This document shows positions 1 to 64,000 of a stretch of DNA of 64,000 bases, in pieces. A program made the position numbers and the translations under genes. The stretch lies in IMG/VR virus record IMGVR_UViG_3300025357_000008, positions 64,001 to 128,000 of that record, one strand, 5' to 3'. This DNA is from a virus. Taxonomy: Duplodnaviria > Caudoviricetes. How positions within the stretch are numbered: position 1 is the first letter of the stretch; every line of letters begins with the position of its first letter. The notes beneath the pieces are model-generated. The model had not been told where the DNA came from, did no database searches, and was given only the letters and a program-made list of their open reading frames with translations.

Positions 1-2
1 TC

Positions 3-467
3 ATGCACGTTCAAGGTGATTCCTATATACAAGTTGACGGTAATGTTAATCAGACTGTTGGTGGTGATATGATAACTCATGTTACCGGTAATGCTGAGAT
101 TATTGGTGAAGGTGATTTAGATATTTCAACAAATGGTGCGTTAACTCTTTCAGCAGACTCATTACTTTTAAATTCTGATTTGACTGTAAATGGTAGTGTA
201 ACAGCTCTAGGCGGTATTTCAGCAGTAAGTTCAATATCTTCTTCAACTGGTAGTATACTTGCACCTCTAGGTTCAGTTGCAGTCGGCCTTAAAGCATTGA
301 CACCTGCGGTTCTTGTACCAGGAAACATTTATGATGCAGGACCTTTAGCAACACCTGATACCTCAACACTTTCTGCATTAAGAACTTTCTACGATACACA
401 TACTCATATTGCAATTGGTTTAGGCTCACCAACAGCACCTCCAATACCATTAGACCCATCCGTTTAA
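3..467 (+). CDS. gp5: Baseplate central spike (gp5-like), C-terminal part; 5'-truncated by window edge
   Basis: VxGxxxxx octapeptide beta-helix repeats (VQGDSYIQ VDGNVNQT VGGDMITH VTGNAEII); C-terminal HTH motif; directly upstream of gp25. Confidence 0.8.
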   Translation: MHVQGDSYIQVDGNVNQTVGGDMITHVTGNAEIIGEGDLDISTNGALTLSADSLLLNSDLTVNGSVTALGGISAVSSISSSTGSILAPLGSVAVGLKALTPAVLVPGNIYDAGPLATPDTSTLSALRTFYDTHTHIAIGLGSPTAPPIPLDPSV

Positions 468-468
468 A

Positions 469-476
469 CATAAATA
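469..476 (+). promoter_or_regulatory. T4-type late promoter core CATAAATA
   Basis: Intergenic near-match to TATAAATA, 4 nt before the gp25 ATG. Confidence 0.65.
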
Positions 477-480
477 GAAA

Positions 481-870
481 ATGGCAAGTACAATTATATA
501 CTCAGACTTAGACTTACGTTTCCTTCCCAACCCGGTGACGGGCGATATATCTATGAGTTATAATGAGCAGGCAGTCATTCGTTCTATCAAAAATATTCTT
601 TATACTGCACCGTATGAAAGATTATTTGACCCAACAATCGGTAGCGGTCTACCAGCATTATTGTTTGAGCCAGTTTCACCACTTACCGCAAGTAGTATTG
701 AGGATGAAATTATCAGACTCATTTCAAATTATGAGCCAAGAGCAACAATTTATCAGTTAAACGTTTCTGCAAATGCAGACCAAGATAGTTTTCAAGTCAG
801 TCTTTCTGTTTTTATTGGTAATAATACGACACCGACTGCTATCAATCTAATACTTCAAAGGAATAGATAA
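481..870 (+). CDS. gp25: Baseplate wedge subunit gp25
   Basis: YSDLDL, SIKNILYT..YERLFDPTIGS and YEPRA motifs; 129 aa; between gp5 and gp6. Confidence 0.93.
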   Translation: MASTIIYSDLDLRFLPNPVTGDISMSYNEQAVIRSIKNILYTAPYERLFDPTIGSGLPALLFEPVSPLTASSIEDEIIRLISNYEPRATIYQLNVSANADQDSFQVSLSVFIGNNTTPTAINLILQRNR

Positions 871-2942
871 TGGCTGGAGCCAATTCTAACATTCAACTAA
901 CTGCTCTAGATTTTAACACAATCAAGCAGAACTTTATTACCTATCTACAAGGTCAGTCTCAGTTTAAAGATTACAACTTTGAAGGTTCTGCTATTGATAC
1001 CCTATTAGATGTTTTTGCTTATAATACACAGTATAATGCTTTCTATCTTAATATGGTAGCTAATGAGATGTTCTTAGATTCTGCTGTGCAAAGACGTTCT
1101 GTCGTTTCACATGCAAAGTTATTAGACTATACACCCAAATCTGCAATATGTCCTGTTGCATTTGTCAATATGAGATTTACAGGAGTTACAACACCGACTG
1201 TAACTTTACCATCATTCTCAACGTTTTTGTCTGAACAAATCAATGGCGTTAATTATGTTTTTACAAATATTAATCCTGTAACAGCAACAACAAATTTAAT
1301 TACTAATGTTTGTACATTTTCTAATGTTGCAATATATCAAGGTGTACTTGCATCTTACTCATTTACCGTAGATTCTACAAGTAACCCAACATATACATTT
1401 GAAATACCTGATAATGCTATTGATACCACAACATTGAAAGTTGTTGTTCAACAATCTTCATCAAATTCAGCAGTTCAAGTATATCAACCAGCATCAAATA
1501 GTTTATATTTAAATGGTTCTTCTACTGTTTATTTCATCAATGAAGCATTAACCGGCAACTATGAAATTTCTTTTGGTGACGGTATTCTTGGTAAACAATT
1601 GACAGATGGTAATATTATTACAGTTTCTTATTTGTCAACAGAAGGTTCTTCAGCGGCAGGTGCAAATAGTTTCTCATTAATGACTAACGTTGGTGGATTT
1701 AATGGTATTGTTACTGGTCGTTTACCGGCAACAAAAGGCTCGAACAAAGAATCAATTTCTTCTATTAAGTATCAAGCACCTAAAGCATATGCCGCTCAAG
1801 GTCGTGCAGTAACTAAAGACGATTACATCTCTGCTATTCAACAGAATACATTATTCGGTTTTGATGCTGTAAATGTTTGGGGTGGACAAGAAAATGATCC
1901 GCCAGTATATGGACAAGTATTTGTTTGCTTGAAGCCCTCAGGTGCATATACATTAACTCAAACACAAAAGACTGTTATTACCGACCAGATTTTAAAACCT
2001 ATTTCAATGATGACTGTTGTTCCGGTAATCGTTGATCCTGATTACAATTACATTAAGATAACATCTAATGTTTTGTTTAATTCAACACAGACAACATATA
2101 GTGCATCACAAATGGGTTCTTTGGTATTCAATTCAATTAAGAATTTTGCCAACACAACATTAAACACATTCAATTCAACATTCTCTGGCTCCGATTTAAT
2201 TGTAACAGTTCAAAATGCAAATCAAGCTATTTTAGGTAATGAAATTGCAATTCAGTTACAGAAAAAATTCTATCCTAGTTTAACTGGTTCTCAATCTTAT
2301 AAATTTAACTTTGGTGTACCACTTCAAAGAGGTGTATTACTAAGTGGTGTTACAAGTTATCCTGGCATTCAATACACAGACCCAACAAACATTACAAATA
2401 TAATTGATGGTGTTTATATTGATGAAATGCCAGAAGTGACATCAGGTATTCAATCCATTTCAATTATCAATCCTGGCTATTCATATCAGTATCAACCAAC
2501 TGTCACAATCTATGGTGATGGTACAGGTGCAACTGCTGAGGCAATTCTTACAAATGGCTCTCTGAGTGCAATTAATGTGACTAATGCAGGTTCAGGTTAT
2601 ACTGCCGCTTCAATCGTAATCACACCCGCAATTAATGACACCTCAGGTACAAATGGTGCCGCTGTTGCTACATTAGAAGGTCAGTATGGCACATTACGTT
2701 TATACTATTATAACGGCAATAATGTCAAAACTATTTTAAACCCAAACATCGGTGTAATTGATTATATAAATGGTATCGTCACATTAAATGCATTTAATCC
2801 TGTAAATGTTGACAATGCTCTTGCTCAATTGTCTATTACAGTTAATCCTGCATCGACTATGTTCTCATCTACATACAATAGGATTATCACGGTTGATCCT
2901 AATGATCCGACTGCTATCACAGTTAATGTAACCGCAAAATAA
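870..2942 (+). CDS. gp6: Baseplate wedge subunit gp6
   Basis: LDFNTIK, FKDYNFEGS, NEMFLDSA, YEISFGDG, QGRAVTKDDY motifs. Confidence 0.93.
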   Translation: MAGANSNIQLTALDFNTIKQNFITYLQGQSQFKDYNFEGSAIDTLLDVFAYNTQYNAFYLNMVANEMFLDSAVQRRSVVSHAKLLDYTPKSAICPVAFVNMRFTGVTTPTVTLPSFSTFLSEQINGVNYVFTNINPVTATTNLITNVCTFSNVAIYQGVLASYSFTVDSTSNPTYTFEIPDNAIDTTTLKVVVQQSSSNSAVQVYQPASNSLYLNGSSTVYFINEALTGNYEISFGDGILGKQLTDGNIITVSYLSTEGSSAAGANSFSLMTNVGGFNGIVTGRLPATKGSNKESISSIKYQAPKAYAAQGRAVTKDDYISAIQQNTLFGFDAVNVWGGQENDPPVYGQVFVCLKPSGAYTLTQTQKTVITDQILKPISMMTVVPVIVDPDYNYIKITSNVLFNSTQTTYSASQMGSLVFNSIKNFANTTLNTFNSTFSGSDLIVTVQNANQAILGNEIAIQLQKKFYPSLTGSQSYKFNFGVPLQRGVLLSGVTSYPGIQYTDPTNITNIIDGVYIDEMPEVTSGIQSISIINPGYSYQYQPTVTIYGDGTGATAEAILTNGSLSAINVTNAGSGYTAASIVITPAINDTSGTNGAAVATLEGQYGTLRLYYYNGNNVKTILNPNIGVIDYINGIVTLNAFNPVNVDNALAQLSITVNPASTMFSSTYNRIITVDPNDPTAITVNVTAK

Positions 2943-5900
2943 TGATACAAAGTAATCAGAAAACATCGTTATTCATACCATCGCAGTTACCTGAGTATCT
3001 ATTAGATACTTCGGTATATGGGAATAACTTCGTAACGTTTTTACAAGCGTATTACGAATGGATGGAACTCGCTAATACTGCAAATGCTAATACAGTAACA
3101 GCAGACACTAACGGTACTCAAGGTGCTCTATATGCATCAAAGAGTCTATGGGATTATACAGATATCGACAATACTCTTGAAGGTTTTCAACAGTATTTCA
3201 TTAATGATTTCTTACAATACTTTCCAGCAGAATCTTTAATATCACCTACGACTGCGGTAAAAATTGCAAGACAATTGTACCAGTCTAAAGGTACTCCTGC
3301 ATCGTATCAATTTTTATTCAGAGTTTTGTTTGATTCAGACTTTGATTATTTCTATACAAAAGATGCCGTCCTTGCCGCATCTTCAGGTAAATGGTATGTA
3401 CCTAAGAGTATTCTTTTAGAAACATCAGATACAAACTTTCTTGCCGCAGTCAACTATAAAGTATTTGGTTTAATATCAAAATCATTTGCTACGATTGAAA
3501 ATGTTATTTTAGCTGACAATAAAATTGAAATTTTTATTTCTGATATTGAACGTTTGTTTCAATCAGGTGAATCAGTAACTATTGTAGATGCTTACAATCA
3601 ACCGGTTTACTTTTTAAATGGTAAAGTGGTACCAGCAGGCACATCTGGTGCAGAAACTTTAACTGCTGTTATTCTTGGTCAGATTAGTCAAATCAATATC
3701 AACCCAACAGCGAGAGGTCTTGGTTATAACGTAGCAGACCCTGTGATTGTATATGGTGGTTTGAATTCTAACGTTGCAAACCCTATCGGTGCAATTGCTG
3801 AAGTCGCTTCAGTTACAACAGGTTCTATTCAAGATATTACTGTTGTAAACGGTGGTTATGGATATTCAACATTTCCACCAAGCGGTACATCATTGTATCC
3901 AGGTAATGCAGTTTCATTAATCTCTATTACTGGTCAGCAAACATCAGGCGCAAATGCCACAGTATTTTCTGTAGCATCTGGTGGTGAGGCGACAATAACT
4001 ATACCTATTGATTCTATTGCAGTTTCTAATGGTTTTAGTATTGGTAACACATTAAGTTTCTTATCAGCAAACACAAGTGCAACTGCAAATGCAACACTTG
4101 CAAACGCACTAACATTCACGACAATACAAACTAACCCAATCGGCTCTGTTGTATTGAATAATGGTGGCGGTGGTATTAATTATGTTCCTGTAGCAACAGC
4201 ACAGTCACAGTATGTTTCAAACGACACTACAAACAATATTTTTGGTAGTATCAGTTCTTTAGGTATTCTTGCACCTATTCAGATTGCAAATACAGGAACA
4301 GGATACAGTAATAATGACACAATCGTATTTACCGGTGGCTGCGGTTACGGTGCAAATGCAAGAATTCGTGTTAATGCAAATGGTAGTATCATAAACGTAA
4401 TGTATCAAGCAGTTTCAGGTTTACCGTCTGGCGGCTTAGGATATATTGGTGGTGTTTTACCTAACGTTTCAATACAAACATCTACAGGTTCTAATGCTAC
4501 TATATACGTACCTGGCACACTTGGTTCTGGTGCAACATTCTCATTAACATTGAATCAGATTGGTGCAGTAAGTTTAATTAATGTACTGCAAGGCGGTGAA
4601 GATTATACTGGAACACCGAATGTATCATTAGTCGTACAAGATATCGTAGTCTCAAATCTTATCCCTGCACTTCTACCAGTATCTGGTGAGACCTTGTATC
4701 AAGGTGCAAACGTAAACGTTGCATCATATATCGCAACTGTTAACTCTATTTCATTGCTACAGCAAAACGGAAACCCTAGACAATCTGTTTATAATTTAAG
4801 AGTCTTCAATTATACATCACAACCTAATCCAACATTACCATTATTAATTAAAAATACAAATATTAATATGGCAATGGTTAATACTGCTTACGGTGCTACT
4901 CAGTATACACAGTCAGTTTATAATCAATATGGTGTAAGAAACTATGGTGACGGTAACGCAAGAGCATCAACAAAATATTTAAACGGTCTTGTGATTGGAC
5001 AAGGTCAATATCTAACATCATCAGGTCAACTAAGTTCTTATGATGTATTGCAGAGTAAAGACTATAATAATTTCACATATCAAATTACAGTTGAGAAAGC
5101 AATCTCTGATTATAGAAGTACTCTATTAAATCTATTGCACCCATCCGGTGTTAATTTAATTGGCAGATATGCGCTAAAATCTAACACAGTAGTTGATTAT
5201 GATATCGAAGATACACTAGCAACACAAGAATATTTGAACAAGATTATAGGCACAAATAACGTACAAGGTACGATGAACGTTGCAGACAATCAGTATGTCG
5301 CATCTGCTAATATATACTATCACGGTTATAATTATCAAGCAAACGATATTCTGACAATCTCTGGCGGTACAAGTGTATACCCTGCACAAATTAAAGTCTT
5401 AAGTGTATACGGTTCAGCAAATGACATCGGTTCATTTGTGGTAAGTAATGTCGGTAACTATAGCGTATTCCCAACAAATCCAGTTTCAGTTACTGGTGGG
5501 GCAGGTTCGACTGCACAGTTTAATCTGGCACCAGATTATCTAAACTACTCTGCAAATACAATCTCTATTGGTTATTTACCAACTGGTAACTATATAAACT
5601 ATTCTACGTTTGTAACTATGACAACCGCAAACAATTTCAATGTTGTTTCAGGTCTTGCTAATGTAAACTTTGCCGCTAATACAGTTACATTAACGGATAG
5701 TGTTTGGGTACGATTTGCGAATGTTGCTTATGGTACCGGTAACAGTAATTCAAGCATAATAAATATATCAAACGTATACACAGATGTATATAACATCATC
5801 AATGATGGTGTCTATTCAAACACTTCTTATCCGATAATTGATGTCATTCAAACGAATGATGTCTTAAGTAGTAATGGTTATTATATCGGTAAAGTTCAGT

Positions 5901-6109
5901 ATGTTGATTATGCAAACAGTATCGTATATTTAACTTCAAACTCAGCATTGACGTTTACTTCAAACATTGCAGTTAAGAAGATTCCTGTTGCAAACGCAAA
6001 TCAAATTCTACTAACAGGACCAATAGGTGTACAATACATACCATACATAATAACAGAAGACGGTTACCAATTGGTGACAGAAGACGGTCAAAATATTCTA
6101 TTAGGATAA
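2942..6109 (+). CDS. gp7: Baseplate wedge initiator, gp7-like
   Basis: FLQAYYEW, LYQSKGTPASYQFLFRVLF, LQSKDYNNFTY and LLHPSG motifs; between gp6 and gp8. Confidence 0.75.
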   Translation: MIQSNQKTSLFIPSQLPEYLLDTSVYGNNFVTFLQAYYEWMELANTANANTVTADTNGTQGALYASKSLWDYTDIDNTLEGFQQYFINDFLQYFPAESLISPTTAVKIARQLYQSKGTPASYQFLFRVLFDSDFDYFYTKDAVLAASSGKWYVPKSILLETSDTNFLAAVNYKVFGLISKSFATIENVILADNKIEIFISDIERLFQSGESVTIVDAYNQPVYFLNGKVVPAGTSGAETLTAVILGQISQININPTARGLGYNVADPVIVYGGLNSNVANPIGAIAEVASVTTGSIQDITVVNGGYGYSTFPPSGTSLYPGNAVSLISITGQQTSGANATVFSVASGGEATITIPIDSIAVSNGFSIGNTLSFLSANTSATANATLANALTFTTIQTNPIGSVVLNNGGGGINYVPVATAQSQYVSNDTTNNIFGSISSLGILAPIQIANTGTGYSNNDTIVFTGGCGYGANARIRVNANGSIINVMYQAVSGLPSGGLGYIGGVLPNVSIQTSTGSNATIYVPGTLGSGATFSLTLNQIGAVSLINVLQGGEDYTGTPNVSLVVQDIVVSNLIPALLPVSGETLYQGANVNVASYIATVNSISLLQQNGNPRQSVYNLRVFNYTSQPNPTLPLLIKNTNINMAMVNTAYGATQYTQSVYNQYGVRNYGDGNARASTKYLNGLVIGQGQYLTSSGQLSSYDVLQSKDYNNFTYQITVEKAISDYRSTLLNLLHPSGVNLIGRYALKSNTVVDYDIEDTLATQEYLNKIIGTNNVQGTMNVADNQYVASANIYYHGYNYQANDILTISGGTSVYPAQIKVLSVYGSANDIGSFVVSNVGNYSVFPTNPVSVTGGAGSTAQFNLAPDYLNYSANTISIGYLPTGNYINYSTFVTMTTANNFNVVSGLANVNFAANTVTLTDSVWVRFANVAYGTGNSNSSIINISNVYTDVYNIINDGVYSNTSYPIIDVIQTNDVLSSNGYYIGKVQYVDYANSIVYLTSNSALTFTSNIAVKKIPVANANQILLTGPIGVQYIPYIITEDGYQLVTEDGQNILLG

Positions 6110-6112
6110 TAA

Positions 6113-7597
6113 ATGTCAACAGTAAAAATTACAGCATTACCATCACTATCAGCTTTTGCTGGTGCCAACACCGGCAACGCAACTTTTATTGGTGTTGATA
6201 TATCGCAAGATAAAACAGTTCAATTCACAGGAACGACTCTTGCTCAACAATTGTATCTAAACAATTCTTTAGTTGTTGGTAATAATACTATTCAGTTACC
6301 AAATACTATTGCACAGTTCTCAGGCAATTCAAATAGTTATTTGCAAATTAATGCACAAAACTTTAATCCTAACGGGTCTATTGATGTCGTTTTAACTGCT
6401 GATGATGGTACTGATTTGGGCGGTTATATTGATTTGGGTCTGAATAATTCTCAATTTAATGCTAATGCCGTTGGTCAAACATCACAGTTTCCGCATGACG
6501 GTTATTTGATTGTCGATGGACCTGGTGCGAATTCTACAGGTAATCTTGTAATAGGTACTGCAAATCCTGGTACTAATGTTGTATTTGCAGTTGGTGGTTA
6601 TCAGTCAAACAATATCGTTGCAGTTGTAGCCGCTAACGGTATTGTAATGAACACTAATACGTTTATTACTTTTGCAGATGGCACAAAAATAACAACAGCA
6701 AACGTAATTACAAATTTAAACACATATGCATACTCTGCTTATTCTGAAGCAAACGCCGCATGGACACTTGCAAATGCCGCTTTTGCTTTAGCTAATACAG
6801 ATACCTCTGGTCTTGTTACTACGATTAATTTTGTAAATGCAATGGCTAATACGACAAACTTAGCGTACACACAAGCTAATAATGCCGCTTCGTTTGCTAA
6901 TGCCGCTTTCACAGAAGCAAATACAACATATTCTTCATTAATTTCAGTCGCAACTTTTTTAAATTCAATTGCTAATACTGCTAATTTAGCATACACCGAA
7001 GCCAATTCCGCATCTGCATGGGCTAATGCTATCAATGCAACACAGAATACTAATATAACTGCCGCTTATGCCCAAGCAAACGTTGCAAACTCAATTGCAA
7101 ATACAGCAGTTCAGAATACATCAACTATTCAAATAAACAATTTAAATGTATCAGGTAACGTAGTTTCATCAGGAAATATTAATGGTGCTTACATGTTTGG
7201 TAATCAAAGTTACATGACAGGTTCTGTTACTGCAACTACTATTATTGCAAACTCGTATACATACAGTTCAAATACAACAGCAACTGCAATTCAAACTGGT
7301 AGTAGAACAACTTTAGTGTATGCAAACGGAACTTCTGGTGTCATTGTAGGTTACAATGCAAGTGCATTACAACATCAAACAGGTTATGTATTTACTGTGT
7401 ATAACAGCTCAGTTTTACATCCTTCTGATATTGTTATTGTTTCTGTTCAGAGTACAAACTGCCCAGTACTTCAAGTTTCTACAGCAAATACTAGAGCAGG
7501 AAGTTTTGATGTTGCAGTTTACAATGCTTCAAGTGCCGGTAACGATGCCGCATACACAATGAATCTTAACTTTGGTATTATTAGGGTCGGATCTTAA
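6113..7597 (+). CDS. Putative baseplate-attached fibre protein (KITALP N-terminus, ANxA[FY] heptads)
   Basis: 494-aa N/T/A-rich ORF with coiled-coil-like repeats; shares a QNF..D..YIDLG domain with 28160 and 31571. Confidence 0.6.
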   Translation: MSTVKITALPSLSAFAGANTGNATFIGVDISQDKTVQFTGTTLAQQLYLNNSLVVGNNTIQLPNTIAQFSGNSNSYLQINAQNFNPNGSIDVVLTADDGTDLGGYIDLGLNNSQFNANAVGQTSQFPHDGYLIVDGPGANSTGNLVIGTANPGTNVVFAVGGYQSNNIVAVVAANGIVMNTNTFITFADGTKITTANVITNLNTYAYSAYSEANAAWTLANAAFALANTDTSGLVTTINFVNAMANTTNLAYTQANNAASFANAAFTEANTTYSSLISVATFLNSIANTANLAYTEANSASAWANAINATQNTNITAAYAQANVANSIANTAVQNTSTIQINNLNVSGNVVSSGNINGAYMFGNQSYMTGSVTATTIIANSYTYSSNTTATAIQTGSRTTLVYANGTSGVIVGYNASALQHQTGYVFTVYNSSVLHPSDIVIVSVQSTNCPVLQVSTANTRAGSFDVAVYNASSAGNDAAYTMNLNFGIIRVGS

Positions 7598-7598
7598 A

Positions 7599-7606
7599 GA
7601 TAAATA
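7599..7606 (+). promoter_or_regulatory. Late promoter core GATAAATA
   Basis: Intergenic, 4 nt before the gp8 ATG; same geometry as at gp25. Confidence 0.65.
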
Positions 7607-7610
7607 GAAT

Positions 7611-8999
7611 ATGGCAAATCAAAATTTACTCACATACGCCGCTAGAATTGCATCAATCAATCAGGACTACTATAGTCCTGTTGCGGTTTTACCACCAGCG
7701 CATACAATACCATTACAATCAACTTATGCTTTCTTAGCAAACGTTGACCCATGGACAGACGATAACAATCCTCCGGCACCTACACAAGACCAGCAATCTA
7801 TTAAGAAGGTCTTTAATAATATATTTGCCGTTAAAAAGGTAACTTCTGGTGATATTTGCCCTGTCGTTCAACGTATAGATTGGTCTGCAAACACAGTTTA
7901 TAACTACTATCAAGATAATATTGATATGTTTGCCGTTGATTCTAATGGGTTTTTGCTGAATAATTTCTATGTGAGAAACAGTTACGACCAAGTCTTTAAG
8001 TGCCTGAGTAACAATAGCGTAGGTTCGACATCTACTGCGATGCCTTATTTTCAGCCAGGCCAATACAACACCTTCAATGTTTTTGAAGGCGCTGACGGCT
8101 ATAAGTGGAAATATTTATACACAATTAATACTGGACTTAAGACAACCTTCATGGACGCATCATGGATGCCGGTACCATTAGGTTACAATACACCAAACCC
8201 AACACTATCTCAATCATCTTATGGTGTTGGCGGTATAGATGCTCTTGTCATTACAAATGGTGGTTTCGGCTATAATCCTACGACTAATCCAATAACGGTA
8301 ACAATCACGGGTGACGGTACTGGTGCAACAGCAACAGTAAACGCACTTCAAGTTAACAATGTTGGCGCTATTACAGATATCACAATCACAAATCCTGGCT
8401 ACAATTACACATACGCTAATGTGACAATCACATCTGGCTTGGGTACTTCTGCAACTGCTATTGCACCTGTTTCACCTGTCGGTGGCCATGGTTTCGATCC
8501 TGTTTCTGATTTGGGTGCGACTAATGTAATGTACTCTGTAGCATTTAACTCTGATGAAAGCGGTAATATTCCAACAAATATATCATATCATCAGATAGGT
8601 TTGATGGTTAACCCAACAACATACACGTTATCACCCAATCCTGCAACTGGTAGCATATATAATACAACAACATCAATTGTTGTAGCACCAGGACCTGGAA
8701 CATTTGTAACAGACGAAATCATACAACAAATAGATTCATTCGGAAAAGTATTATTTTCTGCTAAGGTTGTTAGCTATAACGTTACAACCAATGTATTAAG
8801 TGTGATAAATACAAATGGTAATTACGTAACAAATCAAACAGTTCAAGGACTGACTTCAAAAGCAGTTAGAGTTTTGTTAACAGTTTCAAAACCAGATTTC
8901 GTTGCGTTCTCTGGTTACATCACATACATAGAAAATAGAAGTGCAGTACAACGTAGTGCTGACGGTATAGAACAATTCAAATTTGTACTAGGGTACTAA
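7611..8999 (+). CDS. gp8: Baseplate wedge subunit gp8
   Basis: RIDW, FYVRNSYDQVFKCLSNN, DGYKWKYLYTI, GGHGFDPVSDLG, YIENR..VQRS.DGIEQFKFVL motifs. Confidence 0.9.
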   Translation: MANQNLLTYAARIASINQDYYSPVAVLPPAHTIPLQSTYAFLANVDPWTDDNNPPAPTQDQQSIKKVFNNIFAVKKVTSGDICPVVQRIDWSANTVYNYYQDNIDMFAVDSNGFLLNNFYVRNSYDQVFKCLSNNSVGSTSTAMPYFQPGQYNTFNVFEGADGYKWKYLYTINTGLKTTFMDASWMPVPLGYNTPNPTLSQSSYGVGGIDALVITNGGFGYNPTTNPITVTITGDGTGATATVNALQVNNVGAITDITITNPGYNYTYANVTITSGLGTSATAIAPVSPVGGHGFDPVSDLGATNVMYSVAFNSDESGNIPTNISYHQIGLMVNPTTYTLSPNPATGSIYNTTTSIVVAPGPGTFVTDEIIQQIDSFGKVLFSAKVVSYNVTTNVLSVINTNGNYVTNQTVQGLTSKAVRVLLTVSKPDFVAFSGYITYIENRSAVQRSADGIEQFKFVLGY

Positions 9000-9008
9000 A
9001 GGAAAAAA

Positions 9009-12000
9009 ATGCTGAATTTTAATGTCTCTCCATACTATGATGATTTTGACCCATCAAAGAACTACCATCGCATTTTATTTAAACCTGGTTATGCAGTTCA
9101 AGCACGAGAAGTAACACAAGCACAAACAATTTTACAGAATCAAATTTCTGATTTTGCATCTGCAATCTACTCAACAAACACACCGGTTTCAGGTGGGCAA
9201 GTTACAACAAACTTGCAATGTTATTATATTAAATTGAACACAACATACGGTTCAACAACAATTAAAGCATCAGACTTTTTAGGTAAAGTTATTACCGGTA
9301 ACGATGCAAATACGGCAACAATTCAAGCAAAAGTTATTGCAACAGCAGAGGCTACAGGTACTGGCGGTGCCGCAGGTGATCCACCAACATTAGTTGTATC
9401 ATACTTATCAGGACCACAGTTTGGTGATAATATGGTGTTGACAACAATTGACGGTTCAAATTTATTTGCGACTGTTCAAGCATCAACATCAACATCAATT
9501 TCAACAGGTCAGTCTTCTACAGCATCAGTTTCAAACGGTGTTTTCTATATCGTCAACGGCTATTCACAAGCGGCTGATGGAACAGAGTACTCAATCGGTA
9601 ACTTTGTAAACGTTTCTCCACAAACAATCATTCTCGATAAGTATGATAATACACCATCTTATCGTGTCGGCCTTGAAATCACAGAACAAATTATTGATTA
9701 CATCACAGATCCAGCATTATTAGATCCTGCTGTAGGTGCATCAAACTATCAAGCACCAGGTGCAGATAGATATCAAATAACTTTAACTCTAACAACATTA
9801 CCATTGACTCTTGGTAGTGATAGTCAGTTCATTGAATTGTTAAGAATTGATAACGGTAGTGTCGTAAAACAGAATGATACTACTGTGTATTCAGCAATTG
9901 ATGACTACTTCTCAAAACGAGATTTTGAAACAAATGGTGATTATGTTGTAGAAGATTTCAAACTTACACCGGTTGCAAATACAGTCAATTCGGCAAAATA
10001 TGACTTGGGTATTAGTAAAGGTGTTGCGTATGTTCAGGGCTATCGTGTCGAGAATCAATCACAATTAACATTGACTTCAGATAGAGCATTAGCAACATCA
10101 AATATTGCTGGTAGCGAAACATTTATTGATTATGGTAATTATTTAAATGTGGCTGGTGTTAATGGCGACTTCAATGTAACAACATTGCCAAAAATCAATA
10201 TTCATTGCGTTAATACGAATAATGTTGCTCAAGGACAAGGTAGCACAAAATACAACTCAACATTAGTTGGTACTGCTTTCTTAAGAAACTTACAGTTTCA
10301 ACAGGCTAATGGCGGCTCAAACACAGGCTCTTATGTTTTTAATGCATCAATATCAGATATATTAGTAAACACTTTAGGTGCTTATGGTAATTCTTCACTA
10401 TGTACATCAAACACGATTGGTGTTTTTGATACGACAGGTGAATTCTCAGGTGTTGCTAATGCCTATTATGGTGTAACATTGTCTGTTAATTCTGGTTCAA
10501 GTGTTGGTGATGTCAGAACAATTACCAATTATACAGTAAGCGGTAATAACAAATATTTTACAGTCAATCAACCATTCTCTGTTTTACCAGATGCATCATC
10601 AGCATTTACGTTGAATTTCAAGATTGGTGATGCCGATGCAATTGCTATTGCAAACGGTAGTTATTATCTAACTGCTGGTGCTAATGTTGATATTACCACC
10701 GGTAAAACTACCGGTCTATGGACAGGTCAAGCAATTCTTCAGAATCCTGGACAAACAGAGTTAATCTTTCCAATAGGTGCGCCATGGGTTCAAAACGTTT
10801 ATAGTACTAGCTATACTACTACTAAGATTTTCCGCTCTGGCGTTCTTTCTGGTTCATCTGGTCAGTTAAATTTAAGTCTTGGAAGTACACCTTATAAATT
10901 CATTCAAGGTTCTGGTGTAGGTTTTGTTGAAAACAATTTTAACATTGTCAATACTTCATCAGGGGCTTTATTAGATTTCACAACATCAGGCAACACAGTT
11001 GTTGTTAGTTCTGATGGTGTGACGGCAAACATTTCTTCGTCATATTATGCTGGTAATACTGTTGATGTTATTGCAACTGTAAATGTATACAACGGTGACA
11101 GTACATCTATTACAAAAGTTAAAACGACTGTTACAGGTAATAATACAGGTGTTAGTTCAACCGGTGGTACTTCAGGTACTCAACTCAATACAAATACGTA
11201 TGTCGATTTAAATAACGGTCAAGTCTTTATTTCTAAAGCAGGCGTTACAAATTCAAATTGCTTGTATATTTCCGATATTAGAAATATTGTTGCAATCTAT
11301 GATACTAAAAACGTCAACTTAATTACACCTTCAGAAATAAATGCAGGAAATATAATTGGCAACCCTTTGTATGACGTTACAAATCATTTTACATTAGACA
11401 ATGGTCAACGTGATACGTTCTATGATTTTGGTTATGTCAATCTAATTCCTGGTGCTCCTGGTATTATCGGTAACTTGATTGTTGTTTTGAACTACTACTC
11501 ACATACCGGTGGTGACGGATTCTTTACTGGTAATTCATACCCACAATCTGATTATACAATCATACCATCTTACACTTCAAAGTCTAGCGGTATCACATAT
11601 CAACTAAGAGATTCAGTTGACTTCAGACCTACAAGAGTTAATGCACAGACTTCTTACACTTGGAACTATACATCTAGCCCAACAATAAGCCAAAGTTCTG
11701 CTGGTGTTGCTATACCTAGAAACGGTAGTTACTTTAATAATTCTTATAATTTCTATCTTGGTAGAAAAGATAAACTTGTTCTTACAAAAGATAACAGCTT
11801 TAAGATTGTTGAAGGTGTACCATCAATTAATCCAAGACCACCAACAGAGCCAACAGGTTCTCTAGTTCTTGCAAATCTAACTTTAGATCCATATACTGCT
11901 ATTGTTGGTAATCAAACTGTTAATGGTCAGTCAAATCTTTCAATACAGAAAGTTGTTCATAAACGTTGGGCTAAGAGTGATATCACGGACTTAGAAACAA

Positions 12001-14219
12001 GAATCAATAACTTAGAATATTATTCTGCACTAAGTCAACTTGAAGCAACTGCCGCCTCAACCCAAGTATCAGATAGTAATGGTATTTCAAGACCAAACTA
12101 TGGTATTCTTGTTGATTCATTCACATCATTTGCTACAGCGGATACATACAATCCAGATTTTGCGGCAAACATCAATATTCGAACAAATCGTTTGTCTCCT
12201 GCCGCATTAGTTGATAACTATCAATTACAAAATCCTACAGTAATGGCCTCATTAGGTACATTAGCAAACACTTATGATTTTGCAATCTCTAGTATCTCTG
12301 GTACTGGAACAAACATCTTTACATTACCATATACTACAGCAAATCTTATTGTTCAACCTCTTGCAAGTAGTGCAGTATCAGTTAATCCTTTCAACGTTAT
12401 TGTTGACAAAGGTGTTGCATCGTTGACACCACCTATTGACAATTGGGTTGATAATCAACAAGTTGTGCCAGTAGTTACACAGACACAAGCCACAGCAGTT
12501 AATCAACAGGCTTTTGGTAAAACCTTGACTAACATGGGCGACTTTGCATCAATTCCTGGTACTTCAAGTGTAACAATTACATCATTGAATTCTACTGGAA
12601 ATACTGCAACATATGCAAGTCAATTAAGTACAACAACGTCTTCAATTAGCACACCAGCCGCATTGAATACTGTTAACGGATACTTGGTTAACGACACAAT
12701 TTTACCATATATTAGACCACAACAAATTATTGTTGAAGCAAAAGGTCTGTTAGCAAACCAAAACGTACATTGCTGGTTTGATGGTATAAATGTTGACAAG
12801 TATATGATTGCCCCAAACACAATCGAATTGCAGAATGTACATGGTTCTTTCCAAGTAGATGACATTATAGGTTATTATCAATCTGGTTCACAATCATTCT
12901 ATCCATCTGGTCGTGTTATGAACGTGTATAACTATCCAGGTACATCAAACACTAGATTGTATGTGTCAGACTTTATGAGACTTGCTAATAGAGCAAATTT
13001 AGCATCACCTCAGTTGTATAATGGTATGTTTGATGCTAATGGTGATTATATTGCCAACAGTTGGACCGCATATGGTACACCAGTAAATGCGTCCGTAATT
13101 TCTATGGCAACATCAGGTACAGTCTCTGGTGTTGGTGGTGCATACACGACAGCAGTAGGACCTACTTATAGCGGTAACTTATATAAAATGAACTATGGTG
13201 CACAGAACTTCTCAGATTTCTTAAACACAAATGGTGTTTGGGATGTAAGTAATGCCACTGGTTCATTAACAACATTTAATGCCACTTTCCCAATTTTCTT
13301 CCCAATAGGAACTGGAAACACATATGTAATGACTGCACAATGTAATGGTACTGCAACGGTTAGTGTTAACAATGCAACAATCGTAACATTATCAGCAGGA
13401 ACATATGGACAAAATCAACAAACTAAAGTCACATTTAACCCAACACAGAACGTATTAAGTAACATTAGTATTTCTGCTACATGTTCAGATGGTGTGCCAA
13501 GTATTGCAGTTGTTGTTACAGACCCAACTACAAATACCGTAATTTGGAACGCAACACAACCTCAAGGTATGACATATGCCGGTTCTGGTCAACAAATTGC
13601 AATGCCATATGGCGGTATATTATTTACCGGTGCAACAAAAGTTAAATTAGATCCTACAATATCAAGTACACTTGATTTCACGGGTTCACAAATTAACTTC
13701 TTTACAAAAGAAGTTACTCAAACAGAGTCATTGACTACATGGACTCCTCCACCAGCCACACCATCTGGAAGTTCTGGTGGTTCAACATCAATTGCAGGTG
13801 CACCAGGAAGTTGGTTCATACAATTAGATACTGCAATTTGGGGAGCAAATTCACCATGGACTAAAGTTGATTCGGCAATTGTACATGCCGGAACAGCAGT
13901 TCTTGGTGCTGTTAGCAACGTAGTAAATACTGTTTCCCATGATGTCACTAACATTGTAAACAAAGTTTCATCATGGTTCTCTGATAGACGTTTGAAACGC
14001 TCTATTAAATATATCAAGACACTTGATAATGGAATTAAAATTTACAGTTTCAAATATTTGTGGAGTAATCAAACCTTTGTTGGTGTGATGGCTCAAGATT
14101 TAATTGGTACTGAATTCGAATCTGCTATTAAAACACACATAGGTATCTACATAGTTGACTATAGTAAACTTGGTTTTAATATGATGACTCTTGAAGAATA
14201 TGAAGCAACAACCGTATAA
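9009..14219 (+). CDS. VrlC/DUF4815-like virion protein, N-terminal part, ending in a peptidase-S74-like intramolecular chaperone domain
   Basis: NVSPYYDDFDPSKNYHRILFKPGYAVQARE, APGADRY, LDNGQRD, RINNLEYY; C-terminal SDRRLK...GVMAQDL...VDYSKL. Confidence 0.82.
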   Translation: MLNFNVSPYYDDFDPSKNYHRILFKPGYAVQAREVTQAQTILQNQISDFASAIYSTNTPVSGGQVTTNLQCYYIKLNTTYGSTTIKASDFLGKVITGNDANTATIQAKVIATAEATGTGGAAGDPPTLVVSYLSGPQFGDNMVLTTIDGSNLFATVQASTSTSISTGQSSTASVSNGVFYIVNGYSQAADGTEYSIGNFVNVSPQTIILDKYDNTPSYRVGLEITEQIIDYITDPALLDPAVGASNYQAPGADRYQITLTLTTLPLTLGSDSQFIELLRIDNGSVVKQNDTTVYSAIDDYFSKRDFETNGDYVVEDFKLTPVANTVNSAKYDLGISKGVAYVQGYRVENQSQLTLTSDRALATSNIAGSETFIDYGNYLNVAGVNGDFNVTTLPKINIHCVNTNNVAQGQGSTKYNSTLVGTAFLRNLQFQQANGGSNTGSYVFNASISDILVNTLGAYGNSSLCTSNTIGVFDTTGEFSGVANAYYGVTLSVNSGSSVGDVRTITNYTVSGNNKYFTVNQPFSVLPDASSAFTLNFKIGDADAIAIANGSYYLTAGANVDITTGKTTGLWTGQAILQNPGQTELIFPIGAPWVQNVYSTSYTTTKIFRSGVLSGSSGQLNLSLGSTPYKFIQGSGVGFVENNFNIVNTSSGALLDFTTSGNTVVVSSDGVTANISSSYYAGNTVDVIATVNVYNGDSTSITKVKTTVTGNNTGVSSTGGTSGTQLNTNTYVDLNNGQVFISKAGVTNSNCLYISDIRNIVAIYDTKNVNLITPSEINAGNIIGNPLYDVTNHFTLDNGQRDTFYDFGYVNLIPGAPGIIGNLIVVLNYYSHTGGDGFFTGNSYPQSDYTIIPSYTSKSSGITYQLRDSVDFRPTRVNAQTSYTWNYTSSPTISQSSAGVAIPRNGSYFNNSYNFYLGRKDKLVLTKDNSFKIVEGVPSINPRPPTEPTGSLVLANLTLDPYTAIVGNQTVNGQSNLSIQKVVHKRWAKSDITDLETRINNLEYYSALSQLEATAASTQVSDSNGISRPNYGILVDSFTSFATADTYNPDFAANINIRTNRLSPAALVDNYQLQNPTVMASLGTLANTYDFAISSISGTGTNIFTLPYTTANLIVQPLASSAVSVNPFNVIVDKGVASLTPPIDNWVDNQQVVPVVTQTQATAVNQQAFGKTLTNMGDFASIPGTSSVTITSLNSTGNTATYASQLSTTTSSISTPAALNTVNGYLVNDTILPYIRPQQIIVEAKGLLANQNVHCWFDGINVDKYMIAPNTIELQNVHGSFQVDDIIGYYQSGSQSFYPSGRVMNVYNYPGTSNTRLYVSDFMRLANRANLASPQLYNGMFDANGDYIANSWTAYGTPVNASVISMATSGTVSGVGGAYTTAVGPTYSGNLYKMNYGAQNFSDFLNTNGVWDVSNATGSLTTFNATFPIFFPIGTGNTYVMTAQCNGTATVSVNNATIVTLSAGTYGQNQQTKVTFNPTQNVLSNISISATCSDGVPSIAVVVTDPTTNTVIWNATQPQGMTYAGSGQQIAMPYGGILFTGATKVKLDPTISSTLDFTGSQINFFTKEVTQTESLTTWTPPPATPSGSSGGSTSIAGAPGSWFIQLDTAIWGANSPWTKVDSAIVHAGTAVLGAVSNVVNTVSHDVTNIVNKVSSWFSDRRLKRSIKYIKTLDNGIKIYSFKYLWSNQTFVGVMAQDLIGTEFESAIKTHIGIYIVDYSKLGFNMMTLEEYEATTV

Positions 14220-14234
14220 CTTGGAAGAAAATAA

Positions 14235-16415
14235 ATGACATCAGCCGTAACAACGCAATCAACAGTAAATCAATCAGCAACGATTACTGCATTTGATCCG
14301 ACAACGAGAGTTGCAACACTTTCTCAGCCAGTAAATTTATCATTAGGATATAATCAAAATTTTGGTGATATCACAACGACATATAATATTGTTGGTACAA
14401 ATTATAATATGTCTCATGCTTTAACAAATGGTGGATTGCCACAGTTGTCAACCGATGAGCAAGGTAATTTTAATGCTATCTTCAATGTACCATCAAACAC
14501 ATTTCAGATTGGTACTAGAGTTTTTCGAATTGATAATAGATTAAATGTTGGTGATACTGATGGTACTTCAGCAACAACTTATGCCGAAGCAACATTTACT
14601 GCATCTGGTCTTCAAATCAATGCAACTCAAGCAAATTTTGCGCCTTCTTTAGATTCTAGTGCATCAACATATGTACCGACAACTACTATTAATAGTCAAT
14701 CAGTTTTAGGTAATCAGACAGCGGCATTCTCACCTTTTGATCCTATTGCACAATCATTCATTGTTTCTAAAGATAATTACCCTAATGGTGTATTTTTAAG
14801 TTCTGTCAAGTTATTTTTCCAAAACAAACCAGCAACAAATATACCGATTACTGTTTCTCTTGTTGCAACTTTAAATGGTGTACCTAACGGTCAAACGTTA
14901 GACTATTCCACAGTCACATTGTTCCCAAATCAAGTTAAAGTTTCACAAACACCACAGTATCTTGATGCTAATACAGCAACTACATTTACATTTAATGCTC
15001 CGGTTTATGTACAACCTGGTGTATTGTATGCTATTTTAATTAATTCTAGAACATCAGATTATACTTTATGGTACGGTCAACAGAATTCTTCTGCATTACC
15101 TTCTACTGCAAAAGCAAAACCTTCAGACCCAAATCCATCAAACCCAACAAGAATCGGTGCCGCACCTTATGTTGGTGGTCTATTTGAATCACAAAATGCT
15201 CTGCAATGGTCTGTTGACCAAACTAAAGATTTAATGTTTGTAATTGACCAATGCGTTTTCAATACTAATATTACAGGAATTATACCATTCGATTTACCTT
15301 ATGGTGCTCCTTATAGAAAACTTGGTATTAATGATGTTAGACATAAGAGCGATCCTGCTATAGTATCACAAGTTATGGGTAACTATTCACAAGTATCTGA
15401 AATTGACGAATTCAACGTCACTACTACAGAATTTGTACCGACACAAACTAAAACATCTTATACATATCAATCAATACTTGCTGATGGTACAAAGACCACT
15501 ACAGCAACAGTTATACCTGGTAATTATGCAACACCGACATATCAAAATATTAAATTGAATGATGGTTTAGGTGCAAGATTTGTAAATCCTAATTCTAATT
15601 CTTCATTCGTTATGACTGCAACATTGTCATCTAATGATCCTAATGTAAGTCCTATCATCTCCGATGACGGAATGACTCTGTATACGATAACATATGCTAT
15701 CAATAATATGGGTCTTTCAAACAATGTTATTCAAGTTTTAAATGCTGGTACAGGCTATTCAACAAATACATATGCAACAGTTTCAGCACCTGACGTTGCC
15801 GGTGGTGTTCAATCCGCAGTCGGTGTAAACTTAGACACTAATGGTAATGTTACTTCTGTATATGTTCAAACTCAAGGTAGCGGTTATATTAAAACACCGA
15901 CAATCACAATTATCGACCAAAACAATACACGTGGCGGTAACGCTAACGCATCTATCGTAGTTGGTGGTGAAACATCATCATCTGGTGGTAACAGTCGTGC
16001 AAAGTATTTTACTAAGCCAGTTATCCTACAACCAGGAAATGATTCTGGTGACTTAAGAGTTTATTGTACTGCTTATCAACCAGTAGGAACAGCAATCTAT
16101 GTATACTATAAGATTCTAAGTTCACAAGATACATCAACATTTGCATCACAAAATTGGCAATTAATGACACCAACAACAAACGCCAACAATTTTGCAAGCG
16201 TTCAGGATCAATTAATTGAATATGAATATGCTCCTGGTATTTTTGGTTCTGGTCAAGCAAACAACAGCATTTCTTATTTGAGTACAAACGGTACGACATA
16301 CAATAACTTCATTCAATTTGCAATCAAAGTTGTAATGGCTTCAAGCGATGCAACAAACGTACCTTATCTAAATGATATTCGTGCGATTGCATTACCACCA
16401 GGTACGAGAATCTAA
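14235..16415 (+). CDS. VrlC/DUF4815-like virion protein, C-terminal part
   Basis: DPIAQSF, GVFLSSVKLFF, GGLFESQN..W..DQTKDLMF, FAIKVVM, DIRAIAL motifs typical of the C-terminal half; same reading frame as 9009. Confidence 0.8.
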   Translation: MTSAVTTQSTVNQSATITAFDPTTRVATLSQPVNLSLGYNQNFGDITTTYNIVGTNYNMSHALTNGGLPQLSTDEQGNFNAIFNVPSNTFQIGTRVFRIDNRLNVGDTDGTSATTYAEATFTASGLQINATQANFAPSLDSSASTYVPTTTINSQSVLGNQTAAFSPFDPIAQSFIVSKDNYPNGVFLSSVKLFFQNKPATNIPITVSLVATLNGVPNGQTLDYSTVTLFPNQVKVSQTPQYLDANTATTFTFNAPVYVQPGVLYAILINSRTSDYTLWYGQQNSSALPSTAKAKPSDPNPSNPTRIGAAPYVGGLFESQNALQWSVDQTKDLMFVIDQCVFNTNITGIIPFDLPYGAPYRKLGINDVRHKSDPAIVSQVMGNYSQVSEIDEFNVTTTEFVPTQTKTSYTYQSILADGTKTTTATVIPGNYATPTYQNIKLNDGLGARFVNPNSNSSFVMTATLSSNDPNVSPIISDDGMTLYTITYAINNMGLSNNVIQVLNAGTGYSTNTYATVSAPDVAGGVQSAVGVNLDTNGNVTSVYVQTQGSGYIKTPTITIIDQNNTRGGNANASIVVGGETSSSGGNSRAKYFTKPVILQPGNDSGDLRVYCTAYQPVGTAIYVYYKILSSQDTSTFASQNWQLMTPTTNANNFASVQDQLIEYEYAPGIFGSGQANNSISYLSTNGTTYNNFIQFAIKVVMASSDATNVPYLNDIRAIALPPGTRI

Positions 16416-16416
16416 T

Positions 16417-16635
16417 ATGTTAGTAAAAGTAGAAGGAACTTCTTATGTGAGAGACATCAATACGATGGCTCTCATTAACACTAATGTCGCAGAAAAAAAT
16501 GATTATCTTTCTAAAATCACAATGATGAAGACTCAAAAAGAAGAAATAAATACCGTGAAGAATGAAATAGATTCAATCAAAAATGATATGAAAGAGATTA
16601 AAGAATTACTTTTGGCTATGAATAATAACAAATAA
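16417..16635 (+). CDS. Small coiled-coil protein following the VrlC-like gene
   Basis: MLVKVEG..YVRD..TMALIN followed by heptads; ATG 16417 lies 1 nt after the upstream TAA and is preferred over the track start at 16372. Confidence 0.75.
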   Translation: MLVKVEGTSYVRDINTMALINTNVAEKNDYLSKITMMKTQKEEINTVKNEIDSIKNDMKEIKELLLAMNNNK

Positions 16636-16643
16636 AGGTCCAA

Positions 16644-19580
16644 ATGGCTACGATTTTTACAGCAACAATTTTACCAACTCTAACATATGCAAATACTTTT
16701 GTAGATTGGTTTACAACAACGAATACAATTGTTGTTGATTTTAATAACTTCTCTGCTAATGCATATGCAAAAAACACAGGTACTCTGTATCTTAATGAGG
16801 CTACTACTGCTTTAGTTGTAGGTAACGGTGTTGCACAATTCGGTAATCAAGTTCAGATTACTGGTACAGGTTCTTATCTAACAGTTGATAATAATATTGT
16901 AATGAACTATGGACAGTTGGTAGTTTCAAATGCCAACTCAAGTATTATTGCTTCTGGTGTCGTACAAGTCGGTAATACAGTATATGCTAATGGTGCTAAT
17001 ACAGGTTTGTTTGTTGCTAACAATGCAACTTTAAATTCAAACGCATACATTACAGGTAACGCATATTTTGGTAAACAAATTTTTGTTACCGGCCCTGTTA
17101 CTCTTAACGCATTAACTGTTCAAGGTACCACATCAATACAAAACACTTTGACGATTAGCGGTACAACAAACGTTAATAATACTCTTACTGCAACCGGTAA
17201 CGTAAATGCTTTATGGTTCAATGCGACAAACGGACTTACTGGTACTCTTGCAAACATTAGCGGTTATGCTAACTCTGGTCGTTTAGCTACAACATTAACT
17301 GGTCAGATTGGTACTCAGTTGTATGTTGGTGATTCAATCTATACAACAAATAGCACATTCGCAAATATAAACTATTCTAATACAGTTGTTGCTAACACAT
17401 CTGTAACGTCAAATGTCATCACAGCAAATACAATTCAAGGAAACTTGAATGTCAATACTGCAACTGTAACTGCATCTGTTGGTAATATTGTTTCTTTAAA
17501 TGCAACTACTATTACAACAGGTAGTTTGTATGCTAACAATATTACAGCATATCAAAATTTAAACGCTAACAATGAATATGCAAACGTAATCGTTGCTAAT
17601 ACATCTATTCTCACACCAGCATTAAATGTTTCGGTATCGTTGACAGCAAATACTGCTAATGCATACTTCAGTAATGTATTCGCAACAAACTTAACATTGA
17701 GTGGTAATCTTGCAATCAGTTACCCAATTGTTTCAACATCAAATTCATTTACATTAAACGCTAACAATACCACAGCAACACCTTTTGCACAGTTTGTTAT
17801 CAATCGTGGTACAGGTTCTAATACTGCACAAATTCAATGGTATGAATCTGGTAAACAATGGCAGATTAATGATGTAACAACAAATCAGTTCTATTCAATT
17901 CTAACTTCTGAAGTTGCAAACAGTAGCCTAGTATTAAATAGTACATCTAATATTGCAACATCTCAAGCAGTCTATACTGCAAATCTATTTGCTCAAGCCG
18001 CATTTAACGTTGCAAATGCCGCATATACATCTGCAAATAACGTTGCCCCACAGATTCAACCTGCATTTAATCAAGCAAACTCTGCTTCAAATATTGCCAA
18101 TTCAGCATTTGCAGAAGCTAATATTGTATACACATTAGCAAACACAATAAGCAACACTACTAACTCAGCATACGCAAGAGCAAATGCATCCGCTAATTTG
18201 TTTACTGCAAACGGTAATACAGCATCACCAAGCAACGGCGGTATATCTTTTGCAAGCCTTTACGGTGAGTCTATCAATGCCTCAGGCAATACAATTACGA
18301 TTGGCACTTCACAAGATTTAAGGTCTTCTGCATCACCAACATTCAACACACTAACACTAACAGGCAACTTAGCAGTCGGACAAGGTGGTACAGGTTCTAC
18401 AACAGCCGCTGGTGCTGTTCAAAATCTATTACCTGCAAACACTAATCAAATCGGTTTCTTCTTGCAGACAACAGGTCCTGGTAACTTTGGATGGATTTCT
18501 AATACTGCTAACAGTCTTGCTTATACAGTACCTACTGGTGTTGCGGCAACTAATAATAACGTTCAACTAGCATTGAATGATTTGTATTTTAACAAAGCAA
18601 ACTTAGCATCACCACAGTTTACTGGAACACCTAATTCAGTAACTCAAGCAACTACAACACAGAATACTACTATTGCAACTACTGGCTTTGTAGGTGCTCT
18701 CGCAAACTCTGGTTATTATTTCTCTCACAATATTACCGGTACTGCTCAGTACGCAAACAATTTATATCAAACAACATATAGTACAGCAGGTAGTGTTCCT
18801 TATCAATCCGCTCAAGGTACAACAGCATTTACTGCCGCTGGTGCAACATCTCAAGTTCTGATTGGTGGTACTTCACCATCATGGCTGAATATGAGTTCTA
18901 TGACAGTCGGTGCCGCTACTCTTGCAAATGCAACATCTAATATTGCCGGTGGTGGTGCAGGTCAGATACCATATAACACAGCATATGGTGCGACATCATT
19001 TATTGGTGCCGGTACTGCTGGTCAAGTTTTAGTTTCTGCTGGTACAGGAACACCAGTGTGGTCAAGTTCCGTACAGCAAAGTTCAGTCACAGCATCTGGC
19101 GCTGGTATATTTTCAACTTTAACATCTAACAATGCAGTAAATGCAGTTAGCATTAATGCAACAACTTCAGCAAATATTGCAAACGTCACAGCAAGTTTCA
19201 TCACTAATACTGGTAACTATTATAGTGGCGGATTAATCAGCGTAGTCGGTAATATTATTGCTTACTCTGGTTCTGATAGAAAATGGAAAGAAAATATCAG
19301 AGACATTGAAGGTGCTCTTGATATTGTTGATGCTGTTGGTGGTAAATTATTTGATTGGACAGATGAATATATTGCACAGAATGGTGGTCTGAATGATTAT
19401 TCAATGCAGAAATCTGATTTCGGTGTTGTTGCTCAAGACCTGAGAGAAGTTTTCCCAGTTGCAACAAGGGTAAGACCAGACGGCTCTCTTGCAGTTGACT
19501 ATGAAAAATTATGTGCTGTAGCATTTGCCGCTATCAAAGATTTACGTGCAGAAGTTGAAGCATTAAAGCAATCAAAGTAA
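16644..19580 (+). CDS. Tail fibre with C-terminal peptidase-S74 chaperone
   Basis: ANTFVDWF N-terminus; beta-rich shaft; SDRKWKENI (from 19272)...GVVAQDL...VDYEKL plus terminal coiled coil. Confidence 0.82.
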   Translation: MATIFTATILPTLTYANTFVDWFTTTNTIVVDFNNFSANAYAKNTGTLYLNEATTALVVGNGVAQFGNQVQITGTGSYLTVDNNIVMNYGQLVVSNANSSIIASGVVQVGNTVYANGANTGLFVANNATLNSNAYITGNAYFGKQIFVTGPVTLNALTVQGTTSIQNTLTISGTTNVNNTLTATGNVNALWFNATNGLTGTLANISGYANSGRLATTLTGQIGTQLYVGDSIYTTNSTFANINYSNTVVANTSVTSNVITANTIQGNLNVNTATVTASVGNIVSLNATTITTGSLYANNITAYQNLNANNEYANVIVANTSILTPALNVSVSLTANTANAYFSNVFATNLTLSGNLAISYPIVSTSNSFTLNANNTTATPFAQFVINRGTGSNTAQIQWYESGKQWQINDVTTNQFYSILTSEVANSSLVLNSTSNIATSQAVYTANLFAQAAFNVANAAYTSANNVAPQIQPAFNQANSASNIANSAFAEANIVYTLANTISNTTNSAYARANASANLFTANGNTASPSNGGISFASLYGESINASGNTITIGTSQDLRSSASPTFNTLTLTGNLAVGQGGTGSTTAAGAVQNLLPANTNQIGFFLQTTGPGNFGWISNTANSLAYTVPTGVAATNNNVQLALNDLYFNKANLASPQFTGTPNSVTQATTTQNTTIATTGFVGALANSGYYFSHNITGTAQYANNLYQTTYSTAGSVPYQSAQGTTAFTAAGATSQVLIGGTSPSWLNMSSMTVGAATLANATSNIAGGGAGQIPYNTAYGATSFIGAGTAGQVLVSAGTGTPVWSSSVQQSSVTASGAGIFSTLTSNNAVNAVSINATTSANIANVTASFITNTGNYYSGGLISVVGNIIAYSGSDRKWKENIRDIEGALDIVDAVGGKLFDWTDEYIAQNGGLNDYSMQKSDFGVVAQDLREVFPVATRVRPDGSLAVDYEKLCAVAFAAIKDLRAEVEALKQSK

Positions 19581-19589
19581 TCCTCTCTT

Positions 19590-19597
19590 ACTAAATA
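19590..19597 (+). promoter_or_regulatory. Late promoter core ACTAAATA
   Basis: Intergenic TAAATA upstream of 19625. Confidence 0.55.
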
Positions 19598-19624
19598 GAG
19601 TAAGAACAATTAGAATAAGAAAAC

Positions 19625-19978
19625 ATGGCCGCAGGATATCAAAATCTCTACCTAGAACAAGGTGCATCTTTTGCATTTACAATCACATTAGATGATGTAT
19701 ATGGAGAGGCCTACTCTCTTTCTGGCGCCAATGTGTATAGTAAAATGAGGTATTCTTACTATACACCTAACGTAGCGGCAACTTTTGCCACAACAATTTC
19801 GGCAAATACAGGTCAAGTTACGTTTTCTTTAGACTCAGCCAATACGGCAAACATCACACCAGGTCGTTATGTATACGATGCTGTGCTTTCTTTCTACGCT
19901 GGTAGTGGTCAAGCGAACACAGTCATTAGAATCCTTGAAGGAATTGCAGAAGTTGCTCCTGGTGTAACATCGGGGTAA
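19625..19978 (+). CDS. Small Ig-like virion/fibre attachment protein
   Basis: LYLEQGASF...GRYVYD...RILEG...PGVT pattern seen in T4-like fibre loci; 117 aa. Confidence 0.65.
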   Translation: MAAGYQNLYLEQGASFAFTITLDDVYGEAYSLSGANVYSKMRYSYYTPNVAATFATTISANTGQVTFSLDSANTANITPGRYVYDAVLSFYAGSGQANTVIRILEGIAEVAPGVTSG

Positions 19979-19981
19979 CAT

Positions 19982-20206
19982 ATGGCAACTAATCCACCTT
20001 CATCAGTCAAAGTAACCATTGGTCAAAACACACCAAAAGTAACTGCGGTTTCTTATGGTGGTCTTCGTTCGCTTGCAGGTTCAACAGATTTGAATCTTGC
20101 CGGTGCTCAAGACGGTGACGTTATTGTTTACTCGCAATCACAGAAATTGTTTTACGTTGAAAATATTGGCAACGCTATTACATCTATTGATAACGGATAC
20201 TTTTAA
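19982..20206 (+). CDS. Small virion protein ending in DNGYF
   Basis: 74-aa ORF; TAATG overlap with the next gene. Confidence 0.65.
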   Translation: MATNPPSSVKVTIGQNTPKVTAVSYGGLRSLAGSTDLNLAGAQDGDVIVYSQSQKLFYVENIGNAITSIDNGYF

Positions 20207-22329
20207 TGTCATCAAATACAGTTAATGTACAGATACTAAGGTCCTATGGATCTTATCAACCAACAAACTTACTTGATGGGCAGTTAGCGTATTCCTTTCA
20301 ATCTAATACACTATACATCGGTACAAATAGTAATGGTATTGTTACTATTGGTGGTGTCACACCTTTAGCTCGTATTCAAACTGCCTTCAATGCGGCAAAT
20401 AGTTCAGGTGATTTTGCAAACTCTGCTTTCACACGTGCTAATCTTGCCTATGCGGCCGCTAATGCCGCTGGTTCATCAACAACAATAAACTTAGCATATC
20501 AAACTGCTAACTCGGCATTTAGTCAGGCTAATCTTGCCTATGCGGCCGCTAATGCCGCCGGTTCATCTACTACAACTAACAATGCTTATGCAACTGCTAA
20601 CTTAGCTTTTGCACAAGCGAATGCCGCTTTCAATGCGGCTAATAGTGGTGTAACTGCATCATATGCTTTTAATCAAGCTAACAGCGCATACAATCAAGCC
20701 AACGTAGCATTTGCGGCGGCTAATGCGGCAGGTTCTTCTACGACTGTAAATGCGGCCTTCTTAACTGCTAACTCTGCTTTTACACAATCAAATAACGCAT
20801 ATAACAAAGCAAACTCAGCAAACGTTCTAGCACAGTCTGCTTTTGGTGCCGCTAACGTAGGTAACACATTTGTTACTACTGGAGGTACTGTAACAGGTAA
20901 CGTAACAGTTTCAAACAATCTAACTGTATCTGGTAACTTATATGTACTAGGTAACTTAACTGCTATCAATACAACACAAGAAGAAACAAACGCACCGTTA
21001 ATCTTCTTAGCAAACAATAACACATCTTCTGATACAGTTGACATCGGTTTTGTTGGTAACTATAATGCAACAGGTAATGCGTTTACTGGTTTGTTTAGAA
21101 ACCCAACCCTTAAAGAGTTTATATTCTTTCAGAACTATGCATCACCTATTGGCTCAAACAATCTAATTAATATTAGTGACCCTAGTTTTGCATATGCAAA
21201 CGTGTACTCAAATTACTTCAAAGGTAATGTAATAAGTCACGGTGTAGATGTATTCTATTATTCTAACTCTGCTTTCTCAGTTGCAAATACGGCATCATCA
21301 AATACTGTAGCACTTCAAGGTATTGAAAATGCACAGAATACAAACATTGCGTATTCATGGACAACTGCAAATGCCGCTTTTGCAAATGCAAACTCTGCAA
21401 TTCTATATCAAACGGCAATTAGTAATTCGGTAAACAGTATTGCTGTTGGTGGTGCACCTGTACAGAACGCTCAAGTATGGTCTACACTAACTGTATCACA
21501 AGTCTTTGATGCAATTCTGTTCCCAACAATCGGTCCTACATATACAATACCTACAATATCTTTAAGCGGTACTGCTTCTGGTACTGTAGAAGTCGGTTCA
21601 ACAATCACTCAGACAATGACTCTGACTGGTACTAAGAACGATGCTGGTGCATTCCTTGCATTGTATATTCAACGTAATAGTGCGAACATTGCTACGATTA
21701 GTAACCCATCAGGTACAGCAACAACTAATATTGCATCTCAGTATGGCTATAGCGATCCTAACAATCAAAACTATTACTATACATTAAGTAATACAGATAC
21801 TGCTATTGCAACAACTGGTACATTCACATGGGCGGGTTACGGTAACTATAATGCTGGTGTTGCTAAGTTAACAAACAAAGGACAGACAGATGCAAACGGT
21901 GCTCAACTTCGTTCAACTGTTTATCCTCAAGCCGCTGGTTCAGCGTTCGGTTCAGGTTCTTATTCAGTAACTGGTATCTATCCATACTTTTGGGGTGTAT
22001 CATCAACGCAACCGACAGCCGCAAGTATTGCATCAGCAATTCAAGCAGGCACAGCAAACAAAGTACTTGCAGTTGGTTCAGGAACACTTACAATCACATT
22101 CAATGCAAGTTCTCAATACGTTTGGCTTGCAGTACAAAATAGCTATGCAACAAAGACAACATGGTATAATACTGCTCTAAATAACGGTAGTATTGGTGCA
22201 GGTCAATTTATATTGAGTCCTGTAACACAAGCAGTCACTTCACCAACATCTCTCTGGTCTGGCGTTAATTATAATATGTACATCTCTGGTTACTCAACGA
22301 CAACTAGCGGCTCAATACAGTTCTCATAA
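20206..22329 (+). CDS. Fibre protein (Mtd-N-like head, ANxA[FY] coiled coil, Ig-like C-terminus)
   Basis: VQILRS...LLDGQLAYSF..NTLYIG N-terminus; heptad repeats; YPYFWG domain. Confidence 0.7.
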   Translation: MSSNTVNVQILRSYGSYQPTNLLDGQLAYSFQSNTLYIGTNSNGIVTIGGVTPLARIQTAFNAANSSGDFANSAFTRANLAYAAANAAGSSTTINLAYQTANSAFSQANLAYAAANAAGSSTTTNNAYATANLAFAQANAAFNAANSGVTASYAFNQANSAYNQANVAFAAANAAGSSTTVNAAFLTANSAFTQSNNAYNKANSANVLAQSAFGAANVGNTFVTTGGTVTGNVTVSNNLTVSGNLYVLGNLTAINTTQEETNAPLIFLANNNTSSDTVDIGFVGNYNATGNAFTGLFRNPTLKEFIFFQNYASPIGSNNLINISDPSFAYANVYSNYFKGNVISHGVDVFYYSNSAFSVANTASSNTVALQGIENAQNTNIAYSWTTANAAFANANSAILYQTAISNSVNSIAVGGAPVQNAQVWSTLTVSQVFDAILFPTIGPTYTIPTISLSGTASGTVEVGSTITQTMTLTGTKNDAGAFLALYIQRNSANIATISNPSGTATTNIASQYGYSDPNNQNYYYTLSNTDTAIATTGTFTWAGYGNYNAGVAKLTNKGQTDANGAQLRSTVYPQAAGSAFGSGSYSVTGIYPYFWGVSSTQPTAASIASAIQAGTANKVLAVGSGTLTITFNASSQYVWLAVQNSYATKTTWYNTALNNGSIGAGQFILSPVTQAVTSPTSLWSGVNYNMYISGYSTTTSGSIQFS

Positions 22330-22332
22330 AAC

Positions 22333-25300
22333 ATGTCAATTATTCTAAACGACAATCTAAGTATACAGGCACCTAAGGGAGTTGATTCTCGTTTTGGCCC
22401 ATATGTAAATACAACTATTGCTTTATCGAGTGTTGGGTCTGCGGTTCGTTATCAAGGTTTAACAATTGGCATCAATTCTGCAAATGCAAGTGCGAATGGT
22501 GGTAATACTGTTATTGAGTATTGGTTTCGTGACGGTATTGCAGATGGTGATTTAACTTACAAAGTTGACCCTACTGCTAACTTAGCATATGCACAAGCTA
22601 ATGCCGCCTTTAATGCGGCCAATAGTTCAGGTGGCGGTAGTTCAGCGGCCGCTTTCAATCAAGCGAATGCCGCCTTTGCACAAGCTAATGCCGCCTTTGC
22701 ACAAGCAAACACAGGCTCTAGTTCTGCACCAGCTTTTAATCAAGCTAATGCCGCTTTCAGTCAAGCAAACGTAGCCTTTAATACTGCTAACTTAGCATAC
22801 ACACAAGCAAACTCAAGTTATACTGCACAAAATACAACAGCATCTTTTGCTAACGGTGCTTTTGTTGTTGCAAACTCGGGAGCATTATTTGCTAATAGTG
22901 CTTTTGCTACTGCAAATGCTTCCTATAATGCACAAAATATAACTGCTGGTTTCGCTAATGCCGCATATGCATATGCAAATACATTAGGAACAAATGAGGC
23001 ATCTGCATTTAATACTGCTAATGCCGCTTATGCACAAGCAAATACTGCTTATGCTAATTCAAATACGTTCATAACGTTTATCACAGGCGTTGAAACAAGT
23101 CAGAACAATAATATTTCTTCCGCATTTACTCAAGCTAATAATGCGGCCATATTTGCTAATGGTGCTTTCACAGTTGCCAATGCCGCTGTAAGACGTGCCG
23201 GTGATACAATGACTGGTAACTTAGTGATTGCTGGTGCTAATTTAACAGTAGGTACTGCACTTGCCGCTTATGCAAATGGTAACGTTGTAATCTCTCAAGC
23301 AACAGGACAAATTGTCCTTGCAGGAAATACATATGCAGGACATATGTTACCTGCCGCTAATGCTGATGGTACTGGTGTAGGATATGATTTAGGTTCCCCA
23401 ACAAGTCGTTGGAGAAAAATCTACGTTACTGGTACAACGATTGATATTGGTGGCGCTTTAATTCAAGCACAAGGTAATGCGATTTCACTAACCAGCGGAA
23501 CAGGCGCTACGTTTGCCGTTTCTGGTACAGGTGCAAACTCTGTAGGTTCTTTTGCAAGTTTAACAGCAAATGCCGGTATTGATTCAACTAATTCTGTTAG
23601 CGGTACAATTATCGTCACTGGTGGTGTTGGTATTTCTAATAATGCTTTCATCGGTGGTAATACAACTGTAGCATATCAATTAACTGCAAATCAACACACA
23701 TTCGGTATTGATGGTACAAGTCAGTACACAGCGGCCGCACCTTATGCATATTCTAATGCATCATTCTTGACTGCTAATAGTGCTTATACTGCACAGAATA
23801 TTACTGCTGGTTTTGCTAATGCCGCTTTCTTAGTCGCAAACAGTTCATTTGTTGCAGAAAACATTACTGCTTCGTTTGCCAACTCTGCTTATACACAAGC
23901 AAATGCGGCCTTTAATCAAGCAAATACGGCATCTTCTTTTGCTAATGGTTCGTTTACAACTGCAAATTCTGCATCTTCTAATACAGTAACATTGCAAGGT
24001 ATTGAAAATGTACAGAACACCAATATTACAGCATCGTTTGCACAAGCAAATGCATCTTACAATGCTCAAAATACAACTGCATCATTTGCAAATAGTGCCT
24101 TCGTAACAGCAAACTCTTCTTATTCTGCTCAAAACATAACTGCTGGTTTTGCAAACGCATCATATACGGCACAAAATACTACGGCAGGATTTGCCAACGG
24201 TGCATTTGTTACTGCTAATGCATCTTATGCGGCACAAAATATAACTGCTTCGTTTGCTAACAGCGCATATTCTTTTGCAAATTCAATTAATACTTATGCA
24301 TATGCCGCCTTTTCTTATGCAAATACATTAAATGCAGTAAACGTAGCATCAGCATGGAACACATCTAATGCCGCTTTCATTCAAGCAAATAGTGCTTTCA
24401 ATGCACAAAACATAACAGCAGGATTTGCAAATGCTTCTTACACGTTTGCTAATAGCATCAACATATATGCGTACTCTGCTTATGCGGCCGCTAATGTTGG
24501 TAATACATTCGTTTCAACTGGTGGTACAGTTGCTGGTTCTGTTGTTATCAGCACTGATTTACATGTCACTGGTAACTTGTATATTGCTGGTAATTCCACT
24601 TTTGTTAACGCAAATAATATATCAACAAACGATTCGATTATTTTAATTGGTACCAATAATACATCTAACGTTGTTGATTTGGGTATTGTCGGACACTTTA
24701 CAAATAACGGATATCAAAGAACTGGTTTTGTTCGTAATCACAATACAGGCATTTGGGGACTGTTCAGCAATCTAACATCAGAACCTTCAACAACAATCAA
24801 CTGGTCTGATGCCAATTTAATTTATGATAAGATTCAAACCGGTAACATTACGACTCCAGCAATATATGTTGCAGGTGTAGAACTTGGTGCTTATGCGAAT
24901 ACTGTTAATGCTTATTCTTATGCATCGTATGCATCTCAAAACATTACCGCATCGTTCGCTAACGGCGCTTTTGCTACTGCAAATGCATCATATGCATCTC
25001 AAAACATTACCGCATCGTTCGCTAACGGCGCTTTTGCTACTGCAAATGCTTCCTATAATGCACAGAACACTACCGCATCATTCGCTAATAGTGCCTTTGT
25101 AACAGCAAACGCATCATACAATTCGCAAAACACAACAGCATCTTTTGCTAACGGTGCATTTATAACTGCAAATGCATCATATAACTTTGCTAATAGTGTC
25201 AACACATATGCGTATGCCGCATTTGCAAAAGCAAATTCTCTCACAACTTCAGGCATTACAGTTGTTAATTTTACTGGTGACGGTGCAACTACATCATTTG

Positions 25301-26871
25301 CATTAGGCGTTACACCGTATTCTATCAATGCAACGTCTGTTAACTATAACGGTATTACATTACTAAGAAATAGTTATACATTGTCTGGTGCAAATATTGT
25401 CTTCTCAAGCCCACCTGCTAATACAGCATTAATTGAAGTTACAGTATCAACTCAAACTGTTTCAACTAATACTTCAATAAGTTCAGGTAATAACGGCAAC
25501 GTTCAATTTGCATTGGCAAATAATATAATTGGTTCTGATGCCAACTTTGTATATCTAACATCTAATACAACACTATTAGTACCAAACGCATATTATACCG
25601 GTAACGTAAGTATTCAAGGTAACTTGTATGTTAACGGTACTGTAACAACATTCAATAATGTAACTGTTAACACGACAGAAACAATTACAACAACACTAAC
25701 TCTTAGTGGTTTGAATGTCTATCCTTATATTACTTCAAGTTATGGTTTTTCTAACACAGTCAACACTTATGCATATGCATCATATTCAGCACAAAACATA
25801 ACTGCTGGTTTCGCTAATGCATCTTATACTGCACAAAATACAACAGCCTCATTCGCAAATAGTGCTTTTGGTCAAGCTAACTCTGCCGCTGTATTTGCAA
25901 ACGGTGCATTTACATTTGCTAACAGCGTAAATACCTATGCATATTCAGCATATGCTTTTGCAAATTCTGTTAACGTATACGCACGTGCCGCATTTGCACA
26001 AGACAATTTAGTATTCTCAGTTGCAAATTCTGCTGGTCTGTTTGCTAATGGTGCTTTTGTAACAGCAAACGCTTCTTTTATACAAGCAAATAATTCACTT
26101 GCAAACGTTGGTTCTTTAATAACTGTGAACGGTGTTTCGCAATTTGCGATAACGAATTCTCAAGTATCAACTTCAATAACTACTGGTGCATTAACAGTTG
26201 CTGGTGGTGTGGGTATTACTGGTAATACTTATGTCGGTGGTGATGTATTTGCAAATAATGGTGTCTATTCTGGCAATACATTCCAACCTGTGATAGGTTC
26301 ATTCAATGACGGTATTGTTATGGACTACGTTCAAGGTACAAATGGTATCGGTAGAATTTCAGTCGGTCCAAATGATTACATAACATTCTATACTGGCGGT
26401 GTCGGTACTACTCCTGTTGCAAACGTGTACAGTAACGGTGCGTTTACAAGTACAAACGTAACAGCAAGTAACAATATTACAACTAACACGTTTACTGCTA
26501 CTGGTCTTGTCACCATACAACAAACTACAGAAAATATTACGAACACTGGTAATCCTGGTTCTTCTGTGACTTATGATTTCAATGCTGGACCTACATACTA
26601 TAATACCGGTATGACACAAAACTGGACAGCAAACTTTACAAATGTACCAACAACACAAAATAAATCAGTTCTAGTTACTTTGATTAACAATCAAGGTAGC
26701 ACAGCATATTATCCAAGTACTATTCAAGTTAACGGAACAGGTTATACACCAAAATGGTTAGGCGGAACTTCTTACACTGGTAATGCAAGTCAATGGGATT
26801 TCCTCACATTTGCCATCATAAATATTGGTGGTACTATAACTGTTCTTGGTTCATACGCAACATATTATTAA
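22333..26871 (+). CDS. Long fibre protein with extensive ANxA[FY] heptad repeats
   Basis: 1512 aa; dozens of ANAAF/ANSAY/ANGAF units; TGALTVAGGVGI motifs. Confidence 0.75.
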   Translation: MSIILNDNLSIQAPKGVDSRFGPYVNTTIALSSVGSAVRYQGLTIGINSANASANGGNTVIEYWFRDGIADGDLTYKVDPTANLAYAQANAAFNAANSSGGGSSAAAFNQANAAFAQANAAFAQANTGSSSAPAFNQANAAFSQANVAFNTANLAYTQANSSYTAQNTTASFANGAFVVANSGALFANSAFATANASYNAQNITAGFANAAYAYANTLGTNEASAFNTANAAYAQANTAYANSNTFITFITGVETSQNNNISSAFTQANNAAIFANGAFTVANAAVRRAGDTMTGNLVIAGANLTVGTALAAYANGNVVISQATGQIVLAGNTYAGHMLPAANADGTGVGYDLGSPTSRWRKIYVTGTTIDIGGALIQAQGNAISLTSGTGATFAVSGTGANSVGSFASLTANAGIDSTNSVSGTIIVTGGVGISNNAFIGGNTTVAYQLTANQHTFGIDGTSQYTAAAPYAYSNASFLTANSAYTAQNITAGFANAAFLVANSSFVAENITASFANSAYTQANAAFNQANTASSFANGSFTTANSASSNTVTLQGIENVQNTNITASFAQANASYNAQNTTASFANSAFVTANSSYSAQNITAGFANASYTAQNTTAGFANGAFVTANASYAAQNITASFANSAYSFANSINTYAYAAFSYANTLNAVNVASAWNTSNAAFIQANSAFNAQNITAGFANASYTFANSINIYAYSAYAAANVGNTFVSTGGTVAGSVVISTDLHVTGNLYIAGNSTFVNANNISTNDSIILIGTNNTSNVVDLGIVGHFTNNGYQRTGFVRNHNTGIWGLFSNLTSEPSTTINWSDANLIYDKIQTGNITTPAIYVAGVELGAYANTVNAYSYASYASQNITASFANGAFATANASYASQNITASFANGAFATANASYNAQNTTASFANSAFVTANASYNSQNTTASFANGAFITANASYNFANSVNTYAYAAFAKANSLTTSGITVVNFTGDGATTSFALGVTPYSINATSVNYNGITLLRNSYTLSGANIVFSSPPANTALIEVTVSTQTVSTNTSISSGNNGNVQFALANNIIGSDANFVYLTSNTTLLVPNAYYTGNVSIQGNLYVNGTVTTFNNVTVNTTETITTTLTLSGLNVYPYITSSYGFSNTVNTYAYASYSAQNITAGFANASYTAQNTTASFANSAFGQANSAAVFANGAFTFANSVNTYAYSAYAFANSVNVYARAAFAQDNLVFSVANSAGLFANGAFVTANASFIQANNSLANVGSLITVNGVSQFAITNSQVSTSITTGALTVAGGVGITGNTYVGGDVFANNGVYSGNTFQPVIGSFNDGIVMDYVQGTNGIGRISVGPNDYITFYTGGVGTTPVANVYSNGAFTSTNVTASNNITTNTFTATGLVTIQQTTENITNTGNPGSSVTYDFNAGPTYYNTGMTQNWTANFTNVPTTQNKSVLVTLINNQGSTAYYPSTIQVNGTGYTPKWLGGTSYTGNASQWDFLTFAIINIGGTITVLGSYATYY
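24928..25049 (+). repeat. Tandem duplication, 63-nt period (59 nt identical)
   Basis: 24928-24986 equals 24991-25049; encodes YASQNITASFANGAFATANAS twice. Confidence 0.9.
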
Positions 26872-26873
26872 TT

Positions 26874-27908
26874 ATGAGTAGAATATCATCGTCAAGTGGC
26901 TTTGGGTTTTCAGGTGTTGGAATGGCTACTGCCAACTTAAAACCGATTCCAGTAACTGTTAATTATGTTTTGGTTGCCGGTGGTGGGTCAGGTGGTACTT
27001 TTGGTGGCGGTGGTGCTGGTGGTGTATTGTCTGGTCAAGTTACTTTTCCTAAAAAAGGTTCGACTGTAACAGTAACTATTGGTGGTGGAGGTGTTGCCGC
27101 AAATAATGGAGGACCTTTAGTATATCCTGGTAATGCTGGAGGTTATTATGTGAGAGGTACTAGCGGTTCAGGTTCTACAATATCGAATCCTTGCACATTA
27201 GGATCTGTAAGTTCAACAGGCGGTGGTGCCGGACGTGGTGGGTGGCCAGGTATGTGTTCAAGTTTTGGTGCATTAGGTGGAGGGTCTGGTGGTGGTGGTG
27301 CATCTGGCGGTAATCCTCAAAGTGCGCCCGGAGTACCAGGTCAAGGAAATCCTGGAGGTTCTGGAACCACCCCTTCAGGTATGTTTTTCGGTAGTGGTGG
27401 TGGAGCAGGAAGTGCAGGGACTTCAGGTGTAGGGGCAAATGGTGGTTCTGGACGAGTAATAACTATTATGGGTCCTAGTTCACCTGTAACAGTTGGTGGT
27501 GGAGGTGCGGCTGGCGGTTGCCAAGGGTGCAGACCAACATTTTATCCTAGTCCGTATTTTTTTTATACTGCAGGCGGTACAGGTGGCTCTGGTGGGGGCG
27601 GTAATGGTGGTAGTGGAGGTGTGCAAGGTGCATATGCGACTGGACGTACTGCTGGTACTGTAAATACTGGGGGTGGGGGTGGTGCTGGCGGATTTACAGG
27701 TTGGAACTTTATACAACCACCAACACATTCATGTTCTCCAAATGAGGAATGGTTTCCTGGTATGAATGGTGGTTCTGGTGTCGTCTTCATTTCAGCGAAT
27801 ACTGCAAAGAAAGGAACTGCCGGACCACCAACCGTTTTCACAACAGGAACTGACGGCCTAGGTAACACTTGGTTTAAATTCACTTCTTCTGGTACATATC
27901 GAGTATAA
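26874..27908 (+). CDS. Glycine-rich putative adhesin, paralog 1
   Basis: YVLVAGGGSGG, GGGAGG, NTGGGGG, GGSGVV motifs; ATG 26874 lies 2 nt after the upstream stop and is preferred over 26793. Confidence 0.72.
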   Translation: MSRISSSSGFGFSGVGMATANLKPIPVTVNYVLVAGGGSGGTFGGGGAGGVLSGQVTFPKKGSTVTVTIGGGGVAANNGGPLVYPGNAGGYYVRGTSGSGSTISNPCTLGSVSSTGGGAGRGGWPGMCSSFGALGGGSGGGGASGGNPQSAPGVPGQGNPGGSGTTPSGMFFGSGGGAGSAGTSGVGANGGSGRVITIMGPSSPVTVGGGGAAGGCQGCRPTFYPSPYFFYTAGGTGGSGGGGNGGSGGVQGAYATGRTAGTVNTGGGGGAGGFTGWNFIQPPTHSCSPNEEWFPGMNGGSGVVFISANTAKKGTAGPPTVFTTGTDGLGNTWFKFTSSGTYRV

Positions 27909-27910
27909 AA

Positions 27911-28132
27911 ATGTCACTAACTGTAATAGAACCCTTCAATTTAGATAATTCCGCAAGTTATATTGTTAGCAGTTTAAATGCTGGTAACACTATAAATGTG
28001 GGAACCACACTTTATCTAAATAATATAGCGGTTAGTAACACTAATAACTCTCTGACGGTTAACTCTGCGATGACAATTTCTGGTAATGTTTATGCGAATT
28101 TGGTAGGCTACGTTGACGGCGGCTCATTTTAA
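27911..28132 (+). CDS. Small virion protein ending in DGGSF
   Basis: 73-aa ORF tightly packed between fibre genes. Confidence 0.65.
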   Translation: MSLTVIEPFNLDNSASYIVSSLNAGNTINVGTTLYLNNIAVSNTNNSLTVNSAMTISGNVYANLVGYVDGGSF

Positions 28133-28159
28133 CATAAAACAACATAAAAGGAACATCAC

Positions 28160-30970
28160 ATGTCTGGTGGAGTCTCAAATTCAAGTATTCTAATTAAACG
28201 TTCCACGGCTACTGGTCGTCCTAGTTCGCTTAAATCCGGTGAGTTAGCTTACTCATATCTCTCAAACACAATCTTTATCGGTACATCCGATGGTACTAGC
28301 ACACTAAACGTTGGCGGTCAGTACTACACATCACAACTTGATTCAGCAACACCGTTAAACGTTGCGAACACAATCGTTAGACGAGATGCCGCAGGTAATT
28401 CGTATTTCGGTAACGTTGTTGTTTCTGGTTTCATTACCGGTACAATTCAAGGTACTTCTAATAACGCAACAGCACTTGCATCACCACAGAACTTTGGTAT
28501 TTCTGGTGGTGATATTACTGCTTCAAACATTGCTTTTAACGGTACTTCTGCTGTAATATTAAGCGCATCACTTAATAACGTTAGCGGTTTAAGTGGTGGT
28601 ACAGTCGGTTCTAATACTTCTATTCCTGTTATCACTTACGGTGCAAACGGTAGAATTTTAAACGTTTCTTCTGTAACAGTAAGTGCAAACTATCAACCCG
28701 CATTTGATTGGGCAAACTCTGCATACAATGCGGCAAATAGTTCAAGTAATACAGCATTTAGTGCTTATGCAAGAGCAAATGCCGCCTACAATCAAGCAAA
28801 TAGCGCATATTCTTTAGCAACCACAGCAGAATCAGATGCTCAGACAGGTATTACAAATGCGGCACAAGCATATTCAGCCGCTTGTACAGCACAACAACTT
28901 GCACAAAGTGCCTATACTGCACAAAATACAACAGCATCTTTTGCTAATAGCGCCTTTGGTCAAGCTAACTCTGCCGCTGTATTTGCTAACGGTGCGTTTG
29001 CATCAGCAAATGCTGTCCAGTTCACAATTACTGACGGCACACACTCTAATACATTCTATAGATCCGGTACATTAACAGTTACAGGAACTACTGGTGTAAC
29101 AGCAGTCGCTTCTGCAAACACATTAACATTTGGTACAGATAACACAGTATTACGTTCTAATACAACATCAGGTATCGGTGCTACACAAAATATTAATACT
29201 TCATTAAGTATAACAGGCAACTTGACAACAGGTAATATCATACCTTCGTCTGCTTACATGTCTATCGGTACATTTGCAAACCCTGTTCAAGAGTTGTATG
29301 TTTCTTCTAACTCATTGAATGTTGGTGGTATTTCTTTAAGCAATACAGGTAGTGTATTAACAATCGGTGGTGGTGTAACTGATTTAGCAGTAAGCACATC
29401 ATTTGGACCATTGTCTAACATTGCATCAGTCGCAAATACTGGTTACAACTTTGTTAATACTGGCGGTACAGTTAATGGTAACGTTAACATCGTTGGTAAC
29501 TTAGTAGTTCGTGGTACAACAACACAAGTCGATACTACAACAGAAACAACAACAGCAGGTACAATTGGTCTAGCCGCTAATAATACTGGTGACGTTATTG
29601 ATATCGGTCTATACGGAACATATGTTAACGGTACTACAAAACTTACCGGTTTGGTTAGAGGACCAGGAACAAGTAACTACTACTTGTTTAATAATATCAA
29701 TGCTACTGAACTTTCTGGTAACAACATTCCATCCGCAGACTTTACTGCCGCAAACTCAGCAACATTGTATGCTAACGTTGTTTCTTATCAAACATCATCT
29801 AGCGGCCAAGCAACATTCGGTTCTGTCGTATCAAATACTGCAATTGCTGTATCTTCTGGTGGTACTGGTGCCGCAACATTCTCTGCTGGTCAAATCTTAG
29901 TTGGTAACGGCACAGGTGCTCTACAAGTTCTTGCAAATACAGGTACTGCCGGTACATATGGTAATGCAAATACTATTGCAGTAACAACTACAGATGCTTA
30001 TGGTCGTGTTTCTGGCGTAACAAATACAGCAATATCCGGTCTAACAGTAACACAAGGTGGTACTGGTGCATCGTCATTCTCTGCTGGTCAGATTGTTATC
30101 GGAAACGGTTCTGGTGCATTACAAGTTCTTGCTAACACAGGAACTGCTGGTACATACGGTAATGCTAATACGATTGCAGTTACAACAACAGATGCATACG
30201 GACGTGTTTCTGGTATAACAGCAACACCAATTGCTATCACATCTGGTCAAATTACAAATACGACAGGTAATACAGGTACTTCAGTTGTCTTATCAGCTTC
30301 ACCAACATTAACTGGTACTACACAAGTTGCCACGATAGTTGCCGCAGTTGCTAATGCATCATCTGCTAATATTACAACAGCAAACGTTGGAACATTATAC
30401 GCTAATACAGTCTCAGTCGGTGGTGGTTTAACATATACCGCTTCAGGATTGTTTGCTGGATTCTCTTCTAATGCTAACAACTATCAGCAAGTTGTAATTG
30501 AGAACGCAAATACAGGTACTCAAGCATCAGCAGACTTCATTGTTTCTAACGGCATTTCAACTGATGGAGCCTTCTACGGTGACTTCGGTATGAACGGTCA
30601 GAACTTCTCTGGTTCTGGTTCATTGAATACTGCTAATACTGTTTACTTGTATGCCGCTAACGTTGATTTAGCAATCGGTACTACAACATCAAATGCTATT
30701 CACTTTGTTGTTAATAACGGTACAACAGATGCCGCCACAATTGCATCTAACGGTATGTTCTCATTAGCGACTGCTCTTGGTACTGCATACGGTGGTACTG
30801 GTGCTTCATCATTTACATCTGACGGTATTATCTACGGTAACGGTGGTGGTGCTCTACAAGCAACAGTAGCCGCTGGTACTTCAGACCAAGCATACACTAA
30901 CCAAGTGTTGACAGTTACTAACTCTGGTGTTCCAGTTTGGTCATCTGCTGTTGATGGAGGCACGTTCTAA
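28160..30970 (+). CDS. Fibre protein (Mtd-N-like head, GGTG repeats, C-terminal DGGTF)
   Basis: ILIKRS...LKSGELAYSY N-terminus; SD AAGGA upstream. Confidence 0.75.
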   Translation: MSGGVSNSSILIKRSTATGRPSSLKSGELAYSYLSNTIFIGTSDGTSTLNVGGQYYTSQLDSATPLNVANTIVRRDAAGNSYFGNVVVSGFITGTIQGTSNNATALASPQNFGISGGDITASNIAFNGTSAVILSASLNNVSGLSGGTVGSNTSIPVITYGANGRILNVSSVTVSANYQPAFDWANSAYNAANSSSNTAFSAYARANAAYNQANSAYSLATTAESDAQTGITNAAQAYSAACTAQQLAQSAYTAQNTTASFANSAFGQANSAAVFANGAFASANAVQFTITDGTHSNTFYRSGTLTVTGTTGVTAVASANTLTFGTDNTVLRSNTTSGIGATQNINTSLSITGNLTTGNIIPSSAYMSIGTFANPVQELYVSSNSLNVGGISLSNTGSVLTIGGGVTDLAVSTSFGPLSNIASVANTGYNFVNTGGTVNGNVNIVGNLVVRGTTTQVDTTTETTTAGTIGLAANNTGDVIDIGLYGTYVNGTTKLTGLVRGPGTSNYYLFNNINATELSGNNIPSADFTAANSATLYANVVSYQTSSSGQATFGSVVSNTAIAVSSGGTGAATFSAGQILVGNGTGALQVLANTGTAGTYGNANTIAVTTTDAYGRVSGVTNTAISGLTVTQGGTGASSFSAGQIVIGNGSGALQVLANTGTAGTYGNANTIAVTTTDAYGRVSGITATPIAITSGQITNTTGNTGTSVVLSASPTLTGTTQVATIVAAVANASSANITTANVGTLYANTVSVGGGLTYTASGLFAGFSSNANNYQQVVIENANTGTQASADFIVSNGISTDGAFYGDFGMNGQNFSGSGSLNTANTVYLYAANVDLAIGTTTSNAIHFVVNNGTTDAATIASNGMFSLATALGTAYGGTGASSFTSDGIIYGNGGGALQATVAAGTSDQAYTNQVLTVTNSGVPVWSSAVDGGTF
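29858..30230 (+). repeat. Intragenic 66-aa (198-nt period) duplication
   Basis: GGTGA..FSAGQI..GNG.GALQVLANTGTAGTYGNANTIAVTTTDAYGRVSG starts at 29858 and again at 30056. Confidence 0.85.
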
Positions 30971-30973
30971 ATA
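30966..30973 (+). promoter_or_regulatory. Late promoter core TCTAAATA overlapping a stop codon
   Basis: TAAATA at the gene boundary; SD AGGAG downstream. Confidence 0.5.
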
Positions 30974-30999
30974 GATTATTAATATATTAGGAGTTTGAA

Positions 31000-31566
31000 A
31001 TGGATAATGAAAAGTATTTGAGTGGTTATGTTGACATATTAAAAAATGCATCAAGTGAATTGCAAAATAATAATTTTACTTTACAAGCGAATTTGAAGTT
31101 TTTAGAGTCTGCTCTGAGAGAGCAAGGAGAGCAGACTCAAAAATACATGATGATGGTTGCCGATTATGAAAAAGAAAAAGCTGAAAAAAGTGACGATGAA
31201 AATGAAACATTAACACAATTAAAAGCTGACAATGAGAAATTGAAAAAAGAATTATCTGAAAAGAATGATTCTTTATCTCAAAGTCAAACGAAACTGGATA
31301 ATATTAAAATTGAATTGCGTGATGAAATTCAACGATTGAAAAATCAAGTTGAACATTTGAATCAAGTTAATGGTACACTAACGTCTGCACAAAATGAAAA
31401 TGCTCAATTAAAAACTGAGAACAGCAGTCTTAAAGGTGAAATTGAAAATTTGAAACAGACTATTGCAACAACAATTGCCGCTAACCAAACTCCACAAAAA
31501 ACGAAGTCGTTTGTTAAACAAAAGACTTTGCCGACACAATCAATAGAAGACGGTGGAAATTTCTAA
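31000..31566 (+). CDS. Charged coiled-coil protein ending in DGGNF
   Basis: E/K/Q/L-rich heptads, 188 aa; strong SD. Confidence 0.75.
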   Translation: MDNEKYLSGYVDILKNASSELQNNNFTLQANLKFLESALREQGEQTQKYMMMVADYEKEKAEKSDDENETLTQLKADNEKLKKELSEKNDSLSQSQTKLDNIKIELRDEIQRLKNQVEHLNQVNGTLTSAQNENAQLKTENSSLKGEIENLKQTIATTIAANQTPQKTKSFVKQKTLPTQSIEDGGNF

Positions 31567-31570
31567 GTAA

Positions 31571-33172
31571 ATGGCAAATACAATAGTAAAAATTAAAAAA
31601 TCAGGTGTAACTGGTAACGTACCAGGTTCACTAGCATTGGGTGAGTTAGCAATTAACTATACCGATGGATTATTGTATTTTGCTAATGCTACAGGTGTCA
31701 GAGCATTTTCGGCTAACGACTCAATTCTCGCAAACGCCGCCTTTGCACAAGCTAATGCCGCTTTCAATGCGGCTAATAGCAGTTCAGGTACAGCGGCCGC
31801 TTATAATCAAGCCAATGCCGCTTTTGCTCAAGCAAATAATATTTCTAGTTATGCTAATGCACAGATAGCAATTACACAAGGTGTTGATACAACTCAGAAT
31901 ACAAACATTAGTTCTGCTCAGTTGTTCGCTAACGGTGCATTTACTGCCGCTAATGCGGTTAATACTTACGCATATGCCGCTTATGCATCTCAAAATATTA
32001 CCGCTGGTTTTGCGAATGCCGCCTATACTTTAGCAAACACAGTAAATGTATACTCATATAGTGCATACGGTTTTGCAAATACAATTAACGTTTATGCTTA
32101 TAGTGCTTATAGCGCACAGAACATAACAGCAAGTTTTGCGAATGCCGCTTTCGCTCAAGCTAATGCGGCCTTTAATCAAGCCAATACAGGTTCAAGTTCT
32201 GCACCCGCTTTTAATCAAGCGAATGCCGCATTTATACAAGCAAACAATGCATATAATAAAGCAAATAGTGCTTTAGCAAATACTGGTGGTACTTTAACTG
32301 GTTCTCTAGGTATTACAGGTTCGTCATCAAACATTGTTGTTTCTCAGAGTGCGACAGCAAGTGATGTAACAAACACATTCAATCATTTATATACTTTAGG
32401 TTTATTCTCTGGTAATACCGACCAGTCAATACAAGTTGGTGCACAGAACTTCGCCAACACAGCAAATTCATCTACCGATTTTGCGTTGTACAATAATATT
32501 GGTACCGATACTAATAACTATATTGATTTAGGTATCACAAGTAAAGCATATAATACAACACTAAACGGTTTCACAGCATCACAACCAGGTGACGGATATC
32601 TATATTCTAACGGTGTTAACTTATTACTAGGTACATATACACCTGGTACTAATATGAAAGTGTTTATTGGTGGCTATACATCAGCAAACGTTTCTACAAC
32701 ATTTAATGCACCGAACACAGCATCAAGTTCAAATACTACAGGCACTCTGCTCGTTCAAGGTGGTGTAGGTGTAACTGGTAATGTATACTCAGATAAGATT
32801 TATACAAACGGACTATATTATGCCGCTAACGGTAACCCAATATCAACTGGTGGAGGTGGTGGCACAAGTTTAGTCTATACAGCCGCTACGACACCACCAG
32901 CATCAGGAAATAACAAAGGTGACCAGTGGTACAATACTGCAACTAATGTATTGTATGAATGGGCAACTGACGGTACAAGTTACTTCTGGTTAGACACAAT
33001 ATCACCAGTATATTCAAATACTGCAAACGTAAACATAATTACATCTGGTAATGTTAATACTAATGTGGTCTTTGCGAACTCGGTATATATAGGAACTCAA
33101 AATGCAAATTCATATATACAATCATACATTCAACAAAACACGATACATCCACTAATGTTTGTGGGTCTATAG
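31571..33172 (+). CDS. Fibre protein (Mtd-N-like head, GDQWY module, C-terminal HPLMF motif)
   Basis: VKIKKS...LALGELAINYTDG; heptads; ends IHPLMFVGL-TAG. Confidence 0.72.
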   Translation: MANTIVKIKKSGVTGNVPGSLALGELAINYTDGLLYFANATGVRAFSANDSILANAAFAQANAAFNAANSSSGTAAAYNQANAAFAQANNISSYANAQIAITQGVDTTQNTNISSAQLFANGAFTAANAVNTYAYAAYASQNITAGFANAAYTLANTVNVYSYSAYGFANTINVYAYSAYSAQNITASFANAAFAQANAAFNQANTGSSSAPAFNQANAAFIQANNAYNKANSALANTGGTLTGSLGITGSSSNIVVSQSATASDVTNTFNHLYTLGLFSGNTDQSIQVGAQNFANTANSSTDFALYNNIGTDTNNYIDLGITSKAYNTTLNGFTASQPGDGYLYSNGVNLLLGTYTPGTNMKVFIGGYTSANVSTTFNAPNTASSSNTTGTLLVQGGVGVTGNVYSDKIYTNGLYYAANGNPISTGGGGGTSLVYTAATTPPASGNNKGDQWYNTATNVLYEWATDGTSYFWLDTISPVYSNTANVNIITSGNVNTNVVFANSVYIGTQNANSYIQSYIQQNTIHPLMFVGL

Positions 33173-33181
33173 GGGATATCA

Positions 33182-33511
33182 ATGGCAGTTAATTATAAAA
33201 TTTTAGGACAATCTAATCCGGCCGCTAATACTACCACAACAGTATACACGGTTCCTGCGGCCACTCAAACTGTCGTTTCAACTATTCAAGTTTGCAATCT
33301 CTCACCAAACACATCAAGTTTTTCTATAGCGGCACAAAAAGCAGGTGCATCATTAGCAAACTCAATGTATCTTGCATATCAAACACCAATACCTGGTAAC
33401 GATTCAATCAATTACACATTAGGTGTAACTCTTGGTAATACAGATGTAGTATCTGTTTCAGCAAACACAGGGAACATAACATTCTCTTTATTCGGATCTG
33501 AACTTTCATAA
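33182..33511 (+). CDS. ~110-aa adaptor-like virion protein, copy 1
   Basis: YKILGQSNPAA..VYTVP..TVVSTIQVCN...FSLFGSEL; paralogous to 44461 and 49763. Confidence 0.75.
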   Translation: MAVNYKILGQSNPAANTTTTVYTVPAATQTVVSTIQVCNLSPNTSSFSIAAQKAGASLANSMYLAYQTPIPGNDSINYTLGVTLGNTDVVSVSANTGNITFSLFGSELS

Positions 33512-36500
33512 TGGGAATTAGAAGAGCATCAATTGGTACGACAGCCGAAAGAACGGTTAGAAATCAGAGCATATTGCTACCGACTGGTGGTGCTGTTTCT
33601 ACTGGTATAACAACTGTTGTTTATACTGACAGCAATTATAATACGCTAACTGCTAATGCGGCCGCTACAACATACGGTACGTTTAGAATTTTAGGTACCG
33701 GTTTTTCACCAGGTGCAAATGTTTTGGTAGCTAACACAAGTTCAGGAACCATTGCAAACGTCACATCAAATACAACATATATAGGTGCAACTGAAATTCG
33801 TGCAAACGTAAGTGTGACTGCTGGTAACTACGCATTGTACGTTTTTAATCCTAACGGTTCAGCGGCAATCTATTATTCTGGTGTAACATTTCAACCATAT
33901 CCTGTGTGGACAGCAACGAGTTATGCATCTGCCACTACAGTTTCTGTTCAACTTTTAACATCTTCTACTGCTGTCGAACAGCCTATTACATATTCTTTAG
34001 TATCAGGTACGTTACCTACAGGTACAACATTGGCGGCTAACGGTTTAATTAGTGGTACTGCTACAGGTATTCCTAATGCTGGTCAAACATTCACATTTAC
34101 AGTTGCCGCAACAGACATCTATAATGAAACGACACAGGCATCAATCAGTTTAACAATTACGGTAGCTGATGCATATTTTGATTACACTACATTGTTGTTG
34201 AATGGTGAGACTAATTCGAACACTTATATACAAGATGCCGGTGCAAATAATTTTACGCTAACCCCATATGGTTCTTCAACATCAAATAGATTCAGCCCTA
34301 TGTGGGGCGATGGTTATTATGGTAATTCTTTTGATGGTAGTTCTGGGTTTTTAATAACAGCGGCCAATTCTATTCTTGCACCTTCAGCAGATTTTACAGC
34401 AGAGGCTTGGGCATACACTACAATTAATAATAACTTTCAAGGTATAATGAGTACAAGAGATTCCGGTTCAACAACAGGTTGGGGAATCACAATAAATTCA
34501 TCAGGATACTTAGAATTTGTTTGTACTGGTGCAACAGCATATACAGGTACATTAGCACCTTTAAACAGATGGTTTCATGTTGCAATGTCAAAAGTCGGAA
34601 GTACTGTATACTGTTATTTGAATGGTGTTCAAGTTGGAACTTTACCAAGTTCGCCGGCAATTAGCTACAATAGTCTTGGGTTAAGTCTTGGTAGATACTA
34701 TAGTAACGGTAGTAATCAATATTGGTTAAATGGTTATATTAGTAATGCACGTTATATAAATGGAACCGGCATATACACAGGAAGTAGTTTTACAGTTCCT
34801 ACAACACCATTGACAGCGATTGCAAATACTGCTGTCCTAACTTGTCAATCAAATAGATTTATTGATAATGGTCCTAACGGATTGGCAATAACACCGTCAG
34901 GTACAGTTAAAGTAGTACCTAATCAACCATTTGGTTCAATACCAACAACATCAACAGCAAATACAAACAATACTGGTTACTATAGTGCTCAGTTTGATGG
35001 TAGTACGGGGTATTTAAATCTAGGGGGTCAATCGACATTTGCATTTGGCTCTAATAGTTTTACTATTGAGGCTTGGATATACCCATTAACCGCTAGTCAA
35101 ACATCTGTTATAACTGATTTTAGACCCTCAGGAGGTAGCGGAGTATATCAATTATTTTATTTAAATTCAGGTGCTTTAACTTATTGGGTAAACGGCACAG
35201 GTGTTATTGTAGGAAGCTCGCCAGTTGCTGGCGTATGGAGCCACGTTGCAGTAGTAAGGAACGGTACAAGTACAATTATGTATTTAAATGGTGTTCAAAC
35301 AGGTTCTACGTATTCAGATTCTAATAGTTATCTTAATGGCGCCAACGCTCCAGTAATTGGAGGTTTAGGCTATACGAGAGGCCAAAACATTTTTAACGGC
35401 TATATTTCTAACTTTCGTATTGTTAATGGTACCGCAGTATATACTTCAAACTTCACCCCACCGACCACACCACTAACAGCAGTTACAAATACTTCTCTAT
35501 TAACATTACAAAATTCTGTTATTGTTGATAACTCTGCAAATGCATTTACTTTGACACCGACTGGTTCAGTTATAGTATCTAAGAATCAACCATTTGCTTC
35601 ACCGACAGTTACAAGTAATACTATAACACCAAGTGTTTATGGTAGCGTATTGCTTGATGGATCAACAGGATACATGCAAGTACAAGAATCATCTAATCCT
35701 GCATTTGCACTTTCAGGTGATTTTACAATTGAATTGTGGTATTATCCAACAGGTACATCAGGTGGTTACATATACGCACAAACTGTAAGTGGTACAAATT
35801 GGTGTATTATTGGTGCAAGTACTACAACATTAACTGCCGCACAATTTACCGCAACAACGAGTGGTGCTGGCACCGCACAGAATAGTGCGGCAGTTGGAAA
35901 TCCATATTCATGGAATCACTTAGCAGTTTGTAGAAAAAGTGGACAAGTAACTGTCTACTTAAATGGTGTTGGTGGTACATCAGTTACAAATACAACATCA
36001 ATACCATCAACATACTTACCAACCATTAGCGGTTATTCACATTCACAAACAGGTTTATTTGCTGGTTATATTTCAAACATTAGGGTAATTAACGGTACCG
36101 CAGTTTATACGAATAACTTTATACCCCCAACTAGCCCACTAACAGCAGTTGCAAATACATCAGTATTATCATTGCAATATAAAAATTCAGCAAATAACAA
36201 TGTGTATTATGATGACAGCCCAAATAATTTAGTAATTTCTAGAACAGGCATTCCAACACAAGGTACATTTAGCCCATTTAGTCCAACAGGATGGAGTAAT
36301 TACTTAGGTGGTTCTGGTTACTATATTGTTTCAAATTCAACCCCAATATCAACAACAACTTCAACATTCACTATTGAAGGTTGGATAAACATGTCGGCAA
36401 CGCCAGGAGGTTCTGCAAATCCTGCTTTGATTGGTGACATGAACCCAACTGCGGGAACTTGTAATTGGAGTTTTGGACCTAATAACTCAAACGTTTTAGA

Positions 36501-38154
36501 ATTATATGTTGTTGGTGGAACATCTTATACTATTACCGGAAACACAGTAATGTCTTTAGGTACTTGGTATCATGTTGCTGTTTCGGTAAACTCAAATTCA
36601 GTTTCAATGTATGTAAATGGTGTACAGCAAACATTAACTGGCGGCTCGACAATTGTAAATAGAAGCGGTTCTATAGGTTATTTGACTATGGGACAATGGA
36701 ATAGCGGTTCATTTAATTACGCCGGATATGTTAGTAATTTAAGAATATCGAATGTCGCATTATATTCTTCTTCATTCACACCAAGCACAGCACCATTAAC
36801 TGCAATATCTAGTACAGTATTTTTGACTGCCCAGAATAATGGTTTTGTTGATAACTCGACAAACGGGTATAGATTAACTGCAACACAAGCCTCTGTTCAA
36901 GCAGTTTCACCTTTTGCACCAGGCGTCATATACAATCCAGCAGTACATGGGGCAAGTTCATATCACTATAGCGGAAATTATATTTATGGTAGTAATCAGA
37001 TATTCAACGTAAGTAGTCCATCAATGCAATGGCAATTTGAGTGTTGGGTTTATCCAGTAAATCAATCATTCTTCTTTTGTATTGGTAACGGTGGTGCGTA
37101 TGGAAATTCATTCAATTGCGGATTTCAAGGTAATCAATTTACTTTTACTCAGGGTAATGGCAGTAATGGAACAGTAGCAACTCTTAATTCAACAACAAAT
37201 ACTTATAATTATAATCAATGGTATCATTTTGCGATAACTAAAAACGCATCAGGTGTTATTACAATGTGGGTTAATGGTACTTCTCAAGGTACTGTAACTA
37301 ATACATCAGGAACTGCCGCTTCAGGCACAACATTTATTATTTGTGGATTATATGATAATGGTGGATTAGGTTATAGTGGTTTCAGCGGTGGTTCATTTGT
37401 TAGTTATTTTAGTATTGCTAACCCGAGATTTATTGCCGGTGCTCCAATTTATACATCTGCATTTACACCACCTACTGCACCTGTAACTGCTGTTGCGAAT
37501 ACAGCATTGCTATTGAATTTTACTAACACAGGTATTCAAGATGCTACAGGTAAAAATAATATTATAACTTATGGTTCTGCAAAGACTCAAGCAAACACAA
37601 CTAAGTTTGGAACTGGTGCATTGTATTTTGATGGTTCAACTGGATATTGTTCATTCCCTAATGCATTTCCAACCAGCCCTTATTTAAATCTTGGTTCAAA
37701 TAATTTTACAATTGAGTTTTGGTTATATCCTATAACTTTTTCAAATGGTAGTGCATTTTTAACTAAAGGATGGACCGGAAGTTATGGTTCATTTTTGTTT
37801 TATTATTACAACAATACAACACCTCAAATTTATTTTTACGCAGGCTCAAATAATTCTGCATGGGATATTGTAAATGGTGTTTCGATAAATTCAAATTTAA
37901 GTTCAAATACTTGGACACATATTGCAGTAACTCGTTCAGGTAGTAACTTTTATTTGTTCTCAAATGGTGTTTTAACCAATACTGTAACGTCATCGGCTTC
38001 AATATATAACAGTACTGCACCGGTAACAGTCGGTGGTGATAACTCTGGAGGTCATTTATCTAATTGTTATATTGACGATTTAAGAATCACAAATGGTGTT
38101 GCACGATATACATCAACCTTTACCCCAACATCATTAGCTTTTTTAACACAATAA
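33511..38154 (+). CDS. Multi-domain LamG/ConA-like receptor-binding protein A (Ig-like N-terminus, about 6 LamG domains)
   Basis: Six FT(I/A)E.W.Y-like...W.H.A...NG...YI(S/D)..R units; YSLVSGTLPTG..L..NGLISGT Ig motif. Confidence 0.82.
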   Translation: MGIRRASIGTTAERTVRNQSILLPTGGAVSTGITTVVYTDSNYNTLTANAAATTYGTFRILGTGFSPGANVLVANTSSGTIANVTSNTTYIGATEIRANVSVTAGNYALYVFNPNGSAAIYYSGVTFQPYPVWTATSYASATTVSVQLLTSSTAVEQPITYSLVSGTLPTGTTLAANGLISGTATGIPNAGQTFTFTVAATDIYNETTQASISLTITVADAYFDYTTLLLNGETNSNTYIQDAGANNFTLTPYGSSTSNRFSPMWGDGYYGNSFDGSSGFLITAANSILAPSADFTAEAWAYTTINNNFQGIMSTRDSGSTTGWGITINSSGYLEFVCTGATAYTGTLAPLNRWFHVAMSKVGSTVYCYLNGVQVGTLPSSPAISYNSLGLSLGRYYSNGSNQYWLNGYISNARYINGTGIYTGSSFTVPTTPLTAIANTAVLTCQSNRFIDNGPNGLAITPSGTVKVVPNQPFGSIPTTSTANTNNTGYYSAQFDGSTGYLNLGGQSTFAFGSNSFTIEAWIYPLTASQTSVITDFRPSGGSGVYQLFYLNSGALTYWVNGTGVIVGSSPVAGVWSHVAVVRNGTSTIMYLNGVQTGSTYSDSNSYLNGANAPVIGGLGYTRGQNIFNGYISNFRIVNGTAVYTSNFTPPTTPLTAVTNTSLLTLQNSVIVDNSANAFTLTPTGSVIVSKNQPFASPTVTSNTITPSVYGSVLLDGSTGYMQVQESSNPAFALSGDFTIELWYYPTGTSGGYIYAQTVSGTNWCIIGASTTTLTAAQFTATTSGAGTAQNSAAVGNPYSWNHLAVCRKSGQVTVYLNGVGGTSVTNTTSIPSTYLPTISGYSHSQTGLFAGYISNIRVINGTAVYTNNFIPPTSPLTAVANTSVLSLQYKNSANNNVYYDDSPNNLVISRTGIPTQGTFSPFSPTGWSNYLGGSGYYIVSNSTPISTTTSTFTIEGWINMSATPGGSANPALIGDMNPTAGTCNWSFGPNNSNVLELYVVGGTSYTITGNTVMSLGTWYHVAVSVNSNSVSMYVNGVQQTLTGGSTIVNRSGSIGYLTMGQWNSGSFNYAGYVSNLRISNVALYSSSFTPSTAPLTAISSTVFLTAQNNGFVDNSTNGYRLTATQASVQAVSPFAPGVIYNPAVHGASSYHYSGNYIYGSNQIFNVSSPSMQWQFECWVYPVNQSFFFCIGNGGAYGNSFNCGFQGNQFTFTQGNGSNGTVATLNSTTNTYNYNQWYHFAITKNASGVITMWVNGTSQGTVTNTSGTAASGTTFIICGLYDNGGLGYSGFSGGSFVSYFSIANPRFIAGAPIYTSAFTPPTAPVTAVANTALLLNFTNTGIQDATGKNNIITYGSAKTQANTTKFGTGALYFDGSTGYCSFPNAFPTSPYLNLGSNNFTIEFWLYPITFSNGSAFLTKGWTGSYGSFLFYYYNNTTPQIYFYAGSNNSAWDIVNGVSINSNLSSNTWTHIAVTRSGSNFYLFSNGVLTNTVTSSASIYNSTAPVTVGGDNSGGHLSNCYIDDLRITNGVARYTSTFTPTSLAFLTQ

Positions 38155-38157
38155 ATA
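38150..38157 (+). promoter_or_regulatory. Late promoter core AATAAATA overlapping a stop codon
   Basis: TAAATA at the gene boundary; SD AAGGAG follows. Confidence 0.6.
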
Positions 38158-38180
38158 GAACATAAAAGGAGAAAATTGAG

Positions 38181-38576
38181 ATGAGTCATTTTGCACAGAT
38201 AGATGCTAACAACATTGTTACCAGAGTTCTTGTCATTGAACAAGACATGGTAAACACTGGTCTATTTGGAGAGCCTAATACCTTCATTCAGACCTCATAC
38301 AATACAAGAAACGGTATTCATTATGATCCTGTTACAGGTCAAGAAGACAGCGGTACTGCATTGAGATATAGATATGCTGGTATCGGTATGGTTTATGACA
38401 GAGCAAATGACGTTTTCGCATTACCAAAACCAGAAGGTATGAACAGTTGGGTTTACTCAAGCAACACATGGGCTTGGAAACCTCCTGTTGACATGCCTAC
38501 AGATGCAGTACCACCAAATTATTACAGATGGGAAGAGTCTAACACTTCTTGGATTCTAATAACAGTAACACAATAA
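38181..38576 (+). CDS. Phage protein, possibly fibre-tip associated or an assembly chaperone
   Basis: MSHFAQID, IQTSYN, RYRYAGIG..YD...DVF..PKP..SW...W..PV.MP. Confidence 0.7.
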   Translation: MSHFAQIDANNIVTRVLVIEQDMVNTGLFGEPNTFIQTSYNTRNGIHYDPVTGQEDSGTALRYRYAGIGMVYDRANDVFALPKPEGMNSWVYSSNTWAWKPPVDMPTDAVPPNYYRWEESNTSWILITVTQ

Positions 38577-38577
38577 C

Positions 38578-38910
38578 ATGGCATTTCCAACCTCACCCAC
38601 TAACGGTCAAACAGCAGTAGTAAATGGTATTTCATATACCTATAACTCTACGACTAATTCGTGGGGAAGAGTTGCTCAAAGTGTCCGAATCACATACACA
38701 GCGAGTCCTACACCACCTACAAATCCACTTCAAGGTGACCAGTGGTACAATAATACGACTGATGTGCTTTACGAATACACAAACGATACCGTTTCATCTT
38801 ATTGGTTAGACATACAGACACCAGCATTTGTTGGTTCAAACGCAACAACAGTTACAGGAGTATCGACAGGTAAATCACTTGCTATGTCGGTATTATTCGG
38901 AGCACAATAA
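38578..38910 (+). CDS. Short linker protein (FP..P.NGQ head, GDQWY module, GKSLAMSVLFG tail)
   Basis: Modules shared with 43900, 45711 and 31571. Confidence 0.7.
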   Translation: MAFPTSPTNGQTAVVNGISYTYNSTTNSWGRVAQSVRITYTASPTPPTNPLQGDQWYNNTTDVLYEYTNDTVSSYWLDIQTPAFVGSNATTVTGVSTGKSLAMSVLFGAQ

Positions 38911-39260
38911 TGACAACCCCTAATCTAGTTCAAATCAATTATCTAAACGGCAATACAGCAGTACAAAACGTTACGACAACTGCAACTGCTATTATTTCAA
39001 ATGCAAATAATTCAAATCAATTGTTTAGAATTGACAGTTTAGTTGTTGCAAATTATTCTACGAACGTTCAATATATTACCGCAGACATATACAGAAACAA
39101 TGTACCTTATATTATTGTTTCAAATATTTCAATGCCGGCAAATACAACCTTCGGTGTCTTTGATAGAATCTTCTATGCAAATGAAGGTGATGCAATTCGT
39201 CTAACAGCAAGTAACAACGGCACACTTCAAGCAGTTGCAACATACGAGGTAATGGGTTAA
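38910..39260 (+). CDS. ~115-aa adaptor-like virion protein, second class (TPNLV head)
   Basis: IDSLVVAN...NEGDAIRLTA...TYEVM; same size and cassette position as 33182. Confidence 0.7.
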   Translation: MTTPNLVQINYLNGNTAVQNVTTTATAIISNANNSNQLFRIDSLVVANYSTNVQYITADIYRNNVPYIIVSNISMPANTTFGVFDRIFYANEGDAIRLTASNNGTLQAVATYEVMG

Positions 39261-42200
39261 TGTTTAATGGTGGATTTAAAGGTGTAAGAGCGGCTGATGG
39301 CGCCGGCTTTGTCTCGGCTAGAGATGTTGCCGTTCAGCAGAGTAGTCCACAACCTAAAATAACTTCTTGGGCATACACTAATGGTGCTTATGTGCCTTAT
39401 CCCGATACTGCTATTGCTGGTGGTGAAACTATAGTTATTTACGGTTCAGGCTTTCAAAGTAACGCTAACGTAGTTATTGGTGGCACAACAATAACAAGCA
39501 CAAGACTAGATCCAAATAGAATTACATTTACTGCACCATCTTTGAGTGCTGGTTCTTATCCTCTTTATGTTGCGAATCCTGGTGGTGGTACAGCAGTTTA
39601 TTTACCTGGAGTAGTATACAATAGTTATCCAGTTTTTAATTCAACGTCATATGCAAATACATTTGTATCAGCAACAACGTCTGTAGGTTTTAGTTTGAAT
39701 GTCACTGGTTCTCCAAGTTTAACATTTAGTTTACAAAGCGGTTCGAGTTTACCAACAGGATTGACTTTAGCGGCTAACGGATACATTTCAGGTAGTACGA
39801 CAGTATCAAATACAACAGTATACAATTTTACTGTTATTGCAACAGATTCATATGCACAAGCAACTCAGGCATCTATAACATATACAATTACATATGTTAT
39901 TTCTGATACATATTTTAATTCTACAACATTGTTATTAAACGGTGAGACTAATACAAATACATATATTCAAGATATAAGTACAAACAATTTTGCGTTGACA
40001 CCCATCGGTGCGGCAACACCAAATAGATTTAGCCCTCTATGGGGAAATGGATATTATGGTGTTGATTTTTTTTATGGTGGCTTTCAAACACCTGCAAGTA
40101 GTTTAACAAATATTACTGGAAGTTTTACTTCAACCTCAACGTTTACAATTGAGACGTTTGTTAAAATGAACGCATTGCCGGCTTCAACGGGCGTTAATCT
40201 TGTTGGTGATATGCAAGTTACATCAACATTAAATTATTGGTCATTTCAGATTAATACTTCAGGACAGTTACAACTATATTGGTACAACGGTTCAGTACAA
40301 ACAGCAGTTGGTAATACTGTAATGGTGCCTGGTTCTTGGTATCATGTAGCAGTTTCAATTTCATCCGGTGCTATTAAATTATTTGTGAATGGTGTTTTAC
40401 AAACTATAACAGGAACAACTACGACATCAACACCAACAGGTTCAACTTCATATATTTCTGTTGGTGAATATAATTCTTATGGTTTTAATGGTACTTTAAG
40501 TAATCTTAGAATTTCAAGTACGGCATTATATTCAACAACATTTACCGCACCAACATCACCATTAACATCACAAGCAAATACTACTTTCTTGTCATGCCTA
40601 TCAAATCAATTTTCAGACATTGGTCCAAATAGTTATGCATTAACATTAAGTTCAACACCAAAAGTGGTTGCAAGTCAACCATTTGCGACATTACCAACAA
40701 CATCAACAGCAAATACAAACGGTCAAGGATATTATAGCGGTGCAATTCTTGGTGGTAGCAATTTACTAACTTATCCAACTTCATTAAATTTAGGTACTGC
40801 ACCATTTACAATTGAATTTTGGTTCTATATTTCGAATCTTGGTAATAGCGGCATTTATTTTTTGTATGATTATATCAATAACAGTTCAAGATGGACAGTA
40901 CAATGGAACGGACCCGGATGGGCAATTGGGCATTATGATGGAGGTAGTTGGATATATACTGCAACTTCAACAAGTTCAGTAACACTAGGACAATGGACGC
41001 ATTTAGCAATTACTAGAGATTCTAGTAGTACAATGAGAGTGTATGTGAATGGTGTTTTAGGTGCTACGACTGCAAACTTTACAAGAAACTTTACAAATTC
41101 TGGTAGTTCAAAAACAATTCTAAATGACCCTACTGGTGATGGTACAGCAACTGGTTTCATGTCAAATCTACGTATCGTTAACGGTACTGCCTTGTATACC
41201 GGAAGCAGTTTTACACCAAGCACGACACCATTAACTGCTGTTGCCGGTACTACAATGTTGACATTACAAAATTCAACATTCATTGACAACTCAGCAAACA
41301 ATAATGTATTTACTCCAACAGGTTTGCCTTATGTGTCTCAGAATCAACCGTTTGCATCACCAACAGTTACAAGTAATACTATAACACCTAACATATACGG
41401 TTCTGGATATTTGGATGGTAGTACTGGATATCTAACAACACCAGCGGGAAGTTATGCTGATTTTGGTAGTAACGCATTTACTGTTGAGTGCTGGATATAT
41501 ACAACAGTAACTTCAACGCAACAAGTTATAGCGTTTCATGGTTGGTCTGGATCAGGAGGGTATAACAATGGTTGGAATTTGCAAATTAATACTAGCAACC
41601 AAATAGCTTTTTATGCTAACGGCACATTAGTAGCGTTTACTGATTTAGTAATATCACCAAATAACTGGACGCATATTGCAGTAGTTGGTTCAGGTGGAGT
41701 ACTGTCAGCTTATAAAAATGGAATAAAAAGCACAGTTACAAACACTTACACTTCTATTGTAGCTAGAGCAACTGCGACTACTGTATTAGGCGGATGGAAT
41801 AATACAAATGAAAATATTGCTGAAAGATATTGGTATGCAGGATACATTAGTAATTTTAGAATAGTCAATGGTACTGCACTATATACGAATACTTTTTTAC
41901 CACCAAATCAACCAGTAACACCAATTTCTAATACGCAATTATTATCATTGCAATATAAAAATTCAGCAAATAATAATGTGTTCTACGATGATTCTGTTAA
42001 TAATTGGCCTTTAACTAGAACCGGTGCCGCAACACAAGGAACATTTACACCATTCACTCAAACAGGATGGAGTAATTATTTCGACCAAGGTATCGGTGGA
42101 TTTATATCAACACCAGGTAACCCCACACAATTACAATTAGGTTCAAATAACTTTACAGTAGAATGTTGGTTCTTTATGACGGCCGCACCGACTTGGTCCG

Positions 42201-43873
42201 TTGCAACTATTTTTAGTGTTGAAGCAAATGGTTTAGATGGAGTATTCATTGGTATAAATGGTACAAATACTCCTACTATGCAACCTGTGATGTATTTGTC
42301 AACTACCGGCGGTTCTTATACAGGTAATGCAAATCCTGGATTATTTTCAACAACATTGTCGTTGAATAAATGGACACACATTGCTTATGTACGTAACGGT
42401 AATGTATTTTCTTGTTACATAAACGGTGTACAAGACCCAACAACATTTATATTACCAGGTGCTTTATCATACAATTCTAGTTGCAATGCAACTGTCGGTG
42501 CAAGAGCGGCTAATGCTGGTAACTATTTCCCTGGTATTTTAAGTAATGTTAGAGTAATTAATGGTACGGCACTTTATACCAGTAATTTTACACCATCAAC
42601 AACACCATTAACAGCAGTTGCAAATACTGCATTATTAACTTGTCAAAGTAATAGATTTATAGATAATTCAAACAATACTTTTACTCTAACTCAACCTAAT
42701 GGTGGTGTGCAAGTTGAACCGTTTTCACCATTTCCACCAGGCGTAACGTACTCAACCGCAAACAATGGGGCGTCATTGTATTTTAGTAGTTCAAGTGACT
42801 CTGTTGTACAAGGTTCAACTACTGCTTGGGTATTTGCTGGTGATTTTACAATTGAAGGATGGTTCTTTTTCATGCCTTCAGGTGCAGGAACTTCTAGAGC
42901 GTTTGTTAATACCTCAGGCGGTAACATGTATTTGAATACCGATAATACATTACACTATGTGTTTCAAGGCGTTACAGATTTTGGTAGTTCTCAAACAGTA
43001 AATGCAGGACAATGGGTTCACCTAGTTGTATGTCGAAACGGAGGAACTTATAGATTCTTCGTAAACGGTAACATGACTACAGGTACAGGCAGTACAGCAT
43101 CTATAGGTGCAACAGGAGGAATAAACGTAGGAACAGCGAGTGCGTTTTATGCTTACGGTGTTAAAATTTCAAATGGTGTTTCATTATATAATTCTTCTTT
43201 TACGATTCCAAACTCATTGACTACAGTTGCATCAAACAATTCTTTGGCACTATTAGGTACAAATTCAGGTATTCAAGATGTTACTGGTAAAAATGATATT
43301 ATAACATATGGTTCTCTGAAAACACAAGCCAACACAGTTAAGTTTGGTAATAATTCAATGTATTTTGATGGTAGTACAGGTTATGCTTTAATACCAAACT
43401 CAGCATTTATGTTGGTCGGTTCTAGCAATTTTACAATCGAATATTGGTTATACCCAACAACATCAACGACTCAAAGTCCATTCATGTTAAATGGAAATGG
43501 ATCTGGCTATGGTATACGAGCAGATATAGTTGGCACTTCAAATTACGTACAATTATTAGTTTCGACAAGTGGTAGTTCATGGGCTATCAATTCGACAAGT
43601 AGTACAGCAGTATCACTTAACAGTTGGTCGCATATAGCGATAGTGAGAAACGGAACTGCTATGACGGTTTATCTCAATGGAAATAGCATTATTAGTACCA
43701 CGATATCCGGTTCTATTGTATTAGGAACTATTAATTATGTTGGTGCATCATATTATAGTAGTGCGCCAGTTTACTTTTTTAACGGTTATATGGATGATTT
43801 TAGAATTACGAATGGTATTGCTAGATATACCGGTAACTTTACTCCACCAGCCTTTCAATTTTTAGGTCAATAA
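39260..43873 (+). CDS. Multi-domain LamG/ConA-like receptor-binding protein B (IPT and Ig-like N-terminus, about 6 LamG domains)
   Basis: GGETIVIYGSGF IPT motif; six FT(I/V)E units; scaffold collinear with 33511. Confidence 0.82.
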   Translation: MFNGGFKGVRAADGAGFVSARDVAVQQSSPQPKITSWAYTNGAYVPYPDTAIAGGETIVIYGSGFQSNANVVIGGTTITSTRLDPNRITFTAPSLSAGSYPLYVANPGGGTAVYLPGVVYNSYPVFNSTSYANTFVSATTSVGFSLNVTGSPSLTFSLQSGSSLPTGLTLAANGYISGSTTVSNTTVYNFTVIATDSYAQATQASITYTITYVISDTYFNSTTLLLNGETNTNTYIQDISTNNFALTPIGAATPNRFSPLWGNGYYGVDFFYGGFQTPASSLTNITGSFTSTSTFTIETFVKMNALPASTGVNLVGDMQVTSTLNYWSFQINTSGQLQLYWYNGSVQTAVGNTVMVPGSWYHVAVSISSGAIKLFVNGVLQTITGTTTTSTPTGSTSYISVGEYNSYGFNGTLSNLRISSTALYSTTFTAPTSPLTSQANTTFLSCLSNQFSDIGPNSYALTLSSTPKVVASQPFATLPTTSTANTNGQGYYSGAILGGSNLLTYPTSLNLGTAPFTIEFWFYISNLGNSGIYFLYDYINNSSRWTVQWNGPGWAIGHYDGGSWIYTATSTSSVTLGQWTHLAITRDSSSTMRVYVNGVLGATTANFTRNFTNSGSSKTILNDPTGDGTATGFMSNLRIVNGTALYTGSSFTPSTTPLTAVAGTTMLTLQNSTFIDNSANNNVFTPTGLPYVSQNQPFASPTVTSNTITPNIYGSGYLDGSTGYLTTPAGSYADFGSNAFTVECWIYTTVTSTQQVIAFHGWSGSGGYNNGWNLQINTSNQIAFYANGTLVAFTDLVISPNNWTHIAVVGSGGVLSAYKNGIKSTVTNTYTSIVARATATTVLGGWNNTNENIAERYWYAGYISNFRIVNGTALYTNTFLPPNQPVTPISNTQLLSLQYKNSANNNVFYDDSVNNWPLTRTGAATQGTFTPFTQTGWSNYFDQGIGGFISTPGNPTQLQLGSNNFTVECWFFMTAAPTWSVATIFSVEANGLDGVFIGINGTNTPTMQPVMYLSTTGGSYTGNANPGLFSTTLSLNKWTHIAYVRNGNVFSCYINGVQDPTTFILPGALSYNSSCNATVGARAANAGNYFPGILSNVRVINGTALYTSNFTPSTTPLTAVANTALLTCQSNRFIDNSNNTFTLTQPNGGVQVEPFSPFPPGVTYSTANNGASLYFSSSSDSVVQGSTTAWVFAGDFTIEGWFFFMPSGAGTSRAFVNTSGGNMYLNTDNTLHYVFQGVTDFGSSQTVNAGQWVHLVVCRNGGTYRFFVNGNMTTGTGSTASIGATGGINVGTASAFYAYGVKISNGVSLYNSSFTIPNSLTTVASNNSLALLGTNSGIQDVTGKNDIITYGSLKTQANTVKFGNNSMYFDGSTGYALIPNSAFMLVGSSNFTIEYWLYPTTSTTQSPFMLNGNGSGYGIRADIVGTSNYVQLLVSTSGSSWAINSTSSTAVSLNSWSHIAIVRNGTAMTVYLNGNSIISTTISGSIVLGTINYVGASYYSSAPVYFFNGYMDDFRITNGIARYTGNFTPPAFQFLGQ

Positions 43874-43876
43874 ATA
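43869..43876 (+). promoter_or_regulatory. Late promoter core AATAAATA overlapping a stop codon
   Basis: Same CAATAAATAGAA context as at 38150. Confidence 0.6.
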
Positions 43877-43899
43877 GAAGATAACTCAACTAAGATATC

Positions 43900-44451
43900 A
43901 TGTCATTTCCAGTCGCAACATCAAACGGTCAAACAGCATTAGTTAACGGCATTACGTATGTCTGGAACTCTTCTATTGGCACTTGGACTCGCCAACAGGC
44001 TTACCTTGGTCAAATAATTGTTTCTAATACTGCGCCGTCAATTAACGTTGTCGGTACTCAATGGTATTCTCAGACTGACGATGTTATCTATGAGTGGACT
44101 ACAAGCAACGGAAGTAACTTCTTCTGGTTAGATATCTCATCTTCTGCGGTAGTTTCAAACGTTGCGTTGACACCATTTCTAACAAGTACTATTGCAAATA
44201 GCGCAAACACATTTGCCAATACAGCAAACGCATTAGTTCTTGCTCAAGAAACGCTTTCAACGGCAAACGTTTCAAATTACGCAAATAATGTTGTCGCAAA
44301 TTTAGCAAACGGTATATATGCATCGGCAACATTAAATGTTAATTCTGTTAATGCAAATACATTGAGTATCGGAACTCAAAATGCTAATACATACATATTA
44401 TCATACATGCAACAAAATTCTTTCAACCCATTCTTCTTAGCGGGAATGTAG
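43900..44451 (+). CDS. Linker protein (FP..NGQ head, QWY module, NPFFL tail)
   Basis: C-terminal IGTQNAN.YI.SY.QQN segment shared with 31571; ends in TAG. Confidence 0.7.
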   Translation: MSFPVATSNGQTALVNGITYVWNSSIGTWTRQQAYLGQIIVSNTAPSINVVGTQWYSQTDDVIYEWTTSNGSNFFWLDISSSAVVSNVALTPFLTSTIANSANTFANTANALVLAQETLSTANVSNYANNVVANLANGIYASATLNVNSVNANTLSIGTQNANTYILSYMQQNSFNPFFLAGM

Positions 44452-44460
44452 AGGTACATT

Positions 44461-44790
44461 ATGCCAATAAAATACAGAACATTAGCCCAATCAAATCCTG
44501 CCGCAAATACACCTACTGTAATCTATACAGTACCGGCAAATACACAGACTGTCGTTTCAACATTTCAAGTCTGTAATCAAAACGTAAATGCGGCATCTTT
44601 CTTTATTTCAACGCAAGTTGCTGGTGCATCATTAGCAAACTCTCAGTATGTTGCTTTCAACACAACAGTACCAGGATACGACTCAATTTCATTTACTATT
44701 GGTATGGCTTTAGGTAATACAGATACCGTAACAGTTCAAGCCAATACACCTAACGTTTCATTTGTAATGTTTGGATCGGAAATAACCTAA
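44461..44790 (+). CDS. ~110-aa adaptor-like virion protein, copy 2
   Basis: YRTLAQSNPAA..IYTVP..TVVSTFQVCN...FVMFGSEI. Confidence 0.75.
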   Translation: MPIKYRTLAQSNPAANTPTVIYTVPANTQTVVSTFQVCNQNVNAASFFISTQVAGASLANSQYVAFNTTVPGYDSISFTIGMALGNTDTVTVQANTPNVSFVMFGSEIT

Positions 44791-45707
44791 TGGCAGTTAA
44801 AAGAGATTCTCAAAACTCTGTTAAGAATAGAACAATCTCTGCTATCAATAGTGGTGGTGGAGGTGGTTCTACCACATCAACTACATATCAAATTCGTTAC
44901 TTAGCAGTAGCTGGTGGAGGTGGAGGTGGTTACGCACCAGGATCACCAAAAACTACAGTTGGTGGAGGAGGTGGTGGTGGCGGATTTTTACAAAGTCAAG
45001 CACTTTTAACTGTTGGTGTGCCTTATACTATAACAGTTGGTTCCGGCGGTAATAGAACACCATCAGCATGTGGTGCACACGTAGGAGGTACTGGTTCAAA
45101 CTCAACTATTTGTGGATCGGGATTTTCAGTAACTGCATATGGCGGTGGAGGTGGGGGTGCCGGTCCTGCAGTTGCTGGTACACCAGGTGGTTCTGGAGGT
45201 GGTGGAAATAGTTTAGGTGGTACAGGCGTATCGGGTCAAGGAAATCCTGGTGTTGCATGTTTTTTTCTAGCACCAACAAATCCTGGTTGTAATTATGGAA
45301 ATGGTGGAGGAGGTGGCGCAGGTTCACCAGGTTTTAAATTTCCTGCAACAGGTTTTACATCACCGACTGTTTATGGTGGTGGTCAAGGTGGCTACGGTGC
45401 AATAAGCGATATTTCAGGAACTGTACAATATTACAGTTGTGGTGGTGGTGGTGCATCTGTAAATAATGGCGTTACAGCAACTGGTGGATATGGCTTATCT
45501 ACATATGGAACTGGCGGCCCTGGAAGAAGTACACCAGTAACAGGTTCAGTAGCTGGTTCACCAGGTATTGTAATTATTTCATATGTAAGTCCGACACAAA
45601 AAGGTACAGGCGGTACGGTAACTTCTTATAGTCCGCCAACATCACCTTCAACAGTCATACAGGTTCACACATTCTCGTCAACTGGAACGTTTACGTATAC
45701 AGGATAA
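44790..45707 (+). CDS. Glycine-rich putative adhesin, paralog 2
   Basis: YLAVAGGGGGG, YTITVGSGG, GIVIISY, VHTFSSTGTF motifs. Confidence 0.72.
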   Translation: MAVKRDSQNSVKNRTISAINSGGGGGSTTSTTYQIRYLAVAGGGGGGYAPGSPKTTVGGGGGGGGFLQSQALLTVGVPYTITVGSGGNRTPSACGAHVGGTGSNSTICGSGFSVTAYGGGGGGAGPAVAGTPGGSGGGGNSLGGTGVSGQGNPGVACFFLAPTNPGCNYGNGGGGGAGSPGFKFPATGFTSPTVYGGGQGGYGAISDISGTVQYYSCGGGGASVNNGVTATGGYGLSTYGTGGPGRSTPVTGSVAGSPGIVIISYVSPTQKGTGGTVTSYSPPTSPSTVIQVHTFSSTGTFTYTG

Positions 45708-45710
45708 TAA

Positions 45711-46217
45711 ATGGCATTTCCAACAAACCCAACAAACGGTCAACAAGCATCACTCAATGGTGTACTGTATACCTACAACTCAAACTTTAATGCTTGGAAG
45801 AAGACACAAAACGTTGCGAATATTTACACCTCAACGCAACTGACAAACTTCACAAACATATTTGATTTTGATGACGTTTCATATCTAACTGACGGTTTCA
45901 CAAATACATTTCCTTTGAGATGGAATGGTTCACCTGTGACTTGTAACTCACCTTTTACTATTTCAGTAACTGTTAATGGTATATTACAGCCTGCTTTCGA
46001 CTACAAATACGACACAGTATGGTTAGCAAATATACTTACAGGTTCAAAAGGTTACACAATTGACCTTTCAGGTAACCCAACAACTAACGGATACCTTAAG
46101 TTTGCCGATTCAGTACCGGCAGATTCACAGATTTTAGTGAGAACGGTTCTAGGTTCACCTCAAACCTCAATAAAGACGTACCCATTCAAGCCGCTTGACG
46201 TAGTAATGGGTTTTTAA
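45711..46217 (+). CDS. Virion protein with FPTNPTNGQ head
   Basis: N-terminus paralogous to 38578 and 43900. Confidence 0.65.
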   Translation: MAFPTNPTNGQQASLNGVLYTYNSNFNAWKKTQNVANIYTSTQLTNFTNIFDFDDVSYLTDGFTNTFPLRWNGSPVTCNSPFTISVTVNGILQPAFDYKYDTVWLANILTGSKGYTIDLSGNPTTNGYLKFADSVPADSQILVRTVLGSPQTSIKTYPFKPLDVVMGF

Positions 46218-46221
46218 GATA

Positions 46222-46229
46222 GATAAATA
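46222..46229 (+). promoter_or_regulatory. Late promoter core GATAAATA
   Basis: Intergenic; SD GGAG before 46272. Confidence 0.65.
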
Positions 46230-46271
46230 TATGATTGTTACCAAACATCCGAATAACTGGAGAAACTAATA

Positions 46272-49200
46272 ATGGCAAGAAAAGTCATCCTTGATACGTA
46301 CTACACGTTCATACCATCATCTAGAACGATTATTATACCGCACGTTGTACCTAAAGAACGTCTAGTTTTAATTACTGACTTGACAACAAATCAGGTTATT
46401 TTTAACTTCTCAGACCCTAACTTAACTACAACTGCATACACTATCGGTCTTGATACGACTGGTAATTATCCTAATGCGACCGTTACGACTGTTTCTTTAG
46501 CGTATAATACGACAGCACTATCTGCTACAGATAAGTTAAGTATTGTAGTTGACGAATACAATGAGTCATTTCAGCCTTCTGAGACTCTATTAGATCCAGT
46601 TAACAAACTAAGAGTTTCAACACCACAGTCTTTGATTGATACCGACTTTGAGTATTCAACACAAGCGACTAAGTGGGAATCTCTTTCTCGTACCAATATG
46701 AGACCGTTTTCATATTATATTACTTCAACAGGTAACCTAAACTTAATCGACTTACAAGCAGTTAACGGCTCAAGAAGTTTCACAGCAAATACAACAGGTT
46801 CAACACCACCAGCAGTTGGAACACCAATCACAATTTTAGATTCATTGTACGCTGGTGCTGACGGTAACTATGTTGTAGATTCAAACAACAACCTGACAAA
46901 CACAAACGCTTCAGGTGCCGCTAACACATTCTCATATACTGGTAAATTCTATTATACTGGTACAACAGGTACGATTTATAATCAAAACGTAACAATTGGT
47001 TATCAAGGTTATGCATTTACAAACTCTGCAATCACAATTGCAGGTATGACAACTTCTGGTCAAAACGTATTTGTAACTACAGCAAATGCTCACGGCTTTA
47101 TGCCTGGTAATGAAATTGCAGTTACTGGTGTGACAGGAACAAACCCACCAAACGGTTCATGGGTTGTTTCAACAATTATTAACCCATACAACTTCGTATA
47201 TCAATGTAACGCATCTTCAATACCTTCTGGTACAATGACAGTATCAGGTGCATCTTTATATGCAAGACCAGTCGGTACTCTAGTACATCGTTCATTTGAC
47301 GGTGGTATTCGTTTCTCTACAAACTCTGGTTCACACAATCAGCAGTTTATTCGTCAGACACGTAAGTATTTCCGTTATCAATCTGGTAAGGGTATTCAGT
47401 TGTCAACTGGTACAACATTGCAACCACAGTTTAACTTAGACGGTATCACATCAAGCGGTACAACAGTTACAGTTACAACAAAAGACCCACACAATATTTC
47501 TGCTTCAATCGGTATTCAAATCGCTGGTTGTAACGAAGCGGCATATAACGGTAACTTTGCAATCACAAACGTATTGAACCCATATCAGTTCACATATACA
47601 GCAAACTCTGTACCAGCAAATTCACCTGCATCTGGTAACTATGTTTGTTCTGCAACAACATGGTATGGTTCTTCAAATCGTATCGGTATCTTCGATGACC
47701 AAAACGGCATGTTCTTTGAATATGACGGTTCTCAATTATATGCAGTAAGACGAAATGCGGTTTATCAGATTTCCGGTAACACTTGGATTAATGCTGGTTC
47801 AAATACATTAAACGGTAACAATACAATCTTTACTAAGCAGTTACAACCTAATGATTTTATTGTAATCAAAGGTATGCCACACCGTGTACACAACATTCTT
47901 ACAGACTCTGTATTGACAGTTGTACCAACACTACGTGGTACTCAGAACGTCAACTCTGCTGTTATTAGTAAAGTTCAAGACGTTAAAACACCAGTTTCAC
48001 AGTTTAACATTGATAGATTAGATGGAACAGGTCCTTCAGGTTATAAGATTGACTTGACAAAAGACCAAATGTTCTACATCGACTATTCATGGTACGGTGC
48101 TGGTTTTCAACGTTGGGGTGTTCGTGGACCTGATGGTAACGTAATATATGCACATAAAGTAATTAATAATAACGTTAACTATCTTGCTTACATGCGTTCA
48201 GGTAACTTACCTGGTCGTTATGAAACTAATTCTTTCTCTAAGACTTCTGTTCTAACAGCAAACGTTGCACCAACAGATACAACAATTACGATATCTAATG
48301 CAACTGGATGGCCAAATACCGGAGTAGCAGTAATTAGAAATACCTCTAATACTGAATACTTTGCGTATACAGGTATCACAGCACTTTCAAACGGTGCCGC
48401 ACAGTTAACAGGCGCTCAACGTGGTGCCGCTTATCAAACGGGTAACACTGGTAATACATTGTATGTAACAACAGTTGCTGGTAATAATATTGTAACTATA
48501 CCTGCAAGTAACACAACATATGGTTTGTCAAACGGTATGTACGTGTTTGGTCCTAACATTGCACCACAAACGTTTATTCAGAACATTGTTGCAAACACAT
48601 ATATTGTGTTGAATCAAGCACCAACTGCTTCTGGTAACTCGGCAGTTATTATTCCACCATTAGCAAACATTGCACAAACAGTTGTTGTATTGTCTGCAAC
48701 TGGTGCTAACTCATTAACATACACTGGTAACAATCAAGGTGCTGTAGTTCCAACTGCTGTTGAGTTACATGCGCCATTATACGGACCTGAGATTAACCAT
48801 TGGGGTACTTCAGCAATTATGGATGGCGGTTTCACACCAGATAAATCGTTCATTTTCTCAAAAGGTATGCAAACACCTTTAACAATTTATCCAGCCGGTG
48901 GTGCCGCTAACACAATGGCTCTTTGGAGTTTCCGTGTTGCGCCTTCTGCATCAAACGGTATACCAGCTTCTGCTCTTGGTGTTCGTGAGATTGTTAATCG
49001 TATGCAACAATTACCATTTGAACTTGATGCCTATTCTAACGGTGCTTGTTTGATGACTCTTGTATTGAACGGTAGCGTTTCAAATACAACAGCACAATGG
49101 CAAAACGTTGGTGGTTCTAGTTTGTCTCAATATGTTTTCCATGCACAGAATACAACAGTATCTGGTGGTGAAACAGTTTTCGGATTCTTCTTGAATAACA

Positions 49201-49406
49201 ACTTAGGAACATTCGGTTCAACTCAAAACGATTTGACACAATTGCTTTCACTTGGTACAAGTATTCAATCTGGTGGTGTTGCAAATACTGGTGTCGGTAT
49301 CTATCCTGACGGACCTGACGTATTGACACTTGTTGCTACGAACGTATCATCAACGAACCTTGCAAGTATCTTAGCTCGTTATTCATGGACTGAAGCTCAA
49401 GCGTAA
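46272..49406 (+). CDS. Large virion structural protein
   Basis: 1044 aa; DPVNKLRVSTPQSLIDTDFEY, RQTRKYFRYQSGKG, HWGTSAIMDG motifs seen in T4-like virion proteins; two VTT..HG/HN beta modules. Confidence 0.7.
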   Translation: MARKVILDTYYTFIPSSRTIIIPHVVPKERLVLITDLTTNQVIFNFSDPNLTTTAYTIGLDTTGNYPNATVTTVSLAYNTTALSATDKLSIVVDEYNESFQPSETLLDPVNKLRVSTPQSLIDTDFEYSTQATKWESLSRTNMRPFSYYITSTGNLNLIDLQAVNGSRSFTANTTGSTPPAVGTPITILDSLYAGADGNYVVDSNNNLTNTNASGAANTFSYTGKFYYTGTTGTIYNQNVTIGYQGYAFTNSAITIAGMTTSGQNVFVTTANAHGFMPGNEIAVTGVTGTNPPNGSWVVSTIINPYNFVYQCNASSIPSGTMTVSGASLYARPVGTLVHRSFDGGIRFSTNSGSHNQQFIRQTRKYFRYQSGKGIQLSTGTTLQPQFNLDGITSSGTTVTVTTKDPHNISASIGIQIAGCNEAAYNGNFAITNVLNPYQFTYTANSVPANSPASGNYVCSATTWYGSSNRIGIFDDQNGMFFEYDGSQLYAVRRNAVYQISGNTWINAGSNTLNGNNTIFTKQLQPNDFIVIKGMPHRVHNILTDSVLTVVPTLRGTQNVNSAVISKVQDVKTPVSQFNIDRLDGTGPSGYKIDLTKDQMFYIDYSWYGAGFQRWGVRGPDGNVIYAHKVINNNVNYLAYMRSGNLPGRYETNSFSKTSVLTANVAPTDTTITISNATGWPNTGVAVIRNTSNTEYFAYTGITALSNGAAQLTGAQRGAAYQTGNTGNTLYVTTVAGNNIVTIPASNTTYGLSNGMYVFGPNIAPQTFIQNIVANTYIVLNQAPTASGNSAVIIPPLANIAQTVVVLSATGANSLTYTGNNQGAVVPTAVELHAPLYGPEINHWGTSAIMDGGFTPDKSFIFSKGMQTPLTIYPAGGAANTMALWSFRVAPSASNGIPASALGVREIVNRMQQLPFELDAYSNGACLMTLVLNGSVSNTTAQWQNVGGSSLSQYVFHAQNTTVSGGETVFGFFLNNNLGTFGSTQNDLTQLLSLGTSIQSGGVANTGVGIYPDGPDVLTLVATNVSSTNLASILARYSWTEAQA

Positions 49407-49753
49407 TGCAAACAGCCGCACAACTTCCAGTATTACCGGTAGTATCTGAGAATACTACCTTTTACATGTCTGTTCAACCATCAACGCAAGTTGGTGGTAA
49501 AACAAGTTATGAGTTTGCGGCTACTTCATTAACATTTAATCCTTCAACAAATGTAGTAACGATGAATGTGCTTTCGACTTTAACACTCAATGCATTTACA
49601 TTAAATGCAGTCACATTAAATGCGGTTACTATGAATGTTACATCGAATTTATACACTGGTTCAATTAATATTTCGACAGGCTCAAACGTATTTGTAGGAA
49701 CAACAAGGGTTGAGTCTCAGATACCTCATCCATTTTTACTATCGTTTTTGTAG
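49406..49753 (+). CDS. Short linker protein ending in HPFLL
   Basis: LTFNPST motif; pentapeptide TLNAV repeats; ends IPHPFLLSFL-TAG. Confidence 0.68.
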   Translation: MQTAAQLPVLPVVSENTTFYMSVQPSTQVGGKTSYEFAATSLTFNPSTNVVTMNVLSTLTLNAFTLNAVTLNAVTMNVTSNLYTGSINISTGSNVFVGTTRVESQIPHPFLLSFL

Positions 49754-49762
49754 GAACAACTC

Positions 49763-50086
49763 ATGTTATCATATAGAGTTTTAGGTCAAGCAGTACCAGG
49801 AACAACAAATACCACATTGTATGCGGTATCGACTGGTGCGAATACTATTATTTCATCAATTCTAATTGCAAACCAAGGTGCTTCTCTCGCTACTTATCAA
49901 TTAGGTGTTGTACCTAACGGACAAACACTTTCAACAAAAAACTATATTGCTTATAGTGCAAACGTGCCAGCAAACGATACAATGACATTAACACCAGGTA
50001 TTACAATGGGTGCAAATGATGCTATTGTATGTTATGCTAATAATTCATCTGTTTCATTCTCAGTATTTGGTTGCGAAATATCATAA
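49763..50086 (+). CDS. ~110-aa adaptor-like virion protein, copy 3
   Basis: YRVLGQ..P....LYAV...TIISSILIANQ...FSVFGCEI. Confidence 0.75.
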   Translation: MLSYRVLGQAVPGTTNTTLYAVSTGANTIISSILIANQGASLATYQLGVVPNGQTLSTKNYIAYSANVPANDTMTLTPGITMGANDAIVCYANNSSVSFSVFGCEIS

Positions 50087-50101
50087 CAAAGGTGCATTGT
50101 T

Positions 50102-51214
50102 ATGGCAGTTATTAAAACAAAAAGACTCAGCACAAAAAATGTTGCCAACTTAGCCGATTCAAGTAAAAGCAGATTATCAGCATCTTGTATCAATAATACA
50201 TCAACAGCATATCCTGGCGGTCCCAGTGGAAGTACCGGTCCTGTAGGTGTTCCATTAACGTTTGTGATTGTTGCGGGTGGTGGTTCTGGTGCACAACGTT
50301 GGACTGGTGGTGGTGGAGGTGGTGGTGTTATTGTTGGTGCAGTAGCGGCCGCATCAAAAGGAACACCCTACGCAATAACAGTTGGTGGTGGAGGTGCCGC
50401 ACCTGTTTATCCAACAACCATATGTTATGCTTATACTTTCCGAGGCGTTAACTCAAGTGCATTTTGTGTTACAGCAATAGGTGGAGGTGGTGGTAAAGGT
50501 TATAGTTGTTACATACCAGCTCCTACAGGGGGTTGTGTAGCACCAGGTGGTTCAGGTGGCGGTGGTGGTGGACCTACTGGTCCTCCAACAGGTGTTGCAC
50601 CATTCCCTTATGCGAACAACCAAGGCGGTTCAGGTACTCAACCAGGACAACCAACACCATCCGGACCTGCTATAGTTTGGACCAATTACGGTAATCCAGG
50701 TGGTAATTATAATGGTGGAGGTGGTGGTGCTTCATCATCAGGATCAACAAGAACATTTACAGGAACTCCACAATTTCCAACACCAGGGAGTGCAGGTGGT
50801 TCCGGTCTGACCGTTTCAATAACAGGAAGTCCTTTCATCGTAGCTGGTGGTGGAGGTGCTGGTGGACGTTATGGTGCAACTCAACCACCTAACGGTTTCG
50901 TAGGAGGCCCTGGTGGTCCTGGAGGTGGTGGTAATGGTTCAGGTTATGGATGTGCATACCCAAGATTGGGAAGTCCGACACCATTACCAGGACAAAATGG
51001 CGGTACTAATACTGGAGGTGGAGGTGGTGCAGGCTCATGTAGAGCACCTATAACTCCTAGTATAGGTGGTGCAGGAGGTTCTGGTGTAGTGTATGTTTCT
51101 GTTCCAACTCCATTAGCTGGAACTGCTGGTCCGCCAAGCGTATTTACAAGTGGACCTGATGGTGCTGGAAATACATGGTTTAAGTTTACGAGTTCTGGTA
51201 CTTATACTGCTTAA
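50102..51214 (+). CDS. Glycine-rich putative adhesin, paralog 3
   Basis: IVAGGGSG, NTGGGGG, GGSGVV; C-terminus nearly identical to that of 26874. Confidence 0.72.
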   Translation: MAVIKTKRLSTKNVANLADSSKSRLSASCINNTSTAYPGGPSGSTGPVGVPLTFVIVAGGGSGAQRWTGGGGGGGVIVGAVAAASKGTPYAITVGGGGAAPVYPTTICYAYTFRGVNSSAFCVTAIGGGGGKGYSCYIPAPTGGCVAPGGSGGGGGGPTGPPTGVAPFPYANNQGGSGTQPGQPTPSGPAIVWTNYGNPGGNYNGGGGGASSSGSTRTFTGTPQFPTPGSAGGSGLTVSITGSPFIVAGGGGAGGRYGATQPPNGFVGGPGGPGGGGNGSGYGCAYPRLGSPTPLPGQNGGTNTGGGGGAGSCRAPITPSIGGAGGSGVVYVSVPTPLAGTAGPPSVFTSGPDGAGNTWFKFTSSGTYTA

Positions 51215-51221
51215 CTAAATA
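51214..51221 (+). promoter_or_regulatory. Late promoter core ACTAAATA
   Basis: Upstream of gp13 with SD AAGGAG. Confidence 0.6.
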
Positions 51222-51243
51222 CCAGAACAAGGAGATTAATTAA

Positions 51244-52014
51244 ATGCAAGTGCAAAACAGAACCGATTTTACTAACTATTGCTTACGTAGGCTTGGTGCA
51301 CCTGTAATTGAAATTAACGTTGACCCAGACCAAATACAAGACCGTATTGACGATGCTCTTCAATATTGGCAAGATTATCACTATGATGGTATTCAAAAAT
51401 GTTATTGGATTAAACAAATTGATTCTACTGATATTGCTAATCAATATCTAGATTGTTCAAATGCGGTAGATTCAAATAACAATTCAGTTCAAATTATTGG
51501 TGTTTCAAGAATCTTTCCGTATACAGATTCACAGGCAAACGTCAATATGTTTGACTTAAGATACCAATTACGTTTAAATGAACTGTACGATTTCACATCA
51601 GCTTCATACGTTAACTTCACATTAACACAACAGCACCTTCGTTCACTAGAACTTATGTTCACTGGTGAAATACCAATTCGTTTTAACAGACACATGCAAC
51701 GTCTTTATATTGACCAAGCATGGGGTAACGAAGAAGCTCCTGCAGGTGAAGTTATTGTTGCAGAAGCATATGCAATTATTAATCCAGACCAATATAATAA
51801 AGTTTGGGACGACCGTTGGTTAAAACTATATGCAACAGCATTAATTAAAAAACAATGGGGTAATAATCTTGCTAAATTCTCAGGTCTTCAATTACCTGGT
51901 GGTGTTAAACTAGACGGACAAAAGATTCAAGAAGATGCTGACAATGAAATTAAGTATCTACAAGAACAAATGCAGAATGAATATGGTGCACCGTTAGAAT
52001 GGTTTATGAATTAA
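51244..52014 (+). CDS. gp13: Neck protein gp13
   Basis: YCLRRLGAPVIEINV..DQI.DRIDDAL, WLKLYATALIKKQWG.NL.KF, LPGGV.LDG. Confidence 0.95.
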   Translation: MQVQNRTDFTNYCLRRLGAPVIEINVDPDQIQDRIDDALQYWQDYHYDGIQKCYWIKQIDSTDIANQYLDCSNAVDSNNNSVQIIGVSRIFPYTDSQANVNMFDLRYQLRLNELYDFTSASYVNFTLTQQHLRSLELMFTGEIPIRFNRHMQRLYIDQAWGNEEAPAGEVIVAEAYAIINPDQYNKVWDDRWLKLYATALIKKQWGNNLAKFSGLQLPGGVKLDGQKIQEDADNEIKYLQEQMQNEYGAPLEWFMN

Positions 52015-52015
52015 C

Positions 52016-52903
52016 ATGGCAACTAATCATTACTTCAATAACTACGGCTCGATTGGTGAACAAAGAGTTATTGAAGATTTAATCGTTGAGTCAATTAAAA
52101 CAATGGGCTTTGATGCTCAGTATTTACCCAACAACAACGACCAAGCAAGAGATTTACTATACGGTGAAGACCCAGTAAAACAATTCAACTCTGCATTTAC
52201 AGTTGAGATGTATCTTCAAAACTCAACAGAGTACGGCGGTGAAAGAGAATTCTTTTCTAAGTTTGGCTTAGAAATTAAAAACAATGTGACAGTTCTGGTT
52301 TCAAGACGTTCATTCAACGAAAGAGTACCACAAAATACTTACAACAGACCTCGTGAAGGTGACTTGGTTTATATACCATTTTTAAACGGTACCGGTGAAC
52401 TCTATGAAATCAAATTTGTCAATCAAACAAAAGACTTCTTTATGTTGGGTAGAAAGTATCCTTATTTCTATGAACTAGAAATGGAAAAATTCAAATACTC
52501 ACAAGAAGTTTTGCAGACTGGTGCACCAGATGTCGATTCTATTGTTGCACAATCTGGTTATACAATTGACCTTGATGTCAATATTAGCACTGGTAACGGA
52601 ACTTATCAACATCAAGAAATTGCATTCCAGTCACTCGACAATACATTGTTAAACGCTTTTGCATATGGTACAGTACAAGAATGGGTGCCAAGTGCTAACG
52701 TGTTGACTGTAAGTAATATTTTTGGTGAGTTTACATCTGGTTCTAATGTGAGAGGTCAAACAAGTAATGCATCATACAGCATCACAACTTATGATGAGAT
52801 GCAAAACAATACAGAGACAGAAGTATATGATAATGAGTTGATTCTAAGCAACGCAAATACTATTATCGACTTCTCAGAATCAAATCCTTTTGGTAGTATA
52901 TAA
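52016..52903 (+). CDS. gp14: Neck protein gp14
   Basis: EDLIVESIK, FSKFGLEI, RPREGDLVY.P, DFSESNPFG. Confidence 0.95.
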   Translation: MATNHYFNNYGSIGEQRVIEDLIVESIKTMGFDAQYLPNNNDQARDLLYGEDPVKQFNSAFTVEMYLQNSTEYGGEREFFSKFGLEIKNNVTVLVSRRSFNERVPQNTYNRPREGDLVYIPFLNGTGELYEIKFVNQTKDFFMLGRKYPYFYELEMEKFKYSQEVLQTGAPDVDSIVAQSGYTIDLDVNISTGNGTYQHQEIAFQSLDNTLLNAFAYGTVQEWVPSANVLTVSNIFGEFTSGSNVRGQTSNASYSITTYDEMQNNTETEVYDNELILSNANTIIDFSESNPFGSI

Positions 52904-53886
52904 TGGCAAACGTATTTTATAATAGAGTAATCAGAAAACTTGTTGTCGGTTTTGGCAACTTGTTTAATAACATTACGCTTGTCAGATACAATCCGGATGA
53001 ATCAGAGGCTCAAAGATTTCTTGTACCGATTGCTTATGCACAGAAAGAATTATACGTTCAACGTCTAGAAGGTGATCCTAACCTTGACAAAAAAGTTCAA
53101 CTAACTTTACCAAGAATGTCATTTGAGATGACAGGGTTCAAGTATGATGCAAGCAGAAAACAAAATACAAACATCAAGAACTTTTCCCAAAACGGTTCTT
53201 CTTTGTCAACTCAATACAATCCTGTACCATACGATTTTGATTTCTCATTAAACATATATGTAAGAAATATCGAAGACGGTACTCAAATGATTGAGCATAT
53301 TTTACCGTATTTCACACCAGACTATACGATTAAGTTAAACTTAATACCTGAAATGGGTATCACAAAAGAGATACCAATTATTTTAAACTCAACAGACCAA
53401 GAAATAATCTATGAGGGCAACAGAGATGCAGACCCTAGAATGATTATCTGGACTCTTAATTTTACTGTAAAAGGTTTCATCTATGGTGGTACAACGTCTG
53501 CAAATGTTATTACGACATCAATCACAAACATTTTTAGCAATCCGACTTTTGGTGAAGATGTACAGTTTACGATGTCTTCTTCGGGTCTTGGCGACTATCA
53601 ACCAGGCGAAAAAGTATATCAGGGGTATTCTTTAAATACCGCTACCGCAACTGCTACTGCCGTCAACTGGTCAAACACGACACATACTTTAGTTGCTTCT
53701 GATGTTTCCGGCAACTTCATTTCAAATCAACCAATCATTGGTGCAGTCACAAACACAAAAAGAAATTTCATATCATTTGCATTGACACCGCATTTATATG
53801 CAAATTCTGTAACTACACCTTCACCTAACACAGCAACAGCAAACTCAAATTATACATATAATACTGTAATAACTGAAAGACCATAG
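52903..53886 (+). CDS. gp15: Tail sheath stabilizer/terminator gp15
   Basis: FGNLFNNI, VPIAYA, LPRMSFEM, PVPY, EHILPYFTP. Confidence 0.95.
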   Translation: MANVFYNRVIRKLVVGFGNLFNNITLVRYNPDESEAQRFLVPIAYAQKELYVQRLEGDPNLDKKVQLTLPRMSFEMTGFKYDASRKQNTNIKNFSQNGSSLSTQYNPVPYDFDFSLNIYVRNIEDGTQMIEHILPYFTPDYTIKLNLIPEMGITKEIPIILNSTDQEIIYEGNRDADPRMIIWTLNFTVKGFIYGGTTSANVITTSITNIFSNPTFGEDVQFTMSSSGLGDYQPGEKVYQGYSLNTATATATAVNWSNTTHTLVASDVSGNFISNQPIIGAVTNTKRNFISFALTPHLYANSVTTPSPNTATANSNYTYNTVITERP

Positions 53887-53888
53887 CT

Positions 53889-54302
53889 ATGGACAAACTT
53901 GATAAGAACATGACTGAAATATTTGATATTGAACCTAAAGCAACAGAAATTGTTAAGGTTGAAAAACCACAAGTACCTGTTGCAACTGAAGAACTCAAAC
54001 ACGACTTAGAAGATGCATATCAGCAGTCTAAAGATAATCTACAACATATCATAGACCAAGGTAAAGATGCAATGGAAGAAATTCTAAACATTGCAAAAAA
54101 CAGTCAGCACCCAAGAGCGTTTGAAGTTTACGGTACTCTTTTAAAAAATATGACTGAGGCAAACAAAGAACTTCTAAGCATACAGAAACAGATGAGAGAA
54201 ATTAGCGGTACAAAATCAGAAGCGGCTCAAACAACTATTGACAAAGCAGTTTTTGTAGGTACAACAGCAGACTTTAATAAGTTGCTAAAAGGTAAAGTGT
54301 AA
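53889..54302 (+). CDS. gp16: Terminase small subunit gp16
   Basis: HPRAFEV motif, VFVGTTAD tail; upstream of gp17. Confidence 0.92.
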   Translation: MDKLDKNMTEIFDIEPKATEIVKVEKPQVPVATEELKHDLEDAYQQSKDNLQHIIDQGKDAMEEILNIAKNSQHPRAFEVYGTLLKNMTEANKELLSIQKQMREISGTKSEAAQTTIDKAVFVGTTADFNKLLKGKV

Positions 54303-55987
54303 TGGCCGTACAAAATAAAGATTCCTACCGTGACAATCCGTTACTTAAAAAAGTAGGCGTTGAACACCCCTATACACAAGAACAAGCAGAAGAATATGCA
54401 AAGTGTGCTTCAGACCCAGTATACTTTGCAATGAATTATATTAAAATTGTTAACGTTGATGAAGGTCTGATACCGTTTAAGATGTGGGACTTTCAAAAAG
54501 AAATGATTAAAGTCTACCATGAAAATCGTTTCTCAATTACAAAATGTCCTCGTCAGGTTGGTAAAACAACAACATCAGTTGCTTATCTTCTTTGGTCTAC
54601 AATCTTTACCGATTCACAATCAGTTGCAGTTCTAGCTAACAAAGGTTCTCTTGCACGAGACATCTTAGCTAAGTATCAACTAGCATATGAAAACTTACCT
54701 ATGTGGCTACAGCAAGGTGTTGTTACATGGAACAAAGGTAACGTAGAACTTGAAAATGGTTCTAAGATTATTGCCGCTTCAACATCAAGTTCTGCAATTC
54801 GAGGTGGATCATTTAACATTGTATTCTTAGATGAATTCGCTTTCGTTCCTAATAATATTGCTGAAGAATTCTTTAACTCTGTTTATCCTGTAATCTCTTC
54901 CGGTAAAACATCTAAGATTATTATAGTTTCGACACCTAACGGTATGAATCTATTCTACAAGTTATGGATGGATGCAATCGGTAAGAAGAACGGTTATAAA
55001 CCTTTTGAAATTCACTGGTCAATGGTGCCTGGTAGAACTGAGGCATGGAAAGAAGAAACAATTCGTAACACTTCTTTACGTCAGTTCCAGCAAGAGTTTG
55101 AAACAGAATTCTTAGGCTCGTCAAATACTTTGATTTCTGGCTACAAGTTAGCACAGTTAAGGTACATGGATGCGATTGCAGAACATGACCTGATGAAGAT
55201 ATACGAGCATCCTATTAAGACAGACGGTATTAAATACGTCAAAGATAGACTGTATTGTATTGTCGTAGACGTTTCAGAAGGCAAAAACTTAGACAGTTCT
55301 GCTTTCTCAGTCATAGATATATCAGAGTTACCATATAAACAGGTGGCAACTTATAAGAGTTCTTCTATTACACCGCTATTGTTCCCAACAGTTATCTACA
55401 ATGCGGCTCGTTATTACAATGATGCTTACGTACTGGTAGAAATAAACAACACACCACAGATTGCAGATACTTTACATGCCGATTTAGAATACGAAAATCT
55501 ATGGAAAGTATTTACCGGTAACAAGAAACCACAACAATTGTCTGCCGGTTTTGCTAGAGGAGTTCAATTAGGACTTAAAATGTCACCACAAGTTAAGAAG
55601 ATTGGTACTTCTAACTTGAAAACTTTGATTGAAGGTGACAAACTACTCATCAATGACTTTGCAACATACTCAGAATTGACAACATTCGTAGAAACTAAGA
55701 ACACTTTTGCCGCTGAACAGGGTGCAAATGATGACTTAGTGATGGGTTTGGTGATGTTTGGGTGGGTCACAACACAACCATATTTCAAAGAAATCGTTGC
55801 CCATGACCTAAGAAAACAAGTCCAATTAGAAAATATGAATCAGTTTGACGATGAAACAGTCGTTGAACCTATCATGGATGACGGTATGTCACACAATTTA
55901 GAACTTGTCGATGGCGACTTATGGGAAGTTGCTGACGGCAGTTCGGTATACAGCAGATTTATGCGAGATGCTATCAACAGTCTGTAA
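54302..55987 (+). CDS. gp17: Terminase large subunit gp17
   Basis: Walker A PRQVGKTT, Walker B IVFLDEFAF, STPNG, DDLVM nuclease motif. Confidence 0.97.
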   Translation: MAVQNKDSYRDNPLLKKVGVEHPYTQEQAEEYAKCASDPVYFAMNYIKIVNVDEGLIPFKMWDFQKEMIKVYHENRFSITKCPRQVGKTTTSVAYLLWSTIFTDSQSVAVLANKGSLARDILAKYQLAYENLPMWLQQGVVTWNKGNVELENGSKIIAASTSSSAIRGGSFNIVFLDEFAFVPNNIAEEFFNSVYPVISSGKTSKIIIVSTPNGMNLFYKLWMDAIGKKNGYKPFEIHWSMVPGRTEAWKEETIRNTSLRQFQQEFETEFLGSSNTLISGYKLAQLRYMDAIAEHDLMKIYEHPIKTDGIKYVKDRLYCIVVDVSEGKNLDSSAFSVIDISELPYKQVATYKSSSITPLLFPTVIYNAARYYNDAYVLVEINNTPQIADTLHADLEYENLWKVFTGNKKPQQLSAGFARGVQLGLKMSPQVKKIGTSNLKTLIEGDKLLINDFATYSELTTFVETKNTFAAEQGANDDLVMGLVMFGWVTTQPYFKEIVAHDLRKQVQLENMNQFDDETVVEPIMDDGMSHNLELVDGDLWEVADGSSVYSRFMRDAINSL

Positions 55988-55998
55988 AAGTGCTGGTG

Positions 55999-56006
55999 CA
56001 TAAATA
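55999..56006 (+). promoter_or_regulatory. Late promoter core CATAAATA
   Basis: Intergenic, upstream of gp18; SD AAGGAG. Confidence 0.7.
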
Positions 56007-56058
56007 CCTTTATTGGTATAATCTGCCAAAAAGAACAAAATAATTCAAGGAGAAAACA

Positions 56059-57753
56059 ATGGCGATTCAAATCTCTCCAGGCGTAATCACTACTGAGATT
56101 GACTTAACTACAGTCGTTCCATCAGTACTTACGACTGCTGGTGCATTTGCTGGTGACTTCCAATGGGGTCCAGCCAATCACATTATGCTGGTAGACAGCG
56201 AAACAACTTTAGTAAACACATTTGGTCCTCCAGATGCAAACTCAGCAACTGCTTTCTTTACTGCCGCTAACTTCTTAGCATACGGTAATAATCTGAACGT
56301 AGTTCGTGCTGTAGGTGCTTTAAGTAACAATGCAGTTCAGAACTCTAGTTCACCTGGTGTTCAAATTATTAATGAAGAAGTTTACTTAGTAAATTATTTC
56401 AATGGTTCAGCAAACTCTTATGGTTCTTTTGCCGCAAGATATCCTGGTACACTAGGAAACTCAATTCAAGTTTCAGTTTGCGATACTTCAACACAGTTCT
56501 CATCATGGCAATATAAATCATTGTTTTCTTCAGCACCAGGAACTTCTGCTTCTGTAGCACAAGTCGGTGGTTCACAAGATGAGATGCACATTGTTGTTGC
56601 AGACGTTGGTGGTTTAATTACTGGTAACTCTGGACAAGTTCTTGAAACATTTGGTTTTGTTTCTAAAGCAGGTGATGCACAAATTAACGGCAATTCAAAT
56701 TACTGGAAACAAGTAATATTTGACAGGTCACAATACATCTATGCTATGGACCCACCAGAATATTCAGCAACTCATGCAACTTGGGGTTCAAATTCTGCAA
56801 ACACAACGTTCGTACAACTTTCAAACGTTGAAAATGCTTTCTTATCTCTTGGTACAAATCCAAAACCATCAGATGCAAATATTGAAAATGCTTATGGTTT
56901 ATTCGCTAACAAAGAGCATATCGACATTTCTTTAGTTCTAACTGGTGATGCAAACAATACAGTTCAAAACTATGTTTATAGCAACATCATTTCAACAAGA
57001 CAAGATTGCGTTGGATTCTTCTCGCCACCAGCTAACACAGTTGTAAACAATTGGGGTAGCGAAGCAAGTGCTGTTACAAATTATTTCCAAAGCACATTGA
57101 ATATTCAATCATCATATTTGGTTGCCGATTCAAACTGGAAATATCAATTTGACAAATACAACAACGTATATCGTTGGATTCCATTGAACGGTGATATTGC
57201 CGGTCTATGTGTAAACACAGATGCAGTTGCAGACCCATGGTTCTCACCAGCTGGTTTCAACCGTGGTGCAATTAAGAACGCTATCAAACTAGCATGGAAT
57301 CCTACGAAACCTGCAAGAGATACTTTGTATGCGGCAGGTATTAATCCAATCGTATCATTCCCTGGACAAGGTATCGTTCTATACGGTGACAAGACTCTAC
57401 AATCTAAGCCTTCTGCTTTTGACAGAATCAACGTTCGTAGATTGTTCTTAGTACTTGAGAAAGCAATTTCTACAGCCGCAAGATACTCATTGTTTGAATT
57501 CAATGATTCGTTTACACAAGCACAATTTGTTAACTTGGTAACACCATTCTTACGTGACGTTCAAGGTCGCCGTGGTATTACAAACTTCTACGTACAATGT
57601 GATTCAACTAATAACACACCACAAGTTATTAATGCAAATCAGTTTGTTGGTAGCATTTATGTTGTACCAAATCGTTCTACGAATTTCATTCAGTTGAACT
57701 TTGTTGCTGTAGATACAGGTGTTGACTTCTCAACAGTTGTTGGCTCAGTATAA
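56059..57753 (+). CDS. gp18: Tail sheath protein gp18
   Basis: SPGV..TEIDLT, FQWGP, WFSPAGFNRG, FDRINVRRLF, FEFND. Confidence 0.97.
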   Translation: MAIQISPGVITTEIDLTTVVPSVLTTAGAFAGDFQWGPANHIMLVDSETTLVNTFGPPDANSATAFFTAANFLAYGNNLNVVRAVGALSNNAVQNSSSPGVQIINEEVYLVNYFNGSANSYGSFAARYPGTLGNSIQVSVCDTSTQFSSWQYKSLFSSAPGTSASVAQVGGSQDEMHIVVADVGGLITGNSGQVLETFGFVSKAGDAQINGNSNYWKQVIFDRSQYIYAMDPPEYSATHATWGSNSANTTFVQLSNVENAFLSLGTNPKPSDANIENAYGLFANKEHIDISLVLTGDANNTVQNYVYSNIISTRQDCVGFFSPPANTVVNNWGSEASAVTNYFQSTLNIQSSYLVADSNWKYQFDKYNNVYRWIPLNGDIAGLCVNTDAVADPWFSPAGFNRGAIKNAIKLAWNPTKPARDTLYAAGINPIVSFPGQGIVLYGDKTLQSKPSAFDRINVRRLFLVLEKAISTAARYSLFEFNDSFTQAQFVNLVTPFLRDVQGRRGITNFYVQCDSTNNTPQVINANQFVGSIYVVPNRSTNFIQLNFVAVDTGVDFSTVVGSV

Positions 57754-57756
57754 ATA
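57749..57756 (+). promoter_or_regulatory. Late promoter TATAAATA (perfect)
   Basis: Exact T4 consensus overlapping the gp18 stop, upstream of gp19. Confidence 0.8.
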
Positions 57757-57773
57757 ACAAGTAGGAGAACACA

Positions 57774-58322
57774 ATGACATTCAACGTATCAGAATTTAGA
57801 GCACAATTGACAGGGGACGGTGCTCGTCCTAATCTGTTCAATGTGACTCTAACATTACCAAATATTGTAAAGAACGCTACAAATGCTGGCAAGAAATTAC
57901 AATTCATGGCTAAAGCCGCTCAGTTACCAGGTTCGACTGTTAACAATATACCGCTACACTACTTTGGTCGTGAAATTAAATTTGCAGGCAATAGAACATT
58001 CGCAGACTGGACATTAACAATCATCAATGATGAAGATTTCGTTATTCGTTCAGCTATGGAGAACTGGCTAAATAATATTAATAGCCATGCCGGCAACTTA
58101 CGTTCAGCAAATGCTGTAGGTCCAGCGAACTACACATGTGATGCTACTGTAACTCAGTACGGCAAAGCTGGCGACAATATTCAAGCATATGACTTTGTTG
58201 GTATGTTCCCAGTTGATGTTTCAACAATCGACTTAAATTGGGATACAACCGATTCAATTGAAGAGTACACGGTAACGTTTGCTTATCAATACTGGACAAA
58301 CAAAACAAGTACAGACGCTTAA
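57774..58322 (+). CDS. gp19: Tail tube protein gp19
   Basis: GARPNLF, GREIKFAGNRTFADWT.TIINDEDF, IEEYTVTFAYQYW. Confidence 0.96.
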   Translation: MTFNVSEFRAQLTGDGARPNLFNVTLTLPNIVKNATNAGKKLQFMAKAAQLPGSTVNNIPLHYFGREIKFAGNRTFADWTLTIINDEDFVIRSAMENWLNNINSHAGNLRSANAVGPANYTCDATVTQYGKAGDNIQAYDFVGMFPVDVSTIDLNWDTTDSIEEYTVTFAYQYWTNKTSTDA

Positions 58323-58331
58323 TTTTTCGTT

Positions 58332-58363
58332 GAAGGCCCTTCGGGGTCTTCTTTATGTTTTTT
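58332..58363 (+). terminator. Rho-independent terminator with C(UUCG)G tetraloop
   Basis: GAAGGCCC-TTCG-GGGTCTTC stem-loop (one G-U pair) followed by TTTATGTTTTTT. Confidence 0.88.
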
Positions 58364-58384
58364 GTGAAATGATAAAAAGGCAAT

Positions 58385-60109
58385 ATGAACCCATTAAATA
58401 AATTTTCTTTGTTTGGTTTTACGATTTCCCGTGACAAGGAAATTCAAAATCAACAAACACAACCATCATTCTCACCACCGAGCAATGACGATGGGGCGTT
58501 AACTATTACTTCTGCCGCTTATTACGGCACGTATGTAGACTTAGACGGTACGGCAAAAAATGAGGTAGAATTAATATCTCGTTACCGTGAAATGGCAATG
58601 CAACCAGAAATTGAATCTGCCATTGACGATATTGTAAATGAAGCTATTTGCCAAGATGACGAAGGCAACAGTATCAAAATTGTTATGGACAATGTAAGTG
58701 CTCCAGACAAAATCAAAAAAGCAATCAAATCAGAATTTAATACAATTCTAAGATTGATGAATTACCAGAATATGTCACAAGATATATTCAGAAGATATTA
58801 CGTAGACGGTAGACTTTATTACCATGTAATCATCGACAGAGAAAATCCAGTTGCCGGTATTAAAGAACTCAGATATATTGATCCACGTAAACTTAAGAAA
58901 GTTCGTGAGATTAAAAAGACTAAAGATGAGCGTACCGGTGTTGATATTATGAACGTAGTCAACGAATACTATATTTGGAACGACAAGGTCACTACAGGAT
59001 CGTCTTCCAGCTTCGGACCAGTAGGTGTACGTATAACCACAGACTCTGTGCTTTCCATCGTCTCTGGTCTCATGGATTCACGCCGTGCAGTTGTTTTATC
59101 TTACTTGCACAAAGCAATCAAACCACTCAATCAATTACGTATGATTGAAGATGCTACAGTTATTTACCGAATATCTAGAGCACCTGAAAGACGTATATTC
59201 TACATTGACGTTGGTAACTTACCTAAATTAAAAGCCGAACAATACCTACGTGACATCATGGTAAAGTACAAGAACAAACTTGTATATGATGCCAACACAG
59301 GTGAGGTTCGTGATGACCGTAAATTCTTGTCTATGATGGAAGACTTTTGGTTACCACGTAGAGAAGGTGGTAAAGGTACAGAAATCACTACATTACCTGG
59401 CGGACAAAACTTAGGCGAACTAGAAGACGTTAAGTACTTTGAAAAGAAGCTATATAAAGCGTTGTGTGTACCAGTTTCACGTTTGAATCCTGAGACTTCA
59501 GGTTTCTCGTTAGGTCGTACAAACGAGATTACAAGAGACGAATTAAAGTTTGCAAAATTTGTTGACCGTATGCGTCAGAAGTTTGCAGAAGTATTTGACC
59601 AAGCATTGAGAGTTCAATGTGTGCTCAAAGGTATTTGTAATGAAGAAGAATGGAAAGTCTTTAAAGAAGATATTCATTACAACTTTATTACCGATAACAA
59701 CTTTTCAGAACTCAAAGATGCTGAGTTAATGAAAGAAAGATTATCATTGTTGCAAGAAGTAGACCCATATACCGGTAGATATTTTTCACAAGCATGGATA
59801 CAGAAAAATGTTCTACGCTTTGACAATGACCAAATCAAGATTATGCAAACAGAGATTGAGAAAGAAAAAGAAGCTGGACTTGGTTTACCGGTTGAAGTTA
59901 CTAATCAAGTTGCTCAACAAGCAATGATGAGCACAGTACCAGAACAACCGATTCATCCAACAGACATAGAACATCAACAAGATATGGCTAAGAAAGATTT
60001 TGATAACAAGATTGAGTTAGCTAAATTGAAACCAAAACAAAAACCAGCGGTTAAAAAAGAAGAGATTGATGAACCTAATACGTTCGAAAGACTTAAAAGA
60101 ATTTTATAG
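58385..60109 (+). CDS. gp20: Portal protein gp20
   Basis: YLHKAIKPLNQLRMIEDA.VIYRISRAPERRIFYIDVGNLPK, EDFWLPRREGGKGTEI. Confidence 0.97.
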   Translation: MNPLNKFSLFGFTISRDKEIQNQQTQPSFSPPSNDDGALTITSAAYYGTYVDLDGTAKNEVELISRYREMAMQPEIESAIDDIVNEAICQDDEGNSIKIVMDNVSAPDKIKKAIKSEFNTILRLMNYQNMSQDIFRRYYVDGRLYYHVIIDRENPVAGIKELRYIDPRKLKKVREIKKTKDERTGVDIMNVVNEYYIWNDKVTTGSSSSFGPVGVRITTDSVLSIVSGLMDSRRAVVLSYLHKAIKPLNQLRMIEDATVIYRISRAPERRIFYIDVGNLPKLKAEQYLRDIMVKYKNKLVYDANTGEVRDDRKFLSMMEDFWLPRREGGKGTEITTLPGGQNLGELEDVKYFEKKLYKALCVPVSRLNPETSGFSLGRTNEITRDELKFAKFVDRMRQKFAEVFDQALRVQCVLKGICNEEEWKVFKEDIHYNFITDNNFSELKDAELMKERLSLLQEVDPYTGRYFSQAWIQKNVLRFDNDQIKIMQTEIEKEKEAGLGLPVEVTNQVAQQAMMSTVPEQPIHPTDIEHQQDMAKKDFDNKIELAKLKPKQKPAVKKEEIDEPNTFERLKRIL

Positions 60110-60118
60110 GAGACTTAA

Positions 60119-60673
60119 ATGACTAGCAGAGCAGTTATAGATTATACAATGGAAGACGATTCTCTTGGCGTAAGAGATGCTTTATATTCTGCAATTCAAG
60201 ACCGTGTTATGGCACATATTGAAGCAAAGAAAGCAGAAATAGCGGCAAACTTTATTACACCACATCAAGAAGAGACAGATGTTGAGGTCGATGAAGACCT
60301 AGAAAATGAGATGAAATATTATGCTAATGTACCAGAAGGTGTTGAGGTATTTGTACCAAAACAATCTATTACAGAAGCAAAAGATAAAAAGCCTAAAGAA
60401 GAGCACCCATGGAGAATGGACAAAGACCGTGAAGGTACTGGCTACCATGAAATCAATTCTGTGCGTCCTAAGACAGCATTAGTAAATGGTGTTCCTAAGA
60501 ACCTAGGTCTTGAGCATGATGGTGTTCATAGTCACGCTTTTGAGAATCAACATGAGGCAGAGAAAGCCGCATTTGATTTAGCGAGCCGTGGTCACATGTG
60601 TACTCATCACTGCCCACAAGGTTACGCTAAAGCGGTTATTCAACCACATCACTCAATGGCGATTGGTTATTAA
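60119..60673 (+). CDS. Prohead core-like protein (gp67 position) with His-rich extension
   Basis: Directly after the portal gene; helical N-terminus (AIQDRVMAHIEAKKAEIA), then an acidic stretch. Confidence 0.5.
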   Translation: MTSRAVIDYTMEDDSLGVRDALYSAIQDRVMAHIEAKKAEIAANFITPHQEETDVEVDEDLENEMKYYANVPEGVEVFVPKQSITEAKDKKPKEEHPWRMDKDREGTGYHEINSVRPKTALVNGVPKNLGLEHDGVHSHAFENQHEAEKAAFDLASRGHMCTHHCPQGYAKAVIQPHHSMAIGY

Positions 60674-61155
60674 TGAAATCAATTAGAGAGTTTATTGATA
60701 TTAAATCATCCGAGGCGGAAACGCTTTCGGAGGACTCTCTATTGGAAGCCCCACAAGGTAAGGAAGTCTCTGCAACGAAGACTGACTTACCTTCTCTTTT
60801 GACGTTACAAAGAAAATCAATACGCCGTCTACCAAACGGTGAAAAGGTTGCTTTGTACTATGCCAGTAAGATTAATAAATATGTAACAATACCATATTCA
60901 GACGTTCATTCTGAAGAATATGAAAAAGGTAACAATTTAGAATGTCTTCAAGACATAGTAGAGAGCAATAAAGCTAATGCAATTATTTTTGAAGATGGTA
61001 AAACGATGATGGTAAATATTGCAACTGCAAAGAAAGTCTTAAGACTACACGAGTCTTTAGATGCCACAAATCGTTTAAAGATTTATAGAATGGTTGATGA
61101 GAGCAAAGAACAGTTTAAGAAAGTAGTTGGTTTTGCTTTCACACATATAAAATAA
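60673..61155 (+). CDS. Hypothetical head-associated protein
   Basis: 160-aa ORF in the head cluster; L-x-E motifs near the N-terminus. Confidence 0.6.
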   Translation: MKSIREFIDIKSSEAETLSEDSLLEAPQGKEVSATKTDLPSLLTLQRKSIRRLPNGEKVALYYASKINKYVTIPYSDVHSEEYEKGNNLECLQDIVESNKANAIIFEDGKTMMVNIATAKKVLRLHESLDATNRLKIYRMVDESKEQFKKVVGFAFTHIK

Positions 61156-61163
61156 GGTAAAAA

Positions 61164-61676
61164 ATGGCAAATCAATATACATACCAAATTATAAAAGATA
61201 ATGTCAATCACACTATCATTAAATTGACTGGTCAGTTTGATGGTAGCGGTCAAGAATCTAATCTTAATAGAATTCAAGCAAACACACTTTACGGCGCTTT
61301 AAATACTGCCGGTGGTGCATTGTCAGGTGGTGGTACATCATTACCATTTTACGGATTATTAATCAATCGTGTTTGGTATGATGTTAGCGGTACAGGTAAC
61401 GCACAATTAGTTTGGTCTTCAGATACAGCACAAACTATATTCTATATGACTGGCGGACACGAATATGATGCTATGGGAAATTGGGTAACTATTCCTAACA
61501 ATGCATATGGTCAAGCTAACTGTAATGGAAATATTGGTATCATAACTCACGGTATGTCTGCAAACGATGGTTACAGTATTGTAGTAGAAGTACGTAAAGA
61601 TAACATCTATTATCAACGTGGACATCTTGATGATCCTGCTTCATTCAATTATGGCATTTATAGAACTACACCTTAA
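61164..61676 (+). CDS. Hypothetical virion protein, tandem paralog A
   Basis: Similar to 61679 at both ends. Confidence 0.7.
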   Translation: MANQYTYQIIKDNVNHTIIKLTGQFDGSGQESNLNRIQANTLYGALNTAGGALSGGGTSLPFYGLLINRVWYDVSGTGNAQLVWSSDTAQTIFYMTGGHEYDAMGNWVTIPNNAYGQANCNGNIGIITHGMSANDGYSIVVEVRKDNIYYQRGHLDDPASFNYGIYRTTP

Positions 61677-61678
61677 TC

Positions 61679-62269
61679 ATGGCTAACAAATATACTTACC
61701 AAGTTTTAAGAGATACTACAACAGATGCTGTGATTAAACTCACAGGCAGTTTTGATGGTACTGGACAAGAAGCAAACACATCTAGAATTCAAGCAAATAG
61801 TCTTGCTGGTGCGATTGCAACTAACGGTTATCTTGTAGCAAATTCTACAAATTCTTTTGCTAATACACCTTTATCATATTACGACCTTCAGTTAACCGGT
61901 TTAAAATATTTTGTCAACTTCCCAACAAATACTGTTGGTGGTGTCGAAATCTTTTGGTCTGGCAACGGCACATCATTCTCAACACAGTATGCAAACTCTG
62001 CAACGATAGTGCATTTGAATGGTCAAGGTGAGATGGGTATGGGAGAACAATTACCATCTATTCTAAATAATTCTGGTGCAACAGCAAACGGATATATTAT
62101 ACCAGCAAACGTTGGTCTTGGTGATATCGGTGTTACTACACAAGGTGCAACTGCAAACTGTGCGTATACATTAATATTGCAAGTGAGAAAGAATAACGCT
62201 CAATATCAACGTGGTCAGTTCAATGATCCGGCCGCATTTAACTACGGAATATACAAACAAATACCATGA
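61679..62269 (+). CDS. Hypothetical virion protein, tandem paralog B
   Basis: Similar to 61164; ATGA overlap with gp21. Confidence 0.7.
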   Translation: MANKYTYQVLRDTTTDAVIKLTGSFDGTGQEANTSRIQANSLAGAIATNGYLVANSTNSFANTPLSYYDLQLTGLKYFVNFPTNTVGGVEIFWSGNGTSFSTQYANSATIVHLNGQGEMGMGEQLPSILNNSGATANGYIIPANVGLGDIGVTTQGATANCAYTLILQVRKNNAQYQRGQFNDPAAFNYGIYKQIP

Positions 62270-62910
62270 AACTAATCAAAGAAATTACAGAATCGGTAAA
62301 CTATATTACCGAAGAAAAAGATGGAAAGAAAACTCTATTCATCGAAGGTCCTTTTTTAGTTACTGAAAGAGAAAACAAGAATAAACGTCTGTATGAACAC
62401 GGTACAATGCTTAAAGAAGTTAAGCGTTATACTGAAGAGTACATCAATAAAAACCGTGCATACGGTGAATTAGGTCATCCAGACACACCTTCGATTAACT
62501 TAGACCGTGTATCACACATCATTACTTCTCTCAAAGAAGACGGTCATCAGTTTATCGGAAGAGCAAAAATACTTGATACCCCAATGGGACAGATTGCCAG
62601 AAACCTTATCGAAGGTGGTGGTCAACTAGGAGTCTCATCTCGTGGTATGGGTTCATTGAAGAATGTTAATGGAGTCAACATTGTTCAAGACGATTTTTAT
62701 CTAGCCACAGCGGCAGATATTGTAGCTGATCCATCAGCACCAGGTGCGTTTGTACAAGGTATAATGGAAGGCAAAGAGTGGATGTTAGTAGACGGTGTAT
62801 GGACAGAACGTCAATTAGAAGAATCTAAGAAGATGATTCGTCAAGCTACACCTAGAGAGATTGAAGCTGTCGGCTTGAAAATCTTTGAAAACTTCATCAA
62901 AAAATTATAA
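62266..62910 (+). CDS. gp21: Prohead protease gp21
   Basis: GELGHP, INLDRVSH, LGVSSRGMGSL, ADIVADPSAP.AFV.GIME. Confidence 0.97.
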   Translation: MKLIKEITESVNYITEEKDGKKTLFIEGPFLVTERENKNKRLYEHGTMLKEVKRYTEEYINKNRAYGELGHPDTPSINLDRVSHIITSLKEDGHQFIGRAKILDTPMGQIARNLIEGGGQLGVSSRGMGSLKNVNGVNIVQDDFYLATAADIVADPSAPGAFVQGIMEGKEWMLVDGVWTERQLEESKKMIRQATPREIEAVGLKIFENFIKKL

Positions 62911-62912
62911 AA

Positions 62913-62920
62913 TATAAATA
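62913..62920 (+). promoter_or_regulatory. Late promoter TATAAATA (perfect)
   Basis: Exact consensus upstream of gp22; SD AGGAG. Confidence 0.85.
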
Positions 62921-62950
62921 TACCAATACGAATCATAGGAGATTTACAAA

Positions 62951-64000
62951 ATGGGAAAATTCAATCTGTCAGATGCCGCTAAAGCTATTTTGAACGAAGG
63001 CTCAAAAGAGACTTTAGAAGGTAACGTAAAACAAAAGATGGGTCAAAGAGGATCCGACAAGCACCCAAGCGGTGAAGTTGGAAAAGATGCCGTTAAGCCA
63101 AATATTGCTTACGGTTCTAAATCTGCTGGTATGGTAGGTCAATCACCAGAAGAAATGGATGATGCATTACCAGATTACTTAAAAGGCACACCAACAGCAA
63201 CAGCACCAGGTGCAACACCACCTGTAGGTTCAGAAAAAGACGGTGTTGGTTATTCTAAGCCAAAAGGTCAACCACAAGAAACAATGGGACGCAAAGACAT
63301 TATGGTACCTGCACAAGATACAGCTAATCAATACGATGCTATCCGTGACCGTGTTGCATCAAAATTAGCAAAACAAACAATGAAGCCAAATCCAGGTGCT
63401 ACATTCCAATCATATGGTGAAGGTATTGACCTTTCTGATGACGTAAATGCGTTGCTAGAAGGTGAATCTTTATCTGAAGAATTCAAATTAAAAGCAACAA
63501 CAATCTTTGAAGCCGCTGTTACATCACGCATCGAAGCAATTGTTGAAGAAGTTGAAGCAAGTTTAGTAGAACAATACGAAGCTGGTATCGAACAAATCAA
63601 AGAAGAACTAGCAGAAAAACTAGACCAGTATATTGATTACTTTGCAGAACAATACATGATTCAAAACGAATTGGCAATTGTTTCCGGTCTACGTGCAGAA
63701 ATTGCCGAAGACTTTATGACAAGCCTGCGTAACGTATTCATGGAACACAATATTGACATTCCAGAAGAGCAAGTTCAAGTTGTCGAAGAGTTGACAACAA
63801 GAGTTGAAGAACTAGAACAAGCCTTGGATGAAGAAGTCAAAAACGCTGTTGCTTTAAAGAGAGCACTAAGCGAACAAGTAAAAATTGAGGCTATCCACAC
63901 AGCTTGTGAAGGCCTAACTCAGACTCAGGAAGAAAAATTAAAATCACTCGCAGAGGGTGTTGAATTTACTACTGAAGAAGAATTTAATGCTAAACTAAAC
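62951..64000 (+). CDS. gp22: Prohead core scaffold gp22; 3'-truncated, absent from the ORF track
   Basis: Manual translation MGKFNLSDAAKAILNEG...LSEEFKLKATTIFEAAV...; open to the window end; follows gp21. Confidence 0.9.
   Translation, partial: MGKFNLSDAAKAILNEGSKETLEGNVKQKMGQRGSDKHPSGEVGKDAVKPNIAYGSKSAGMVGQSPEEMDDALPDYLKGTPTATAPGATPPVGSEKDGVGYSKPKGQPQETMGRKDIMVPAQDTANQYDAIRDRVASKLAKQTMKPNPGATFQSYGEGIDLSDDVNALLEGESLSEEFKLKATTIFEAAVTSRIEAIVEEVEASLVEQYEAGIEQIKEELAEKLDQYIDYFAEQYMIQNELAIVSGLRAEIAEDFMTSLRNVFMEHNIDIPEEQVQVVEELTTRVEELEQALDEEVKNAVALKRALSEQVKIEAIHTACEGLTQTQEEKLKSLAEGVEFTTEEEFNAKLN

Follow-up and report, generated by a model that had tools for sequence, protein, structure and literature searches.

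A flank rule tied to CC/GG governs the survival of GATC and other restriction-type words in a clade of T4-like phages and suggests protection of phage DNA by covalent modification

Why should a phage genome retain GATC only where a G precedes it or a C follows it? The window analyzed here, a 64,000-nucleotide stretch of a metagenomic IMG/VR contig, spans the structural-gene region of a T4-like myovirus, with baseplate wedge, fibre, terminase, sheath and portal genes assigned with PHROGs; hints as to the host point weakly to Betaproteobacteria. A first-pass annotation of this window had reported about 39 GATC sites, each with one of these two flanks, and an exact count returns 39, all of them flanked (TGATCC 14, AGATCC 7, GGATCA 6, GGATCT 5, CGATCC 3, GGATCG 3 and GGATCC 1), with the sites cited as examples located at 1896, 7590, 9723 and 16206. 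An order-2 Markov model of the window leads one to expect 105.7 HGATCD, of which none is found, and 34.4 flanked sites, compared to the 39 observed. In the whole genome of 170,261 bp, GGATC or GATCC makes up 131 of 134 GATC sites, and the three unflanked sites fall at genome positions 31947, 46204 and 56828, none of them inside the window.

The annotation had also proposed counting the NGATCN hexamers against a codon-preserving shuffle. With a null of 150 shuffles, which preserve every protein and the codon usage of each gene, we find 3 HGATCD genome-wide versus 230.0 ± 10.9 in the shuffles (z = −20.8), while GGATC/GATCC remains near expectation, at 0.74 of the shuffled value. The third base after GATCC is free, and only the adjoining C or G matters. 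Codon choice reflects the same avoidance, as the annotation had described: Asp is encoded by GAT in 66% of cases overall, in 23 of 208 cases before the C-starting codons of His, Leu, Gln and Arg versus 66 of 121 before Pro, and Ile ATC is used in 0 of 360 cases where an unflanked GATC would arise. These data confirm that the GATC flank pattern is real and far beyond chance, and they bear out the earlier statement that neither plain GATC avoidance nor avoidance of RGATCY can produce it.

Table 1 Coordinates of the window, of example sites and of a candidate nuclease gene
Feature	Position	Strand	Remark
Entire window (T4-like myovirus, structural genes)	1..64000	.	0 HGATCD; 39/39 GATC are GGATC or GATCC
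Surviving GATCC (TGATCC), example	1896..1900	+	Sequence count
GCWGC, sole one in window (GGCTGCGG)	4338..4342	+	Shield fails for GCWGC
Surviving GGATC (GGATCT), example	7589..7593	+	Sequence count
CCAGTG, example	19053..19058	+	Counts and codon shuffles
GAATGC then C, example	20619..20625	+	Counts and codon shuffles
CTGCAG site CCTGCAGG	51739..51746	+	Other CTGCAG in window at 27568 and 45166
GGATCC, sole one in window, flanked on both sides	63050..63055	+	Sequence count
SegE/GIY-YIG protein, 144 aa	genome 13359-13793		Next to nrdB

The same dependence on a single neighboring base extends to other words in this genome. GAATGC has a G before or a C after it at 10 of 10 sites in the window and 24 of 24 in the genome, with HGAATGCD at 0 versus 49.4, and flanked GAATGC at 26 versus 20, in genome-wide codon shuffles. 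CAGTG is preceded by C at 17 of 19 sites in the window and 28 of 32 in the genome, where codon shuffles give an expectation of 130 for DCAGTG (4 observed) and 44 for CCAGTG (28 observed). Every CTGCAG has a C before or a G after it (3/3 in the window, 5/5 in the genome), the genome total of 5 standing against 51 in codon shuffles, and HGACGCD is found 4 times in the genome versus 76 expected on the same basis. GAATGC, CAGTG, CTGCAG and GACGC persist almost exclusively where their end base is doubled. When the genome is scanned without bias for words kept with one 3′ neighbor only, 18 such words emerge, compared to 0 in ten codon shuffles, and in 17 of the 18 the neighbor that is kept is C after C or G after G. 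Considering this genome and its relatives together, we find that at least 12 restriction-type words besides GATC obey the doubled-terminal C/G rule.

The GATC rule is seen in 42 of the 129 related IMG/VR loci that are 9 kb or longer. Two near-complete relatives lack HGATCD entirely, with observed/expected counts of 0/387 for HGATCD and 168/186 for flanked GATC in G001 (177 kb), and of 0/238 and 114/113, respectively, in G002. Pooling 102 contigs gives 26/2478 for unflanked GATC and 681/847 for GATC with one flank, and 12/484 for unflanked and 379/334 for flanked GTAC (all observed/expected). GTGCAC remains in the relatives essentially as GGTGCACC alone, and CTCTTC, GCATGC, GAGCAC, CAGCTC, GAGAC and GACATC obey the rule in G010 and in G002–G005. 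Homologue searches with two conserved genes of the clade each return thousands of environmental protein clusters.

The genomes G000–G010 have core genes in common but differ in the sets of words that they purge, and this variation among related phages argues for host-specific restriction pressure. The rule holds whichever sites an individual phage has lost: G004, G005 and G010 retain HGATCD, yet GTGCAC, CTCTTC and further words in them obey the rule, which suggests a property of the phage DNA rather than of any single enzyme. Individual genomes show further variation: the residual HGATCD of G003 is clustered in one 12-kb block, GGATC has been lost as well from G006 and, save for a single GGATCC, from G007, and the CTGCAG of G004 remains as GCTGCAGC, its overlap with GCWGC.

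The breadth of the rule bears on three explanations centered on GATC. The annotation had proposed a GATC-cutting host enzyme together with a shield from an overlapping modification, and in its narrowest version a GGATC (AlwI-type) or GGATCC (BamHI-type) methyltransferase would shield GATC alone. The genome does carry a lone N6/N4-methyltransferase-like gene (526 aa, TSPPY motif, weak PF01555 match), but this gene is missing in G001–G005, including the two relatives without any HGATCD, and is found in contigs with unpurged GATC, so we reject it as the shield. A GGATCC specificity is excluded because one flank suffices to protect, and the identical flank rule at the other words makes the narrow version very improbable. 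The core of the proposal, a GATC cutter and an overlapping shield, is still the best fit; what does not stand is a shield made of GATC- or GGATC-specific methylation.

Counter-selection of the Dam/MutH type, as proposed for enterobacteriophages, in which under-representation of GATC is a classical observation, is hardly tenable here, as it predicts no flank dependence and nothing for GTAC, GTGCAC or GAATGC, and the genome has no Dam gene (no match to PF02086 in a profile search). We also give very little credence to self-avoidance, in which the DenA/EndoII-like GIY-YIG protein adjoining nrdB would cut host DNA at GATC and the phage genome would have been cleared of these sites in consequence. 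This protein is 80–85% identical in the purged G001 and G002 and has no match in the unpurged G004, but the 42 contigs of 9 kb or more in which the gene occurs include 4 without the purge and 17 with only part of it, and G010 has the gene (74% identity) and no purge. These counter-examples lead us to reject the nuclease as the GATC agent, and it would in any case leave the flank rule and the other words unexplained.

Words that contain CC or GG are spared throughout the clade. Six clade genomes together have 51 fully purged words, and not one includes either dinucleotide, although ≈36% of the words tested do; in G000, 19 of the 48 palindromic hexamers that lack CC/GG are purged, versus 0 of the 11 that have it (Fisher p = 0.011). 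The outgroup phages DLP6, phiM7 and S-MbCM100 lack the C|C rule: 23 of their 60 purged words contain CC or GG, with GGCC (0/1102) and CCGG (2/200, observed/expected) as examples. A review table gives DLP6 DNA as resistant to restriction (PMC8228603). We do not use this resistance as support, since the DLP6 genome departs from the CC rule.

The outgroups also allow a reading without any modification to be weighed, in which the enzymes themselves reject a doubled terminal base, as a true HGATCD enzyme would, or in which distortion by GG/CC prevents cleavage. Type II enzymes with H/D-degenerate specificities exist, e.g., GDGCHC, and the loss of GGATC from some relatives indicates that enzymes do differ. 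This reading nonetheless requires a dozen unrelated specificities, palindromic and asymmetric, to have one flank rule in this clade alone, and T4-like outgroup phages under restriction freely purge both CC/GG-containing and flanked sites, which leaves it quite improbable.

We consider host restriction combined with a clade-wide protection tied to CC/GG, most simply a covalent modification at the 5′ C of CpC, to be the best explanation, with a probability of roughly 60%. Packaged DNA of the clade would be shielded from many type II enzymes wherever a site overlaps CC or GG, and the simplest cause would be a post-replicative covalent modification tied to CpC, likeliest on the 5′ C or its paired G. 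An enzyme would be blocked when the C or G that ends its site is the modified base, and host enzymes would then select against unprotected sites only; a GATC cutter would purge HGATCD, with GGATC and GATCC selectively neutral and at about their expected frequency. The depletion, its dependence on the flank, its breadth over words and genomes and its absence from the outgroups are observed; from these site statistics we infer a covalent base modification as the means of protection, the identity of the modified base, and installation by the phage and not by the host.

Protection can come both from a C after the site C and from a C before it, so that a single modified position accounts for every case only if enzyme-specific sensitivity is assumed. 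CGCG, GCWGC and CGWCG are purged irrespective of their flanks (0/81, 2/211 and 2/89, respectively, observed/expected in the genome), which argues against CC/GG modification as a universal shield, as does the loss of GGATC from G006 and nearly so from G007. Tentatively, this abundant, uncultured clade may modify every CpC/GpG step, or roughly a third of its cytosines, with enzymes unrelated to known DNA methyltransferases, TGT/DpdA, ThyA-like or TET proteins, a possibility that we hold well short of even odds.

Profile searches of the genome returned no match to C5-methyltransferases (PF00145; positive controls worked), to the TGT/DpdA transglycosylases (PF01702) or to the ThyA-like family that includes dCMP hydroxymethylase (PF00303), with ThyX alone present, and no protein with a DPPY or PCQ motif was found to be conserved across the clade. 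A highly conserved 265-aa GT-A-like protein encoded between gp46 and gp45 was set aside because homologues of it occur in DLP6 and phiM7, two phages with GGCC purged and no CC shield. A Cys-rich GP88/DUF7227 protein is clade-specific relative to the outgroups but is missing in G010, which shows the rule, and was likewise rejected; its AlphaFold model (pLDDT 82) has no significant match in the PDB. No function emerged for clade-specific unknown proteins from sequence searches against the PDB, NCBIfam, PHROGs and the ESM Atlas, and no enzyme could be assigned to the CC/GG protection. Clade-specific candidates for a part in it are a GT2 gene (genome 160573-161298) with a 289-aa protein adjacent to it, a Methyltransf_24 gene (163688-164245) and a 432-aa P-loop protein (165896-167194).

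That the phage clade conserves no recognizable DNA-modifying enzyme favors the idea that hosts install the CC/GG mark: a solitary methyltransferase, conserved in the host lineage and recognizing a very short motif, would mark the progeny and so protect them in the next host. Against this, clade members purge very different sites, indicative of different hosts or strains, and yet the rule is common to all; nor are we aware of CC-dinucleotide methylation in any lineage of bacteria. We judge a host-installed mark to be unlikely.

A mark tied to CC/GG and installed by the phage would share features with several known systems. Phages are known to avoid restriction sites, as in the loss of GATC from staphylococcal phage K and in palindrome avoidance generally, and we observe the same strong counter-selection of short type II-like words in sets that vary between related phages; what differs is that one flanking base decides here, for many unrelated words, and that CC/GG words are exempt clade-wide. 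An overlapping methylase can also protect a restriction site, as Dam or M.BamHI methylation does against GATC cutters. The sites here likewise would persist only under an overlapping modification motif, and CTGCAG/GCWGC in G004 is a conventional case, but the motif indicated for the clade is just two bases long, and its conserved genes include no methyltransferase to match. The chlorovirus enzyme M.CviPII (CCD) and other near-dinucleotide cytosine methyltransferases resemble the proposed mark in a specificity near CC and in the large share of cytosines that they methylate; M.CviPII, however, belongs to a virus of eukaryotic algae and is a C5-methyltransferase accompanied by a nicking enzyme, and we find no homologue here. 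T-even phages, in which hydroxymethylcytosine glucosylation depends on neighboring hmC, offer a T4-like precedent for broad protection from restriction, but there all C is replaced and no site avoidance is needed, and the ThyA-like dCMP hydroxymethylase family is missing here.

Likewise confined to a very short context are the GpC-specific 5-carboxymethylcytosine made with CmoX in the cyanophage (Synechococcus phage) S-B43 (PMC12783734), the C5-cytosine hypermodification of the phage TET pathway (PMC8256090) and the preQ0 that phage CAjan carries at two separate DNA motifs (PMC7544227). These marks guard against restriction, as the one proposed here from sequence statistics would, but they depend on a C5-methyltransferase homologue or on DpdA, neither of which is detectable in this genome, and the motif in this clade would be CC/GG. 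In full-text searches of the literature we met no earlier account of GATC survival that depends on the flanks, which is not proof of absence.

If protection by a CC/GG-tied modification holds, a very common environmental phage group would carry an undescribed modification that defeats many restriction enzymes, and if every CpC is in fact modified, the enzymology of this modification would be new and truly specific for a dinucleotide, and its footprint on site avoidance would be enough to detect it. Footprinting and the control of restriction digestion would both gain from a CC-specific modifying enzyme as a reagent. The flank dependence of site avoidance can expose a modification motif by sequence alone and might be used on any virome, with the CTGCAG/GCWGC overlap of G004 as a conventional control for the method.

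AAGCTT, ACTAGT, ATCGAT and TCATGA are each absent from this genome versus 28–40 occurrences in codon shuffles. A same-base rule for sites that end in A or T was considered and rejected, as A or T flanks leave AGATCT, TGATCA, TCATGA and others unprotected. ACGT shows a weak and untidy preference for AACGT/ACGTT.

All 39 GATC sites in the window read GGATC or GATCC ("flanked"), as the first-pass annotation had reported for some 39 sites, and the same holds for 131 of the 134 in the whole genome (G000), a single 170,261-bp IMG/VR record rated complete by CheckV with a GC content of 37.1% (37.6% in the window, which spans its bases 64001–128000). Our null model shuffles synonymous codons within each of 241 called ORFs, which cover 96% of the genome, and we find that unflanked GATC (HGATCD) is reduced to 3 copies vs 230.0 ± 10.9 in the shuffles (z = −20.8), each unflanked hexamer being present in 0–2 copies vs 9–82 expected, with flanked GATC at 0.74 of expectation. 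The purge is achieved through codon choice at Asp (GAT) and Ile (ATC): the claimed avoidance of GAT before C-starting codons, and not before Pro, is borne out, as GAT accounts for 66% of Asp codons overall, for 55% before Pro, and for 11% where a C-initial His, Leu, Gln or Arg codon follows, and Ile ATC is never used where an unflanked GATC would arise. The GATC pattern is real and belongs to a wider phenomenon that replicates well. The mechanism first proposed, a host GATC cutter with an overlapping modification as shield, has the correct outline but is drawn too narrowly, as other words obey the same flank rule.

The window carries genes for baseplate wedge proteins, large terminase, tail sheath and portal (PHROGs), the portal sharing ~53% identity with the portals of T4-like Synechococcus phages, with no isolate closer by portal in the phage collection searched. 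T4-type replication genes (gp32, gp41, gp44/62, gp45, gp46/47, gp59, UvsW, UvsX and RegA) lie outside the window, as do NrdAB and ThyX. A weak hint at the host, a resemblance to Burkholderiales, comes from a D-Ala-D-Ala carboxypeptidase gene. Many other words are avoided in G000: CGCG is absent (81 expected), GCWGC and CGWCG are found at 2/211 and 2/89 (observed/expected), and 19 palindromic hexamers are near or at zero, among them AAGCTT, ACTAGT, ATCGAT, TCATGA, GCATGC, GACGTC, TGCGCA, CGTACG, CAGCTG, GAGCTC, AGATCT, TGATCA, CGATCG and AGCGCT. This broad word loss is a signature of heavy restriction pressure. Such breadth of avoidance, window included, is unusual. Recoding of Ala-Ala and similar codon pairs from GCW-GCN to GCS-GCN leaves GCSGC 3.2-fold over-represented.

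The flank rule extends well beyond GATC. GAATGC has a G before or a C after in 24/24 sites, with 0 unflanked copies against 49 expected; CAGTG survives as CCAGTG (28/32), with 4 copies in other contexts against 130 expected; all five CTGCAG sites are CCTGCAG or CTGCAGG; and GACGC is flanked in 13/17. An unbiased scan of all 4- to 6-mers for words kept with one 3′ neighbour only returns 18 words in the real genome vs 0 in ten codon shuffles, and in 17 of these 18 the retained neighbour doubles a terminal C to CC or a terminal G to GG. Any base is tolerated past the doubled C, and the protective context is therefore a dinucleotide. The shield has limits, with CGCG, GCWGC and CGWCG purged in any flank context. 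Among surviving CCAGTG sites in window and genome, 24/28 are ACCAGTG, reflecting either an extra upstream base required by the shield or a recurrent Thr-Ser codon pair. Copies of a 10-mer (see table) explain much of the GAATGCC excess (20 observed, 11.5 expected).

Protection is strongest and most regular where the site's terminal C is followed by C, which holds at GATC, GTAC, GAATGC (either strand), GACGC, GAGAC and CTCTTC. A C before the site's first C protects patchily: it does so at CAGTG on one strand and at CTGCAG with both flanks, and fails at CGCG, CGWCG and CCTCTTC. This difference in regularity favors the 5′ C of CpC, or the G opposite it, as the predicted position of the mark. One protected strand is needed at four-base sites, and both at GTGCAC and GCATGC.

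IMG/VR holds hundreds of related contigs, and in a survey of 129 loci, each 9 kb or longer, 42 retain flanked GATC survivors only (pooled HGATCD, 18 vs 1620 expected; flanked, 535 vs 648), four have lost GATC totally, and the remainder are partial or unpurged. The complete 177-kb contig G001 has HGATCD at 0/387 and flanked GATC at 168/186, G002 has 0/238 and 114/113, and G003 (contig of stretch L149) has 15/222 and 105/97, with 10 of its 15 residual sites in one 12-kb block (about 47–59 kb), which suggests a recently recombined segment that the purge has yet to reach. HGATCD is kept in G004, G005 and G010; G006 has no GATC at all; and G007 has lost every GATC but one GGATCC, yet retains GTAC solely as GTACC/GGTAC. 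GTAC parallels GATC across 102 contigs (unflanked 12/484, flanked 379/334), and GTGCAC survives essentially only as GGTGCACC, G004 and G005 included. The rule is obeyed by CTCTTC, GCATGC, GAGCAC and CAGCTC in G010, by GAGAC in G003, and by GACATC in G002 and G004. This word-by-word pattern argues that protection belongs to the clade, with the enzymes encountered differing in their sensitivity to it. ACGT is partly depleted in G001, G003 and G005 (observed/expected about 0.3–0.4), least so in AACGT/ACGTT contexts, a weaker, untidy flank effect unexplained by the CC/GG rule.

An independent test follows from the rule: if CC/GG is protected, no word with CC or GG in it should be lost to purging. 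We find none among 51 minimal purged words in six clade genomes, ~36% of tested words containing CC/GG, and 23 among 60 in three T4-like outgroups, Stenotrophomonas phage DLP6, Sinorhizobium phage phiM7 and Synechococcus phage S-MbCM100 (examples are GGCC, 0/1102 on both strands in DLP6; CCGG, 2/200; CCAGG, 2/197; and GGTACC, 0/70). The flank rule is absent from all three. phiM7 purges RGATCY, CGATCG, GGCC, TGCA and many hexamers, and S-MbCM100 purges GTNNAC, CCGG and GGTACC.

Searches of G000 for Dam, C5-methyltransferase, TGT/DpdA and ThyA-like families, each with positive controls, gave no match. The sole methyltransferase-like gene, whose product has a DPSSGWAG resembling motif I ahead of a TSPPY, is inserted between peptide deformylase and wHTH genes and recurs in 271 IMG/VR stretches; it is absent from G001–G005 and present in contigs lacking the purge, and therefore cannot be the shield. 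Three other candidates are ruled out. The SegE/GIY-YIG gene, 80–85% identical at the protein level in relatives, occupies the place after nrdB that denA (endonuclease II) holds in T4, and its presence fails to predict the purge. The GT-A-like gene also occurs in DLP6 and phiM7, both without the shield. The GP88/DUF7227 protein, with C-x13-C-x2-C and C-x8-C-x2-C-x2-C clusters invariant in the alignment, thousands of environmental homologues and a confident AlphaFold model (pLDDT 82) with no PDB match, is absent from G010, which obeys the rule. A candidate cluster of clade-specific, enzyme-like genes near the right end of G000 (GT2, a 289-aa GT-like protein, Methyltransf_24 and a P-loop protein) could equally serve glycan rather than DNA modification, and the CC/GG modification is possibly encoded by the host.

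Features of G000 by position (L001, L197 and L198 are DNA stretches)
Feature	Position	Size	Remark
Methyltransferase-like ORF	genome 136970–138550 (L001:325–1905), outside window	526 aa	weak PF01555 match
SegE/GIY-YIG protein	genome 13359–13793 (L197)	144 aa	immediately after nrdB
GT-A-like gene	between gp46 and gp45	265 aa	very conserved
GP88/DUF7227 protein	genome 27838–28503 (L198:7838–8503)		Cys-rich
GCGAATGCCG	window 20619, 22665, 32014, 32140, 32221	10-mer	five copies, fibre-gene region

Site avoidance and protection through overlapping methylation are textbook phenomena. Motif-limited hypermodification is described for cyanophage S-B43, at a GC motif (PMC12783734), and for CAjan, at two distinct motifs (PMC7544227), unlike the CC/GG context inferred here, and phage TET enzymes have a role in C5-cytosine hypermodification (PMC8256090). 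Full-text literature searches turned up no earlier description of flank-dependent GATC survival, which is not proof of absence; the CC/GG context, the lack of a recognizable modifying enzyme alongside it, and a footprint that spans the clade and over a dozen restriction words appear to be new. In G004 (contig of stretch L142), 7 of the 13 CTGCAG sites left read GCTGCAGC, the main surviving form and an overlap with GCWGC; this is a conventional positive control for the overlap logic, and points to ordinary GCWGC methylation, in that phage or its host, as the shield.

What the first reader, a model, noticed from the sequence alone, without database searches (positions are those of the whole stretch)
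1..64000. GCWGC nearly absent; Ala-Ala forced into rare codons
Seen: single alanines mostly use GCA/GCT, but in every Ala-Ala pair I read the first codon is GCC or GCG. Examples: GCG GCC GCT AAT GCC GCT near 20452, GCG GCG GCT near 20713, GAA GCC GCT in gp22, ACA GCG GCA in gp21. I found no GCAGC and one GCTGC (4338-4342, in GGCTGC) in a window with very many Ala-Ala pairs. Established: GCWGC is the TseI/ApeKI site and GCNGC is the Fnu4HI site. Inference: strong selection by a host restriction system, acting on both core and variable genes. This implies the fibre modules have long circulated in hosts with the same defence.
Basis: partly seen in the sequence, partly recalled or inferred. Interest (0 to 1): 0.72.

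Follow-up and report, generated by a model that had tools for sequence, protein, structure and literature searches.

The report
Phage genome purged of GCWGC sites
This uncultured freshwater T4-like phage has rewritten its codons so that the five-letter word GCWGC, a restriction-enzyme target, is almost gone from its DNA; this is a very clean new example of a long-known phage trick for dodging DNA-cutting enzymes.

Summary
The window has 0 GCAGC and 1 GCTGC, against 79-120 expected. The whole 170-kb phage genome has 2, against 144-209 expected (z = -27 against synonymous-codon shuffles). All 146 Ala-Ala pairs in the window start with GCC or GCG, whereas 87% of other alanines use GCA or GCT. The purge covers all three reading frames, both strands, intergenic DNA, and core and fibre genes alike. 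GCSGC is enriched, so the target is TseI/ApeKI-type or BbvI-type, not Fnu4HI.

Relatives show the trait is changeable. Two complete relatives carry 264 and 354 sites. Only 22 of 210 classifiable related loci are purged, and the trait changed at least 6 times on a gene tree. At shared Ala-Ala positions relatives have GCA/GCT where this phage has GCC/GCG.

The best reading is restriction-site avoidance driven by a GCWGC-cutting enzyme of an unidentified host. A phage tmRNA hints at a betaproteobacterium. No phage nuclease tracks the purge.

GCWGC is one of at least 25 purged motifs. All 16 surviving sites in purged DNA are GGCWGC or GCWGCC, and this flank rule is unexplained.

The phenomenon is known, and this scan has already reported GCWGC purges in at least 19 other phage genomes.

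The parts
1..64000 (.). Whole window is almost free of GCWGC (1 site)
   Evidence: GCAGC 0, GCTGC 1. Expected 79 (Markov) or 120 (synonymous shuffle). GCSGC 159.
4338..4342 (+). The only surviving GCWGC in the window: GCTGC inside GGT GGC TGC GGT (Gly-Cys, second reading frame), with a G just before it (GGCTGC)
   Evidence: It lies in the 1055-aa baseplate-region gene 2942-6109.
9009..51214 (+). Fibre/adhesin gene block, Ala-rich, with no GCWGC
   Evidence: 0 observed against 88.4 expected under synonymous shuffling (for example 22333-26871: 0 against 20.6; 20206-22329: 0 against 12.6). Gene identities.
20452..20469 (+).
   Evidence: exact match at 20452.
20713..20721 (+).
   Evidence: exact match at 20713.
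54302..57753 (+). Terminase large subunit and tail sheath genes. At conserved Ala-Ala positions unpurged relatives have GCA/GCT-GCN and this phage has GCC/GCG-GCN.
   Evidence: for example relative GCAGCT, here GCCGCT, both Ala-Ala. Gene identities.
62707..62715 (+).
   Evidence: sequence match at 62707; ORF coordinates.
63509..63517 (+).

Best explanation
This is restriction-site avoidance. The lineage of this lytic T4-like (Kyanoviridae-like) freshwater phage replicates in hosts that carry a DNA-cutting defence specific for GCWGC. That defence is most likely an orthodox Type II enzyme of the TseI/ApeKI kind, or a BbvI-like enzyme reading GCAGC on either strand.

The phage DNA is not protected at these sites, so each site is a liability. 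Variants that lost sites by silent changes were fixed until about 250-350 sites fell to 2. Ala-Ala pairs (GCW-GCN) were the main source of sites, so they were rewritten as GCC-GCN or GCG-GCN. CAG and CTG were replaced in the G|CWG|C context, and AGC and TGC after NGC.

A parallel purge of CGCG also forbids GCC-GCG, which leaves 7 of the 16 Ala-Ala codon pairs in use.

Shown here: the depletion, how it is encoded, its independence of reading frame, and its patchy distribution among relatives. Inferred: that a host enzyme is the selective agent, and which enzyme type it is.
For: 1. Size and specificity. The genome has 2 sites against 209 +/- 7.6 (z = -27), while the sister word GCSGC is enriched (283 against 74). 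The central W is therefore what is being discriminated.

2. Independence of translation. All three frames, both strands and non-coding DNA are purged. Ala before other G-starting codons keeps GCA/GCT.

3. Silent recoding. At aligned positions where unpurged relatives have GCWGC, this phage never keeps the site. In a fifth to two-fifths of cases the amino acids are identical, with GCA/GCT changed to GCC/GCG, CAG to CAA, or TGC to TGT.

4. Lineage-specific and repeated. Complete relatives G001 and G002 have 264 and 354 sites. Of 249 related loci, 22 are purged and 188 are not. The trait needs at least 6 changes on the methyltransferase tree. Each relative has its own further purged words: GAAGAC and CTCTTC in G001, ACGT in G002. 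This is what differing host defence repertoires would produce.

5. GCWGC is a real enzyme target. TseI cuts G^CWGC (PMC3643589). GCWGC m4C methylation is reported in a freshwater Chloroflexi (PMC6329791) and in Microcystis panniformis (PMC4730716).

6. Company. CGCG 0 against 83, CGWCG 2 against 60, and 20 six-base palindromes absent.

7. Precedent. Near-complete site loss occurs in about a tenth of phage genomes, mostly non-temperate phages, and nearly always for orthodox Type II sites (PMC6286503).

8. No protection found. The genome has no C5 methylase and no DpdA/TGT gene.
Against: The host is unknown, so no cognate enzyme has been shown.

The phage carries its own DNA methyltransferase of unknown specificity (526 aa, TSPPY motif).

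Some co-purged words are also purged in cultured relatives that infect SAR11 and OM43: CGCG, GATC outside GG/CC flanks and, in the two SAR11 phages but not in the OM43 phage Melnitz, CASTG. Not every purge in this clade need therefore reflect the current host's enzymes, and that weakens the analogy.

All surviving GCWGC sites are flanked GGCWGC/GCWGCC. A plain Type II enzyme does not predict this.

GCWGC purges recur in many unrelated aquatic phages of this scan, so a commoner cause than host-strain R-M is conceivable.
Confidence: 0.7

Rival explanations
1. Self-avoidance of a phage-borne (or mobile-element-borne) nuclease. The phage encodes a GCWGC-cutting enzyme without a partner methylase, for example to destroy host DNA, and stays safe by having no sites.
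For: Eighty of the 221 genes of this phage have no homologue in two unpurged complete relatives, and many have unknown function. The patchy, repeatedly gained distribution would also fit a mobile gene.
Against: PADLOC and Pfam scans of 123 further proteins find no restriction-endonuclease family. The nucleases that are present are not specific to purged DNA. The TnsA-like gene occurs in 60 unpurged and 7 purged loci, and the Cas4-like PD-(D/E)XK gene has homologues in G001/G002. The lineage-specific 380-aa insert after the clamp loader is absent from the independently purged locus L008. Two apparently purge-specific genes turned out to be fast-evolving baseplate/fibre paralogues. Only parts of the independent purged lineages could be examined.
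Confidence: 0.1
2. A host defence other than an orthodox Type II enzyme reads GCAGC as an asymmetric word. Candidates are a Type IIS (BbvI-like) enzyme, a Type III enzyme, or another methylation-based system.
For: GCWGC is identical to GCAGC on either strand, so the sequence cannot tell the two apart. Both surviving sites in the genome are GCTGC on the + strand, i.e. in the same orientation, which a Type III system would tolerate.
Against: Two sites in one orientation has a chance probability of 0.5. In the survey PMC6286503, avoidance is very rarely observed for Type III sites and not observed for Type I or IIG sites. Complete loss in both orientations is more than a Type III system requires.
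Confidence: 0.13
3. A non-selective or translational cause: codon-pair bias against GCA/GCT-GCN, mutational decay of methylated sites, or an assembly artefact.
For: Most sites would fall in Ala-Ala pairs, so a codon-pair effect could mimic part of the signal.
Against: The depletion is equally complete in the other two frames and in non-coding DNA. Two unpurged sister phages in which such pairs were counted use GCA/GCT-GCN freely: G001 has 264 sites and G002 354. The replacements are third-position W-to-S changes, not the C-to-T products of deamination. The protein sequences are intact, so this is not an assembly effect.
Confidence: 0.02

Closest known systems
Restriction-site (short palindrome) avoidance in non-temperate dsDNA phages, as surveyed by Rusinov et al. 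2018 (PMC6286503). Classical cases recalled from my own knowledge, not checked here: the GATC-free Staphylococcus phage K, and Sharp 1986.
   Same: Near-total loss of a restriction-enzyme target in a lytic phage, achieved by synonymous codon choice, lineage-specific, and accompanied by loss of other palindromes.
   Different: The host and enzyme are unknown here. The phage is uncultured. The purge is extreme (99%) for a 5-bp degenerate site that sits in the commonest way of writing Ala-Ala. Survivors follow a GG/CC flank rule that classical cases do not describe.
TseI / ApeKI (G^CWGC) systems and BbvI (GCAGC 8/12); GCWGC methylases such as M.AbaBS3I (PMC6329791), and the GCWGC m4C motif of Microcystis panniformis (PMC4730716)
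   Same: The purged word is exactly their recognition sequence, including discrimination of W from S at the centre.
   Different: No such gene was found in or linked to this phage. The methylome examples come from organisms that are not shown to be hosts (Chloroflexi at 61% GC; a cyanobacterium whose GAATTC and GATATC motifs this phage does not avoid).
Non-translational selection on local codon usage (review PMC8410138)
   Same: Motif avoidance overrides global codon preference at specific codon pairs.
   Different: Here the effect is all-or-none: 253 of 254 Ala-Ala pairs.
GCWGC purges already reported by this scan in at least 19 other uncultured aquatic phage genomes (for example e1-5660294, e1-5367353, e1-5337658)
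   Same: Same word, same Ala-Ala recoding, and in several cases the same GGCWGC/GCWGCC survivors.
   Different: This case lies in a freshwater Kyanoviridae-like T4 clade. Here the trait could be mapped on a tree (at least 6 changes) and compared with two complete unpurged sisters.

Membership tests
Restriction-site avoidance in phages | The depleted word is a known restriction/modification target | tested here: met
   TseI cuts G^CWGC (PMC3643589). GCWGC m4C methylation is reported in freshwater bacteria.
Restriction-site avoidance in phages | Significant under-representation against composition-aware and codon-aware nulls | tested here: met
   2 observed against 144 (Markov), 165 (order 2) and 209 +/- 7.6 (synonymous shuffle).
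Restriction-site avoidance in phages | Depletion independent of reading frame, strand and coding status | tested here: met
   all three frames are purged, and intergenic DNA has 0 against about 8 expected.
Restriction-site avoidance in phages | Sites removed mainly by silent substitutions, with proteins conserved | tested here: met
   orthologous Ala-Ala, Gln, Cys-Cys and Ser-Ser positions are recoded; the Ala-Ala dipeptide is only mildly scarcer (observed/expected 0.70 against 0.85 in unpurged relatives).
Restriction-site avoidance in phages | The pattern differs among related phages in step with the host defence repertoire | tested here: inconclusive
   The pattern does differ sharply among relatives, but their hosts are unknown.
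Restriction-site avoidance in phages | The host encodes the cognate endonuclease | not testable with these tools
   The host is unidentified. The only hints are a permuted tmRNA that best matches the Betaproteobacteria model and two CTGT-N8-ACAG boxes 64 bp apart.
Orthodox Type IIP (TseI/ApeKI) rather than Type IIS/III target | Palindromic reading of the site, rather than an asymmetric GCAGC | tested here: inconclusive
   GCWGC and GCAGC-on-either-strand are the same set of sequences. The literature prior favours orthodox Type II.
Fnu4HI-type (GCNGC) target | All four central bases depleted | tested here: not met
   GCSGC is enriched: 283 against 74.
Self-avoidance of a phage-encoded restriction-like nuclease | A nuclease gene that co-occurs with the purge | tested here: not met
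   There is no REase family hit. The TnsA-like and Cas4-like nucleases also occur in unpurged relatives. Coverage of the independent purged lineages was partial.
Protection by the phage's own methyltransferase (cause of the GG/CC flank rule) | The flank rule is found only where the methyltransferase is present | tested here: not met
   HTVC008M and the complete relative G002 show the GATC flank rule without any PF01555 gene.

The most novel reading that the evidence does not exclude
The GCWGC purge may not be a simple one-host, one-enzyme story. The same word is purged in many unrelated aquatic phages. Here every survivor (16 of 16 across purged relatives) is GGCWGC or GCWGCC, and the same outer-base-repeated rule governs the survivors of GATC, CASTG, GAATGC and CTGCAG, including in cultured HTVC008M.

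This would fit an unrecognised, widespread property of these phages' DNA: a modification or other shield at GG/CC steps that blunts many nucleases. Alternatively it would fit an unrecognised class of nuclease whose action depends on the flanks. On either reading the purged-word spectrum is a readable negative print of that system.
Probability: 0.15. Interest if true: 0.7.

Novelty: new member of a known kind. Interest (0 to 1): 0.35.

Why it matters
This is a textbook-clean case of how a defence system shapes codon choice. One 5-bp word dictates the spelling of essentially every Ala-Ala pair in a 170-kb genome.

The trait switches on and off among close relatives, so it could serve as a host-linking marker for an abundant but uncultured freshwater phage clade once lake methylomes or host genomes are available.

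It does not reveal a new principle, and the scan has found the same purge repeatedly. The more interesting loose end is the GG/CC flank rule, which this case confirms. This case also separates the rule from the one obvious candidate, the phage's own methyltransferase.

Tried and rejected
- A megablast search of 10 kb against cultured phages gave no match. The phage is known only from metagenomes.
- The genome search would not take GCWGC as a pattern because it is too short, and it draws no 'relatives' for a virus record.
- DNA hypermodification as the reason for, or an alternative to, the purge: the genome has no TGT/DpdA gene and no C5 methylase. It has ThyX and RNR, so it probably uses ordinary bases.
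- The 526-aa TSPPY methyltransferase as the shield behind the flank rule is rejected. The rule is present in phages that lack the gene.
- The TnsA-like endonuclease (genome 58715-59155) as a GCWGC nuclease is rejected. It is present in 60 unpurged loci.
- Genes 55216-56601 and 53240-55216 looked purge-specific. They are fast-diverging paralogues with a shared N-terminal domain, and that domain is also found in unpurged relatives. They sit next to baseplate genes.
- Microcystis as host on methylome grounds is not supported. This phage does not avoid GAATTC or GATATC, and its tmRNA is of the beta type.
- The Chloroflexi CL500-11 group (GCWGC m4C) is an unlikely host on GC content, 61% against 37%.
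- Looking up the IMG sample numbers in the literature found nothing.
- A GG/CC 'rescue' of GCWGC like the one seen for GATC holds only weakly: 2 sites survive of 51 expected in flanked contexts.
Full report
**What the DNA is.** The window is bases 64001-128000 of a single 170,261-bp virus record. IMG/VR calls it linear and CheckV rates it 100% complete. GC content is 37.1%.

It is a T4-like myovirus. The window holds the gp6-like baseplate wedge, a long run of fibre/adhesin genes, terminase, sheath, portal and scaffold. The rest of the genome holds gp23, UvsW, gp32, RNR, ThyX, clamp and clamp loader, 24 tRNA genes and a tmRNA.

The nearest cultured phages are only 60-64% identical in the major capsid protein. 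They are Pelagibacter phages Mosig and HTVC008M, Methylophilales phage Melnitz, a Stenotrophomonas phage and cyanophages (gp6). Hundreds of metagenomic relatives exist.

- The window has no GCAGC and one GCTGC (4338, inside GGCTGC), but 55 GCGGC and 104 GCCGC.
- Expected GCWGC in the window is 79 by maximal-order Markov and 120 when synonymous codons are shuffled within each gene.
- The whole genome has two sites, at genome positions 68338 and 138883. Expected values are 144, 165 or 209 +/- 7.6. The z of -27 makes this the most depleted 5-mer in the genome.

**The codon claim is exact.**
- All 146 Ala-Ala pairs in the window begin with GCC (100) or GCG (46).
- Alanine before a non-alanine codon uses GCA or GCT 87% of the time.
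- Genome-wide, 253 of 254 Ala-Ala pairs begin with GCC or GCG.
Before GA, GG and GT codons, GCA plus GCT still make up 69-73%.

**It is a DNA-level purge, not a translational one.**
- In the third reading frame, CAG and CTG are never used between a codon ending in G and one starting with C (39 CAA, 0 CAG), although they are used freely elsewhere.
- In the second frame, NGC-WGC occurs once.
- Intergenic DNA and RNA genes (11 kb) have 0 sites against about 8 expected.
- The fibre block 9009-51214 has 0 against 88 expected. The other window genes have 1 against 32, and the rest of the genome 1 against 89.
- GCSGC is enriched 2-4-fold because it takes over the Ala-Ala pairs. The selective agent therefore distinguishes W from S at the centre, which excludes Fnu4HI-type GCNGC.
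- Because CGCG is also absent (0 against 83), GCC-GCG is never used.

**Relatives show that sites were removed and that the trait is changeable.**
- Two complete relatives were fetched whole. G001 (methyltransferase 75% identical) has 264 GCWGC sites. G002 (portal 81% identical) has 354.
- At aligned positions where these and other unpurged relatives have a site, this phage never keeps it. Where the amino acids are the same, the difference is silent: GCAGCT becomes GCCGCT, ATGCAGCCA becomes ATGCAACCA, TGCTGC becomes TGTTGT.
- 249 related loci were gathered with three marker genes and one fibre gene. Of these, 22 are purged (observed/expected at most 0.25 with at least 4 expected) and 188 are not.
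- On a tree of the shared methyltransferase, the trait needs at least 6 changes.
- The immediate lineage of this phage (at least 87% identity in the markers) is purged throughout, and it appears in about ten different samples.
- Each relative has its own additional missing words: GAAGAC, CTCTTC and AGATCT in G001; ACGT in G002.

**The fibre inference.** The two closest homologues of fibre gene 20206-22329 (61-64% identity) lie in purged DNA: L089 has 0 against 44 expected, and L090 has 2 against 29. Of the seven more distant homologues, six (38-44% identity) lie in unpurged DNA with 6-31 sites each (L091-L096). The seventh, L097 (39% identity), lies in purged DNA with 3 sites against 17 expected. 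So these modules do travel with purged genomes. But because the purge has arisen repeatedly between phages only 20-25% apart in protein sequence, 'long' co-circulation is not implied.

**Mechanism.** The best explanation is classical restriction-site avoidance.
- TseI cuts G^CWGC (PMC3643589).
- GCWGC m4C methylation is reported in a Lake Biwa Chloroflexi (PMC6329791) and in Microcystis panniformis (PMC4730716).
- A survey of about 4000 phages found near-complete site loss in roughly a tenth of genomes. It was mostly in non-temperate phages and almost always involved orthodox Type II sites (PMC6286503).
- GCWGC equals GCAGC on either strand, so a BbvI-like enzyme cannot be excluded.
- The genome has no C5 methylase and no DpdA gene, and it has ThyX. 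Nothing therefore suggests blanket base modification, which fits a phage that must lose sites instead.

**The phage-borne nuclease rival.**
- PADLOC and Pfam scans found no restriction-endonuclease family.
- The TnsA-like and Cas4-like nucleases also occur in unpurged relatives.
- Two genes that looked purge-specific are fast-evolving structural paralogues.
- Coverage of the independent purged lineages was partial, so this rival keeps about 10%.

**Host.** The host is unknown. The phage's permuted tmRNA best matches the Rfam Betaproteobacteria model (RF01850, 140.5 bits, full length; tag peptide ANDELFALAA). Two perfect CTGT-N8-ACAG boxes lie 64 bp apart. Both are weak hints of a betaproteobacterial host. 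The Melnitz paper shows that phage tmRNAs usually, but not always, track the host class (PMC9004378).

**Context beyond the finding.** GCWGC is one of many purged words.
- CGCG: 0 against 83.
- CGWCG: 2 against 60.
- GATC: 134 against 489.
- AGCT: 142 against 382.
- CASTG: 32 against 170.
- GAATGC: 24 against 88.
- Twenty 6-bp palindromes are absent, for example AAGCTT 0 against 39 and ATCGAT 0 against 35. GAATTC and GATATC are normal.

**A flank rule emerges.**
- Of 134 GATC sites, 131 are GGATC or GATCC. HGATCD has observed/expected 0.01 and GGATCD 0.74.
- Most surviving CASTG and all surviving GAATGC and CTGCAG sites likewise have their outer G or C repeated just outside the site.
- For GCWGC the rescue is weak in this genome: HGCWGCD 0 against 158, GGCWGCD 1 against 47, GGCWGCC 1 against 4.5.
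- Nevertheless, all 16 distinct surviving GCWGC sites in this genome plus the 22 purged loci are flanked in this way, and half are flanked on both sides. Among 2394 sites in unpurged relatives the figures are 28.6% flanked and 2.7% flanked on both sides (P = 2e-9).
- The obvious candidate shield is the phage's 526-aa methyltransferase with a TSPPY motif. It is not required. HTVC008M (HGATCD 0 against 108, GGATC 28 against 34) and the complete relative G002 (0 against 383; 189 against 203) follow the rule without any such gene.
- The cause remains open.

**Cross-host purges.** CGCG and unflanked GATC are also purged in all three cultured relatives that infect SAR11 and OM43. CASTG is purged in the two SAR11 phages but only mildly under-represented in the OM43 phage Melnitz. 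Some purges in this clade may therefore not reflect the present host's enzymes.

**Verdict.** The phenomenon is a known one, and this scan has already reported the same purge in at least 19 other phage genomes.

Noticed in passing
whole window and genome; for example window 1-64000: Sites that begin or end with G/C and are otherwise purged survive only when that outer base is repeated just outside the site. GATC: 131 of 134 are GGATC/GATCC. CASTG: 26 of 29 are CCASTG/CASTGG. GAATGC: 24 of 24 are GAATGCC or GGAATGC. CTGCAG: 5 of 5. CGCG and CGWCG get no such rescue. AGCT, which has A/T ends, shows no such rule.
   Followed up: partly
genome 136970-138550 (L001:325-1905), outside the window: A 526-aa DNA methyltransferase (PF01555, motif TSPPYF, about 290-aa unknown N-terminal part). 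It has more than 1500 metagenomic homologues at 57-75% identity on 140-180 kb contigs and no close homologue in cultured phages. Its specificity is unknown. It is not needed for the flank rule.
   Followed up: partly
L259, L260, L261 (HTVC008M, Mosig, Melnitz), and G001, G002: CGCG is completely absent from this phage, from two complete relatives, and from 50-kb pieces of three cultured relatives whose hosts belong to different classes (SAR11 and OM43). This is a clade-wide purge that crosses hosts.
   Followed up: partly
genome 48653-49001 (L084:12653-13001), outside the window: A phage-encoded permuted (two-piece) tmRNA that best matches Rfam beta_tmRNA (140.5 bits), with tag peptide ANDELFALAA. 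This is a possible clue to a betaproteobacterial host.
   Followed up: partly
genome 145276-152272 (L087:276-7272), outside the window: 24 tRNA genes. The only tRNA-Ala is UGC, so the GCC codon forced on two thirds of Ala-Ala pairs presumably depends on a host tRNA.
   Followed up: no
genome 138883 (gene 138649-138936, a winged-helix HTH_39 protein just after the methyltransferase): The second surviving GCWGC of the genome, and the only GCT-GCC Ala-Ala pair. It is flanked on both sides (GGCTGCC) and is conserved in the close relative L002.
   Followed up: partly
genome 53240-56601, minus strand (L084:17240-19213 and L085:1216-2598): Two adjacent paralogous genes (658 and 461 aa) next to baseplate genes. 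They share an N-terminal region of about 170 aa and diverge very fast: 41-49% identity even among otherwise roughly 90%-identical relatives. They are probably host-recognition parts.
   Followed up: partly
G001 and G002 (complete relatives): Each relative has its own private purges. G001: GAAGAC 6 against 69, CTCTTC 14 against 72, AGATCT 0 against 18. G002: ACGT 153 against 411, TCATGA 0, ATCGAT 0. The purged-word spectrum could serve as a fingerprint of host defence repertoires across this clade.
   Followed up: no
genome 142418-143560 (L086:15418-16557): A 380-aa ORF of unknown function inserted after the clamp-loader gene. It is found only in this phage's immediate lineage, and is absent from 29 unpurged loci and from the purged locus L008.
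   Followed up: partly

What the first reader, a model, noticed from the sequence alone, without database searches (positions are those of the whole stretch)
19982..33172. C-terminal D[GN]GxF motif always precedes an Mtd-N-like head: daisy-chained fibres
Seen: four ORFs end in the same motif (19982 IDNGYF, 27911 VDGGSF, 28160 VDGGTF, 31000 EDGGNF). The three ORFs that start with an I.[KR]S....P..L..G[EQ]LA..[YF] head (20206, 28160, 31571) each directly follow one of them. 28160 carries both the head and the tail. 31571 carries the head and the HPLMF tail of the adaptor system. Inference: a second plug-and-socket pair that allows serial assembly 27911 > 28160 > 31571 > adaptor > LamG tip, giving a long fibre built from several gene products.
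Basis: partly seen in the sequence, partly recalled or inferred. Interest (0 to 1): 0.7.

Follow-up and report, generated by a model that had tools for sequence, protein, structure and literature searches.

The report
Serial T4-type joints between fibre proteins
This uncultured T4-like phage encodes its tail fibres as separate pieces that most likely clip end to end through the joint that links gp36 to gp37 in phage T4, used here three or four times, so fibre wiring can largely be read from gene order.

Summary
In the whole 170-kb phage genome only four ORFs end in D[GN]GxF (about 0.02 expected). All four lie in the fibre block. All three genes with the N-terminal I-x-(K/R)-S...P..L..G(E/Q)LA head directly follow one of them.

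The same adjacency holds in 180 of 195 head genes on 80 metagenomic viral contigs. It also holds in cultured phages: Limnohabitans DC31, Ralstonia PY059YO380, Synechococcus S-CBS2, Colwellia 9A and T4 itself. T4 gp36 ends in DFGYY, and gp37 starts with a head that matches the profile (hhalign 91.6%, E 8e-7). gp36 is known to bind the N-terminal region of gp37.

A 3+3 complex model scored 0.67 against 0.00 for the best control. It puts the last 9-12 residues of 19982 onto the conserved head residues of 20206.

- The pair is the T4 gp36-gp37 joint reused, not a new one.
- The tail of 28160 faces the coiled-coil protein 31000, which has no head. The likely chain is 27911 > 28160 > 31000 > 31571.
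- The 'Mtd-N' label is unproven.

The other chain starts next to a T5 p132/LtfC-like collar protein (19625).

This scan has reported the same joint in at least eight other phage genomes. It is a new variant of a known design.

The parts
19625..19978 (+). 117-aa T5 p132 / DT57C LtfC-like beta-sandwich protein. It is the likely collar or docking platform for fibre chain 1.
   Evidence: Pfam PF23926 LtfC at 28.5 bits against a cut-off of 27. A family profile (A6) hits T5 p132 7qg9_R at E 1.2e-6 and DT57C LtfC 8hqz_Q at E 3.6e-5. The AF2 model has pLDDT 87. Its top Foldseek hits are 8hqz (E 1.8e-9, TMq 0.75-0.79) and 7qg9. A homologue of about 113 aa precedes the first tail gene in most related loci.
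19982..20206 (+). 74-aa anchor protein with a tail. Its C-terminal peptide (residues 63-74, bases 20168-20203) ends in DNGYF (20189-20203).
   Evidence: Translation. It belongs to a family of 66-95-aa proteins in which D70, G72 and F74 are invariant (alignment A3). In the complex model, residues 63-64 and 66-74 form the interface.
20206..22329 (+). 707-aa fibre segment with an H1-type N-terminal head (about residues 3-49, bases 20212-20352) followed by a helical repeat shaft. It has no tail.
   Evidence: Alignment A4 has R12, S13, P19, L22, G25, A28, S30 and G39 invariant. The AF2 monomer shows four strands then a long helix, pLDDT 79. Head residues 3-14, 19-20, 23 and 26-28 contact the tail in the model.
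27911..28132 (+). 73-aa protein ending in VDGGSF (tail at 28115-28129). It is the first piece of chain 2.
   Evidence: Translation. A close homologue in L079 occupies the same position before a 931-aa protein that carries both head and tail.
28160..30970 (+). 936-aa fibre segment with both a head (about residues 8-53, bases 28181-28318) and a tail (...PVWSSAVDGGTF, 30953-30967).
   Evidence: Translation. phrog_15769 matches both the head and the C-terminal 85 aa. Homologous head+tail fibres of about 420-1050 aa occur in most loci.
31000..31566 (+). 188-aa coiled-coil connector without a head. Its N-terminus is of the conserved E-K-Y-x-N-Y-Y-I-E type and its tail is EDGGNF (31549-31563). By position it corresponds to T4 gp36.
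   Evidence: Only coiled-coil Pfam hits. In relatives a 170-250-aa protein with the same N-terminus always follows the head+tail fibre and ends in (K)DGG(S/T)F before a gp37-like head.
31571..33172 (+). 533-aa fibre segment with a gp37-like (H2) head (about residues 3-48, bases 31577-31714). It ends in ...HPLMFVGL.
   Evidence: tblastn of the head finds gp37 N-termini of T4-like coliphages at 44-46% identity over residues 6-42, with weak E-values. It shares phrog_3442, 17885, 35830 and 11583 with the T4 gp37 N-terminus.

Best explanation
The tail (D-x-G-x-F/Y at the free C-terminus) and the head (an N-terminal beta domain of about 45 residues, I-x-(K/R)-(K/R)-S...P..L..G-E-L-A) are the two halves of a non-covalent joint between consecutive trimeric fibre segments. 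This is the same joint that connects gp36 to gp37 in the T4 long tail fibre. The last 9-12 residues of the upstream, virion-proximal protein add a strand alongside the first strand of the downstream head. The terminal aromatic residue sits against the conserved Pro and Ala. In this phage the joint is used in series.

Chain 1 is the p132/LtfC-like collar protein 19625, then the 74-aa anchor 19982, then fibre 20206. Chain 2 is 27911, then 28160, then the coiled-coil connector 31000, then 31571, and then probably the 109-aa adaptor and the LamG tip.

Shown: the motifs, their strict terminal position, their adjacency here and in many other phages, the homology of the head to the gp37 N-terminus, and selection at the protein level.

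Inferred: actual binding (from T4 genetics and biochemistry plus one complex model), the 28160-31000 joint, the attachment of 19982 to 19625, and the idea that tail/head subtypes set the order of assembly.
For: (1) The motifs are rare and strictly terminal. There are 4 tails against 0.02 expected. In the related loci D[GA]G.F occurs 3 times internally in 285,490 residues, against about 250 times at C-termini. The head lies at residues 1-50 in 149 of the 150 best database matches.

(2) Adjacency. 180 of 195 head genes in 80 IMG/VR loci plus the window follow a tail gene, and most exceptions carry variants such as DGGTY. In whole-genome pattern scans of T4, DC31, PY059YO380, S-CBS2 and Colwellia 9A, all six genuine ORFs ending in D-x-G-x-F/Y are directly followed by a head gene.

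(3) T4. gp36 ends in QDFGYY, and gp37 starts with IQFKRS...GELAIN. 118 of 120 listed gp36 homologues end in D[FY]Gx[YF]. The head profile against gp37 residues 5-51 gives hhalign probability 91.6%, E 8.3e-7. [quoted passage not shown]

(4) The tail sits on at least eight unrelated protein families: 66-95-aa anchors, 177-aa anchors, 61-92-aa head+tail proteins, long fibres, coiled coils, gp36, S-CBS2 gp050 and 9A gene 52.

(5) Complex model of 3x 20206(1-90) with 3x 19982. The score was 0.67 and the best of 3 controls 0.00. That mark was reached by 58 of 80 solved complexes and 2 of 110 mismatched pairs. The runs agree in at least 93% of contacts and the partner's pLDDT is at least 69. The interface is tail residues 63-74 with head residues 3-14, 19-20, 23 and 26-28, in the register 9-70, 11-72, 13-74.

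(6) One 1740-aa protein (P0007) has the head fused internally, right after ...LNGNTTI.
Against: No experiment or solved structure shows the joint at residue level, not even for T4. The recent T4 preprint resolves the distal rod only at low resolution. The complex model is one pair only, with my own alignments, so its calibration holds only roughly.

The loci were collected through the head and many are related, so the adjacency counts are not independent events.

The tail of 28160 is followed by a protein without a head. The tail therefore either has a second kind of partner or is not always a plug for the next gene.

Some head genes lack an upstream tail: S-CAM9 follows a fibre with an S74-type end, ACG-2014f follows a homing endonuclease, and Motura TF1-TF2 has none.

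Proteins that carry both a compatible head and tail could in principle self-polymerise. What prevents this is only guessed at (tail subtypes).
Confidence: 0.78

Rival explanations
1. The chain is branched or differently ordered. The coiled-coil protein 31000 would then be a side branch, whisker or assembly strut rather than an in-line segment. The tails of 28160 and 31000 would compete for, or share, the head of 31571, or the tail of 28160 would dock somewhere else.
For: 31000 has no head, so nothing shown here says how it joins 28160. Both 28160 and 31000 carry DGGxF tails upstream of the single head of 31571. Branched fibre systems exist, for example LtfA/LtfB of DT57C (PMC10713586).
Against: The junction between a fibre ending PVWxxxxDGG(Q/T)F and a protein starting E-K-Y-x-N-Y-Y-I-E is conserved in about 60 of 248 tail junctions. 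Those tails have their own preference, Q at position 4 in 22 of 35, which suggests a cognate partner. Gene order follows physical order in the T4 fibre (PMC3004832).
Confidence: 0.15
2. The tail is a shared signal for something other than the next protein, such as an assembly chaperone, a common hub on the baseplate or self-trimerisation. In that case its position next to head genes reflects only inherited synteny.
For: Many of the loci are syntenic relatives, so adjacency could be inherited. No binding experiment exists for these proteins.
Against: The tail occurs on at least eight unrelated protein families, always directly before a head or the coiled-coil N-terminus, in myoviruses and siphoviruses alike. 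In T4 the tail-bearing gp36 is known to bind the gp37 N-terminal region. The model puts the tail on the invariant head residues, with controls at 0.00. No conserved chaperone gene accompanies the module.
Confidence: 0.05
3. The motif is a by-product at the DNA level. It would be either a Shine-Dalgarno-like GGAGG encoded by Asp-Gly-Gly just upstream of the next start, or a conserved recombination linker for module swapping.
For: GAT-GGA-GGx contains GGAGG. In 86 of 178 non-redundant junctions the next start lies within 5 nt of the stop.
Against: All synonymous codons are used: Asp GAT 106 and GAC 71; first Gly GGT 51, GGC 48, GGA 30, GGG 6, plus Ala and Ser codons; second Gly GGA 90, GGC 37, GGT 34, GGG 17; Phe TTT 97 and TTC 76. 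An SD-like core is present in only 28 of 86 close junctions and 23 of 79 distant ones. In 79 of 178 junctions the gap exceeds 20 nt. T4's GATTTCGGCTATTAT has no SD core. No DNA repeat links the three junctions of the window.
Confidence: 0.02

Closest known systems
Phage T4 long tail fibre, distal half: the joint between the C-terminus of gp36 and the N-terminal region of gp37
   Same: The downstream N-terminal head is homologous (hhalign 91.6%; shared PHROGs). The upstream protein ends in D-x-G-x-aromatic (DFGYY). The genes are adjacent and in the same order. Trimeric segments join non-covalently, and gp36 binds the gp37 N-terminal region (PMC3004832).
   Different: T4 uses the joint once, whereas this phage uses it three times, or four if the 28160-31000 junction counts. 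The tail-bearing proteins here are not gp36 homologues: there is no PF03903 match and no profile similarity. They are tiny anchors, a 936-aa fibre and a coiled coil. No gp35-type knee-cap was found. The tail variant is DGGxF or DNGYF rather than D(F/Y)Gx(Y/F).
T5 p132 / DT57C LtfC collar with the LtfA (pb1) N-terminus
   Same: 19625 is a sequence and fold homologue of p132/LtfC. It is followed by the gene of a fibre-anchoring polypeptide, as LtfC is essential for lateral fibre attachment in DT57C (PMC10713586).
   Different: Here the collar homologue sits in a T4-like myovirus. The piece that would dock on it is a separate protein of 74 aa (177 or about 400 aa in relatives). That protein passes the fibre on through a tail/head joint, rather than being the N-terminus of the fibre itself. 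Ring stoichiometry and strand donation are not tested.
Bordetella phage BPP-1 Mtd N-terminal domain (Pfam Mtd_N) and streptococcal prophage HylP N-terminus
   Same: Both are small N-terminal beta domains of trimeric receptor-binding proteins with a similar R-(G/S)...G-E sequence pattern (the pattern is from my own knowledge). Weak structural superposition aligns N-terminus to N-terminus: Mtd 1yu0 Z 3.4, rmsd 3.0 A over 43 residues; HylP 6x3m Z 3.1.
   Different: There is no Pfam match at E up to 0.1, no PDB sequence match, and no Foldseek hit better than E 0.4. I know of no reported upstream D-x-G-x-F partner for Mtd.
Branched tailspike and fibre systems assembled through N-terminal adaptor domains (CBA120 TSP1-4, G7C gp63.1/gp66). 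This comparison rests on my own knowledge and was not tested here.
   Same: Several receptor-binding proteins encoded by neighbouring genes are assembled into one appendage through dedicated terminal modules.
   Different: Those systems dock N-terminal globular domains side by side to make branches. Here a C-terminal peptide meets the next N-terminus, giving an end-to-end chain.

Membership tests
T4 gp36-gp37-type fibre joint | The downstream protein starts with a head homologous to the gp37 N-terminus | tested here: met
   hhalign of head alignment A4 against T4 gp37 residues 5-51 gives probability 91.6%, E 8.3e-7. The 31571 head and the gp37 N-terminus share phrog_3442, 17885, 35830 and 11583. 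tblastn hits fall on gp37 N-termini.
T4 gp36-gp37-type fibre joint | The upstream protein ends in D-x-G-x-(F/Y) at the free C-terminus, directly before the head gene | tested here: met
   Window: DNGYF, DGGSF and DGGNF precede heads. T4, JS98 and CC31 gp36 end in DFGYY or DFGTY. 118 of 120 gp36 homologues end in D[FY]Gx[YF].
T4 gp36-gp37-type fibre joint | The upstream protein belongs to the gp36 family (Pfam PF03903) | tested here: not met
   No PF03903 hit for 19982, 27911, 28160 or 31000. hhalign of the small tail family against gp36 gives probability 0.3%. No PF03903 match in the genome, though that search's control did not ring. Membership therefore holds for the joint, not for the connector protein.
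T4 gp36-gp37-type fibre joint | The tail physically docks on the head | tested here: inconclusive
   Prediction only. Score 0.67 against a best control of 0.00. The mark was reached by 58 of 80 solved complexes and 2 of 110 mismatched pairs. Contact agreement is at least 93% and the partner's pLDDT at least 69. The interface consists of the conserved residues. The model supports binding but does not show it.
Mtd_N (major tropism determinant N-terminal domain) | Match to the Pfam family model | tested here: not met
   No Pfam family at E up to 0.1 for 20206, 28160 or the head region of 31571.
Mtd_N (major tropism determinant N-terminal domain) | Fold of the Mtd N-terminal domain | tested here: inconclusive
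   VIA-align gives 1yu0 Z 3.4, rmsd 3.0 A, 43 residues (model 8-51 against Mtd 5-49), which is within the range of chance for such a small domain. Foldseek gives E 2.2.
LtfC / p132 lateral-fibre collar protein (PF23926), for 19625 | Sequence match to the family and to the solved members | tested here: met
   PF23926 at 28.5 bits against a cut-off of 27. Profile A6 against 7qg9_R p132 gives E 1.2e-6, and against 8hqz_Q LtfC E 3.6e-5.
LtfC / p132 lateral-fibre collar protein (PF23926), for 19625 | Single-domain beta-sandwich fold of LtfC | tested here: met
   The AF2 model has pLDDT 87.4. Foldseek gives 8hqz_Q/T at E 1.8e-9 with TMq 0.75-0.79 and 7qg9 at E 5e-9; the next unrelated hit is at E 2e-5.
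LtfC / p132 lateral-fibre collar protein (PF23926), for 19625 | Forms a dodecameric ring whose sheets are extended by strands of the fibre N-terminus | not testable with these tools
   Known for DT57C (PMC10713586).

The most novel reading that the evidence does not exclude
The joint may be a portable wiring code, readable from sequence, with cognate subtypes that fix the order of assembly. Tails of type D(A/S/N)G(F/Y/E)F go with IQILRSY...GELAYSF heads. DGG(S/T/N)F tails go with ILIKRS and gp37-like heads. DGGQF tails go with the helical N-terminus of the coiled-coil connector. Proteins of 61-92 aa that consist only of a head and a tail would then act as converters between subtypes. The whole chain would hang from a T5-type LtfC/p132 collar that a T4-like myovirus has adopted. 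If so, fibre architecture, including length and segment order, could be predicted and re-wired from gene sequence across some 18,000 protein clusters.
Probability: 0.35. Interest if true: 0.7.

Novelty: new variant of a known kind. Interest (0 to 1): 0.55.

Why it matters
Multi-subunit tail fibres are known from T4. However, I found no residue-level description of the gp36-gp37 joint in the papers I could search, and no solved structure of it.

The results here indicate three things:
- The joint is a five-residue C-terminal tag plus a head of about 45 residues.
- It is strictly terminal and selected at the protein level.
- It is spread over thousands of phage protein clusters and reused in series.

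This gives a practical rule for annotating the long runs of 'hypothetical' fibre genes in aquatic and other uncultured phages. It allows predictions of which pieces touch and in what order. It also suggests natural break points for swapping receptor-binding modules between phages of laboratory strains.

In addition, the results flag mis-annotations (S-CBS2 gp051 is labelled 'head decoration protein') and suggest a T5-like collar in a T4-like virion.

Tried and rejected
- Megablast of 19600-33600 against cultured phages found no match.
- tblastn of 28160 found only Limnohabitans phage DC31.
- Pfam gave no Mtd_N or any other family for the heads or the small tail proteins.
- The head profile against PDB sequences gave only chance hits at E 0.7 or worse.
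- Foldseek of the head model gave nothing better than E 0.4. The VIA re-ranking was dominated by the helix, with Mtd and HylP at Z about 3.
- The small tail family against gp36 showed no similarity beyond the terminal peptide.
- phmmer of 19625 alone against the PDB gave only spurious PPR hits. The family profile was needed.
- The Shine-Dalgarno and DNA-linker explanation was rejected on codon usage and gap lengths. The window's junctions also share no DNA repeats.
- I looked for internal heads or tails as signs of fusion in the loci. There were none, apart from one database protein, P0007.
- The extra pattern matches in T4 and Colwellia 9A proved to be out of frame or not at ORF ends.
- The PF03903 search of the phage's own genome found nothing, but the tool's control did not ring, so absence is not shown.
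- Literature searches for a published description of the motif pair found none. This was a limited search and does not prove absence.
- The single complex job went to 19982 with 20206. The pairs 27911-28160, 31000-31571, 28160-31000 and 19625-19982 could not be modelled.

Full report
**Context.** The window is bases 64,001-128,000 of a 170,261-bp uncultured virus record, rated complete by CheckV. It encodes T4-type gp6, gp8, gp15, large terminase, sheath, portal and scaffold proteins. Its portal is only 52.6% identical to that of the nearest cultured phages, which are Synechococcus myoviruses. Between the baseplate genes and gp15 lies a block of about 35 kb of fibre genes, all on the + strand.

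**Observation.** They are the only 4 of 843 ORFs of 40 aa or more in the genome that end in D[GN]G.F. Amino-acid composition predicts 0.023. The N-termini of 20206, 28160 and 31571 share the pattern I-x-(K/R)-S, five or six residues, P..L..G(E/Q)LA..(Y/F). Each of the three follows a tail-bearing ORF, with gaps of -1, 27 and 4 nt. Shuffling gene order reaches this in 44 of 200,000 trials, or 230 of 200,000 within the fibre block alone. The fourth tail, on 28160, is followed by 31000, a coiled-coil protein with no head. So 'always' means three of four.

**Relatives.** A scan of IMG/VR with the head alignment gave 80 loci.
- In these loci plus the window, 180 of 195 head genes that have an upstream neighbour follow a gene ending in [DN][GASCN]G.F.
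- Several of the 15 exceptions end in DGGTY, DGGSY or xDDTF, or have a small helical gene inserted.
- Of 248 tail genes with a downstream neighbour, 180 precede a head.
- About 60 precede a coiled-coil protein of 170-250 aa with a conserved N-terminus (E-K-Y-x-N-Y-Y-I-E), the type of 31000.
- The rest precede small helical proteins.
- The pentapeptide is strictly terminal: D[GA]G.F occurs 3 times internally in 285,490 residues, against about 250 times at C-termini. The head never occurs internally in these loci.
- The loci were fetched through the head and many are related, so these counts are not independent events. Even so, the tail sits on clearly unrelated proteins.

**Cultured phages and T4.** A tblastn search with the head of 31571 weakly hit the N-termini of gp37, the long tail fibre distal subunit, in many T4-like coliphages.
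- In T4 itself gp36 ends ...QDFGYY and gp37 begins with IQFKRS...P...L..GELAIN. JS98 and CC31 are alike.
- Of 120 listed gp36 homologues, 118 end in D[FY]Gx[YF].
- The head profile matches T4 gp37 residues 5-51 with hhalign probability 91.6%, E 8.3e-7. The 31571 head and the gp37 N-terminus hit the same PHROG families.
- The T4 literature states that trimeric gp36 binds the N-terminal region of gp37 as the first step of distal half-fibre assembly (PMC3004832).
- The same tail-then-head order appears in four other cultured phages:
  - Limnohabitans phage DC31: a 590-aa head protein ending in DGGTY, then a 119-aa head protein.
  - Ralstonia phage PY059YO380: 90 aa ending in DGGNF, then a 467-aa head protein ending in DGGTF, then a 227-aa head protein.
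  - Synechococcus siphovirus S-CBS2: gp050 ending in SGGSF, then gp051 with a head and DGGTF, then gp052 with a head.
  - Colwellia phage 9A: 162 aa ending in DGGVF, then a 379-aa head protein.
- As a test not biased by the head, I scanned those four genomes and T4 for GAY-NNN-GGN-NNN-TWY-stop. All six genuine ORF ends found are directly followed by a head gene. The other matches are out of frame or are not stops.

**Protein or DNA?** Asp-Gly-Gly can spell GGAGG, so I tested whether the motif is a ribosome-binding site. All synonymous codons are used at the conserved positions. An SD-like core is present in only about a third of junctions. In 79 of 178 non-redundant junctions the next start is more than 20 nt away. 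No DNA repeat links the junctions of the window. Selection therefore acts on the peptide.

**Docking model.** The single complex job folded three copies of 20206(1-90) with three copies of 19982, each with an alignment of relatives (A4, A3).
- The score was 0.67 and the best of three controls 0.00. That mark was reached by 58 of 80 solved complexes and 2 of 110 mismatched pairs. The counts hold only roughly here, because my own alignments were used and the job differs from the calibration.
- The runs agree in at least 93% of contacts, and the partner's pLDDT is at least 69.
- The confident interface is tail residues 63-64 and 66-74 with head residues 3-14, 19-20, 23 and 26-28. These are the residues that define the two motifs.
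- The lowest-error pairs (9-70, 11-72, 13-74) suggest that the tail lies as a parallel strand beside the first head strand, with F74 near P19 and A28.
- The model supports binding but does not show it. No like complex was found among solved structures.

**The head.** Alone, the head is predicted as four short strands (10-13, 27-30, 35-39, 45-49) followed by a long helix, with pLDDT 79. The 'Mtd-N-like' label is not borne out by Pfam. By fold it is only weakly supported: Mtd at Z 3.4 and HylP at Z 3.1, both aligned N-terminus to N-terminus. The head family is very large. 18,522 clusters at 50% identity match at E up to 1e-3, and 2,156 at E up to 1e-10. The head sits at residues 1-50 in 149 of the best 150. 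The exception is a 1740-aa protein in which the head follows ...LNGNTTI, a likely fusion of the two halves.

**Anchoring.** 19625 is a homologue of T5 p132 and DT57C LtfC, by Pfam, by profile against the solved chains and by fold. In DT57C, twelve LtfC copies form a collar, and the N-terminal strands of the lateral fibre protein extend its sheets (PMC10713586). In most related loci a homologue of about 113 aa directly precedes the first tail protein. That protein can be 66-95, 177 or about 400 aa long, but its N-terminus is conserved. I infer that 19982 is a free-standing fibre anchor: its N-terminus sits on the collar protein and its C-terminal tail plugs into the head of 20206. This step is untested.

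**Anatomy in this window.**
- Chain 1: 19625 (collar), then 19982 (anchor, DNGYF), then 20206 (707 aa, with a head and no tail).
- Chain 2: 27911 (73 aa, DGGSF), then 28160 (936 aa, head and DGGTF), then 31000 (188 aa, coiled coil, DGGNF), then 31571 (533 aa, gp37-like head).
- 31571 ends in HPLMFVGL and is followed by a 109-aa protein and a 1547-aa LamG protein. That continuation belongs to another finding and was not tested here.
- By position, 31000 is the counterpart of gp36 and 31571 the counterpart of gp37.
- Tail variants track the class of the next N-terminus among non-redundant junctions:
  - D(A/S)G(F/Y/E)F before IQILRSY heads: Ala or Ser at position 2 in 35 of 44.
  - DGG plus a polar residue plus F before ILIKRS heads and gp37-like heads.
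  - DGGQF before the coiled-coil protein: 22 of 35.
- The four window junctions fit this pattern.
- Many relatives carry proteins of 61-92 aa that are only a head plus a tail. These would convert the first tail type into the second.
- Whether these variants confer specificity or merely reflect ancestry is open.

**Novelty.** Multi-protein fibres and the gp36-gp37 joint are textbook knowledge. In the papers I could search I found no description of the terminal peptide/head pair as a general, serial joint. These included the T4 tail review, the gp34 structure paper, RBPseg, a 2026 T4 cryo-EM preprint that resolves the distal rod only at low resolution, and a Klebsiella RBP atlas. The search was limited. 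After I had reached this reading, I found that earlier reports of this scan describe the same joint in at least eight other phage genomes. I class the finding as a new variant of a known kind.

**Limits.**
- No experiment was done, and only one modelled pair.
- Relatives were sampled through the head.
- The 28160-31000 and 19625-19982 contacts are inferred from conserved gene order only.
- Some head genes elsewhere lack an upstream tail, so the head can also be served by other partners.

Noticed in passing
window 20360-26100, 28700-29010, 31700-32290: The shafts of 20206, 22333, 28160 and 31571 share degenerate 21-nt (7-aa) repeats of the type A-N-x-A-F-x-x. There are up to 20 copies per family, and an 88%-identical 98-nt stretch is shared between 25825-25922 and 28913-29010. 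The AF2 model of 20206 predicts a long helix there.
   Followed up: partly
window 16644-19580: This 978-aa fibre protein has a Peptidase_S74 intramolecular-chaperone domain at residues 877-940 (E 4e-11), so its mature C-terminus is probably made by self-cleavage. Fibres with the same kind of end precede the collar gene in related loci.
   Followed up: partly
window 26793-27908: The longest ORF overlaps the end of 22333 by 79 nt and starts with an odd Cys/Trp-rich stretch. The real start is probably the Met about 43 codons in (MATANLKPIP...). The protein matches phrog_2295, and the window's other Gly-rich protein (50102) matches Pfam Gly_rich_2.
   Followed up: no
window 31571-38154 (also 38578-43873, 43900-45707, 49406-51214): 31571 ends in HPLMFVGL and is followed by a 109-aa protein and a 1547-aa LamG-type protein. 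Relatives show the same order: a short gp37-like-head protein, then a protein of about 108 aa, then a large tip. This looks like a second, different joint type, and was not examined here.
   Followed up: no
L088 (Synechococcus phage S-CBS2, NC_015463) 1810-2934: gp051 is annotated 'head decoration protein', but it carries both the fibre head and a DGGTF tail and sits between two fibre genes. It is probably a tail-fibre segment.
   Followed up: partly
L084 (Synechococcus phage ACG-2014f) 2395-2769: A putative homing endonuclease gene lies directly upstream of a gene of about 3,970 aa that starts with the head. Here no tail gene precedes the head.
   Followed up: no
protein P0007 (1740 aa), residues about 395-475: This database protein has the head at residue 431, directly after ...YGHLNGNTTI. 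It looks like a natural fusion of a tail-bearing and a head-bearing segment.
   Followed up: partly
L090 (Brevundimonas phage Papperlapapp) 3001-3117: A head-like stretch (VVIRYKRT...P..LEPLEIALNETDG) lies inside the C-terminal part of a very large 'lectin-like' protein. This is another possible covalently continuous version of the joint.
   Followed up: no

Follow-up and report, generated by a model that had tools for sequence, protein, structure and literature searches.

A jelly-roll protein of ~110 residues, encoded between a fibre gene and a tip gene, is fairly likely to be the structural joint between the shaft and the tip of a tail fibre, with each such cassette encoding one multi-piece fibre. 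Four cassettes lie in the 64,000-nucleotide stretch of DNA analyzed here (the window), which belongs to a T4-like, cyanophage-type phage with a 170-kb genome (Table 1). All twelve open reading frames (ORFs) that the initial annotation had assigned to them are present, with starts, ends and terminal peptides as it gave them, and the repetition of one three-gene unit four times is confirmed: adaptors A1, A3 and A4 are homologous and A2 has the same predicted fold. The 170-kb genome contains no further such units, and a whole-genome HMM scan of 413 ORFs recovered only three type I adaptors and one type II adaptor.

Table 1. Genes of the four cassettes and two associated genes, in window coordinates.
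Feature	Coordinates	Strand	Characteristics
Linker 1, 533-aa fibre shaft	31571..33172	+	KKSG..GELAINY head; C-terminal tail ..IHPLMFVGL
Adaptor A1, 109 aa	33182..33511	+	Type I, predicted jelly roll (AF2 model); phrog_1276 match
Tip 1, 1547 aa	33511..38154	+	Start MGIRRASIG; IPT/Ig-like region, then six Laminin_G_3 repeats
131-aa protein	38181..38576	+	phrog_7759 (function unknown); head of cassette 2
Linker 2, 110 aa	38578..38910	+	MAFPTSPTNGQ head; GDQWYN..LYEY..YWLD motif; tail ..TGKSLAMSVLFGAQ
Adaptor A2, 116 aa	38910..39260	+	Type II, predicted jelly roll (AF2 model); 8 homologues
Tip 2, 1537 aa	39260..43873	+	Start MFNGGFKGVRA; six Laminin_G_3 repeats
Linker 3, 183 aa	43900..44451	+	MSFPVATSNGQ head; short Ala/Asn-rich shaft; tail ..FNPFFLAGM
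Adaptor A3, 109 aa	44461..44790	+	Type I (HMM scan, PHROG match)
Tip 3, 305-aa Gly-rich protein	44790..45707	+	Start MAVKRDSQNS; PF21722, phrog_2295
1044-aa virion structural protein	46272..49406	+	phrog_5838; leads into cassette 4
Linker 4, 115 aa	49406..49753	+	Tail ..IPHPFLLSFL; start overlaps stop of 1044-aa virion protein gene
Adaptor A4, 107 aa	49763..50086	+	Type I (HMM scan, PHROG match)
Tip 4, 370-aa Gly-rich protein	50102..51214	+	Start MAVIKTKRLS; PF21722

In linker 1 the middle is formed by Ala/Asn-rich repeats followed by a GDQWYN..LYEW..FWLD motif, and its relatives keep the head and tail with a shaft length of 218 to 320 aa. Linker 2 has a weak PHROG match to ‘L-shaped tail fiber protein assembly’ (E 3.6e-4), and its tail class is kept at three loci in other contigs (L089, L092 and L093); a near-orthologue of linker 3 is found in locus L003. 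All four tails fit the type of the consensus described below, with linker 4 (..PFLLSFL) and linker 1 (..PLMFVGL) being off-consensus variants. The tip gene overlaps the adaptor stop as TAATG in cassettes 1-3 and follows it after a 15-nt gap in cassette 4. Scans for sigma-70 promoters and terminators gave results at chance level.

The tips belong to two groups. Tips 1 and 2 match Laminin_G_3 (PF13385) with E 3e-92 and 2e-104 (307 and 347 bits), above the curated cut-off of 27.6 bits, and tips 3 and 4 match Gly_rich_2 (PF21722) with E 2.8e-12 and 1.2e-6 (47.6 and 29.2 bits; curated cut-off 24.3 bits). A Gly-rich paralogue with a Ser-rich start lies at 26875-27908 with no adaptor before it, so the adaptor is not obligatory for this type of tip. 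Look-alikes of the 131-aa protein gene, identified by eye, adjoin the module in two unrelated phages (L001, 7245-7625; L002, 9878-10264). In locus L045, a protein resembling the 1044-aa virion protein lies directly 3′ of an adaptor.

The three type I adaptors share 61% (A3) and 34% (A4) identity with A1. Together they match positions 1-110 of the 325 in phrog_1276 (unknown function; E 1.7e-10, for A1, to 3.3e-7), and A3 and A4 also match positions 117-214 of the 380 in phrog_11338 (‘tail fiber protein’); A2 matches neither. Sequence similarity between A2 and the type I adaptors was undetected (E 1.4 with a three-sequence HMM; hhalign probability 1.3% and 0.3%). The AF2 model of A1 has eight strands (pLDDT 92.1), and that of A2 is a similar eight-strand sandwich (pLDDT 80.6); the two models share their hits among BFVD proteins and among PDB chains. 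Thus, A2 and the type I adaptors are linked by the predicted eight-strand jelly-roll fold only.

The fold itself is predicted to be a generic jelly roll that is little informative on function. For the A1 and A2 models, the best structural matches are small jelly rolls that form trimers or other oligomers, namely the KHP40 cement protein (7dou, Z 10.0/9.2), followed by the HFTV1 turret (8qpg, Z 9.2/8.0) and the Ena spore-appendage subunits (7a02, Z 8.4/8.3), with an r.m.s.d. of 2.6-3.6 Å over 93-102 residues and 5-13% identity. The TNF/C1q-type matches (APRIL, Z 6.9-7.0; CD40L, Z 6.8; C1q, Z 6.7-7.1) score lower than those to cement, turret and nucleoplasmin proteins. As the jelly-roll fold is widespread and the best of the Z values barely exceed what models lacking relatives usually reach, no functional link is drawn from them. 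Searching the PDB with the adaptor model (Foldseek) gave nothing at E<=1e-3, and a search of PDB sequences with the adaptor profile gave no match. None of the four small proteins matches Pfam, and no chaperone family (Tfa/Caudo_TAP and similar) appears at E<=0.1.

The adaptor family is large, with 4,671 representative clusters at E<=1e-3, mostly 108-113 aa in length, including 435 close homologues of A1 (108-113 aa). To date it lacks a Pfam entry, a solved structure and a described function; some metagenome pipelines wrongly label it ‘OpcA’. A literature search returned nothing relevant on the tail motif strings or on a described jelly-roll fibre adaptor. The 20-kb region had no megablast match among cultured phages, tblastn with A1 returned three records, and S-PM2, reached through the 1044-aa neighbor, has no cassette at that locus; the contig location of one further protein (P0239) was not found. 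Members occur in myo-, sipho- and podophage-sized genomes, and the mean column identity of 64-66% across phages of differing genome sizes is more in keeping with a protein-protein joint than with a receptor binder.

The association between tail, small protein and tip start holds well beyond this phage. The initial annotation had suggested motif co-occurrence across phage genomes as a check, and the survey covered 74 non-redundant loci taken from further viral contigs, 69 of them with an assessable upstream ORF; the motifs go together in many unrelated phages. The C-terminal motif [FL][LM]L[MGA]G[AMG] ends 62 of the 69 upstream ORFs as opposed to 31 of the 1,544 remaining ORFs of these loci (2%); the tail-adaptor association therefore exceeds chance. 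The same hydrophobic tail lies upstream in the siphophage phiPsal1, Caudovirales ct2KA10, Pelagibacter phage HTVC010P (gp23) and Synechococcus phage S-SCSM1 (ORF26). On the tip side, a basic/Ser start is found in 33 of 63 downstream genes compared with 136 of 822 background genes, and about a quarter of the tips (15/63) have neither this peptide nor another recurrent start. Most downstream genes begin at a gap of -1 relative to the adaptor stop (TAATG overlap), which suggests coupled translation.

The class-specific tail and tip motifs are likewise retained in other genomes. Type II adaptors of three lineages (L089/L090, L092 and L093/L094) follow TGKAIAM[AS]IVFG[GF] tails, with a Gly-rich gene separating the adaptor from the gene with this tail in L093/L094, and the MFN[GS]G tip start follows the adaptor in two of the three (L089 and L093). 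Neither the type II tail nor the MFN[GS]G start occurs in any type I locus surveyed. Within type I, the tail subtype (..xGM versus ..MGx) showed no clear covariation with adaptor columns (best MI 0.30 over 64 related rows).

Natural fusions indicate to which partner the small protein belongs. The adaptor forms the N-terminal domain of Gly-rich, IPT plus Gly-rich, LamG-like, RCC1 and collagen-like proteins, and these adaptor-tip fusions have no basic peptide. In three loci (L083, L085 and L108) the fused genes lie directly 3′ of a fibre gene, or 3′ of another fusion that follows one, and the fibre tails ahead of them read ..FLLMGA, ..FLLMGA and ..FMLMGA, respectively. Nearly all fusions are of the adaptor-tip kind; those to a fibre C terminus are rare and none involves fibre-like proteins. 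The small protein is therefore better described as the detachable docking domain of the tip than as a neutral coupler. The initial annotation had proposed a coupler joining a hydrophobic C-terminal plug to the N-terminal peptide of the tip. Co-occurrence, fusions and the virion label of a remote homologue support this connection, but the ‘plug’ was a guess at geometry and the neutral coupler is the less apt description.

Its observation that tips of unrelated folds follow the same adaptor class holds broadly, with Gly-rich, LamG, collar, collagen-like and RCC1 proteins found after the same small protein. In related contigs, one identical adaptor (P0003) is preceded by linkers of 218 to 320 aa and followed by LamG tips of 1301 to 1812 aa, and a tree of 64 adaptors requires no fewer than 15 changes of tip class. 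Some forms carry a signal peptide and have no tip (P0156 and P0160).

A 112-residue protein of S-SCSM1, ORF27, lies between two tail-fibre genes, matches both adaptor HMMs weakly (bit scores 15-17) and is a structural neighbor of both adaptor models (TM 0.83-0.86). Its GenBank label is ‘virion protein’, while Table S1 lists no homology-based function for it; virion proteins in the S-SCSM1 study were identified by mass spectrometry of CsCl-purified particles. The label on this remote homologue, as read here, suggests that the adaptor is a virion component.

A model for the fibre can be outlined from these observations. The first gene would encode the virion-proximal part, made up of an anchoring head, a shaft that varies in length and a hydrophobic hexapeptide at the C terminus. 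The ~110-residue jelly roll, as a virion component, would presumably dock on the hexapeptide tail and carry the distal receptor-binding protein. That protein would be either fused to the C terminus of the jelly roll, as in many other phages, or held, as is presumed here, by its short basic/Ser N-terminal peptide. Two sequence classes of the joint are present side by side in this phage; each goes with particular tail and tip-start motifs and is presumably specific for its own partners. We infer that the adaptor is probably trimeric. A complex prediction run without controls, with three A3 chains and three 45-residue linker-3 tails (as alignments), scored 0.01 against a mark of 0.32, a value that counts neither in favor of binding nor against it.

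The small protein might instead be a tail-fibre assembly chaperone that assists folding and trimerization of the upstream fibre end or of the downstream tip and is then released or loosely kept, like Tfa of lambda and P2, T4 gp57A/gp38 or Pam3 gp25. Chaperone genes usually lie directly 3′ of the fibre gene, and the small gene here immediately follows one; hydrophobic tails and Gly-rich domains would also be plausible clients. In Pam3, moreover, the β-sandwich domain of gp25 holds a Gly-rich fibre tip with 3:3 stoichiometry (PMC9608196). However, the adaptor gene comes before the tip gene, not after it, and the protein has neither the helical trimerization domain of gp25 nor any Pfam match. It is often permanently fused to the N terminus of the tip, and its remote homologue in S-SCSM1 is labeled a virion protein. 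A different conserved small gene, that of the phrog_7759 protein (38181-38576), may encode the assembly helper. We regard a chaperone role as unlikely.

More doubtful still is the idea that the jelly roll is the terminal knob of the upstream fibre, a TNF/C1q-like cap or receptor binder, with the Gly-rich and LamG proteins forming separate fibres attached elsewhere on the baseplate. Its structural neighbors do include the C-terminal domain of the Bd2133 fibre, APRIL and C1q (Z 6.8-7.3), the signal-peptide forms lack a tip, and the gene is found close to the end of the tail module in phiPsal1 and HTVC010P. Yet the protein is well conserved for a receptor binder, translation of the tip gene is apparently coupled to that of the adaptor gene, and fusions are common at the tip N terminus but rare at the fibre C terminus, and there not with fibre-like proteins. 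Read-through of the linker TAG stop, which would join linker and adaptor covalently, is highly improbable. Three of the four TAG stops among the 36 window genes belong to linkers, in each case separated from the adaptor ATG by a 9-nt spacer that keeps the frame, and in-frame spacing is somewhat enriched elsewhere (33/69 loci). Close relatives (L100-L102), however, have TAG plus 10 nt and are out of frame, stops across loci are TAA in 56, TGA in 9 and TAG in 4 with gaps of -8 to 34 nt, and no suppressor is found among the 24 tRNAs of the genome. The spacers begin with GGGGA, AGG or GGAA, and the G of TAG may simply extend the ribosome-binding site. A read-through fusion was rejected on the out-of-frame relatives, the predominance of TAA and the absent suppressor tRNA.

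A joint between shaft and tip has parallels in several known fibres. The T4 long tail fibre (gp34-gp35-gp36-gp37) is built of separately encoded segments, with small connector proteins located at the junction and their genes placed between those of the shaft. It shares with the cassettes the segmented fibre and the small connector between shaft genes, but there is no sequence match (the adaptors match no Pfam family) and the joint here is a single ~110-residue jelly roll, often tip-fused, with a conserved C-terminal hexapeptide. In K1-5/SP6, with its gp37-type adaptor, and in the branched spikes of CBA120 and G7C, a conserved adaptor allows one virion to carry different or several receptor-binding proteins. 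These exchangeable-tailspike adaptors exceed the jelly roll in size, are located on the tail or baseplate and consist of other domains, and no homology was seen. Joining through a terminal peptide is a feature of the Ena spore-appendage subunits, which also match the jelly roll.

The gp38 protein of T2/S16-type phages is a separate Gly-rich adhesin whose N-terminal attachment part docks on the end of gp37 and which sets host range (PMC9608196). Like the Gly-rich tips here it is separately encoded and placed at the fibre end, but it docks by its own short helical domain instead of a separate or fused jelly roll, and the jelly-roll dock is not confined to Gly-rich tips but serves LamG, collar and collagen-like ones as well. 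Cyanophage Pam3 has a Gly-rich receptor-binding domain on its fibre gp24, a single chain with helices that dock to the baseplate; the β-sandwich partner gp25 binds it 3:3, is encoded after gp24, possesses an additional helical domain and is described as departing before maturation (PMC9608196). Although the pairing of a Gly-rich fibre domain with a β-sandwich partner is similar, gp25, with its extra helical domain, is encoded 3′ of gp24, whereas the adaptor gene precedes the tip. The Gly-rich tips of the window had no meaningful match among PDB sequences.

A further, improbable extension is that the joint is a branching point, where the three identical tails of a homotrimeric fibre end receive as many as three different adaptor-tip units, or three different tips attach to one adaptor oligomer. 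Hints of this come from two loci (L083 and L085) in which a single fibre gene with the tail precedes exactly three adaptor domains (two in fusions, one free), from ct2KA10, where one adaptor is followed by three proteins with a common N-terminal peptide, and from HTVC010P, with one adaptor and three paralogues with similar starts. If this were true, one fibre, or the fibre set of a virion, would show a combinatorial mix of receptor-binding proteins.

Tail fibres determine which bacteria a phage infects, and fibre genes are unannotated in most marine and freshwater phages. The signature of a ..FLLMGA tail, a ~110-aa jelly-roll gene and a stop-overlapping tip gene would flag receptor-binding genes in thousands of uncultured phage genomes. 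Since the joint is conserved and the shafts and tips vary, tips of unrelated folds would be exchangeable between phages, and the joint would account for their movement. Present in thousands of aquatic phages, it probably enables them to exchange the tips that recognize the host, and would offer a compact natural connector for host-range studies in laboratory phage-host pairs.

All twelve open reading frames of the four linker-adaptor-tip cassettes described in the initial annotation are present, with the ends it gave. Among the type I adaptors, A3 and A4 share 61% and 34% identity with A1; the type II adaptor, A2, has no detectable sequence similarity to these three. None of the four small proteins has a Pfam match. 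In PHROGs, the type I adaptors align with phrog_1276 (unknown function) over its N-terminal 100 positions and also match inside phrog_11338 ('tail fiber protein'). Each giant tip (1 and 2) contains six Laminin_G_3 repeats, and both shorter tips (3 and 4) match Gly_rich_2 (PF21722). Scanned by HMM, the 413 ORFs of the whole genome yielded no further adaptors. The three type I tails of this phage (..PLMFVGL, ..PFFLAGM and ..PFLLSFL) are all distinct and each is kept by orthologous cassettes in relatives, which fits cognate pairing but also plain vertical descent.

A1 is confidently modeled by AlphaFold2 (34 sequences, pLDDT 92.1) as an eight-strand jelly roll. The A2 model (8 sequences, pLDDT 80.6) has a similar strand pattern, with its 12 N-terminal residues disordered. 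In BFVD the two models have the same ~110-aa viral proteins as neighbours, several of them named 'virion (structural) protein' (S-SCSM1, S-TIM5, MaMV-DC), and their top PDB chains also coincide (KHP40 cement protein, nucleoplasmin cores, HFTV1 turret and Ena subunits; Z 8-10), so that, on the modeled folds, the two types appear to be branches of one structural family. A jelly-roll fold by itself says little about function.

The family is widespread: in a set of 1.84 billion representative proteins, profile searching found 4,671 clusters, 2,177 of them at E<=1e-10. The majority of members are 108-113 aa long and the remainder are tandem doubles or fusions. We fetched 80 viral loci, read the neighbouring genes by script and counted 74 non-redundant loci. 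The tail [FL][LM]L[MGA]G[AMG] forms the last six residues of 62 of the 69 assessable upstream ORFs (background, 31 of 1,544 other ORFs of the same loci), and another three would match but for one or two additional residues. Of the residues at positions -3 and -1, nearly always one and only one is large and hydrophobic (M-G-A/G or G/A/S-G-M), which suggests that the very end of the fibre chain sits in a defined site. Across the tails of 64 loci (alignment A5), in which the Gly between these positions is near-invariant, Met never occupies both of them and two small residues hardly ever occur together. The downstream gene usually starts one base ahead of the end of the adaptor stop; a basic/Ser peptide opens its product in 33 of 63 cases (background, 136 of 822), and a further 15 have one of two other recurrent starts.

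The triad also occurs in siphophage phiPsal1 and Caudovirales ct2KA10. In phiPsal1, a Pontimonas phage, the Gly-rich tip is an unannotated 298-aa ORF directly behind the adaptor homologue; the annotated short CDS phiPsal1_022 and _023 sit in other frames within it and are probably miscalls. Two family members (P0156, P0160) carry an N-terminal signal-peptide-like segment and nothing more, and may be secreted cellular or prophage forms. The JGI label 'glucose-6-phosphate dehydrogenase assembly protein OpcA' on several members (P0003, P0021, P0028 and others) looks like an annotation error propagated by similarity.

In three other lineages, the fibres preceding type II adaptors end TGKAIAM[AS]IVFG[GF]; linker 2 ends TGKSLAMSVLFGAQ. 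At L093/L094 the tail-bearing gene and the adaptor are separated by a Gly-rich gene. The tip start MFN[GS]G, followed by basic residues, recurs in two of the three lineages, the third having a Gly-rich tip with a different start. Neither the TGKAIAM-type tail nor the MFN[GS]G start was found in any surveyed type I locus. The initial annotation had proposed two matched motif classes, and their covariation across genomes is borne out by the tail in three other lineages and the tip start in two.

Many phages encode adaptor and tip as one chain, the adaptor forming the N-terminal domain of a Gly-rich, IPT/Ig plus Gly-rich, LamG-like, RCC1 or collagen-like protein and its last strand running straight into the next domain without a basic/Ser peptide. 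Judged from these sequences, that peptide would be needed only where adaptor and tip are separate chains. Three surveyed loci (L083, L085, L108) have a fibre gene ending ..FLLMGA or ..FMLMGA ahead of tandem fused adaptor-tip genes; thus, the tail goes with the adaptor domain. At L083 and L085, the fibre is collagen-like (..FLLMGA) and three successive adaptor domains follow: two are part of fusions with Gly-rich tips, and one stands free and has a separate tip. Since the adaptor is rarely fused behind another protein's C-terminus, and then to partners that are not fibre-like, we read the small protein as a putative detachable docking domain of the tip.

Modularity shows around P0003, an adaptor 82% identical to A1. 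In related contigs this one identical protein stands between a linker that is 218, 319 or 320 aa long and a LamG tip whose length is 1301, 1539 or 1812 aa; head, tail and tip start are constant. On the adaptor tree the coarse tip class switches 15 times or more, versus ~24 with shuffled labels, a count that is only indicative on a weak 109-residue tree (quick maximum-likelihood, 64 adaptors).

Two relatives bear on presence in the virion. In S-SCSM1, ORF26 ('long tail fiber protein', ending ..PFILALGGN) is followed by ORF27 (112 aa), which weakly matches both adaptor HMMs, and by ORF28 ('tail fiber protein'), which begins MQARKRFFSGRETS. GenBank labels ORF27 'virion protein'. Because Table S1 gives it a hypothetical-protein match only, and the paper's 45 virion proteins, 13 of them without known function, come from mass spectrometry on CsCl-purified particles (PMC9602691), we infer that the proteome is the source of the label. 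In HTVC010P, gp24 ('virion structural protein') matches the type I HMM (E 6e-5), and gp23 ends ..ALAIALG.

The window derives from a single 170,261-bp contig with 24 tRNA genes. T4-type baseplate genes are followed by a long series of fibre genes, all on the + strand, and the 1044-aa protein shares ~40% identity with 'virion structural proteins' from T4-like phages of Synechococcus (S-PM2, S-RSM4 and Syn1 among them). No cultured phage was found to match the cassette region at the DNA level; near relatives are found among metagenome contigs of 60-167 kb. The T4-type late promoter core, ATAAATA, lies in three short gaps, so cassettes 2, 3 and 4 may be separate late transcription units; it is not over-represented across the whole window. 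Three of the four ORFs ending D[GN]GxF precede fibres with a ..KRS..P..L..GELA head, linker 1 among them, which looks like a second end-to-head motif pair within the same cluster. A third Gly-rich paralogue has a C-terminus near-identical to that of tip 4 (..GNTWFKFTSSGTY), with neither an adaptor gene nor a FLLMGA-type tail ahead of it. The phrog_7759 protein (function not known), a candidate assembly helper, has look-alikes beside the adaptor module of phiPsal1 and ct2KA10 as in this myophage.

Coordinates of features in the window, genome and surveyed loci
Source	Position	Feature	Remark
Contig	64001-128000	Window	
Genome C1	48673-49034	Permuted tmRNA-like gene (ARAGORN)	Outside window; tag ANDELFALAA
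Window	19982-20206	ORF ending D[GN]GxF	
Window	27911-28132	ORF ending D[GN]GxF	
Window	28160-30970	ORF ending D[GN]GxF	
Window	31000-31566	ORF ending D[GN]GxF	
Window	26875-27908	Gly-rich paralogue	Begins MSRISSSS; likely start ATG 26875, right behind stop of 1512-aa fibre gene
Window	33170-33184	Linker 1 TAG to adaptor ATG	
Window	44449-44463	Linker 3 TAG to adaptor ATG	
Window	49751-49765	Linker 4 TAG to adaptor ATG	
Window	38151-38157	ATAAATA	Precedes gene at 38181
Window	43870-43876	ATAAATA	Precedes linker 3
Window	46223-46229	ATAAATA	Precedes 1044-aa gene
Window	38181-38576	phrog_7759 gene, ~130 aa	MSHFAQID..-type start
L001 (phiPsal1)	7245-7625	phrog_7759 look-alike	
L002 (ct2KA10)	9878-10264	phrog_7759 look-alike	
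L001 (phiPsal1)	6349-7245	Unannotated Gly-rich tip	
L083	899-6474	Fibre and three adaptor domains	
L085	3-5599	Fibre and three adaptor domains	

The arrangement is probably a structural joint. The C-terminal hexapeptide of the fibre would dock onto the jelly roll, and the jelly roll would carry a tip that is covalently linked to it or bound by way of the tip's own N-terminal peptide. The small protein is unlikely to be an assembly chaperone on the model of Pam3 gp25 (PMC9608196), and a role as terminal knob is less probable still. A fusion produced by read-through of the linker stop is very improbable: three of the four TAG stops among the 36 window genes are those of the type I linkers, each 9 nt upstream of the adaptor ATG and in frame, but a 10-nt spacer puts relatives out of frame, contradicting the fusion, and the spacers begin GGGGA, AGG or GGAA, so the G of the stop may extend the ribosome-binding site.

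Fibres assembled from several pieces through small connectors are known from T4 (gp35/gp36), and adaptors that carry exchangeable spikes from K1-5/SP6 and CBA120. A docked Gly-rich adhesin is likewise a known kind, as in T2/S16 gp38 (PMC9608196). Our literature search found no published description of a tail/jelly-roll fibre joint. The putative joint, which occurs in phages of very different genome sizes, differs from these systems in its undescribed protein family and very short conserved tail signature.
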